Part shown: positions 1-29,828 of the stretch, piece after piece
Numbering within the stretch: position 1 is the first letter of the stretch
Layout of the letters: each line of letters begins with the position of its first letter
Virus record (IMG/VR): IMGVR_UViG_3300044712_002337
Coordinates: 146,564-176,391 of that record
Length of the DNA stretch: 29,828 nucleotides
DNA from: a virus
Lineage: Duplodnaviria > Heunggongvirae > Uroviricota > Caudoviricetes
Direction: 5' to 3' (one strand)
The notes under the pieces: model-generated
Seen by the model: only the letters and a program-made list of their open reading frames with translations
Databases searched by the model: none
What the model was told of the DNA's origin: nothing
Position numbers and translations under genes: made by a program

Positions 1-237
1 GCCGCACCGCGTCAGGGTGATGACGGCCTTCCCGCCGACCGAGAGCATCTGGCCGACCCCCTTGAGGAGCGCCGGCGTCGGCGCGAGGAGGGCGTCGACG
101 GCTTCTCTGTGCGAAGCAAACCGTTTGTGCCGCCCCCGCCACGAGTCGCGGGCGTTCATCTCGCTGACGACCAGGACGGGGAGGGTGAATTCGAGGACGG
201 CCGCGGCCGCGTACGGGAGGGTCGGTTTCGCCGTCAC
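1..237 (-). CDS. RusA-like Holliday junction resolvase/endonuclease, N-terminal part (runs off window edge)
   Basis: Not in the ORF track. GTG at 237 overlaps the TGA of the upstream gene and the frame is open to position 1: MTAKPTLPYAAAAVLEFTLPVLVVSEMNARDSWRGRHKRFASHRE...KAVITLTRCG. The 'S.MN....W' start and 'VITLTR' strand resemble phage RusA-like proteins, but the catalytic D.DN motif would lie outside the window. Confidence 0.45.
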   Translation of the reverse strand, partial: MTAKPTLPYAAAAVLEFTLPVLVVSEMNARDSWRGRHKRFASHREAVDALLAPTPALLKGVGQMLSVGGKAVITLTRCG

Positions 238-539
238 GAGTCCACCCTCACCCGCAGCACCGGCTCGGTCAGGCGGCCCTTCAGGTCGGCCCACAGGGCC
301 GACGGGTAGTCGCCCGGGTAGGCCCGGCGGGCGTCCTCGCGGAGGTCGCCCAGGGTGGTCGCGTGCACCAGGTGCGGGCCGCGGTCCTGCACCACCGGGT
401 GGTCGTTGACGAACGTCACCCGGTGGGTGGCCGGCCAGTTCTGCCGGTAGGCCTCCCGGAACACGTCGTTCACCAGGTCGAACACCGACTCCCGGTCGCC
501 CAGGTGGGCGACGTCGTAGTTTCTCAGGTACACGGTCAT
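234..539 (-). CDS. hypothetical phage protein (101 aa)
   Basis: C-terminal part of track ORF 234..1028 from MTVYLRNYDV. ATG at 539 overlaps the upstream stop; normal composition and GC3 bias. Confidence 0.75.
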   Translation of the reverse strand: MTVYLRNYDVAHLGDRESVFDLVNDVFREAYRQNWPATHRVTFVNDHPVVQDRGPHLVHATTLGDLREDARRAYPGDYPSALWADLKGRLTEPVLRVRVDS

Positions 540-1006
540 CGGAAGTCCTCCACGGGGACGCCGTGGTCGGCCAGGAACCGCCGCAGCTCGGCGTCCACGG
601 CCGCGGCCTCGGCGGCCGACTCGTACCGCCCGACCGGGTCGTACGGGTGAGCCCGGGGGAGGAACAGGTGCCTCGCCGGGTACAGCTCGTCCATGCGGGC
701 GGCCGTCTGCACCATCTGGGCGGCGAGCGGGTGGTCGGCCCGGCGGGCGTGGAAGCAGGCCAGCCAGAGCGGGCTGTCGGACACCACGTCCAGGCCCAAC
801 TGGCAGTAGGCCAGCTCCTCCCCCACCTCCTCGCCGAAGAACCGCACCCGGTCGGCGGCGGTCGGCACCCGGCGGAGGTGGGCGAACTCCTTGACGCGTT
901 CCCGCACCAGTTCCACCTGGCCGCCCTCGGCCTTCAGCCGGGCGTACAGGGCGGCGGCGGCGGTCGACTTGCCGGCGCCCGGGCCGCCGTACAGGCAGTG
1001 CCTCAT
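536..1006 (-). CDS. P-loop NTPase/kinase, NadR/Ttd14-like AAA_28 type (156 aa)
   Basis: MRHCLYGGPGAGKST Walker A at the N-terminus, 'VVSDSP' Walker-B-like strand and 'RYESAAEAAAVD' lid. ATGA overlap with the upstream gene. Confidence 0.75.
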   Translation of the reverse strand: MRHCLYGGPGAGKSTAAAALYARLKAEGGQVELVRERVKEFAHLRRVPTAADRVRFFGEEVGEELAYCQLGLDVVSDSPLWLACFHARRADHPLAAQMVQTAARMDELYPARHLFLPRAHPYDPVGRYESAAEAAAVDAELRRFLADHGVPVEDFR

Positions 1007-1164
1007 CTCCCCATCTCCTCCCGGACAATCTGGCGTGTGGCCTCGTCCCGGACCCGCTTCTGCTCGGCCGCGAACCAGCGGAGGAGGTCGACCGTGAACC
1101 ACCCCAGCGTGAAGCAGACCGCCCAGCACGCGGCCAGCGGCCAGTTCTCTCTCAGCCACCGCAT
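1003..1164 (-). CDS. small single-pass membrane protein (53 aa)
   Basis: Not in the track. MRWLRENWPLAACWAVCFTLGWFTVDLLRWFAAEQKRVRDEATRQIVREEMGR; GAGG upstream; TGA at 1003-1005 overlaps the next ATG; one hydrophobic helix followed by a charged tail. Confidence 0.65.
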   Translation of the reverse strand: MRWLRENWPLAACWAVCFTLGWFTVDLLRWFAAEQKRVRDEATRQIVREEMGR

Positions 1165-1186
1165 CCGGAGCCTCTACCGGGGGGCC

Positions 1187-1222
1187 GTGGGGGCAGAGCC
1201 CCCACATGTTAAAAGGGTGAAA
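1187..1222 (+). repeat. hairpin + TTAAAAGG element, copy 1
   Basis: GTGGGGGC-AGA-GCCCCCAC immediately followed by ATGTTAAAAGGGTGAAA; intergenic. Confidence 0.85.
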
Positions 1223-1248
1223 TACCCACGGAACGGGCCGTCAGGCCC

Positions 1249-2385
1249 CTACTTCGCCAGCCCGAACGCCGCCGCCGACAGCGTCCCGAGGAGCGGCTTG
1301 GGGATGCCCTGCTCCATCTCCTCGGGCAGGTCGTTCAGGAAGTGGGCCGCCAGCTTCCGCATGGCCGCCCGCTTGCCCTGGGCCGACCCGTCGCCGTCGA
1401 ACGGCGGCTTGAACGCGGCCAGGCAGGCGGCCACCAGCTTGTCCGCGTCCTCGGCGTCCGGGGCGGACCGGCCCAGGCTGAGGGCCCGGTAGGCGGTCAG
1501 GGTGGCGGCCCCGACGAGCAGGCAGGCGGCGGCCACCGGGCCGTCCGGCGGGGGGCACAGCGGGCCGCCAATCTTGGCGAGCTCCGGACACCTTGCTTTA
1601 ACTGTGGCCGCCGCCCACGTCACGAAGTGGGCCGCCCGCTCGGCCGTCAGGTCCCCGCCCACCCGGTACAGCCCGCACAGGGAGGCGGCGGCGTCCGCCC
1701 CGCCGGCCCCGGCCAGGCTCTTGAACTTCAGGTACGCCTGGGTCCGCGAGTCGAACGCGATGTGCGTGCGGAAGGCGGACCCCGGGTCCTTGTTCAGGTG
1801 GCGGGCCACCTCGCGGGCGAACTCCAGCATCGGCTGCCGGGAGCGGGACAGCTCCCCCCGCACCAGCCGCATGACGCACAGCTGGTTCGAGTCCACCGTC
1901 TTGCCCAGCTGCAGGTTGAGGAAGTCCTCCTGCGGGTCGCCGTCCAGGTACACCGTCAGGGTGACCGGCAGGGCGTCCACCAGGGCGGCGGCGGCGTGCT
2001 CCTCGTCGGCGTGCAGGGCGGCCTTCAGGTCGCCCAGCCCGGCCAGCCGCTGCACCCCGTCCACCAGCTTGAGCGGGTCCCCCTCGGGCACCGCGACGGT
2101 CACCGTCCCGTCCGCGTTCCGGGTGACCGCCTGGGTGGTGACGCTGGCCGCCAGCGGGGCGGGGGTGTACCGGTGCTTGGCCACCGCCCGCATCAGCTTG
2201 CGGGCCTGGGCGTCGTGCCGCACCCGCTGCTCGCCCCGCCCGGTCAGCCCGTTGAACGGGTCCCCGCGGACCGCCCGGCGGGCGTCGGCGAACGGCACGG
2301 TGACGACCAGGAACTCGCGGCCGAGCACCCCCTCCGGGTCGAGCGACCAGCGGTGGGCGGGGGCGGTGAGGGTGTACGTGGACAA
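1249..2385 (-). CDS. DGQHR/DndB-like ParB/Srx-fold protein (378 aa; TTG start uncertain)
   Basis: The motifs 'GEQR', 'LKLVDGVQRLAGL' and 'EDFLNLQLGKTV' match the xQR / DGQHR / F..lN...kpv pattern of DndB/DGQHR/DUF262-type domains. Confidence 0.7.
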   Translation of the reverse strand: MSTYTLTAPAHRWSLDPEGVLGREFLVVTVPFADARRAVRGDPFNGLTGRGEQRVRHDAQARKLMRAVAKHRYTPAPLAASVTTQAVTRNADGTVTVAVPEGDPLKLVDGVQRLAGLGDLKAALHADEEHAAAALVDALPVTLTVYLDGDPQEDFLNLQLGKTVDSNQLCVMRLVRGELSRSRQPMLEFAREVARHLNKDPGSAFRTHIAFDSRTQAYLKFKSLAGAGGADAAASLCGLYRVGGDLTAERAAHFVTWAAATVKARCPELAKIGGPLCPPPDGPVAAACLLVGAATLTAYRALSLGRSAPDAEDADKLVAACLAAFKPPFDGDGSAQGKRAAMRKLAAHFLNDLPEEMEQGIPKPLLGTLSAAAFGLAK

Positions 2386-2418
2386 CGGGGGACCCCGAGG
2401 AGGTGGGACTGTCCCCTA

Positions 2419-2447
2419 ATTATACTGGTAAATATACTATTCGTCAA
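2419..2447 (-). promoter_or_regulatory. sigma70-type promoter for the DGQHR gene
   Basis: Minus strand reads TTGACG-17 nt-TATAAT, ~35 nt upstream of the start at 2385; an AT island in GC-rich DNA. Confidence 0.8.
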
Positions 2448-2646
2448 GGGCGGGCGGGTGGAAGGTGGCGCGGAACGTCACCCGCAGCTCCTCGACCGCG
2501 GCCGCCCGGCCGCGGGCGGCCAGCCGCAGGGCCTTGCGGACGGCCCGGTCGAAGTGCGGCGGGCGGAACTCGGCGACCGGCTCGGGCGGGCCGCCGTCGG
2601 CCGGCTCGGCGAACACCAGGTACACGGTCTCGGCGGCGTCGGGCAT
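2437..2646 (-). CDS. hypothetical protein (69 aa)
   Basis: MPDAAETVYLVFAEP...; GGAGGT RBS upstream of ATG 2646. Confidence 0.6.
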   Translation of the reverse strand: MPDAAETVYLVFAEPADGGPPEPVAEFRPPHFDRAVRKALRLAARGRAAAVEELRVTFRATFHPPALDE

Positions 2647-2845
2647 GGGGGACCTCCCCACCCGTTACCCCGCGCGGGCACCGCGCGACGCGCCCGATTC
2701 GTCCGGTTCGGTTTCCGAGGGCGCCGACCCGGGGGTGAGGGGGAGCGGGGTGCAGTCGGACGTCCTGTCCTCGCGCGGTCACCCGGCAAGCATTCGCTCG
2801 GCCATCCGGGCCTCGCGGCATAGTCTGGACCCCGGGAGGGTGATG

Positions 2846-2878
2846 TTTTCCCCTTTTAACATCCGTGCGCCAGCACGG
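2846..2878 (-). repeat. hairpin + TTAAAAGG element, copy 2
   Basis: Minus strand: CCGTGC-TGGC-GCACGG then ATGTTAAAAGGGGAAAA. Confidence 0.85.
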
Positions 2879-2926
2879 CTAAGCCTGGACCGGGGGAAGG
2901 GGCCACCCCTTTAAGAAAAAAGCGCA

Positions 2927-3380
2927 GGCAGGGGGGCTACGGCTCACCGTGGTGAATTTATCGGTCGTCCGCGCGTAGTGCTCCCTTTCTCCTGTTTCCG
3001 CGGCATTTATAATCCGCCCCGCAGGTTGTTGGAGGGTCACCACTCCATCAACACCGCCCGCTTCCTCAGCGGGGTCCTCGGCGGCTCAATCGGCCTGTTC
3101 CGTCGCCGGACAGATTGTCCGGGTTCCGCTAGCAACGGGGGTTTCCCGCCAAACTGGGTTTGCTGGGGGGTTCGGAGTACCCCCCGGTTGGCCGGCCCTG
3201 TCGGTTCAGGACCTCGCTAGAACGGCTGGGACCACTCGGGCGCTCGTCCCTTTCGAGGCTGGTCCGCTCCCTCCGGCGGGAAGGCTACTCCCGCACACCG
3301 GCGCGAAATCGCAATGTGGCGTCTTCGGGGGTCTCCCCCAGCCTGCTCGCGCGGACAGGCAGAGTCAGTCTACCCCTGCC
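2927..3380 (-). ncRNA. candidate structured non-coding RNA (or origin-like region)
   Basis: No codon-biased ORF. Ends are complementary (GGCAGGGG 2927-2934 / CCCCTGCC 3373-3380), there are at least 6 internal hairpins, and a T-tract follows on the minus strand. Confidence 0.3.
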
Positions 3381-3400
3381 CATAAATTTTGTAAAGTAGG

Positions 3401-3428
3401 TTGATTCAATTTTCCGCCCTGCTATCAT
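3401..3428 (+). promoter_or_regulatory. sigma70-like promoter, probably giving a leaderless mRNA
   Basis: TTGATT-16 nt-TATCAT, with the ATG at 3434 lying 5 nt after the -10 box. Confidence 0.55.
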
Positions 3429-3433
3429 CTGGT

Positions 3434-3712
3434 ATGGTCTACCCGCCTCCGTCCACCACCATCGACATTTGTGGCGTCAGCCACCACACGAACGCCCACT
3501 ACGCGGCCCTGGCCGAGCGGCTGGAAGACCTGGGCACAGCCCCGATTGACCACCTGACCGTCCGGCTCCCGTCCAAAACGTTCTTCCGGCAACTGACCGG
3601 GAAGGCGAAGGTGCCCACCTGTTACCGCGAGGTGTACGAACGGGTGGTGGTCGCCCTGCTCGGGCTGGACGTGGGGCACATCGACTACGAGTTGGCTGCG
3701 CCAACATTGTAG
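3434..3712 (+). CDS. hypothetical protein (92 aa)
   Basis: MVYPPPSTTIDICGVS...; strong GC3 bias; start chosen at the first ATG after the promoter. Confidence 0.65.
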   Translation: MVYPPPSTTIDICGVSHHTNAHYAALAERLEDLGTAPIDHLTVRLPSKTFFRQLTGKAKVPTCYREVYERVVVALLGLDVGHIDYELAAPTL

Positions 3713-3744
3713 CGGGCTCCCGCCCGCATTTTAAAAGGTGAAAA
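3712..3744 (+). repeat. hairpin + TTAAAAGG element, copy 3
   Basis: GCGGGC-TCCC-GCCCGC then ATTTTAAAAGGTGAAAA, starting at the stop codon of 3434..3712. Confidence 0.85.
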
Positions 3745-3774
3745 CCTTACTCTTTCTGCGAAGGAACTGAGCAG

Positions 3775-3969
3775 ATGACCTTCGACGAAGCCCGCAAGAA
3801 GGCCCTGGACCGCCTGGACGCGGCGTACGCCAAGCTGTACGCCCTGGCCAAGGACCCGGCCTGGTGCAACGACCTGTGCCGGGAGTACAAGGAGGTGACG
3901 GCGGAGATGACCGGCGTGCTGGCCGACCTGCGGCGGCTGAACGAGGTGGCCCTGGTCGCCGGCAGGTGA
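3775..3969 (+). CDS. small helical/coiled-coil hypothetical protein (64 aa)
   Basis: MTFDEARKKALDRLDAAYAKL...; AAGGA upstream; codon bias. Confidence 0.75.
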   Translation: MTFDEARKKALDRLDAAYAKLYALAKDPAWCNDLCREYKEVTAEMTGVLADLRRLNEVALVAGR

Positions 3970-3982
3970 CCGCGAAGTAGTC

Positions 3983-4010
3983 TTGACTATTTTATAAAAA
4001 CTTCTATGAT
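3983..4010 (+). promoter_or_regulatory. sigma70-like promoter for ssb and the downstream operon
   Basis: TTGACT-16 nt-TATGAT, 50 nt upstream of the ssb ATG. Confidence 0.65.
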
Positions 4011-4060
4011 ACCCGGGTACGGCCGGACTCCCCGGCCGGCGCCCCGAGAGCGAAGACCTC

Positions 4061-4444
4061 ATGAACGTGTGCACTTTCGTCGGCAACCTGACGGCGGACC
4101 CGGACGCCCCCCGCGCGGTCGGGGAGGGTCAGGTGGTCCGGTTCCGCATCGCGGTTTCGGAGCGGTTCGGCAAGGGGAAGGAGGTCACCACCTTCCTCGA
4201 CGCGGAGGCGTGGGACGGGCTGGCCGGGGTGGTCGGGTCGTACTGCCGGAAGGGGACCAAGGTGGCGGTGAGCGGCAGCCTGCGGATGGACGAGTGGGCG
4301 GACAAGAACAACCCGGACCAGAAGCGGGTGAAGTACTTCGTGCGGGTGCGGGAGTTCTCCCTGCTCACCCCGAAGGGCGAGGGCGAGGCGGCCCCGGCGA
4401 AGGGCAAGGTTCCGGCCGGTGACGACGGCCAAATCCCTTTCTAA
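4061..4444 (+). CDS. ssb: single-stranded DNA-binding protein
   Basis: MNVCTFVGNLTADP...FRIAV...TTFLDAEAW...YCRKGTKVAVSGSLRMDEW, with the acidic C-terminal tail DDGQIPF; classic OB-fold SSB. Confidence 0.95.
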   Translation: MNVCTFVGNLTADPDAPRAVGEGQVVRFRIAVSERFGKGKEVTTFLDAEAWDGLAGVVGSYCRKGTKVAVSGSLRMDEWADKNNPDQKRVKYFVRVREFSLLTPKGEGEAAPAKGKVPAGDDGQIPF

Positions 4445-4455
4445 GGTGAGTTAGA

Positions 4456-4986
4456 ATGTACACCCCCGCCGACCTGAAGCAGCTCGAACTCCACCTCCAG
4501 CGGTTCGCCGTCCGGTTCTTCCTCGACGAGGGGCTGGAGGCGGGCCGCTCGGCCGCTTTGGAACTGGCGGTGGAGCAAGCCCTTCGTCGGGTTGTCGGCT
4601 CTCTCACCGTCGCCGCCCCGGCGACGGAGACGGAGTCGCGGGAGTCCTACTCCCACCCCGACGGGTGGTGGGAGGCCGTCAAGGCCCGGTTCGCCCCCGC
4701 CTGGTGGACGGACCGGTGGCCCGTGAAACTGAAAACCGTCGCCGTCCAGACGACCCGCGTCACGCGGGTCTGCCCCCACCTGCACCAGCCCGACCGCCGC
4801 ACGCACTACGCCTGGCTGGACGGGCAGGACCCGCCGCCGTGCCCGCACTGCGTGGTGCTGGCCAAATACCTGAGCGACGAAAAAGACAGCCTGGGGCTTC
4901 ACGTTGACCCGGACCTCCGCCACGCCGTCTACCACCTCCTGCACCTCGCCCGACAGCTCAAAGACTCGCGTTCTCGCGGTCACTGA
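4456..4986 (+). CDS. hypothetical phage protein (176 aa)
   Basis: ATG with upstream AAGGTGAG; Trp-rich 'PDGWWEAVKARFAPAWWTDRWPV' segment; CPHC. Confidence 0.75.
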   Translation: MYTPADLKQLELHLQRFAVRFFLDEGLEAGRSAALELAVEQALRRVVGSLTVAAPATETESRESYSHPDGWWEAVKARFAPAWWTDRWPVKLKTVAVQTTRVTRVCPHLHQPDRRTHYAWLDGQDPPPCPHCVVLAKYLSDEKDSLGLHVDPDLRHAVYHLLHLARQLKDSRSRGH

Positions 4987-6505
4987 GAGTCCACTTTTAC
5001 CCTCGGGTTTTGGTACATACGCCCGCGAGCTTTTAACACGGCTGGCGCAAGACGAGCGATTCGAGGTGGCCGCCCTGGCCTGCTCGGGGGCGTACGCCGA
5101 CCCCGACCTGCTCGACCTGCCGTACCGCGTGTACCAGGCCGTGCCCGACCCGGCCGACCCGGCGGCGGTGGCCGCCTACCGGGCCGACCCGCTGGCCGAG
5201 TTCGGCCGCGGCCGGTTCGAGGACGTCCTTCTGGACTGGCGGCCGGGTTGCGTTTTCGCCTTCCGGGACCCCTACAACGACGCCTTCCTGGCGGCCTCGC
5301 CGCTCCGCCCCTGCTACGGCTTAGCTCTGATGCCGACGGTGGACGGGGAGCCCCGCCCGCCGGACGAAATCGACCTGTACGACCGGGCCGACGCCCTGGT
5401 GACGTACACCGACTGGGGGTACTCCGTACTCCAAAAACAGGGCGTGAACACCCCCTGGTTCGGGGCCGCCTCGCCGGCGGCCGATTATGCGGTCTTTCGA
5501 CCGCAGAATAAATCCGTCCTGAAAGGACAATACGGATTCGCCGGCAAGCTGGTCGTCGGCATGTGCGCCAGAAATCAGCCGCGGAAGCTGTTCCCCGAAC
5601 TCGTCCTGGCCTTCCGCCAGGCCCTCGACGCCTGGGCCGGGCCGGAGCCGCTCGCCCTCTACCTGCACACCTCGTACCCCGACGAGGGCTTCGACCTGCC
5701 GCACCTGCTGCGGGACGCGGGACTCCTGTCCAAGACCTACTTCACCTACGTGTGCGGGTCGTGCGGCGGGTGGGAGCCGGCGCCCTACCGGGGGGTGTCC
5801 CACCCGTGCCCGGCCTGCGGCGGGCGGGTGGCCATCGCCAACGCCGCCCGCGGGGTCAGCCGGGAGGCCCTGGCGACGATTTACAACCTGGCCGACGTGT
5901 ACGTGCAGCTCGTGGCCAACGGCGGGTTCGAAGTTCCAGCCCTCGAAGCCGCCGCGTGCGGGTGTTACACACTGGTGTCCGAGCACTCTGGCTCGGGCGA
6001 GGTGGTCCGGCGGGTCGGCGGCGTCCCCCTGAAGCCGGACGCGATTAAGGTGGAGGCGGGGTCCGGCCGGCACCTCGGCTGCCACCAGCCCGAGACCGTG
6101 GCGAAGGCCCTGCTGGACGCCCTGTCGCTCCCCGCTCCCGTCCGGGAGTACCGAGGGTTCTTATCCTCACAGAAAGCCCGTCAGAGCTTCGACTACGACC
6201 TGGCCGCCGCCCGCTGGGCCGAGGCCATCCTCTTCGCGGCCGCAAAACCTCGCCGGCCGTGGGACGACCCGACCGACCACACCCCCGCCTTGCCCGCCGA
6301 CTGGCGGCAGGCCGCCCGCGCCCTCCTCCCGCCGGCCGACGCGCTCCGGGCCGAGCGGGCCGTCCGCCTCGGGCACCGCACCCCGGAATCCGTTCTGGAC
6401 GACTGCCGCGGGGTGTGGGCGGGGTACAAGACGTGGGAGCGAGAACGCCTGCAGAGAATAAATGAACGTTCCGCCGAACATCGTGGTTCTCGGCCCCTGG
6501 CATGA
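4904..6505 (+). CDS. GT-B (GT4-like) glycosyltransferase with inserted Zn ribbon; start uncertain
   Basis: N-terminal 'RVLAVTESPLLPSGFGTYAREL', 'VVGMCARNQPRKLFPEL' and 'ADVYVQL..GGFEVPALEAAACG'; CGSCG...CPACG insertion. Confidence 0.85.
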   Translation: MTRTSATPSTTSCTSPDSSKTRVLAVTESPLLPSGFGTYARELLTRLAQDERFEVAALACSGAYADPDLLDLPYRVYQAVPDPADPAAVAAYRADPLAEFGRGRFEDVLLDWRPGCVFAFRDPYNDAFLAASPLRPCYGLALMPTVDGEPRPPDEIDLYDRADALVTYTDWGYSVLQKQGVNTPWFGAASPAADYAVFRPQNKSVLKGQYGFAGKLVVGMCARNQPRKLFPELVLAFRQALDAWAGPEPLALYLHTSYPDEGFDLPHLLRDAGLLSKTYFTYVCGSCGGWEPAPYRGVSHPCPACGGRVAIANAARGVSREALATIYNLADVYVQLVANGGFEVPALEAAACGCYTLVSEHSGSGEVVRRVGGVPLKPDAIKVEAGSGRHLGCHQPETVAKALLDALSLPAPVREYRGFLSSQKARQSFDYDLAAARWAEAILFAAAKPRRPWDDPTDHTPALPADWRQAARALLPPADALRAERAVRLGHRTPESVLDDCRGVWAGYKTWERERLQRINERSAEHRGSRPLA

Positions 6506-7586
6506 GCGGTCCGGAACGGGTCGCGCCTGCGCCGCTTATTTGCAGGCCCTCCTGACGACCGACGCCCGGGTGGCCGCCCGCCCCCTCTTCTTCTCCCCCG
6601 CCGCCGTCGACCAGCCGCCCGACATCGACCGGGCCGAGGCCCGGGTGGTCGAGGACCCGGACGTGGTCCTGCACCTGGGCCCGCCGTACGCCTGGGAGTA
6701 CCTGAGCGGCCCCCGCAAGCGGGCGACGAACGTCGGCCTCTTCTTCACCGAGACGTACCCCCTGCCGCCGGCCTGGACGACCCACTGCAACCTGATGGAC
6801 GCGGTCGTCTGCCCGTCCGCCGCCCAGGCGGACTGGTGCCGGCGGACCCCGCACTTCCGCCCGCCGCTGTCCGTGGTGCCCGTCCCGGTCGACCTGACCC
6901 GGTTCCTGCGGACCCCGCCCCGCCCCGCCTTCCTGCCGCCGTCGGCCGACTTCCGGTTCTACGCCGTCGGCGACTTCGTCCGGCGGAAGAACTGGGACGG
7001 CCTGCTGACCGCGTACTGCCGGGCGTTCCGCCGCCACGACCCGGTCGAACTGGTCGTCAAGACCGGCGGGCAGCCGGGCGAGGCGGACGCGTTCGTGCGG
7101 GCCGCCCTCGGCCGGTGCGGGCCGATGCCTCATCCCAAAGTTCGGGTCGTGAGTCATCGCGTCGGTGATGACGAACTCGACGGGCTGCACGCCCACGCCG
7201 ACTGCTACGTGACGGCGTCCCTCGGGGAGGGGTGGCAGCTGGACGCGCAAGCCGCCGTCGGGTTCGGCAAGACGCCGGTCGTGCCCGCCTGGGGCGGGCT
7301 GCTCGACGCCGTCCCGGCCGAGGCCGGGTGGCACGTGCCCGTCCACGAGACCCCGTGCTACGACGGCGGCGGCGTCCACGCCCCGCTGTTCTCGGCGGAC
7401 AAGACGTGGGCGGCGCCCGACCTCGCCGCCCTGGCGTCCACCATGAGGGCGGCGTTCGAAGACGCCCCCCTCCGAGCGACCAAAGCGGCGGCCGGCCTGT
7501 CCGTGATTGAGTCCTTCTCCCCGGAGGCGGTCGGCCGCCGCCTCCTGGAGGCCCTATGCCCAAGAACAAACGCCCCAAAACCTTGA
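6462..7586 (+). CDS. GT-B (GT4-like) glycosyltransferase
   Basis: 'SGTGRACAAYLQAL', 'FYAVGDFVRRKNWDGLLTAYCRAF...VELVVKT' and 'LHAHADCYVTASLGEGW'. Confidence 0.85.
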   Translation: MNVPPNIVVLGPWHERSGTGRACAAYLQALLTTDARVAARPLFFSPAAVDQPPDIDRAEARVVEDPDVVLHLGPPYAWEYLSGPRKRATNVGLFFTETYPLPPAWTTHCNLMDAVVCPSAAQADWCRRTPHFRPPLSVVPVPVDLTRFLRTPPRPAFLPPSADFRFYAVGDFVRRKNWDGLLTAYCRAFRRHDPVELVVKTGGQPGEADAFVRAALGRCGPMPHPKVRVVSHRVGDDELDGLHAHADCYVTASLGEGWQLDAQAAVGFGKTPVVPAWGGLLDAVPAEAGWHVPVHETPCYDGGGVHAPLFSADKTWAAPDLAALASTMRAAFEDAPLRATKAAAGLSVIESFSPEAVGRRLLEALCPRTNAPKP

Positions 7587-8341
7587 GCGACGACTGGCGG
7601 GTCGCCCGGAACGCGAGCGTCGCCGGGGGGCGGGCGGCCAAGCGGCCTCGCTCCGTCACCCCCAAGACCGCCGGCCAGGCGCGGTACTGGCAGGCCCTGC
7701 TCAACCACCCGGTGGTGTTTTGTGACGGTCCCGGGGGAACGGGGAAGACCCTGCTGGCGTGCGCGGCGGCCGCCGCCCGCGTGCTGGCCGGTCAGGCCGA
7801 CAAGGTGGTGGTGGTGCGGCCGGCGGTGGCCGGCGAGGACCTGGGCTACCTGCCGGGCGGGCTGGACGACAAGGTGGGGCCGTTCCTGCGGCACGTCCAC
7901 GACATCTTCGCCGACCTGCTGCCCGACGACCCCCTGGCCGCCTTCGGGGAGCACGGGCGGTTGGAGTTCGAGCCGCTCGGTTTTATGAGGGGGACGACCC
8001 TCACCCGCACCGCCATCGTCGCCGACGAGTTCCAGAACGCGACCCCGAAGCAGTTCCACCTCCTCCTCACCCGCCTCGGCCAGGGGGCGACCGTGTTCAT
8101 CACCGGCGACTGGTTCCAGGCGGACATCCCGAACTCCGGCCTGGGCGACGCGATGAGCCGGTTCGAGCACCCGGCCGACCCGGACTTCGCCGTCGTCCGG
8201 CTGACGGACGAGGACGTGGTGCGGAGCGAGCTGGTGAAGAAGGTGGAGAAGCGGTACCGCCGGCCCGCCGGCTCCGCCCCGCCGCCCCCGCCCGACGACG
8301 ACCCGCCGTCGTACCACCGGCGCGGGGCCGCCCGCGGGTAG
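7556..8341 (+). CDS. phoH: PhoH-family ATPase
   Basis: GPGGTGKT Walker A, 'LGYLPG', 'FMRGTT', 'IVADEFQN' and 'ITGD..QAD'. Confidence 0.95.
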   Translation: MPKNKRPKTLSDDWRVARNASVAGGRAAKRPRSVTPKTAGQARYWQALLNHPVVFCDGPGGTGKTLLACAAAAARVLAGQADKVVVVRPAVAGEDLGYLPGGLDDKVGPFLRHVHDIFADLLPDDPLAAFGEHGRLEFEPLGFMRGTTLTRTAIVADEFQNATPKQFHLLLTRLGQGATVFITGDWFQADIPNSGLGDAMSRFEHPADPDFAVVRLTDEDVVRSELVKKVEKRYRRPAGSAPPPPPDDDPPSYHRRGAARG

Positions 8342-8360
8342 GTGGGGGTGAGGACACCCC

Positions 8361-8786
8361 ATGATTCCCGCCCGCCTGGCCCGCACCGCGTTCGCCGCCG
8401 CCGCCGGGTTCCCCGGCGGGGTGCGGGTGCTGCGGGTCGGGCCGGACCACCGCTGGTTCGCCGGCGGGGCCGACGTCCTGCCTTACCGCGGGCGGGTGCC
8501 GGCGGGTTGCACCGTCCACCTGGTGGCCGCCACCGAGGCGGCGGTCGCCGAGGCCCTCGCCCTGACCGGCGGGCTGGCCGCCCCGCTCGTGCTGGTGCTC
8601 ACCGCCCCGCCGCCGCCAACGTGGTCGGCCCGGCGGGTCGGGGCGGCCGCCCGCGGCGGGCACGTGGCCGTCGCCGCCACCCCGGCCGCCGCCGCCGCCT
8701 ACGGGGTGCCGCACCTGCCGGCCCTGTCGGCCGAGGCCGCCCTCGCCCTGGCCCGGACCACCCCCTACTTCCCCCTCCGCGCATGA
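8361..8786 (+). CDS. hypothetical protein, possibly a degenerate Rossmann/GT-B N-terminal half (141 aa)
   Basis: In an operon with an ATGA overlap to the next gene; alternating beta/alpha pattern, no catalytic motif. Confidence 0.6.
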   Translation: MIPARLARTAFAAAAGFPGGVRVLRVGPDHRWFAGGADVLPYRGRVPAGCTVHLVAATEAAVAEALALTGGLAAPLVLVLTAPPPPTWSARRVGAAARGGHVAVAATPAAAAAYGVPHLPALSAEAALALARTTPYFPLRA

Positions 8787-9190
8787 CCGTCGTCGTCTCC
8801 CCGACCCGGCCGGCGGACCTGCCGGCCGGCGGGGCGTACGCCCCGTCCCTGGACCCCCTCCCGTGCTGCCGCGGGGAGGCCGAGGCCGTGTCGCTGGACG
8901 GCCACCTGTCCGCCCTCCCGGCGGCCGCCGTGCCGGCGGCCGTCCGCACCGCCGCCGCCCTGCTCCGCCCGGGCGGCCGGCTGTCCGTCTCGGACGTCGA
9001 CCTGCACCGGTTCGCCGCCGCCGTGTGCGACGGCGCCGACCCGGCGCGGGCGAACGGCTGGCTGGCCGGCCGGGCGCACCTGCCCGACCTGGCCGCCGCG
9101 GCCGCGGCCGCCGAGGCGGCCGGCCTGCGGGTCACCCTCCAGGCCTTCCACGGCGTTCATTTCCATTTGACCGCAGAGGCCCCGCGTTGA
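8783..9190 (+). CDS. truncated class I SAM-methyltransferase-like protein (135 aa)
   Basis: C-terminal part of track ORF 8342..9190 from MTVVVSP. 'AAALLRPGGRLSVSDVD' matches the LkPGG.l motif, but there is no GxG motif I. Confidence 0.5.
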   Translation: MTVVVSPTRPADLPAGGAYAPSLDPLPCCRGEAEAVSLDGHLSALPAAAVPAAVRTAAALLRPGGRLSVSDVDLHRFAAAVCDGADPARANGWLAGRAHLPDLAAAAAAAEAAGLRVTLQAFHGVHFHLTAEAPR

Positions 9191-9960
9191 ACCTGAAGAC
9201 ATCGTGCCGGTACTGTCCGTTCGCCGTCAAAGAGGGGCTCGTCCAGACGGGCTGTGCCGCCGGCCGGCTGGACCGGTACGCGGCCCAGGGGCCCCTGGCC
9301 GGGGACCGGGACGAGGCCTCGGGCGAGGCCTGGGTGCTGGTGCCCGACCGGCTGTGCAACCTGCTCCCGGCCGGCCGGCACCTGGCCGAGCACCAGGGGG
9401 TCACCGACGGCCTCCTCGCCAAGGCCCGCAACGAGGTCCGGGTCCGCGTGAAGGTGGTCATCCCGGTCCTCGCCCCGGCCGCCCCGGACGCGGTGGTCAC
9501 CGCCTTCCGCTCGGCCCTGGCCCAGACCCTGCCGCCGGCGTGCGTGAGCGTGCTGGCGCTCGCCGGCGCCTGCCCGAGCGTGCCCCTGTACAGGGCGCTC
9601 GAAGCGGTCGGGGCGGGCGTCCCGTGGGGGCTGCGGACGGTCGCCCCGCCGGCCGACTTCTGGGGGCTGGCGGACGCCGACGCGGCCGCCTGGCCGGCCC
9701 TCGCCCCGCAGTACGTGGTGGCGTGCGAGCCCGGCCGCGGGCTCGACCCGGACTACCTGGCCCTGCTCGACGGGCTGGCCAACGACGAGCTGGAGAACGT
9801 GTACTACGTCGACCCGCTGGAGGCCGGCGGGGTGCACGGGCTGGTGTACGACCACCCGGTGCGGGAGAGCCTGGGGCGGGACCGGGAGGGGAGCACCCGG
9901 GACAAGCTGGGGCGGTACGCCCTGCCGGTGCGGGACGCCCTGCGGGGGGGGTCGTGCTGA
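9187..9960 (+). CDS. Cys-motif N-terminus plus degenerate GT-A-like domain (257 aa)
   Basis: TTG at 9187 overlaps the previous TGA. 'TSCRYCPFA...QTGC' is followed by 'VKVVIPV...VVTAFRSALAQT', which resembles a GT2 N-terminal strand/helix, but there is no DxD. Confidence 0.6.
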   Translation: MNLKTSCRYCPFAVKEGLVQTGCAAGRLDRYAAQGPLAGDRDEASGEAWVLVPDRLCNLLPAGRHLAEHQGVTDGLLAKARNEVRVRVKVVIPVLAPAAPDAVVTAFRSALAQTLPPACVSVLALAGACPSVPLYRALEAVGAGVPWGLRTVAPPADFWGLADADAAAWPALAPQYVVACEPGRGLDPDYLALLDGLANDELENVYYVDPLEAGGVHGLVYDHPVRESLGRDREGSTRDKLGRYALPVRDALRGGSC

Positions 9961-10403
9961 CACTGGTTTTACACGGCGACACCGTCCCGGCCGACGCCCT
10001 GGCCCGCACCCTGGCCGCCCACCCCGGCGACCGGGTGGCGGTGCTGTACCACACCGCCCTGGCCGGCGACGTGGAGGGGCTCCTGTCCGCCGGCCGCCGG
10101 GACTGCCCGGACTGGCCCCGCCGGCTGCGGTCGGGGGTGCCGTTCGCCGCCTACCGCACCCCGCCCGGCCGGCTGGCCGCGGCGGCCGCCGCGTTCGGCC
10201 CGTTCGTCCTGGCCCCGGCCGGGGCGGCGTTCGCCCCGGCGGCCGACCGGGTGCTGCGGCTGGCCCTGGCCCAGGGGGCGCCGGTGACGTTCGGGTTCGA
10301 CGCCGAGTGGGCGGCCGGGGCCGGGGTGGCCCGCGGGCTGTTCGCCGGCCCCGACCGGGGGGTGCCGGTCCACCTACCGGAAGTGCTATGCCGCCTGCCC
10401 TGA
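9954..10403 (+). CDS. hypothetical protein (149 aa)
   Basis: C-terminal part of track ORF 9204..10403 from GTG 9954 (VLTLVLHGD...); overlaps both neighbours; very high GC3. Confidence 0.55.
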   Translation: MLTLVLHGDTVPADALARTLAAHPGDRVAVLYHTALAGDVEGLLSAGRRDCPDWPRRLRSGVPFAAYRTPPGRLAAAAAAFGPFVLAPAGAAFAPAADRVLRLALAQGAPVTFGFDAEWAAGAGVARGLFAGPDRGVPVHLPEVLCRLP

Positions 10404-11050
10404 CGGTCATCCTGCCGGCCGCCGCCGCCCACCCGCGGGGCCCGGCCCCCACCCCGCGGTCGCTCCTGCGGGTCGGCCGGCGGACCCTGCTGGCCGCCCA
10501 GGTGGCGGCGGTGCGGGCGGCCCGCCCGGACGCCGACGTGGTGCTGGTGGCCGGGCACGGGTGGGAGCGGGTGCGGGCGGCCGTCCCGCCCGGGGTGCGG
10601 GTGGTGCGGAACGAGCGGCACGCCGACACCGGGAGCGGGCACTCGGTCGGGCTGGCCCTGCGGGCCAGCCGGGCGGACCGGTACCTGGTGGTGTACGGCG
10701 ACCTGCTGTTCACCCCCAAGCTGGTGGCCGACGCGCTGGTGCGGCCGGGGCCGGTGCTGGTGCTCGGCGGGCGGGGGGACCTGGGGGTGGCGCACGCCGG
10801 GGCGGCGGCCAGCCGGGTGGACTACGGGCTGCCCAGCCGGTGGTGCCAGGTGTTCGCCCTCGGCCCGGCCGAGGCGGCGGCGTTCGTCCGCTCGGCCGAG
10901 CGGCCGGGCGGGGAGCGGTGGGCGGCGCACGAGCACCTGAACGCGGCCATGGACGCCGGGGCGGCGTTCGGGGTGGTCCGCACGTCCGACCCGCCCCGCG
11001 AGCTGGACACGGCCAGGGACTTCCGGGAGCACGGCGTCACATGCGGGTAG
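10388..11050 (+). CDS. sugar/phosphocholine nucleotidyltransferase-like protein (NTP_transf fold), signature degenerate (220 aa)
   Basis: 'VILPAA...PRSLL.VG..TLL...DVVLVAGHG...VRVVRNE...TGSGHSVGLAL...YLVVYGDLLF...ELDT'. The usual GxGxR motif reads AAHPR. Confidence 0.75.
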   Translation: MPPALTVILPAAAAHPRGPAPTPRSLLRVGRRTLLAAQVAAVRAARPDADVVLVAGHGWERVRAAVPPGVRVVRNERHADTGSGHSVGLALRASRADRYLVVYGDLLFTPKLVADALVRPGPVLVLGGRGDLGVAHAGAAASRVDYGLPSRWCQVFALGPAEAAAFVRSAERPGGERWAAHEHLNAAMDAGAAFGVVRTSDPPRELDTARDFREHGVTCG

Positions 11051-11691
11051 CCAACGTCCTGACCGACACCGACTACTGGCGGCCGGCGGTGAACGCCGGC
11101 GGGCGGTGGGCGCTGGCGGTGGCGGTCGACGCCCTGCTCGCCCGCGAGGGGGACGCCACGGCGGCCCGGGCGGCCGCCGCCCGCGGGGTGCCGCTGGTCA
11201 CCTACGCCGGGGTGGGCCGGCCCGCCCGCGGGCCGAAGGGCGAGCTCGTGCTGCGGGGGTCGGCGCCGGCGGTGGAGGTGGCCGCGTCGCCGTTCGCCGG
11301 GGGCGTGGCGTGCGTCGACCCGCCCGGCCCGTGGGTCGACCGGGCGCTGGCCGAGCTCGACCGGGTGGCCGTCGTCCGCAGCTTCGGGGGCGGCTCCGCC
11401 GCCCATTACCTGGGGGCGTTGCCCGCCGCCGTCGCCCGCGGCACCGTGCTGGCGGCCGACCTCTTGGTCACCGCCGACGAGGACCTGGCCTGCCTGGCGT
11501 GGGCCGGCGGGGTGCCCGTGCTGTACCCGTTCGCCCCGTTCGTGCCGGGGACGGAGTCCGGCCACTGCCCGGACGCGGCGCGGGCCGCGGACGTGTTAAA
11601 AGGGTTGACCCACGACCCGGACGGGGTCGCCGCCGCGATGACCCGTCACACCCGCTCCGCCCGCCTGGAAGAGGTCCTGAGCCTTGCCTAG
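11041..11691 (+). CDS. degenerate GT-B-like (CgeB-type C-terminus) protein (216 aa)
   Basis: From MRVANVL; ends 'AAMTRHTRSARLEEVL', like the HT...R helix of Glyco_trans_1_2 domains. Confidence 0.5.
   Translation: MRVANVLTDTDYWRPAVNAGGRWALAVAVDALLAREGDATAARAAAARGVPLVTYAGVGRPARGPKGELVLRGSAPAVEVAASPFAGGVACVDPPGPWVDRALAELDRVAVVRSFGGGSAAHYLGALPAAVARGTVLAADLLVTADEDLACLAWAGGVPVLYPFAPFVPGTESGHCPDAARAADVLKGLTHDPDGVAAAMTRHTRSARLEEVLSLA
11593..11608 (+). repeat. TTAAAAGG motif, copy 4 (intragenic)
   Basis: GTGTTAAAAGGGTTGA inside a CDS; the hairpin CGCGGC/GCCGCG (11574-11589) is offset by 3 nt and may be chance. Confidence 0.55.
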
Positions 11692-12496
11692 CCTGCTCCG
11701 CGTCACCGGCGACTGGGAGGGGGTGGACGCCCACCCCCTGCTGCTGGCCGCCGCCCTGTCCGCCGCGTTCGACGGCGTCGTCGTCGAACAGCCGTCGGCC
11801 GCGTCCGCCGCCGCCCTGAAGGAGTACGCCCACGCCCTGCGGCCGGCCGACCGCCCGGACCCCGACGCCTTCGTCGTCCCCCTGCCCGTCACGGCCGTGG
11901 TGCACGAGGCGAGCCTCCGGCTCGCCGTCGAAACGCGGTCCCCGCCCGCCGTCGTCCCGGCCGACGCCCTCAGCCGGTACGAGTGGTACCGGTTCCGCAC
12001 CCGGCTGACGCAGAACGGCCGGCCGGAGGACCTGGTGGCGGTCGACGCGGGGGGGCTCCCCCCGCCGCCCCCCGGCCTGACCTACCTCACCCGCCCCGAC
12101 CCGCTCCGCCCGTCGTTCGCCCTCGCCCTGGCCGGCGCCGCCCTGGCGGCCGTCGGGCGGGACGCGGACGGGCGGACGTCGGTCACCCCCGTCGGCGGGA
12201 TTTTCCCTTTTAAAATGAATGAGGGGGTCGCCTACGACCCGGCGGAAGACCCCCGGGCGTGGCAGGCCGGGCTCATCTGCGAGCACGCCGTCCGCGGGTA
12301 CTGGGCGGCGAAGGCGGGGGACTTGCGGGGGCTGGGGGCGGCGGTCGACGCCGCCTGGGCGGTGGAGCGGGAGGCCCAGCCGGTCACCCCGGCGCGGACC
12401 CGGGCCGACCTGGCGTACGCCGCCGCCCGCGCCGCCGGCAGCCCCGGCGGCCGCCCGACCGCCGGCGGGCTGGTCACCCTGGAGGCCGCCCCGTGA
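11684..12496 (+). CDS. GHMP-kinase-like protein (C-terminal lobe recognisable, ATP loop absent) (270 aa)
   Basis: 'AKAGDLRGLGAAVDAAWAVERE...ADLAYAAARAAGSPGGRPTAGG' parallels the HddA-type 'gDl..fG.ll...W..k....a...GA.GgK..GAG' pattern; no PxxxGLGSS motif. Confidence 0.45.
   Translation: MPSLLRVTGDWEGVDAHPLLLAAALSAAFDGVVVEQPSAASAAALKEYAHALRPADRPDPDAFVVPLPVTAVVHEASLRLAVETRSPPAVVPADALSRYEWYRFRTRLTQNGRPEDLVAVDAGGLPPPPPGLTYLTRPDPLRPSFALALAGAALAAVGRDADGRTSVTPVGGIFPFKMNEGVAYDPAEDPRAWQAGLICEHAVRGYWAAKAGDLRGLGAAVDAAWAVEREAQPVTPARTRADLAYAAARAAGSPGGRPTAGGLVTLEAAP
12201..12216 (-). repeat. TTAAAAGG motif, copy 5 (intragenic)
   Basis: Minus strand ATTTTAAAAGGGAAAA inside a CDS (encodes IFPFK); no abutting hairpin. 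Confidence 0.6.
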
Positions 12497-12945
12497 GGCA
12501 GGTGGCCGTGCTCGTGTCCGACCTGACCTCGGAGGTGGCGCGGCGGGCGGCCGAGGCGGTCGCCGCGCTGGCGGCCGACCCCGCCTGGGACTGCGCCCTG
12601 GTCGCCCCCGGCGGCCGCCCCCCGGCCCGGGCCCCGGTGCTCGACCCGGCCGACCTGTGGGGGTACCGCGGGGTGGTGGTGTCCACCGACCTCGACACCC
12701 TCGCCCTGGCCGCCCGCCTGCCCGCCCCCGGCGGGCGGGTGCACTACGCGTGGGACTGGCGGTGGGCGGGCGACGCCCTGGCCACCCGCGGGCGGCTGGC
12801 GGCCGCCCGGGCGGTGTGCCGCACCCCCGAGCACGCCGACCGGTTCGCCGCCGCCTGGGGGCTGCCCGTCTGGGCGACCGCCTACTACCCCGACCCCCGC
12901 ACCTTCCACCCGGCCGCGACCGCGGCCGACCCCCTATGGACCTGA
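12493..12945 (+). CDS. hypothetical protein, GT-B N-terminal-like fragment (150 aa)
   Basis: GTGA overlap with the previous stop; 'GVVVSTDLDT...RVHYAWDWRW' resembles donor-less GT-B halves. Confidence 0.55.
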   Translation: MRQVAVLVSDLTSEVARRAAEAVAALAADPAWDCALVAPGGRPPARAPVLDPADLWGYRGVVVSTDLDTLALAARLPAPGGRVHYAWDWRWAGDALATRGRLAAARAVCRTPEHADRFAAAWGLPVWATAYYPDPRTFHPAATAADPLWT

Positions 12946-13634
12946 CCGAGGCGAAGCGCCGCTACCTGGCCGGGGAGAGCCCGGCCGCCATCGCGGAGGC
13001 GTTCGGCACCTACCCGAACGCCGTCCGCCGGGCCCTGCTCGCCCTGGGGGTGGAGCTCCGCGGGCGGCGGGCGGCGGCGGCGGCCGCGTACCGCACCGGC
13101 CGCAAGGGGCGGCCGTCCGGGCGGCGGGAGCCGGGGGCGGTGCGGGCCGGGGCGGCGAAGGCGGCGGCCGGGTGGGCGGGGAAGGACGCCGCCCAGAAGG
13201 CCCGGCACGCGGCCATGAGCGGGCGGGCGCTGCAGATGCGGACCCCGCAGGAGCGGTACAAGATGAAGAAGAAGGCGGCCCGCAACTGCGGGCGGGCCGG
13301 GGCCCGGGGGACGCGGATGGCCGCCCACCTGCTCGGCCGGCTGCCCGAGGCGGGGGTGCCGGCGGCGCGGGCGGTCCCGCCGGCCGACCTGCTGCTGGCC
13401 GACGGCACGGCGGTGTGCGTGGACGGGCACTACCGGCGGGCCCGGCCCGCCGGGTGGACGGAGAAGAGGAACGCGGCGGTGCTGGCGAACTGCCCGCGGC
13501 TGGTGGTGCTCCTGGCCCCGCGAACATTTACTATTTTAAAAGGTGAAAGGCTGTTGACTTCCCTCGTCGACTTTATAAAATGCGGGAAGCACCTGTCCCA
13601 CCCCGTGAGCGTGGTCCCCGATGTCGAAGGCTAG
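12936..13634 (+). CDS. N-terminal HTH plus DUF559/Vsr-like endonuclease domain (232 aa)
   Basis: HTH-like 'YLAGESPAAIAEAFGTYPNAVRRAL'; C-terminal 'ADLLL...AVCVDGH', where the E of the E.DG..H motif is replaced by C. Confidence 0.55.
   Translation: MDLTEAKRRYLAGESPAAIAEAFGTYPNAVRRALLALGVELRGRRAAAAAAYRTGRKGRPSGRREPGAVRAGAAKAAAGWAGKDAAQKARHAAMSGRALQMRTPQERYKMKKKAARNCGRAGARGTRMAAHLLGRLPEAGVPAARAVPPADLLLADGTAVCVDGHYRRARPAGWTEKRNAAVLANCPRLVVLLAPRTFTILKGERLLTSLVDFIKCGKHLSHPVSVVPDVEG
13533..13548 (+). repeat. TTAAAAGG motif, copy 6 (intragenic)
   Basis: ATTTTAAAAGGTGAAA just upstream of a sigma70-like -35; no hairpin. Confidence 0.65.
13554..13581 (+). promoter_or_regulatory. sigma70-like promoter for the annealing-protein gene
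   Basis: TTGACT-16 nt-TAAAAT, 39 nt before ATG 13621, embedded in the 3' end of the upstream CDS. Confidence 0.45.
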
Positions 13635-14460
13635 GAAGAGCGTGGTGTCGGCCGACATCCTGGACGCGACCGTGCCGGTCGCGGAGCCGGCCGCCCCCGG
13701 GGCGGACCGTCCGGCCGGGTCCGCCCCGGCGGAGCGGGCCCGCACCCCGGCCGACCCCGACTGGACGGAGTGGGTGCTCGACCAGCTGGACCCGGGCGAG
13801 GTGTACGAGACCGAGCCGAAGGCGGACGGGCGGGTCACCCGCCACCCGACGGTGGCCGGCCTGCGGCGGTTCGTCGAGGCCAACTTCGCCGTCCTGGACA
13901 GCGTGCCGGCGGTCGAGACGACGTGGGGGCCGGGACACGCCGTGCCGACGGTGACGGTCACGCACACCCTCCGCGTGCGGCGGACCGGCGAGGCGGAGGT
14001 GAAGACCTTCGGCGGGGCGGCGTGCGTCGGCCCGCACAACCTGAAGGACATCGGCGGGGCGGTGTACCCGGGGGAGACGGCCGACACCCGCGCGCGGGGG
14101 CGGGCGTACAGCAACCTGCTCGGCCTGGCCACCTGCACCAAGGAGGAAATCGCCGCCCAGACGGTGCCCGCCCAGGTGCGGGTGTCGGACACGGTCACCC
14201 CGGCCCAGGTGCTCCAACTTGCAAACCTTTGCAAGACTAATAATTTAAATGTGCGCAAATTTATCAACTGCGGGGAACTGAAGTATTCCCAGCCGACGGA
14301 CATCCCGCGGGCCAAGTTCGAGCGCATGTTCGAGGCACTCAACCGCCTCCAGCAGGCCGCCCACCGGACGGCCATGGGCGAGGACGGGCTGACCGACAAG
14401 GACAAGGAGTTCCTGGCGGCGCACGGGCCGTGGGACCCGGACTGGCGGACGTCGGCCTGA
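13621..14460 (+). CDS. single-strand annealing protein, Rad52/Sak-like (279 aa)
   Basis: 'PTVAGLRR...VTVTHTL...TFGGAA...ETADTRARGRAYSNLLGL...KEEI' matches the a.TRA.gRAl...lgl...EE pattern of Rad52/22-family SSAPs. Confidence 0.65.
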   Translation: MSKARKSVVSADILDATVPVAEPAAPGADRPAGSAPAERARTPADPDWTEWVLDQLDPGEVYETEPKADGRVTRHPTVAGLRRFVEANFAVLDSVPAVETTWGPGHAVPTVTVTHTLRVRRTGEAEVKTFGGAACVGPHNLKDIGGAVYPGETADTRARGRAYSNLLGLATCTKEEIAAQTVPAQVRVSDTVTPAQVLQLANLCKTNNLNVRKFINCGELKYSQPTDIPRAKFERMFEALNRLQQAAHRTAMGEDGLTDKDKEFLAAHGPWDPDWRTSA

Positions 14461-14494
14461 GCGGGGCTCCGCCCCGCATGTCAAAAGGGTAAAA
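14461..14494 (+). repeat. hairpin + TTAAAAGG element, copy 7
   Basis: GCGGGGC-TCC-GCCCCGC then ATGTCAAAAGGGTAAAA, directly after the stop codon at 14460. Confidence 0.85.
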
Positions 14495-14524
14495 TCAGTC
14501 CACTAACACCGAGCGGAGCGAACA

Positions 14525-14896
14525 GTGAAGGCGACCAAGCGGTACGGCACCATCCTCATCGAGGTCGAGGGGGCCACCCAGAAAGACCTGTTCCGCGAAA
14601 TCGCCCGGGCCGACGAGCTGCTGGGCGAGAGGTGCTGCGGCCAGTGCCAGAGCGAGGACCTGCGGTTCGTCCACCGGGAGAACGACGGGAACGAGTTCTT
14701 CGAGCTCGTCTGCCAGGCGTGCGGGGCGTACCTGTTCTACAGCCAGATCAAGGCCAAGCCGGGCACCCTGTTCCCCAACCGCAAGATTATCGCCAGCGGC
14801 CCGGAGGCGGGCAAGCCGCACGCCAAGAAGGGCGAGTACGACAAGAAGTACCGCGGGTGGACCAAGTACCGCGGCCCGCGGGGGGACGACGAGTGA
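14525..14896 (+). CDS. Zn-ribbon hypothetical protein (123 aa)
   Basis: CGQC...CQAC; GTG start; normal composition. Confidence 0.75.
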   Translation: MKATKRYGTILIEVEGATQKDLFREIARADELLGERCCGQCQSEDLRFVHRENDGNEFFELVCQACGAYLFYSQIKAKPGTLFPNRKIIASGPEAGKPHAKKGEYDKKYRGWTKYRGPRGDDE

Positions 14897-15216
14897 CCGC
14901 CCACCGCATCATGAAGGCCATCCGGGCGGCCAAGGCCCGGGCCGACCGGGCGGCCCCGCCGCCCCCCACCCCGGCCCCGGCCCCGGCCCCGGCCGACCCG
15001 CCGTTCTACCCCACCCCGGAGCCGGCCCCCTGCCCGCACGCGGCCGCCCTGGCGGCGGCCGTCGCCGGGTACCTGCGGGACGACCCGGACGTGGCCCGCC
15101 TCCTCGACCCGGGCGGCGACTGCTACGTGCTCGCCCGCCTGGCCGGCGGGCGGGTGGCGGAGGTCAGCTTCGCCCGCCGTCCGGAACACCTGTCCCCTCC
15201 CCTTCCCCCCGGCTGA
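14893..15216 (+). CDS. hypothetical protein with Pro-rich linker (107 aa)
   Basis: GTGA overlap with the previous stop; C-terminal part of track ORF 14632..15216. Confidence 0.55.
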   Translation: MTAHRIMKAIRAAKARADRAAPPPPTPAPAPAPADPPFYPTPEPAPCPHAAALAAAVAGYLRDDPDVARLLDPGGDCYVLARLAGGRVAEVSFARRPEHLSPPLPPG

Positions 15217-15397
15217 GCGCCCCGGCCAGCCGGTTCAGCCGGTCCAGCACCCACCCCGGGTCGGGCACCACGTCCGCCTCGGGGGTGCGGAGGAACGCCT
15301 CCACCAGGGCGTTCGGGTCCGCCTCCACCACCACCCGGTCCACGACCGCCCGGGCCAGGGCCACCTTGTAGGCCACCAGTTTTCCGCTCGCCGGCAT
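15164..15397 (-). CDS. hypothetical protein (77 aa)
   Basis: MPASGKLVAYKVAL...; GAGGA RBS; convergent with 14893..15216. Confidence 0.55.
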   Translation of the reverse strand: MPASGKLVAYKVALARAVVDRVVVEADPNALVEAFLRTPEADVVPDPGWVLDRLNRLAGALSRGEGEGTGVPDGGRS

Positions 15398-15512
15398 TTC
15401 CTCGCCCCTTGGAACGATAATTACGGTAGGCGGTCGGCCTTGGCGCCGCCGCCGGGTTCGGGGTAGTTACCGGCCGGGGCCGGCAGTCCCGCCGCCCCGC
15501 CCGGAGTCTCGC

Positions 15513-15767
15513 ATGCGTCAGCCGCAGCAGTCGGCCGCCCGCGTCCTGTCCTTCGCCGCCGCCGCGTTCCTCGCCGCGGCCGCCGCCGCCCTGGCCGCCG
15601 GCCCGGCCGGCCCCGCCCGCGCCGCCCCCCGCGGCTGCCTGTGGGAGTGGCTCGGGCCGGGCACCGGGTGGGTGAAAATCGAGGACGGGTGCGGCGGGGA
15701 CTGCCCCGAGCCTAACGTCCTCGGCTCCCAACTGGGAGAGCAGGCCCGGACCGGGTGCGGCCGCTAG
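15513..15767 (+). CDS. small secreted Cys/Trp-rich protein (84 aa)
   Basis: Ala-rich signal peptide ending in ARA, then APRGCLWEWLGPGTGWVKIEDGCGGDCPEP...TGCGR (4 Cys); GGAG upstream. Confidence 0.65.
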   Translation: MRQPQQSAARVLSFAAAAFLAAAAAALAAGPAGPARAAPRGCLWEWLGPGTGWVKIEDGCGGDCPEPNVLGSQLGEQARTGCGR

Positions 15768-16365
15768 GCGGGCCGTGCTCCAGGGCGAGCACGGCGTACC
15801 GCTCGCCCGCCGCCGCCGCCCTCCGGTACCACCCCACCGCCGCCGCCTCGTCCCCCCGCATCCGCCACATCTCCCCCCGCAGGTGCCACCCGCGGGGGGT
15901 GTCCAGCTCGGCGTCCAGCACCGCCTCGGCCTCGGCGAACCGGTGGTCCTGGAGCAGGGCCAGTGCCCGCTGCTCGGCCGCCCGGTCGTCCGGCCGCACG
16001 CTCGCCCCGGCGTCCGCCCGCCGCACCGGCCACAGGGCCCACAGGGCCGCCCCCGTCGCCAGCGCCACCGCCAGCGTGCCGCCGGCCGCCAGCGGGTGCT
16101 GCCGCAGCGGGAAGCTCAACAGCGCCAGGAACTTCCGCAACCCGGCCAGCCCGGCCGCCGTCTCCCGGCAGGCCACCACCGCCTCGTTCGCCGCCCGCCG
16201 CGCCGCCGGCACGTCCGGCGGGTCCTGGGCCAGCGCCCGGGCCGCCTCGCCGACCGCCCGGTCGGCCCGCTCCACCCCCACCTCGGCCATCTCCAGGAAC
16301 ACGGCGGCCCAGCCCGGGGCGGTGTCGGGCAGCGGGGTCGGCGGGGGCGGGTCCGACTGGCTCAC
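15712..16365 (-). CDS. membrane-anchored TPR/Sel1-repeat protein (217 aa)
   Basis: Central hydrophobic helix (GGTLAVALATGAALWALW); C-terminal 'FAEAEAVL...GWHLRGEMWRMRGDEAAAVGWYRRAAAAG' TPR/Sel1-like repeats. Confidence 0.65.
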   Translation of the reverse strand: MSQSDPPPPTPLPDTAPGWAAVFLEMAEVGVERADRAVGEAARALAQDPPDVPAARRAANEAVVACRETAAGLAGLRKFLALLSFPLRQHPLAAGGTLAVALATGAALWALWPVRRADAGASVRPDDRAAEQRALALLQDHRFAEAEAVLDAELDTPRGWHLRGEMWRMRGDEAAAVGWYRRAAAAGERYAVLALEHGPPSGRTRSGPALPVGSRGR

Positions 16366-16442
16366 GGGGGCACTCGGGTAAGGGGATACTATCGCACGCC
16401 GGTACGTCGCCCTGTCCGAAACCGGACCGGGCGGCGGAACTG

Positions 16443-16808
16443 CTAACTAGGATAGGGGGTTGCGAGCGAAAAAAAGCCGTCGCCGTCGCGGATTATCTGA
16501 CCCGCCCTGGACAGACCGGCCAGGGCCTCGCGGAAGCTGCCGCTGTACCCCGAGTACCCGGCCGCCCGGGCCAGCTGGCGGCCGGTGAGCGGGCGGGGGC
16601 TGGCCGCCAGGGTGAGGAGGGCCGCCTCCCCGGGGGCGGTCCGGGCCCAGTCCTTCTCGGCCGGGGGCGGGGCGGCGTCGGCCACCACCGCGCCGTCGGC
16701 GGCGTAGCACACCACCCGGGCGAGCGGGGTGCCGCCCCAGGTGAGCCCGCGGGCGAGGAGGGCGCGGAGGTCGGCCGGGACCGGTGGGGGCTTGGGTCGT
16801 TGGCTCAA
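16443..16808 (-). CDS. winged-helix DNA-binding protein (121 aa)
   Basis: C-terminal 'LLTLAASPRPLTGRQLARAAGYS...FREALAGLSRAGQIIRDGDGFFSL' = wHTH with beta wing. Confidence 0.6.
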   Translation of the reverse strand: MSQRPKPPPVPADLRALLARGLTWGGTPLARVVCYAADGAVVADAAPPPAEKDWARTAPGEAALLTLAASPRPLTGRQLARAAGYSGYSGSFREALAGLSRAGQIIRDGDGFFSLATPYPS

Positions 16809-16889
16809 CGGAGAGGTCTCGGCGGCGGGCGGGCGGGCCCCTTAATGTATGAGCAAAGGGGAAAAACTTGTCCGGTGGGTGGGAATTTT

Positions 16890-17819
16890 TTAAGCCCCGT
16901 TCTCCAGGTAGTCCGTCACCCGGGCGAGCGGCGGGCCGAGGTCGGCCGGGGCGGCCACCGCCCGCACCTCCCCCTTCCGCTTCAGCCGGGCCACCCCCAG
17001 GTGGGTGAGGCTCACCTGCTCCGGCCCGGTGCCGGTGACCGCCAGCTCGCCCCGCCCCTTGAGCGGGACGCCGCACTCGTGGCAGTGCTTCCGCACCTGG
17101 GCGGCGAAGTCGGCCATCGGCCGCCGCCACCACCCCGGCTCGGCCGGGACGCCGGTGTCCGGGTAGCCCGGGTCGTACTGGTGGAGCATGCTCTGGGCCC
17201 CGGCCAGCTCGCAGAACCAGGCCCGCAGCCCGCCGCGGAACACCCCCACCAGCGCCGACCAGCGGCGGTTCAGGTCGCACCGCGCGATCATCCCCCACCG
17301 GGTGGCCTCGTCCGGCACCACGTCCCGCAGGGCCACGAAGCACGGGGCGTGCCGCGAGTCCCGGTCCAGGCCGAACGGGCGGGCCTCCGGCCAGTCCCGC
17401 CGGAACTCGTCGAACGCCTCCCACGACAGGTGGACGTTCAGGTTGCTCACGTCCGGGTTGAACGTCTCCCGCATCAGCTTCCCGTGCCCGCGGGGGTGGT
17501 TGCACCACAGCCCCCGCTGCTCGAACGGGAAGTGGGCCCGGAGGATTTCGCACAGGACGGGGAACTGGGGGTGGAGGCTGGGGTTGCCCCCGAAGCAACC
17601 TATAACACCTGGATAACCTTTCAACGAACGGCAGGCGGCCTCGAACTGGTCGGGGGTCATGACGTTCGGCTTGCCCGCCAGGTTCGACCCCTGGGTGCAG
17701 TGCCGGCAGGCGTTGTCGCACGCCCGGGTGACGTGAATCTGAATCGTCCCGTCCCGCCACGTGCCCGGGCGGGGGGTGCCGGGGGCGGTCAGCCGGGCCA
17801 GCGCCTGGTCTTCCGTCAT
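16890..17819 (-). CDS. radical SAM protein (309 aa)
   Basis: 'IQIHVTRACDNACRHC' CxxxCxxC motif, 'FGGNPSLHP', extra C-terminal Cys (C..CG). ATG 17819 overlaps the upstream TGA. Confidence 0.9.
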   Translation of the reverse strand: MTEDQALARLTAPGTPRPGTWRDGTIQIHVTRACDNACRHCTQGSNLAGKPNVMTPDQFEAACRSLKGYPGVIGCFGGNPSLHPQFPVLCEILRAHFPFEQRGLWCNHPRGHGKLMRETFNPDVSNLNVHLSWEAFDEFRRDWPEARPFGLDRDSRHAPCFVALRDVVPDEATRWGMIARCDLNRRWSALVGVFRGGLRAWFCELAGAQSMLHQYDPGYPDTGVPAEPGWWRRPMADFAAQVRKHCHECGVPLKGRGELAVTGTGPEQVSLTHLGVARLKRKGEVRAVAAPADLGPPLARVTDYLENGA

Positions 17820-18985
17820 GTCCGCTCCTCCATCGCGGTGAGCAGCCGCAGGAGGGCCGACCGCCAGCCGTGCGCGTCGGTCGCCCACGGCTGCACCAGG
17901 TTCACCTGCGACACCCCGGCCAGGTGGACGAACTGCGGGTCCACCGCCGCCGCCCGGGCCCAGGTGCGGTCCGCCCACCACTGGTAGTTGTATTTCTCTT
18001 CCAACAGTTTAATCTCGTAGTTGTTCCGCTCGATGTTCCACTGGACGACGCACTGCTCGGCCACGTGGTGGGGCTTGCCCGTGGCCGGGTCGACCAGGAA
18101 GGCCCCGGCCGGCGGCCGCCACACGTCCGGGGTGCCCCGGTCCCACACCACCACCCCGCTGTTCAGCACCCGGGTCGGGTCCGGGGAGCCGGTCTGGCGG
18201 AGCACGTGGAACAGGTACCCGGGGTCGTCCACCAGCGGGCGGTCGTCGTGGATGCCGACGCTCCCTTCGGGCACGAGCCGGAACAGGTCGGGGGCGGACC
18301 GGCGGACCACCACGTCGGCGTCGACGAACAGGCAGCGGGCCCACAGCTCGGTCAGCTGGTGCAGGCGGAACTTGTCCCCCAGCGGGTACCCCGGGGCCCG
18401 CGGGGCGTCCCCGGTGAGGGCGACGAAGTCGGCCCCCACCCGCCCGGCGTACGCCCGCAGCAGGGGCTCGGTGACGGCCAGCATGTCCCGCCCGGCCGGG
18501 CCGACGGCGACGGTCGCCACCACCCGGTCCGAGCGGGGGGCGGGCAGGTCGGGGTCGGCGTAGTCGTAGGGCGGGGGCTCCGCCCCCGCGGCCCCCGGGG
18601 GGTGAGGGCGTTCCCCTTTTAAAATTGGGGGCTCCGCCCCCAAAGCCCCCTCGGCCGGGGCGACCTGGTACCCCGAACACGCCGGCCCGCACGCCGGCGC
18701 CTTCGGGCCGGACCCGCAGGAGCGGCAGGTGGTGACGACCGGGAGCGATTTGCCCAGGGTCGGGTGCCCGCAGGCGAAATGGGCGTCCGCCCGCAGCGGG
18801 TTGAACCCCGCCCCGGCGACGACCCCGGCCGGGAGCGGGTCCTCCCCCCGGAACCGGCACGTCGCGTCGGCGGGCCGCGGGGCGGCGGGGACCGCCGCCG
18901 GTTTCGCCCGCACCGGCACGCCGGCCAGGCACCACTTGCAGTTTTCCGGCTTGACCCCGGGCGCGCATCGGTGGGAGCGGCTCAT
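17816..18985 (-). CDS. Cys-rich N-terminal domain fused to a GT-A glycosyltransferase (GT8/GT34-like) (389 aa)
   Basis: From MSRSHRC. About 9 Cys in the first 110 aa, then 'LGDKFRL...CLFVDADVVV...VLNSGVVVW...EQ...YNY...FVHLAG' (DxD, NSG, EQ, H motifs). Confidence 0.8.
   Translation of the reverse strand: MSRSHRCAPGVKPENCKWCLAGVPVRAKPAAVPAAPRPADATCRFRGEDPLPAGVVAGAGFNPLRADAHFACGHPTLGKSLPVVTTCRSCGSGPKAPACGPACSGYQVAPAEGALGAEPPILKGERPHPPGAAGAEPPPYDYADPDLPAPRSDRVVATVAVGPAGRDMLAVTEPLLRAYAGRVGADFVALTGDAPRAPGYPLGDKFRLHQLTELWARCLFVDADVVVRRSAPDLFRLVPEGSVGIHDDRPLVDDPGYLFHVLRQTGSPDPTRVLNSGVVVWDRGTPDVWRPPAGAFLVDPATGKPHHVAEQCVVQWNIERNNYEIKLLEEKYNYQWWADRTWARAAAVDPQFVHLAGVSQVNLVQPWATDAHGWRSALLRLLTAMEERT
18571..18643 (-). 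repeat. hairpin + TTAAAAGG element, copy 8, with a second hairpin, in frame inside the GT gene
   Basis: Minus strand: TGGGGGC-GGA-GCCCCCA-ATTTTAAAAGGGGAA...GCGGGGGC-GGA-GCCCCCGC; translates as GAEPPILKGE...GAEPP. Confidence 0.8.
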
Positions 18986-21900
18986 ACGGATTCCAGGTCG
19001 ACCGTGAATACCATCCCCCCGCCGGTAACGGTGCCGCGGTTCAGACCGAGCCGCGGGACGAAGTCGCCGCCACCGGGCAGGAGGGTGTACAGCCCGCCCC
19101 CGCCGGCCACCCAGTCGGCGGCCAGCCCGGAAACGGTGAACGTGCCGGAAAACTGCACAGCAAAGAACACCTCGCCGTTCAACCCGTTGCAGTTCAGTTC
19201 CATCCGAAACGGTGGGGTCGACGGGAAAAAGTAGTTGTCGAACGGCGCCGACGGCGATTCCCGGTAGATGCCCACGGTCCCCACTGACCCCGGCGCGGTG
19301 GTGACCAGGTACGCCAGATACGAGACCGTGGACGGGGTCGGCGAAGAGTAGTTGAGCGTGACCCGGACGACGGCCGGGGCGGTCGTGGTGTTGCCCTCGC
19401 ACACGTACTCAACGGTCTCCGCCCCGCAGATTGCCACCGCCTCCCCCTCGGTCCGGTACGGCCCGCTCCCCGCCGGCGGGGTGTCGCCCGCGCCCACCTC
19501 CAGAATCGCCCCGTCCGCGCACCACCAGTCGGGCAGGCAGCACGAGTCGTTCGCCACGGTGACGCAGTCGAACGACCCGTCCGGCCGGCGGACGCGGAGC
19601 TTCAGGCTCACCCCGGTGACCACCGGGATGGTGCCCTCGTACGTGCTGATGCCGGTGCTGCCCACGCTCAGGCACACGTCCTCGATGCACCCGCCCGAGT
19701 ACCGCGGGTTGGCCCCGCACCCGCCCCCCGCGGCCGCGGCCAGCGTCTCCAGCCGCCCGGCGTTGGCCACGTACCCGGCGAGCACCGCCCCGCCGGACGG
19801 GATGGCCTCGCCGCCGGCGTTGTGCACCGGCAGCTGCCAGGCGGCCTCGCCGCCGACGCGGAACAGGCCCGAGCCGCCGGCCGGGATTTCCCCGGCGGCC
19901 GTGCCGCGGTACAGGTCGTGCACCGTCCACAGCCCCCGGGCCTCGTCCCACAGGGGGTCCAGGAACCCGGTCTTCCAGGCGTCGCTGCGGCGGCGGTGGT
20001 TGGGCTGGTAGGCGGTCGGGGACGAGCCGGTGGGGTACGCCCGCCCGTCCAGGCCGGGCCCCCACCCCTGGAGGGCCAGCGGCCCCCGCAGGGCGACCGA
20101 GCGGATTCCCGTCGGGCTCGGGTTCCGGGCGCGGGCGTTGTACCCGGTGTACGCCGGCCCCCAGGACAGGCCGTCGACGTCGTGGGGGCCGCCGAACGGG
20201 TTGAGCGCGGCCGCCGTCACGGCGGCCGCGTTACCCGCCCCGAGGGCGGCGGCCTCCTTCAGCCGCAGGGGGGACAGGTACTCGCCCGCCGGGCCGCCGG
20301 CGGGGCCGGTCACCTCGTACGGGCGGATGAGGGCGGTGAGGGTGTTCAGGGCGGTGTTGCGGTAGTCCGGGTCGGAGTCCGCCCCGACCAGCACCAGCGC
20401 CTCCTCCTGGGTGGCGAGCGAGGCGAGCACCCGCACGTCCGGCCCGTCGGCCACCGCCTTGGCCAGCACCGCCTCGTGCGGCGACTCCCGCAGCTTGGCC
20501 TTGCTCACCAGCCGGCGGAACGCCCGGGTGCGGCGGGCGGCGGCCAGCCCGTCGGCCAGCAGGGCCCCCTTGGCGGCCGCCTGGTTGGCCCGCCGGCGGA
20601 GCTCCGCCCCGGCCTCCCCCAGCCGCCGCGCCTGGTCCACCAGCTGCCCCCCGTACCCGCCCTTGAGCGGGGTCTGGGGGGTGAACGACTGGAACCGGTA
20701 GGTGGTGCGGAACCCGTCCACCCCGAACGAGCAGGCGAGGCCGGTGAGGGCGTTCCCGCCGACCCCCAGGGTGTGCCCGAGGGAGAACAGGGGGAGGCCG
20801 GCCACCGTCACCTCGGCCGCGTCCTGGCGGGTCTGGCCGGACACCCCCAGCTGCACCTGCCCGGCGGCCGCCGCGTTCATCGCCGCCACCGACCCGAACG
20901 CCCACGGGGTGAGCGACGGGTCGCGGCGGTACACCACCTTCCCCGGCACCCCGGCGGCCGACCAGGGGCCGTACACCGACCGGTTGTCCTGCAGCGGCAC
21001 CCCGGCGGCGGTCGGGGCGAGGGCCGGCGGGTGGAGGGCGATGGGCACGTTCCCCCCGGCCCCGTTCTTCCGCAGCTGGGCGGACTCGCCGGTCAGCTCC
21101 CGCGTGCCCGCCCCGCCGTCCGGCGACTCCCGCCGGAACACCGGCTCGGGGAGCACCACCACGGCCGCCGGCACGCCCCCGACGAACCGCAGCCGGGGGA
21201 GCACGTCCGCCCGGGTGTACAGGGCGCCGGACGCCACGGCCGAGTGGGCCGGGTCGAACCCGGTGGCGTCGGCCCGGGCGGCGTCGGGCACGTAGGCGAA
21301 CGGCAGCAGGCGGCCGTCGGCGGCGGTGAACTTGTTCTCCTCCAGCGGGCCCAGGCCGATGGCCGCCACCCCGTCCCCCAGCCACCCGGCGTCGGTCGGC
21401 TCGTGCGAGTAGGTCGGCTCGGCGTCCCCGGCCTGGTACTGCTTGGCGTCCACCGCCGGCAGCCGGGCCAGGTACTTCCGCCCGTAGAACTCCTCGGCGT
21501 ACTTGTGCACGAACCGGTACACCCGCCGGCCGGCCGCGTCCAGGTCCTCGTCCACCGCCGCCAGCAGGGCGGCCCGGCCCTCGTTCAGGGCGTCCGTCTT
21601 GACCGCCGCCCCGGCCGCCTCCTTGAACAGCGGGAACACCACCCCGGCCAGGGCCGGCTTGTACTTGTGCACGTACGCCTGCCACTCGTACTCGCCGGCC
21701 AGGGCGGCCCGCATCTCCAGCGTGTTGCTGGCGTAGGCGACCGCCCCCAGGGCGTCCCCCAGCTCGGCCGCCGGCAGGGTGAACGCGTCGCACGGGTCGT
21801 CCGGGAAGTCGGGGTGGGCGAACGGCACGCCGACCACCGGGGCCCCGCCCCAGTCGTCCCCCCAGTACGACGCCAGCTCGGTGCTCACCCACACCGTCTT

Positions 21901-22674
21901 CACCTGCCCGCCGGTGAGCACGCTGGCCGTCGGCACGGCCACCGCCTCGGTGCCCACGCTCGCCCGCTCCACCGCCCCGGCGAACTCGGCCGCCTGGACG
22001 AACTCGGTCACCAGCCCGGCCGGCGGCTGCAGGTTGCGGTTCACCGCCCGCACCCGCAGGGTGAGCCCGTCCAGCTCCACGTACGGGTCCCAGTTCAGGT
22101 CGGAGCACACCTGGCGGACGGCGTCCCACACCGACCCGCCGGTGCACGCCACCCGGTACCCGGGCGGCGGGTCGGGCACCCCGGTCAGGTCCACCCCGTA
22201 GCTCGCCCCGCGGTACACGACCGGCCCGCCGTACGCCGACGCCGGGGCGTTGCACAGGGCGTGCACGGCGTACCGCACCCGCTCCCACGGCATGCCCGAG
22301 TCGTTCGCCAGGCTGTCCCCGAACCCGGCCGCCTCCCAGAACCCGAACACGTTCAGCAGGTTGGGCACCGGGCTGGCCCCGGCGTACCCGTCCCCCACCA
22401 GCGCGGCCGCGTCCAGGGCGGCGGACGCGTCCACCACCACCGCCGTGAACCGCGGCAGCCCCTGCACGCCCTCGCTCCGGGCCCAGTGCTGGAGCAGGCC
22501 GGCGAACCGGAACCCGCCCAGCTGCAGGTAGCACGGGGCGTGCTCGGCCGGGAACAGGGCGGCGTCCCCCTGGGCGTGGTCCTGCACCAGGGCGAGCCGC
22601 ACCTCGGCCCGCCCGCCGGCCAGGTCCAGGGTCGGCTCCACCCGCTCGACGGTCAGTCCGAACGCCTTGGGCAT
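18982..22674 (-). CDS. large tail/baseplate-hub-type virion protein (1230 aa)
   Basis: Size, location near the tape measure gene, beta-rich G/A/V composition, hub-like N-terminus and Cys-containing C-terminal extension. The exact family was not recognised. Confidence 0.7.
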   Translation of the reverse strand: MPKAFGLTVERVEPTLDLAGGRAEVRLALVQDHAQGDAALFPAEHAPCYLQLGGFRFAGLLQHWARSEGVQGLPRFTAVVVDASAALDAAALVGDGYAGASPVPNLLNVFGFWEAAGFGDSLANDSGMPWERVRYAVHALCNAPASAYGGPVVYRGASYGVDLTGVPDPPPGYRVACTGGSVWDAVRQVCSDLNWDPYVELDGLTLRVRAVNRNLQPPAGLVTEFVQAAEFAGAVERASVGTEAVAVPTASVLTGGQVKTVWVSTELASYWGDDWGGAPVVGVPFAHPDFPDDPCDAFTLPAAELGDALGAVAYASNTLEMRAALAGEYEWQAYVHKYKPALAGVVFPLFKEAAGAAVKTDALNEGRAALLAAVDEDLDAAGRRVYRFVHKYAEEFYGRKYLARLPAVDAKQYQAGDAEPTYSHEPTDAGWLGDGVAAIGLGPLEENKFTAADGRLLPFAYVPDAARADATGFDPAHSAVASGALYTRADVLPRLRFVGGVPAAVVVLPEPVFRRESPDGGAGTRELTGESAQLRKNGAGGNVPIALHPPALAPTAAGVPLQDNRSVYGPWSAAGVPGKVVYRRDPSLTPWAFGSVAAMNAAAAGQVQLGVSGQTRQDAAEVTVAGLPLFSLGHTLGVGGNALTGLACSFGVDGFRTTYRFQSFTPQTPLKGGYGGQLVDQARRLGEAGAELRRRANQAAAKGALLADGLAAARRTRAFRRLVSKAKLRESPHEAVLAKAVADGPDVRVLASLATQEEALVLVGADSDPDYRNTALNTLTALIRPYEVTGPAGGPAGEYLSPLRLKEAAALGAGNAAAVTAAALNPFGGPHDVDGLSWGPAYTGYNARARNPSPTGIRSVALRGPLALQGWGPGLDGRAYPTGSSPTAYQPNHRRRSDAWKTGFLDPLWDEARGLWTVHDLYRGTAAGEIPAGGSGLFRVGGEAAWQLPVHNAGGEAIPSGGAVLAGYVANAGRLETLAAAAGGGCGANPRYSGGCIEDVCLSVGSTGISTYEGTIPVVTGVSLKLRVRRPDGSFDCVTVANDSCCLPDWWCADGAILEVGAGDTPPAGSGPYRTEGEAVAICGAETVEYVCEGNTTTAPAVVRVTLNYSSPTPSTVSYLAYLVTTAPGSVGTVGIYRESPSAPFDNYFFPSTPPFRMELNCNGLNGEVFFAVQFSGTFTVSGLAADWVAGGGGLYTLLPGGGDFVPRLGLNRGTVTGGGMVFTVDLESV

Positions 22675-22739
22675 AAGTCCCTTCGGGAACGGGGTCGCCC
22701 CCCGGGCACATACCGCGGGGCCGCCCCGCGTCCGGGGCC

Positions 22740-22774
22740 CCCGGGGCCGGGCCCCGGGGTGTTAAAAGGGGGAG
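22740..22774 (+). repeat. hairpin + TTAAAAGG element, copy 9
   Basis: CCCGGGGC-CGG-GCCCCGGG then GTGTTAAAAGGGGGAG; a second hairpin CGCGGGG-CCG-CCCCGCG lies at 22714-22730. Confidence 0.8.
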
Positions 22775-22780
22775 TGCCGG

Positions 22781-23443
22781 TCAGGCGTAATCGCACGTCA
22801 TGAAAAAGGCGGCCTGTTTGTTGCCGGCGGACACCGGCTTGACCGACGCCGCCAGGTACCAGTCGTGGCGGGCGCTCACCGTGCCCGCCCCGCTCGGGCG
22901 GGTGCCGCTCACCCCCGGGCTGGTGGTCAGGGGCATGCCGCTGGCGCTCACCCCGCTGGAGAAGTACTTCCACGCGTGCTGCCCGCTCACCAGCGGGGTG
23001 CCGGGCCCCCCGCTCCCCCCGGCCACCTGGCTGGGGTTCAGGTGCGACACCTCGTACACGGCCACGTCCAGGCCGGTGGCCGCCGGGGGGGTCCCGGTCG
23101 TGACGTCGCCGACCCCGTCGTAGACGAACAAGGTGGCCGACGCCACGCTCACCGGCCCGTCGAACGTGCCGCGGATGTTAACGGTCGCCTGAACGTTTGG
23201 CAAATGGGACAGGGGGATGGGGGTGCCGGTCGGGCCGACCACCACCCCGGTCGGGCTGGCGTGCTTGGCGTTCCACGCCTCGGCCCCGGCGACCGCCCCC
23301 GTCTCGTCCGAGACGTACGTCCGCGAGTTGTACTGGCCGACCGGGAGGAGGGCGCCGAACCCGGCCGGGCCGAAGAACCCCAGGCCGGTGTTGGCCGGCA
23401 CCAGGGTGACGTTGCCGGCGTAAAAGTCGATGCTCGCGGCCAC
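22781..23443 (-). CDS. putative virion structural protein (220 aa)
   Basis: G/S/T/V-rich beta-type composition; directly upstream of the large tail gene; ends 'RHDWYLAASVKP'. Confidence 0.6.
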   Translation of the reverse strand: MAASIDFYAGNVTLVPANTGLGFFGPAGFGALLPVGQYNSRTYVSDETGAVAGAEAWNAKHASPTGVVVGPTGTPIPLSHLPNVQATVNIRGTFDGPVSVASATLFVYDGVGDVTTGTPPAATGLDVAVYEVSHLNPSQVAGGSGGPGTPLVSGQHAWKYFSSGVSASGMPLTTSPGVSGTRPSGAGTVSARHDWYLAASVKPVSAGNKQAAFFMTCDYA

Positions 23444-23449
23444 GGGCGG

Positions 23450-23522
23450 TTTCCCCCTTTCAACATGCGGGGGCGGGGCCCCACCGGGCGATTACCCCGC
23501 CGCCCGATTTTAAAAGGGAAAA
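23450..23522. repeat. inverted pair of elements (copies 10 and 11)
   Basis: Minus copy: GGGGC-CCC-GCCCC..ATGTTGAAAGGGGGAAA (23450-23482). Plus copy: CGGGCG-10 nt-CGCCCG-ATTTTAAAAGGGAAAA (23485-23522). Confidence 0.8.
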
Positions 23523-23735
23523 TTATCCGGCCGCCCGCCGGCTCACCTGGCCGAGCACCCACCGGTGGTCGGCGAAGAACTGGGCGTCCGGCAGGGCGAG
23601 CAGGTCGGCCACCCGGCGGCGGAACGCGTCCGGGTCGGCCGGGTCGACGGGCACGGCCTCGGCGACCGCCCGGACCAGGGCCATCCGCTGGTGCATGTCG
23701 GCGAGCACCTCGGCGGCGCGGGGGGTGAGTATCAC
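23523..23735 (-). CDS. hypothetical protein (70 aa)
   Basis: GGAGGT RBS, GTG start, codon bias. Confidence 0.6.
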   Translation of the reverse strand: MILTPRAAEVLADMHQRMALVRAVAEAVPVDPADPDAFRRRVADLLALPDAQFFADHRWVLGQVSRRAAG

Positions 23736-23777
23736 GAGGACAACCTCCAGTTAAGGTGGGGCGAGTGGGCGGGGGAC

Positions 23778-24047
23778 GGAATTACCTCAAGAATCGGAAC
23801 TCATCCAGGCGAGGTCGGCCATTTTTCCCCGATAACCAGACCCAAGCCGTTTGCACGCTTTAGGTTAAGGAATTCGGGATTTTTCCACGGCGCTCCCCGC
23901 ACCGGGCCGGACCGGAACTTAGGAATTCCCGGCCGGGCGGCCAGGGGGGAATCGGGATTTTTCCGCGGCCCGCCCGACCCGACCCGGCTCGGACAACGGG
24001 CCCGGAACGCGGTTCGTTCAGAAAACTCTCACCCGCTCGAAAATCCG
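23778..24047. repeat. short iterated GGAAT(T)CGGGATTTTTCC-type repeats in a divergent intergenic region
   Basis: Near-identical copies at 23869-23886 and 23948-23964; partial copies at 23778, 23791, 23817 and 23922; one inverted half at 24039-24047. Confidence 0.45.
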
Positions 24048-24085
24048 CCCCCTTTTCCGCCCCCGGGGTAGTAGCCCCCGTCCCC

Positions 24086-24397
24086 ATGGCCGTCGTCACC
24101 CGCCGCCTCCCCCTGGTGTCCGTCTCCCCCACCGCCGGGTCCGCCGGCCGGCGGTTCTTCCTGTACGTGAACGGGGCCGGGCCGAGCGAGCCGCCGGTCG
24201 ACCTGGGGGAGGTGGCGGTCTGCCCGACCTCCTGGGGCGGGTGGGACGTCGCCTGGGGGGCGTCCGGGCACACCTGGGGGTGCGAGCCGGACACGCCCCC
24301 GGCCGACGGGGTGCGGGCCCGCCGGCTGCCCCTGTTCTGCCGGGTGTCCCCGTACACCCGGGCGGCCGCCAAACTCCCGCTGTTCGCCTTCGCGTGA
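24086..24397 (+). CDS. hypothetical protein, possibly virion-associated (103 aa)
   Basis: ATG start, codon bias, repeated LPL(F) motif, in an operon with 24406..25875. Confidence 0.6.
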   Translation: MAVVTRRLPLVSVSPTAGSAGRRFFLYVNGAGPSEPPVDLGEVAVCPTSWGGWDVAWGASGHTWGCEPDTPPADGVRARRLPLFCRVSPYTRAAAKLPLFAFA

Positions 24398-24405
24398 GGT
24401 AACCC

Positions 24406-25875
24406 GTGGCCGCCCCGAGCGTGCAGTACGACGGCAAGAAAATCATCCCCGTCTCCGGCTGGCGGCTGGAGCGGGTGTACGAGCGGTCGGCCGACGGCTC
24501 CTCCCGCCGCCGCGGCTGGCAGGTGACCCTCAACGGGGTGCTGCTGCCCGGGAAGGGGTCGCCGGACGCCACCGGCGCGTTCTGGACCGGCAGCGGGTAC
24601 CCGCCGGACACGGCGGCCGGCTCGCTCGGCGAGGACGAGCTGTTCGACATCCTGAAGAGGAAGAAGCAGGCCCTCGCCCGGCTGTTCAGCGTGGACGGGC
24701 TGAACCTGGACGTGGTCCCGCCGAACGGCGGCACCCGGTACCGCATGCAGCCCCGCTGGGGCACCTTGTCGTTCGCCGAGGGGCGCGAAATCAACCACCT
24801 GCCGTGGGCGATTTCCCTCGACTGCGATTCCATCTCCCCGCTCGACGACGCGGACGAGCACGACCAGGCGAAGAACCCGCCGGAAGAGACCTGGCAGCTG
24901 GAGCGGGTGGACGACGCCGGCCGGCAGTACCGCCTGACCCACACCGTGTCCGCCCAGGGGAAGAAGCGGTTCGACGCCTCGGGGGCGGTGGTCGCTCAGG
25001 GGTGGGAAGTTGCTAAAGATTTGTGTTTGGGCGGGGCCACGGCCGGCGGGAGCTCGGTCAGTAAGCTCGGGTACCAAGCCCCGAAAGCGGACCCGACCGG
25101 GCTGCTGTCGCTCTCCGGGTTCGGCGCCTACAACCGCCAAATCACCCACCAGATTGACGAGGCGGCCGGGCGGTTCACGGTCAACGAAAGTTGGCTGTTG
25201 TTCGACCCGGCCGACCTGCCCACCGGGCTGACCGGCGGGGCGGCGGTCGAGGACTACCAGGTGGAGTCGCGGTACGCCGCCGACACCGGGCTGACCAGCG
25301 TGACGGTGAGCGGGACGATTAACGGGTTGGAACAGCGGCACCCGACCACGAACGCCGTCGTCTCGTCCCGCTGGGCGAACGCCTCGACCCGGGCGGCCGG
25401 AATCACCGAAGCCTGGGCGCTCGGCCTGGCCCAGACGGTGTCCGGGGTGACCCTGTGCCCGCGGGCCCTGAGCACCACCATCTCCCGGAACCGGGTTTCG
25501 GGTGTTATTTCGTACACGGCTAGTTTTGATAACAGGCAGGGCCCCAGTGACCCGAGCGAGGTGTTCCGCTCGTCGTCTATCGAGTTTCAGAACGCTGCCG
25601 ACGTGATTGCGGAAATCCCCGTCCCGTTCCGCGCGGCCGGCCCCATCCTGCAAAACTGCTTCACGGTCACCCGGCGGGTGGTGACCGTCAACATCGAGGT
25701 CGTCAAACAGGCCGTTTACGGCGGCTCCTGGACGGTCCCGGCCAACGACCCGCTCGCCCTCGCCCTGGCCGCCATCGGATACACTCCCACTCAGATGTAC
25801 ATGATTGCTGATTCGACGAGAGCCACCCTTGAAACAGGCCGCTGGTCGAGGTCTTCAACGTTTATTTTTCAATAA
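24406..25875 (+). CDS. putative tail/baseplate structural protein (489 aa)
   Basis: Long beta-rich ORF with repeated strand patterns (Y.LTHTVSA, FTVNESW, VISYTASF), between the tape measure and tail genes. Family assignment is inference. Confidence 0.65.
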   Translation: MAAPSVQYDGKKIIPVSGWRLERVYERSADGSSRRRGWQVTLNGVLLPGKGSPDATGAFWTGSGYPPDTAAGSLGEDELFDILKRKKQALARLFSVDGLNLDVVPPNGGTRYRMQPRWGTLSFAEGREINHLPWAISLDCDSISPLDDADEHDQAKNPPEETWQLERVDDAGRQYRLTHTVSAQGKKRFDASGAVVAQGWEVAKDLCLGGATAGGSSVSKLGYQAPKADPTGLLSLSGFGAYNRQITHQIDEAAGRFTVNESWLLFDPADLPTGLTGGAAVEDYQVESRYAADTGLTSVTVSGTINGLEQRHPTTNAVVSSRWANASTRAAGITEAWALGLAQTVSGVTLCPRALSTTISRNRVSGVISYTASFDNRQGPSDPSEVFRSSSIEFQNAADVIAEIPVPFRAAGPILQNCFTVTRRVVTVNIEVVKQAVYGGSWTVPANDPLALALAAIGYTPTQMYMIADSTRATLETGRWSRSSTFIFQ

Positions 25876-25877
25876 GA

Positions 25878-26840
25878 TTATTTAGCGTATCTCGATGGAG
25901 TTAAGATAGCTTCTTCAAGGGTCCAACCGAGCTCGTTAATTCGCGCTAACACAGTATAATAAGGAACGCGGCTCCTGGGGTCACGAGACCATTCCGCAAT
26001 TGATTTTATCTCGCCCCAGAGACGCATTTTTCTGGTGGTTCGCCGGTTATTAGCTTGTTGAAACCGGTCTGCCCACCGACAATTCTCGGGGCAGTAATTC
26101 CCGTCGTTATCGATACGATCAATGGTTAAGCCGTCTTGATACCCGTGACAAATAGCCCAATCTCTGAACACCTCGAAAGACACCGCCCATTCTTCGCACA
26201 CGCTGATGCCACGGCCGCCATAGCGTTTGAAAGCTTTATTTTTTTCATCGTTACACCTCTGGCACATTTGAGTCCATATTTTGTATAGCCGCGTGCGACA
26301 CTCACCGTGAGTGGTCTGGAAACCACCAATACTTGCCCGGTTCTCAGCATCCAAACAGCCGCAACTTTTAGTGTGACCATGTAACAAGCTTGTTAACTTC
26401 ACCTCTCGTTCGGTACCGCACTCACATCGACAAAGCACGACAGTTCTGGGTATACCGCTCACTTCTCCGCGGTAGGGATGACTGATTATTTCCAATCTGT
26501 TATGTTTCTTACCTATGTCGTAGTCGGCTTGATTGTAGCGTACGGCTAATGGGTCGTGACCGCACAGTCCCAACTTCACCATCCTCTTCTTAACACGAGC
26601 GTAAGTCATGCCGAGAGCGTGGGCTAACTGCTGTTTCGTGTTCACTTCGTGGTTCGCTCGTAGGTACCCGTCCTGCTCCTCGGTCCAAGCGTTCACCTCG
26701 AAGACGTTGGGTAACCCCATCCGCCGCTTCTTTTGTCCCACCTGTTCTGTTGTCCGGCCTAAATGACTAGCGATTTGCTCATTGGTCTGGTGAGTGTGGT
26801 CGCGGAGGAACTGCTCCTCCTCGGGGGTCCACTTGGGCAT
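25878..26840 (-). CDS. free-standing HNH homing endonuclease with two N-terminal Myb/HTH-like repeats (320 aa)
   Basis: 'WTPEEEQFLRDH..IA.HLGRT' and 'WTEEQDGYLRANH..LA.ALG'; 'CRCECG...TKSCGC'; 'RYGGRGISVCEEW'; 'TIDRIDNDGNYCPENCRWA...QANN'. GC is much lower than the flanks. Confidence 0.9.
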   Translation of the reverse strand: MPKWTPEEEQFLRDHTHQTNEQIASHLGRTTEQVGQKKRRMGLPNVFEVNAWTEEQDGYLRANHEVNTKQQLAHALGMTYARVKKRMVKLGLCGHDPLAVRYNQADYDIGKKHNRLEIISHPYRGEVSGIPRTVVLCRCECGTEREVKLTSLLHGHTKSCGCLDAENRASIGGFQTTHGECRTRLYKIWTQMCQRCNDEKNKAFKRYGGRGISVCEEWAVSFEVFRDWAICHGYQDGLTIDRIDNDGNYCPENCRWADRFQQANNRRTTRKMRLWGEIKSIAEWSRDPRSRVPYYTVLARINELGWTLEEAILTPSRYAK

Positions 26841-26887
26841 CGGCGAGTCCGTGCGGAAAGACGGGGGCGGGCCACCCCGGCATTATC

Positions 26888-26917
26888 AGTATAAATTATA
26901 CTATTTTAAAAGGGAAA
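26888..26917 (+). repeat. hairpin + TTAAAAGG element, copy 12 (all-AT-rich stem)
   Basis: AGTATA-AAT-TATACT then ATTTTAAAAGGGAAA. Confidence 0.8.
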
Positions 26918-26923
26918 TGTCAC
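26895..26923 (-). promoter_or_regulatory. sigma70-type promoter for the HNH gene
   Basis: Minus strand GTGACA-17 nt-TATAAT; the spacer contains the repeat motif. Confidence 0.65.
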
Positions 26924-27132
26924 GCCACCGCCAGCGCGGACAGGGCCGCCGTCACCTCCTCCTCGGTGTCGTACTCGTACACCAGCCCGCTGGCGCAATA
27001 CGTGCGATACACCTCCTCCCCCTCCTCGGGGGTGAGCAGGAACGGGACGCCCGCCAGACAGCGGCGGGCGAGCACCTCTAAATGCGCCGGAATAGCGTTG
27101 CTTTCGCCGTTAACGGGGGGTAAAGTCGACAT
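26920..27132 (-). CDS. hypothetical protein (70 aa)
   Basis: AGGAG RBS, ATG start, acidic C-terminal half. Confidence 0.65.
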   Translation of the reverse strand: MSTLPPVNGESNAIPAHLEVLARRCLAGVPFLLTPEEGEEVYRTYCASGLVYEYDTEEEVTAALSALAVA

Positions 27133-27268
27133 GGTAGCTCCTGCCGGGGCGGGGTCTTGTCCACCCTGCCCTGGAGACGGGTTTGCCGAGCGGGGACGCC
27201 GGCTGCCTAGCGGATGTGCTTAAGTTAGCCAATGTGCTAGGAATCGTCCATCCCGATTCGGAGCAAAA

Positions 27269-27553
27269 ATGTGCGCGGCCCTCACTTTGTCCAAGAAACC
27301 TAAACGCGGGGCGGCCGGTACGGGGGAGCCCAGCCTGTTCGGCCGGCACCTCCGGCGGTTCCGCCTGGCCGCCGGGTGGAGCCAGGAGAGGCTCGGGGGG
27401 GAGGCCGGCGTCCACCCGGTGACCATCTCCCGCATCGAGTCGGGCCACATGGCCGAGCCGGGGTGGGACAACGCCCACAAGCTGGCCGCCGCCCTGGGGC
27501 GGTCCTTGGACGAGTTCGTCGCCCCTTTTTCGGATGACCCCGATGTCTCTTGA
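27269..27553 (+). CDS. XRE/Cro-CI-family HTH transcriptional regulator
   Basis: 'FGRHLRRFRLAAGWSQERLGGEAGVHPVTISRIESG...P......KLAAALG.SLDEF' = HTH_3 pattern. Confidence 0.9.
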   Translation: MCAALTLSKKPKRGAAGTGEPSLFGRHLRRFRLAAGWSQERLGGEAGVHPVTISRIESGHMAEPGWDNAHKLAAALGRSLDEFVAPFSDDPDVS

Positions 27554-28049
27554 ATCCCCCGTGCGAGTGGCCCGCCCCCGCTGGCGGACAGTCGTCGCGT
27601 ACGCCGCCCTCGCCCCGGCCGTCGGGCTGGCGGCGCTGTTTGCGGTCATTGTGGTTCGGTCCTACCGCCCGGCGGTGAGCGAGGAGGTGCCCGCCCGACT
27701 GGTGAGGCAGGGGTTCGCCGTCACCCACGCCGAGTGGGGCGCGAAGAGCCGGTTCCCCGCCACCCTCCACTTCCTCCACCTGTTGTCACCCCCCGACGCC
27801 CGGGGCGACCGCTACGTCATGCGGGTGACGTGGACCCCGACCCAGGTGTGCGTGCTGTGCTGCCGCCAGGGGGCCGGGCGGGAGGGCTACGCCCAGGACC
27901 CGTGGACCCTCACCGTGGCGTACCCGCGGCACGCCTTCCCCGGCCGCGTCGACCCCGACGCCGGGGGCGGGGGCGAGGTGGACGCCCGCACCCGCGAGGC
28001 CATGATGGCTCATTGCGACCGGGTACTCTTGGCCGTGCGGGGCGAGTGA
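27543..28049 (+). CDS. N-terminally anchored membrane protein (168 aa)
   Basis: Hydrophobic helix TVVAYAALAPAVGLAALFAVIVV followed by a soluble domain; overlaps the XRE stop. Confidence 0.7.
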   Translation: MSLESPVRVARPRWRTVVAYAALAPAVGLAALFAVIVVRSYRPAVSEEVPARLVRQGFAVTHAEWGAKSRFPATLHFLHLLSPPDARGDRYVMRVTWTPTQVCVLCCRQGAGREGYAQDPWTLTVAYPRHAFPGRVDPDAGGGGEVDARTREAMMAHCDRVLLAVRGE

Positions 28050-28052
28050 CAC

Positions 28053-28087
28053 TTCTCCCTTTTAACATCGCGGGGCTCTGCCCCGCG
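28053..28087 (-). repeat. hairpin + TTAAAAGG element, copy 13
   Basis: Minus strand: CGCGGGGC-AGA-GCCCCGCG then ATGTTAAAAGGGAGAA, between convergent stop codons. Confidence 0.85.
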
Positions 28088-28094
28088 GCCCCGC

Positions 28095-29828
28095 TCAACT
28101 CCGCAGGGTGGCCCCCGGCACCCGGTCGGTGATGGCCTGGTGGACGAGCTCCTCGGCCATCTTCTTGAACGCCCCCTCGGCCGCCCGGAACGCCTCCAGC
28201 CCGTTGTGGGTGTGCGTGTGCTGGACGGTCGCCTTCAGCTCGATTTCCTCGGGCAGCTTCTCCAGCGCCTCGGCCAGCTTGTCCGCCTTCGGGGCGAACC
28301 CGGCCAGGGCGGCGGCCAGCGGGTCGGCCTTCTGGGCGAACTCCCGCAGGGCCTCGCCCAGCTTCGAGTCGACCGCCGGCCCGCCCGTGCCCCCCTGGCC
28401 GCTGTTCGCCTGGGCCAGGTTGCCCGCCCCGATCCGCTGGGCGGCCTGCCGGTTCAGCACGAACTCGCCGCCCTCCAGGAGGGCCGGGGTCTTGTCCCCG
28501 AGGGCGCTTCCGGGGACCGGGCCGCCGCTGGCGAACCGCCACACCGGCCCCACCTGGCGGGCCCCCGGGGCCGCCGCGGCCAGGTCCTGCTCGGGGGAGG
28601 TGGGGTTCCGCCACCGCCGCCAGGCCGCCTCCGCCCGGTCCCGCCGGGCCCCCTCGGCCGCGGCCGCCTGGGCGCGGGACAGGCTCCGCCGGCGGCGGGC
28701 GTCCCCCCGGTCCCCCAGCCGGCGGTCGGCGAACTGCCGGAGCAGGTCGCTCCGCTCCGGGTTGTCGGCCCGGGCGGCGTACCCCTCGTTGGCCAGCCGG
28801 CCGGTGCCCGAGTCGTCGCCGGCGAAGGCGTCGGCCGCCAGGGCCCGCCGGGCGAAGTCCCGCTGCTCGCTCCCGACCAGGGAGGCTTCGGCCCGCCGCC
28901 CCCGCCGCCGGTCCTTGGCGTCGAACGCCTGCTGGCCGAACGCCACCCCCAGCTCCCCGTCCCCGGCCCGCCCGGCCCGGTCGAGGGCGGCCAGCCCCCG
29001 CTCGCGGGCGCGGCGGTCGGCCCGGGCGGCCTCCTGGGCCTTCCACACCCCCACCCGCTTGTCCATCGCCCCCCGCGCCCGCGCCGGGGCGGACTCGGCC
29101 GTGGCCCGCCCGAGGTCGGCCGGGACGGCGTCCACCAGGGCCTGGTCCTGGGCCAGGGCGAGGGCGTCCCGCCGCGGGTCCTCCCCCACCACCCCGCCGG
29201 CGGCGAACCCCTTGGCCGCCCGCCACGGGTTCACCCGGTGGAGCGCCTGCCCGCCGGCGTGCAGGAGGGAGTCGACCAGCCCGCGGTTGGCGGCCACCGT
29301 CCCCTTGGGGATGACCGCCTCGCCCGGCTGGAGGACGGCCGGGACGGTGTCCACCCCCTTGGCCGGCACCCCGGCGTTGGTCCCGTCCCACCCGGCCGGG
29401 GGGACCGGGTACGGGGTGAGGGCGGCCGGCTCGACCACCCCGCCGGCGGCGAACCCCCGCACCGGGCCGACGAACGCGTTCCCCTCCTCCCGCGGCGGGC
29501 CGACGAGCTCGCCCCGCCCGCCCAGGGCGGCGTTGAACCGCCGCAGGGCGGCGGTGGCCTCGTCCAGCGCCTTGGAGTTTTCCGTCTGGCGGGCGGTCAG
29601 TCCGTCCAGCGTCTTCCCGCCGGTGAAGGCGGCCAGGGCGTCGGTCAGGGACTTCTGGCCGGCCGCCCCCAGCCCGAGCAGCTTGTCCCCGCCCACCCCG
29701 CCGGCGAGGGACAGCTCCCCCTTCAGGCGGTCGAGCTCCCGCCGGGCGTCCCGCCGCTCGCCCGTCTTCGGGTCCTCGGCCAGCCGGGTGGCCTCCTCGG
29801 CGGCACTGCGGGCGGCCGCCCGCAGTGC
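28095..29828 (-). CDS. tail tape measure protein, C-terminal part (5' end outside window)
   Basis: Frame is open to the window end. Ala/Arg/Glu helical repeats plus 'FAAGGVV...DTVPAVLQPGEAVI' and 'FASGGPV...DKTPALLEGGEFVLN', the typical TMP C-terminal D.vPa.L..GEfV motif. Confidence 0.85.
   Translation of the reverse strand, partial: ALRAAARSAAEEATRLAEDPKTGERRDARRELDRLKGELSLAGGVGGDKLLGLGAAGQKSLTDALAAFTGGKTLDGLTARQTENSKALDEATAALRRFNAALGGRGELVGPPREEGNAFVGPVRGFAAGGVVEPAALTPYPVPPAGWDGTNAGVPAKGVDTVPAVLQPGEAVIPKGTVAANRGLVDSLLHAGGQALHRVNPWRAAKGFAAGGVVGEDPRRDALALAQDQALVDAVPADLGRATAESAPARARGAMDKRVGVWKAQEAARADRRARERGLAALDRAGRAGDGELGVAFGQQAFDAKDRRRGRRAEASLVGSEQRDFARRALAADAFAGDDSGTGRLANEGYAARADNPERSDLLRQFADRRLGDRGDARRRRSLSRAQAAAAEGARRDRAEAAWRRWRNPTSPEQDLAAAAPGARQVGPVWRFASGGPVPGSALGDKTPALLEGGEFVLNRQAAQRIGAGNLAQANSGQGGTGGPAVDSKLGEALREFAQKADPLAAALAGFAPKADKLAEALEKLPEEIELKATVQHTHTHNGLEAFRAAEGAFKKMAEELVHQAITDRVPGATLRS

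Follow-up and report, generated by a model that had tools for sequence, protein, structure and literature searches.

What could be the role of a short hairpin followed by an AT-rich box that recurs along a phage genome and faces either way relative to its genes? The question arises in a 29,828-nt stretch of DNA (hereafter the window) that forms the right end of a 176 kb, 70% GC virus record. The original prediction regarded this element as a phage-private structured signal that matches no plain promoter or terminator, and our analysis of the window and of the whole genome supports that description.

The repeat unit and its copies in the window

Three parts make up the repeat unit of about 48 nt: a short run of G, a GC hairpin (6-8 bp, 3-nt loop, -15 to -20 kcal/mol) and an AT-centred 20-nt box (ATKTTAAAAGGGNRAAATCA) that directly adjoins the hairpin. 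When copies were compared, similarity spanned about -28 to +20 and was at background level outside these limits; the repeat is one unit, oriented and sharply bounded. The tail of the box reads A plus four U in 57% of copies, and a G at position 3 (AUGUU) leaves only 1+2 U in 43% of them. We refer to copies co-oriented with flanking genes as S copies and to copies antisense to genes as O copies. A run of C on the sense strand adjoins the hairpin in both classes, as CCCC on its 5' side in S copies and as GACCCCG on its 3' side in O copies. Its placement follows the direction of the genes, which a reading at the level of DNA alone does not explain. The following copies were located in the window:

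1187..1225, plus strand: O-class copy, hairpin GTGGGGGC-AGA-GCCCCCAC flush with box ATGTTAAAAGGGTGAAATAC, the box adjoining the stop of minus-strand gene 1249-2385
2843..2878, minus strand: copy in a divergent gap, hairpin CCGTGC-TGGC-GCACGG and box, facing leftward genes
3712..3747, plus strand: S-class copy, hairpin GCGGGC-TCCC-GCCCGC and box, with a leader of 27-31 nt to the start of gene 3775-3969
11593..11612, plus strand: weak copy (19 bits) lacking a flush hairpin, translated within ORF 11041-11691, close to its 3' end, as VLKGLT
12197..12216, minus strand: intragenic copy lacking a hairpin, in frame as GIFPFKM inside ORF 11684-12496
13533..13552, plus strand: copy lacking a hairpin, overlapping the 3' tail of ORF 12936-13634
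14461..14497, plus strand: S-class copy, hairpin GCGGGGC-TCC-GCCCCGC and box, with a leader of ~30 nt to the GTG of gene 14525-14896
16849..16868, plus strand: degenerate variant ATGAGCAAAGGGGAAAA in a gap between minus-strand genes, under the PWM threshold
18606..18642, minus strand: complete copy, hairpin TGGGGGC-GGA-GCCCCCA and box, in frame inside ORF 17816-18985
22740..22778, plus strand: O-class copy (19 bits), hairpin CCCGGGGC-CGG-GCCCCGGG and box GTGTTAAAAGGGGGAG, at the stop of minus-strand gene 22781-23443
23447..23526, both strands: back-to-back doublet of copies 23466 (minus) and 23507 (plus), hairpins central and boxes outward
26888..26922, plus strand: O-class copy with the AT-rich stem AGTATA-AAT-TATACT
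28049..28087, minus strand: copy at a convergent junction, hairpin CGCGGGGC-AGA-GCCCCGCG and box

The motif was recovered at every position for which it had been reported, including the weak and degenerate sites at 11593 and 16849, and the nine stems quoted for it are all present with zero spacer (GTGGGGGC, CCGTGC, GCGGGC, GCGGGGC, TGGGGGC, CCCGGGGC, CGGGCG with a 10-nt loop, AGTATA and CGCGGGGC). A dispersal purely between genes did not hold, given that the copies at 11593, 12216, 13533 and 18625 lie inside or overlap ORFs. One of these host frames, ORF 11684-12496, is also called in a public protein collection, with 270 aa. Another, ORF 17816-18985, translates its complete copy as GALGAEPPILKGER, and the alignment to its homologue P0122 starts only at residue 143, directly after the in-frame copy.

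Several copies stand in close relation to expression signals. The copy at 13533 is followed by a sigma-70-like promoter (TTGACT-16-TAAAAT, 13554-13581), and the minus strand of the box at 26888..26922 forms the 17-nt spacer of another (GTGACA-17-TATAAT, 11 of 12 matches). The leader that follows 14461..14497 holds a second start-associated motif, GAGCGGAGCGAAC, before the GTG. The boxes of the doublet adjoin one boundary each, the stop of minus-strand gene 23523-23735 and the start of minus-strand gene 22781-23443. There is no upstream gene for the copy at 2843..2878 to terminate, and the junction at 28049..28087 is the sole convergent junction with a copy among about six genome-wide.

Enrichment and hairpin conservation

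The box matched the window 12 times at one mismatch or fewer, against 0.01 matches expected from 100 shuffles. Over the whole genome a regular expression returned 69 copies and a PWM 96 matches, 87 of them non-overlapping, compared with none in five Markov shuffles; a control with the pattern reversed gave 1 match versus 58. The family thus defined numbers about 90 copies. These occupy 70 of the 138 intergenic gaps of at least 25 nt, and only about 2-5 of the 87 touch coding sequence.

Hairpin adjacency, which had been claimed from the window, is far above chance. A perfect stem of at least 6 bp ends 0-1 nt 5' of the box in 54 of 87 copies, the corresponding frequencies being 1.1% at random genome positions and 1.4% at random intergenic positions, and the same search on the opposite side of the box found a stem in 2 of 87. 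It had also been proposed that stems vary while pairing is kept. This was borne out in a gapless alignment of 73 copies, where pairing and covariation of the hairpin exceeded those of all 500 shuffles, register noise notwithstanding. Stems differ much from copy to copy, a pattern more typical of structure-only hairpins such as RNA stem-loops than of DNA hairpins recognised by proteins, and this speaks against a DNA-level reading.

Orientation, alternation and conservation of the box

Genome-wide, 40 copies are oriented with their flanking genes and 33 (45%) against them, in agreement with the half-and-half orientation noticed in the window, and three divergent gaps hold a copy. Of 86 pairs of neighbouring copies, 61 are mutually inverted (p=6.5e-5) irrespective of gene strand, as are 57 of 82 (p=2.7e-4) when doublets are left out. 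Neighbours of the same orientation lie about 2.3 times further apart. Intervals with boxes inward (23) and with hairpins inward (24) are equal in frequency and length, and doublets are of two kinds, head-to-head and back-to-back. Since copies face either way and mostly alternate, they behave like a DNA-level repeat family and not like an ordinary promoter or terminator.

The two classes differ in the conservation of the box. The GGG at positions 10-12 is kept in 30 of 30 O copies versus 18 of 32 S copies (Fisher p=2e-5), and weak copies are mainly S (8 S versus 3 O). In 17 of 27 S copies the box lies 0-8 nt 5' of a start codon, where it drifts to GGAG or GGTG and doubles as a ribosome site. 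The invariance of GGG in O copies indicates that reading of the box does not depend on which way transcription runs, and we favour recognition at the DNA level.

Terminators, promoters and RNA punctuation

A GC hairpin of this stability, followed by A and UUUU in over half of the copies, would fit ordinary intrinsic terminators in one fixed orientation. However, the sequence after the hairpin is much more constrained than a U-tract, runs of U in it are brief or interrupted, and no usable U-tract was found at the copies. The window contains 12 terminator-like sites where 8.1 are expected, which is no enrichment. The 33 antisense copies, the rarity of copies at convergent junctions and their presence in divergent gaps make this explanation highly improbable; orientation largely refutes it. 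We regard as very unlikely that the repeats are promoters, used by the host RNA polymerase through a -10-like TAAAAT or TAACAT on the complementary strand, by a phage ECF-like sigma factor, or in the manner of N4 hairpin promoters. The complement of box positions 1-6 (TAAMAT) does match the TAAAAT used by sigma-70-like promoters of this phage, genome positions 98386-99195 encode a protein with weak similarity to ECF sigma factors, and relatives identified by TerL carry private promoter-like repeats. However, no -35 element accompanies the copies (mean of 2.5 of 6 matches in both S and O classes), so that a -35/-10 pair 16-18 bp apart and facing genes is not found in the unit, and the hexamer is not conserved in the way a -10 element would be, the bases equivalent to -10 and -8 being invariant and those equivalent to -12, -11 and -7 variable. 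With TAAMAT on the complementary strand S copies would fire antisense, and half of all copies would fire antisense to or away from genes. The sigma-70-like promoters seen elsewhere are separate from repeat units, and several divergent gaps that must contain promoters lack a copy. The N4-type or phage RNA polymerase promoter suggested in the original prediction finds its hairpin geometry here, but neither a fixed orientation, 33 copies facing away from genes, nor a polymerase: neither a T7-like nor a multisubunit RNA polymerase was found in the phage genome by searches of which the one with PF00940 lacked a positive control, and the giant proteins of the phage proved to be a tape measure and one of PA14/Fn3 fibre-like type. 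The other roles named in the original prediction, an operator, a nicking or priming site or a genome-organising site, are conceivable.

A possible though doubtful alternative is that the units act in RNA, punctuating expression as PeSLs do in T4-type phages. The hairpin would attenuate or stabilise transcripts, the S box would provide an AU-rich leader with a Shine-Dalgarno sequence, and the O hairpin would shield either the preceding transcript at its 3' end or the following transcript at its 5' end; cleavage within the palindromic UUUUAAAA core might come first. The position and drift of S boxes at start codons fit this proposal, as do the resemblance of hairpin and AUUUU to a weak intrinsic terminator, the sense-strand C-run in both classes, the free variation of stems with pairing preserved, the scarcity of canonical terminators otherwise, and the precedent of a G/C stem-loop joined to expression signals in PeSLs (PMC2839356). 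Yet O copies hold the asymmetric GGG without exception despite its complement being the strand present in the message, the U-tract is interrupted or no longer than four U, and copies sit in three divergent gaps and at one convergent junction. The O box pairs with the Shine-Dalgarno region downstream of it no more strongly (-6.3 kcal/mol) than with control genes (-7.1 kcal/mol), and an RNA-level role does not predict that copies alternate whatever the gene strand.

Mobility and distribution among relatives

Unlikely to a degree between the promoter and RNA-level explanations is an origin as IS200/IS605-type ends or miniature derivatives (PATE- or REP-like), spread by a host-supplied or since-lost TnpA/RAYT. 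The genome has five TnpB-like genes, each matching PF01385 and PF07282; ends of this type combine a hairpin with a conserved single-stranded tail; copies lie in both orientations, some in frame within ORFs; and the family is private to one lineage. Nevertheless, the repeat unit was not found as left or right end in the flanks of the five tnpB genes, nor was a target-site duplication or a conserved target found beside it. The HUH/RAYT signal considered in the original prediction lacks its enzyme in the phage genome, where no Y1 transposase gene was found (PF01797, E<=0.1; positive controls in 7 genomes). Near-identical copies are absent (best pair 45/55), so nothing points to recent copying; copies next to each other resemble one another no more than distant ones do. 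With the pattern searched, no copy family occurs in any GTDB genome.

The family was likewise not found in IMG/VR or JGI metagenomes, where, as in GTDB genomes, only single chance matches in low-GC DNA appeared, nor in the closest high-GC TerL relative (L053). Gene content in TerL relatives is variable at copy-bearing junctions (genome 34.6, 29.5 and 14.4 kb). A candidate reader or mobilising enzyme was not found in the phage genome, which weighs against a DNA-level reading.

A proposed structured DNA repeat family with partial co-option

Tentatively, and ahead of the other explanations, we interpret the repeat as a lineage-private, REP/BIME-like family of structured repeats acting at the DNA level, with partial co-option for translation. 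The box would be recognised, and the unit spread, at the DNA level and independently of transcription direction. A sequence-specific DNA-binding or DNA-processing protein may read the box beside the structure-prone inverted repeat, which the AT tract of the box could help to extrude or melt. Copies that by chance faced a start codon may have been co-opted as ribosome-binding sites. Alternation could have arisen because deletion between repeats removed direct neighbours, or it could be something that the reader requires. A bolder version, to which we assign a low probability, though not as low as that of IS200/IS605-type ends, makes the units sites of an undescribed punctuation system of DNA: a protein of phage or host would recognise the box together with an extrudable GC hairpin and need inverted neighbours, the genome being split into segments of ~2 kb that could serve, for instance, as modules for topology, replication priming or recombination.

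Comparison with known systems

Several phage groups have dispersed intergenic repeats, whose readers are rarely known. Palindromic repeats able to sit in frame inside protein-coding genes are known from Rickettsia, whose palindromic elements are 100-150 bp long and mostly intragenic. The copies at 12197-12216 and 18606-18642 resemble them in being in frame within ORFs; the family differs from them in that so few of its copies touch coding sequence.

PeSLs of T4-type phages are polyG/polyC stem-loops with expression signals, ending in a Shine-Dalgarno sequence and start codon, and carry a full sigma-70 promoter, all pointing with the genes (PMC2839356, PMC4122927). The present repeat is likewise an intergenic cassette of a large phage, with a stem-loop, a Shine-Dalgarno sequence and start in S copies, and a position at junctions of variable gene content between relatives; it differs in having no -35/-10 pair and in its large antisense fraction. 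In Cluster K mycobacteriophages, SAS/ESAS lie a few bases 5' of start codons and contain the ribosome site (PMC3203893); in Cluster A mycobacteriophages, stoperators occur about once per 2 kb (PMC9283540, PMC6550527). Both are asymmetric sites of 13-17 bp in tens of copies within short intergenic gaps of temperate phages, S copies sharing the location of SAS near start codons with a ribosome site and the family as a whole the copy density of stoperators. However, these known families keep a single orientation relative to transcription and have no flush GC hairpin. A fixed hairpin and box, equal orientations, significant alternation of neighbours and strict antisense conservation were found described together for none of PeSL, SAS/ESAS and stoperators.

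REP, BIME and REPIN sequences offer the closest parallel to the explanation that we favour. They too are short, multicopy, extragenic imperfect palindromes with a conserved tail of single-stranded type, present in dozens to hundreds of copies in gaps between genes and in both orientations, with stem pairing kept through changes on both arms, successive units that tend to alternate and occasional inverted doublets. The differences are that the conserved part is a 3' AT-centred box here and a 5' GTAG in REP, the unit showing no conserved 5' tetranucleotide of that type and the genome no cognate RAYT gene; that alternation links units 1-3 kb apart, at kb spacing instead of in tight mosaics or clusters; that doublets are both head-to-head and back-to-back; and that the carrier is a phage and not a bacterial chromosome. 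If a protein reads the unit, it would represent a new way to organise a large phage genome; were it selfish DNA, the unit would make up a REP-like family resident in a virus. Either way, the repeat marks the joints between gene modules in an uncultured phage lineage.

The repeated unit and its genomic context

The element proved to be a genuine and strongly non-random feature, private to the phage lineage. A degenerate 16-mer matched 12 times in the window, where 0.01 matches were expected; the copy positions listed in the original prediction were all confirmed, and its nine stems are all present. Across the whole genome, a strict regular expression recovered 69 copies and a 20-column position weight matrix (at least 14 bits) returned 96 hits, 87 of them non-overlapping, while five Markov shuffles returned none. 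We scored as a hairpin any perfect stem of at least 6 bp with a loop of 3-6 nt that ends 0-1 nt before the box, the 20-mer on its 3' side. Such hairpins accompany 54 of the 87 copies, most commonly with a stem of 7 bp, a loop of 3 nt and no spacer, against 1.1% of random positions, 1.4% of random intergenic positions and 2 of 87 on the opposite side of the box. The adjacency of hairpin and box noted from the sequence is thus well above chance, and the proposed conservation of stem structure was borne out by pairing and covariation that exceeded all 500 shuffles in a gapless alignment of 73 copies. The unit is about 48 nt long, since similarity among the most alike copies spans approximately -28 to +20, counted from the first box base, and drops to background beyond. 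Within it, many copies carry a short G-run 5' of the hairpin. A comparison of G-U with A-C mismatches for the transcribed strand had very few imperfect stems to draw upon.

The window covers bases 146564-176391 of a 176,391-bp IMG/VR virus record (69.7% GC; CheckV completeness 100%). A codon-usage model called 259 genes in this genome, whose products include a large terminase, a tape measure, a split DnaE, a DnaB-like helicase and a ribonucleotide reductase. Hundreds of relatives of the terminase (TerL) share 40-60% identity with it, including the homologue P0002 at 60%. The 80 loci of TerL relatives that we examined are nearly all of 31-40% GC, the closer P0002, P0005 and P0017 lying outside this set. 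In the compact gaps of the only locus of 71% GC among the 80 (L053), no such box or element occurs. Exact-pattern searches of IMG/VR, GTDB genomes and JGI metagenomes for the family returned only single chance matches in low-GC DNA, and Rfam gave no match on 60 kb. Four TerL relatives from IMG/VR (L073, L081, L089 and L108) each have a private dispersed intergenic repeat of their own, promoter-like in some: full sigma-70 promoters in L081 (TTGAC-17-TATAATGTCGATA), sigma-54-like sites (TGGCAC-5-TTGC) adjoining paired palindromes CTGCCATTTTGGCAG in L089, and a two-block motif, TGAGACAAT...ACAGGCACTCT, in a single orientation throughout L073.

Placement of copies and reading of the box

Copies occupy 70 of the 138 gaps of at least 25 nt. 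Forty are co-oriented with both flanking genes (S copies) and 33 are antisense to them (O copies). The S order is stop, hairpin, box and start, with the start codon 0-8 nt past the 16-mer in 17 of 27 regular-expression copies and 24-33 nt past it in nine further ones, the leaders of which mostly have a conserved ribosome site of their own. In the direction of the genes, the O order is stop, box complement, hairpin, a stretch of 6-30 nt that includes a ribosome site, and start; in 22 of 32 cases, 0-10 nt separate the stop from the box. Compaction largely accounts for this mirror layout: with no ribosome site available from an O copy, the extra sequence falls on its hairpin side. Another motif associated with starts, GAGCGGAGCGA(A/G)C (window 14511-14523), has about 17-20 copies across the genome; it contains GGAG, lies 13-16 nt 5' of the start codons of co-oriented genes and often follows a pyrimidine-rich stretch.

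The two orientations differ at box positions 10-12, which read GGG in 30 of 30 O copies and in 18 of 32 S copies (Fisher p = 2e-5); the remaining S copies have GGA or GGT, giving AAGGAG or AAGGTG. Weak copies are also mainly S (8 versus 3), and the classes are under different constraints. When a copy is S-oriented, the purine-rich half of its box would act as a ribosome-binding site and be free to drift toward the Shine-Dalgarno consensus; S and O boxes would share the same primary constraint. Since the box, its asymmetric half included, is conserved even where it is antisense to the message, it is most simply read on DNA.

Readings at the RNA level were also considered. Because the box complement is similar to the 16S rRNA 3' end, O copies might mask the next ribosome site; the predicted duplex energy of the O box with the leader downstream was no better than with 160 control genes, and Shine-Dalgarno masking or translational coupling was rejected. 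On the message strand, the hairpin is flanked on its box-distal side by a C-run: CCCC precedes it in S copies and GACCCCG follows it in O copies. This one feature does depend on gene direction, and a reading on DNA alone does not account for it. S copies often have an additional upstream hairpin of the GGGGC-UCC-GCCCC type.

Terminator and promoter readings

No plain function as promoter, terminator or ribosome site fits the element. As a terminator, its tail would start with A followed by four U, shortened to AUGUU in 43% of copies. The window has no excess of terminator-like sites (12 versus 8.1 expected), a copy is found at only one of approximately six convergent junctions, and copies occur in three divergent gaps where nothing needs termination. 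A promoter reading draws on the complement of box positions 1-6, TAAAAT or TAACAT, the former being used by the phage's own sigma-70-like promoters. Against it stand the absence of a -35 element 5' of the complementary TAAAAT in S and O classes alike, a conservation profile that is the reverse of that of a -10 element, the antisense firing it implies for half of the copies, and several divergent gaps with sigma-70-like promoters and no copy. With 33 antisense copies, these results uphold the original prediction that neither plain function fits. Its suggestion of a phage RNA polymerase promoter fared less well: no multisubunit RNA polymerase was found in the genome by searches whose positive controls all worked, nor a T7-like one by a search without positive control, and the giant ORFs encode the tape measure and a PA14/Fn3 protein. 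The planctomycete promoter literature offered nothing usable. One sigma-like gene is present:

Genome 98386-99195 (locus L021:1291-2100), plus strand: 269-aa ECF-sigma-like protein with four independent weak matches (Sigma70_r2, r4_2, SigK and PDB SigE)

A sigma-70-like promoter at genome 98001 lies upstream of this gene, whose product may direct later transcription; nothing ties the protein to the box. A low-GC island (window 25878-27000; 52-63% GC) holds a minus-strand 320-aa ORF with a weak Myb-like DNA-binding match, preceded by a strong sigma-70-like promoter, GTGACA-17-TATAAT, whose spacer is a repeat box. Outside the window, sigma-70-like promoters at genome 87060-87100 and 125879-125920 share TATCTTATAAAA; the start codon follows 1-4 nt after it, which suggests leaderless or near-leaderless messages.

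Origin and mobility

Copies are also found within coding sequence, and gene content varies among relatives at three copy-bearing junctions of the structural module.

Window 12197-12216: in-frame copy inside an ORF likewise called in the public collection (270 aa)
Window 18606-18642: complete in-frame hairpin and box inside an ORF, in a linker-like stretch directly before the part that aligns with the protein's homologue
Window 17816-18985, minus strand: continuous 389-aa ORF, Cys-rich in its N-terminal part and 51% identical to the homologous protein P0122 in its C-terminal part

In the last of these ORFs the unit lies in frame between the Cys-rich and P0122-like parts; the public collection calls only the final 235 aa. 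The failure to find the family elsewhere, the in-frame copies and the variable junctions together suggest spread by insertion or recombination and not site-by-site evolution of a signal. Counting against recent spread, no target-site duplications were found at the copies, there are no near-identical copy pairs, and the genome has no Y1 transposase, which leaves the HUH/RAYT enzyme envisaged at the outset without a candidate gene. Five tnpB genes lie outside the window.

TnpB-like genes (each with PF01385 and PF07282)
Genome 45483-46778, plus strand
Genome 58187-59431, plus strand
Genome 88555-89649, plus strand
Genome 100035-101153, minus strand
Genome 108992-110074, minus strand

Their matches have E values of 1e-22 to 1e-26 and no TnpA accompanies them; two are of low GC (58-63%) and one is within a 1.8-kb stretch uncalled by the codon model. 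The unit is not the end of these five genes.

Several further features were recorded. A 317-nt gap (genome 29375-29691, outside the window) separates the portal gene from the next structural gene, adjacent genes in relatives; an O copy and an S copy sit at its opposite ends, with about 230 nt of unassigned DNA in between. Window 8000-13600 contains tightly packed or overlapping plus-strand ORFs of 77-82% GC (genome mean 70%).

Window 5066-7586 and 16890-17819: two group-1 glycosyltransferase-like genes and a radical SAM gene

Alternation of neighbouring copies

The most informative new fact is that neighbouring copies alternate: 61 of 86 neighbour pairs are mutually inverted (p = 6.5e-5), and 57 of 82 when five close doublets are removed (p = 2.7e-4), counts that are independent of gene calls. 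Alternation was also counted within one-strand gene blocks only. Intervals with boxes inward (23) and hairpins inward (24) occur equally often and are of equal length, and their genes are alike in GC3, codon score, length and number; the alternation is thus without polarity relative to genes. Cassettes with inverted terminal repeats were rejected on this likeness in gene content and because adjacent copies are no more alike than random pairs. Same-orientation neighbours are about 2.3 times further apart, seldom with a single gene between them, and no decayed copies were found in these intervals. Close doublets include two head-to-head pairs, each within a single intergenic gap and with nothing separating the boxes, and two back-to-back pairs, one at window 23447-23526.

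Comparison with known systems

We tentatively read the element as a DNA-level structured repeat of the kind known from bacterial REP/BIME palindromes, with a putative reader and with co-oriented copies co-opted for translation initiation. The main rival, a role in RNA punctuation similar to that of the PeSL stem-loop cassettes of T4-type phages, seems to us less likely, and would be compatible with a REP/BIME-like repeat acting on DNA. The alternation of neighbours could be a requirement of the reader, or else the footprint of deletion between direct repeats, a process that has been shown for the PeSLs of T4-type phages (PMC2839356).
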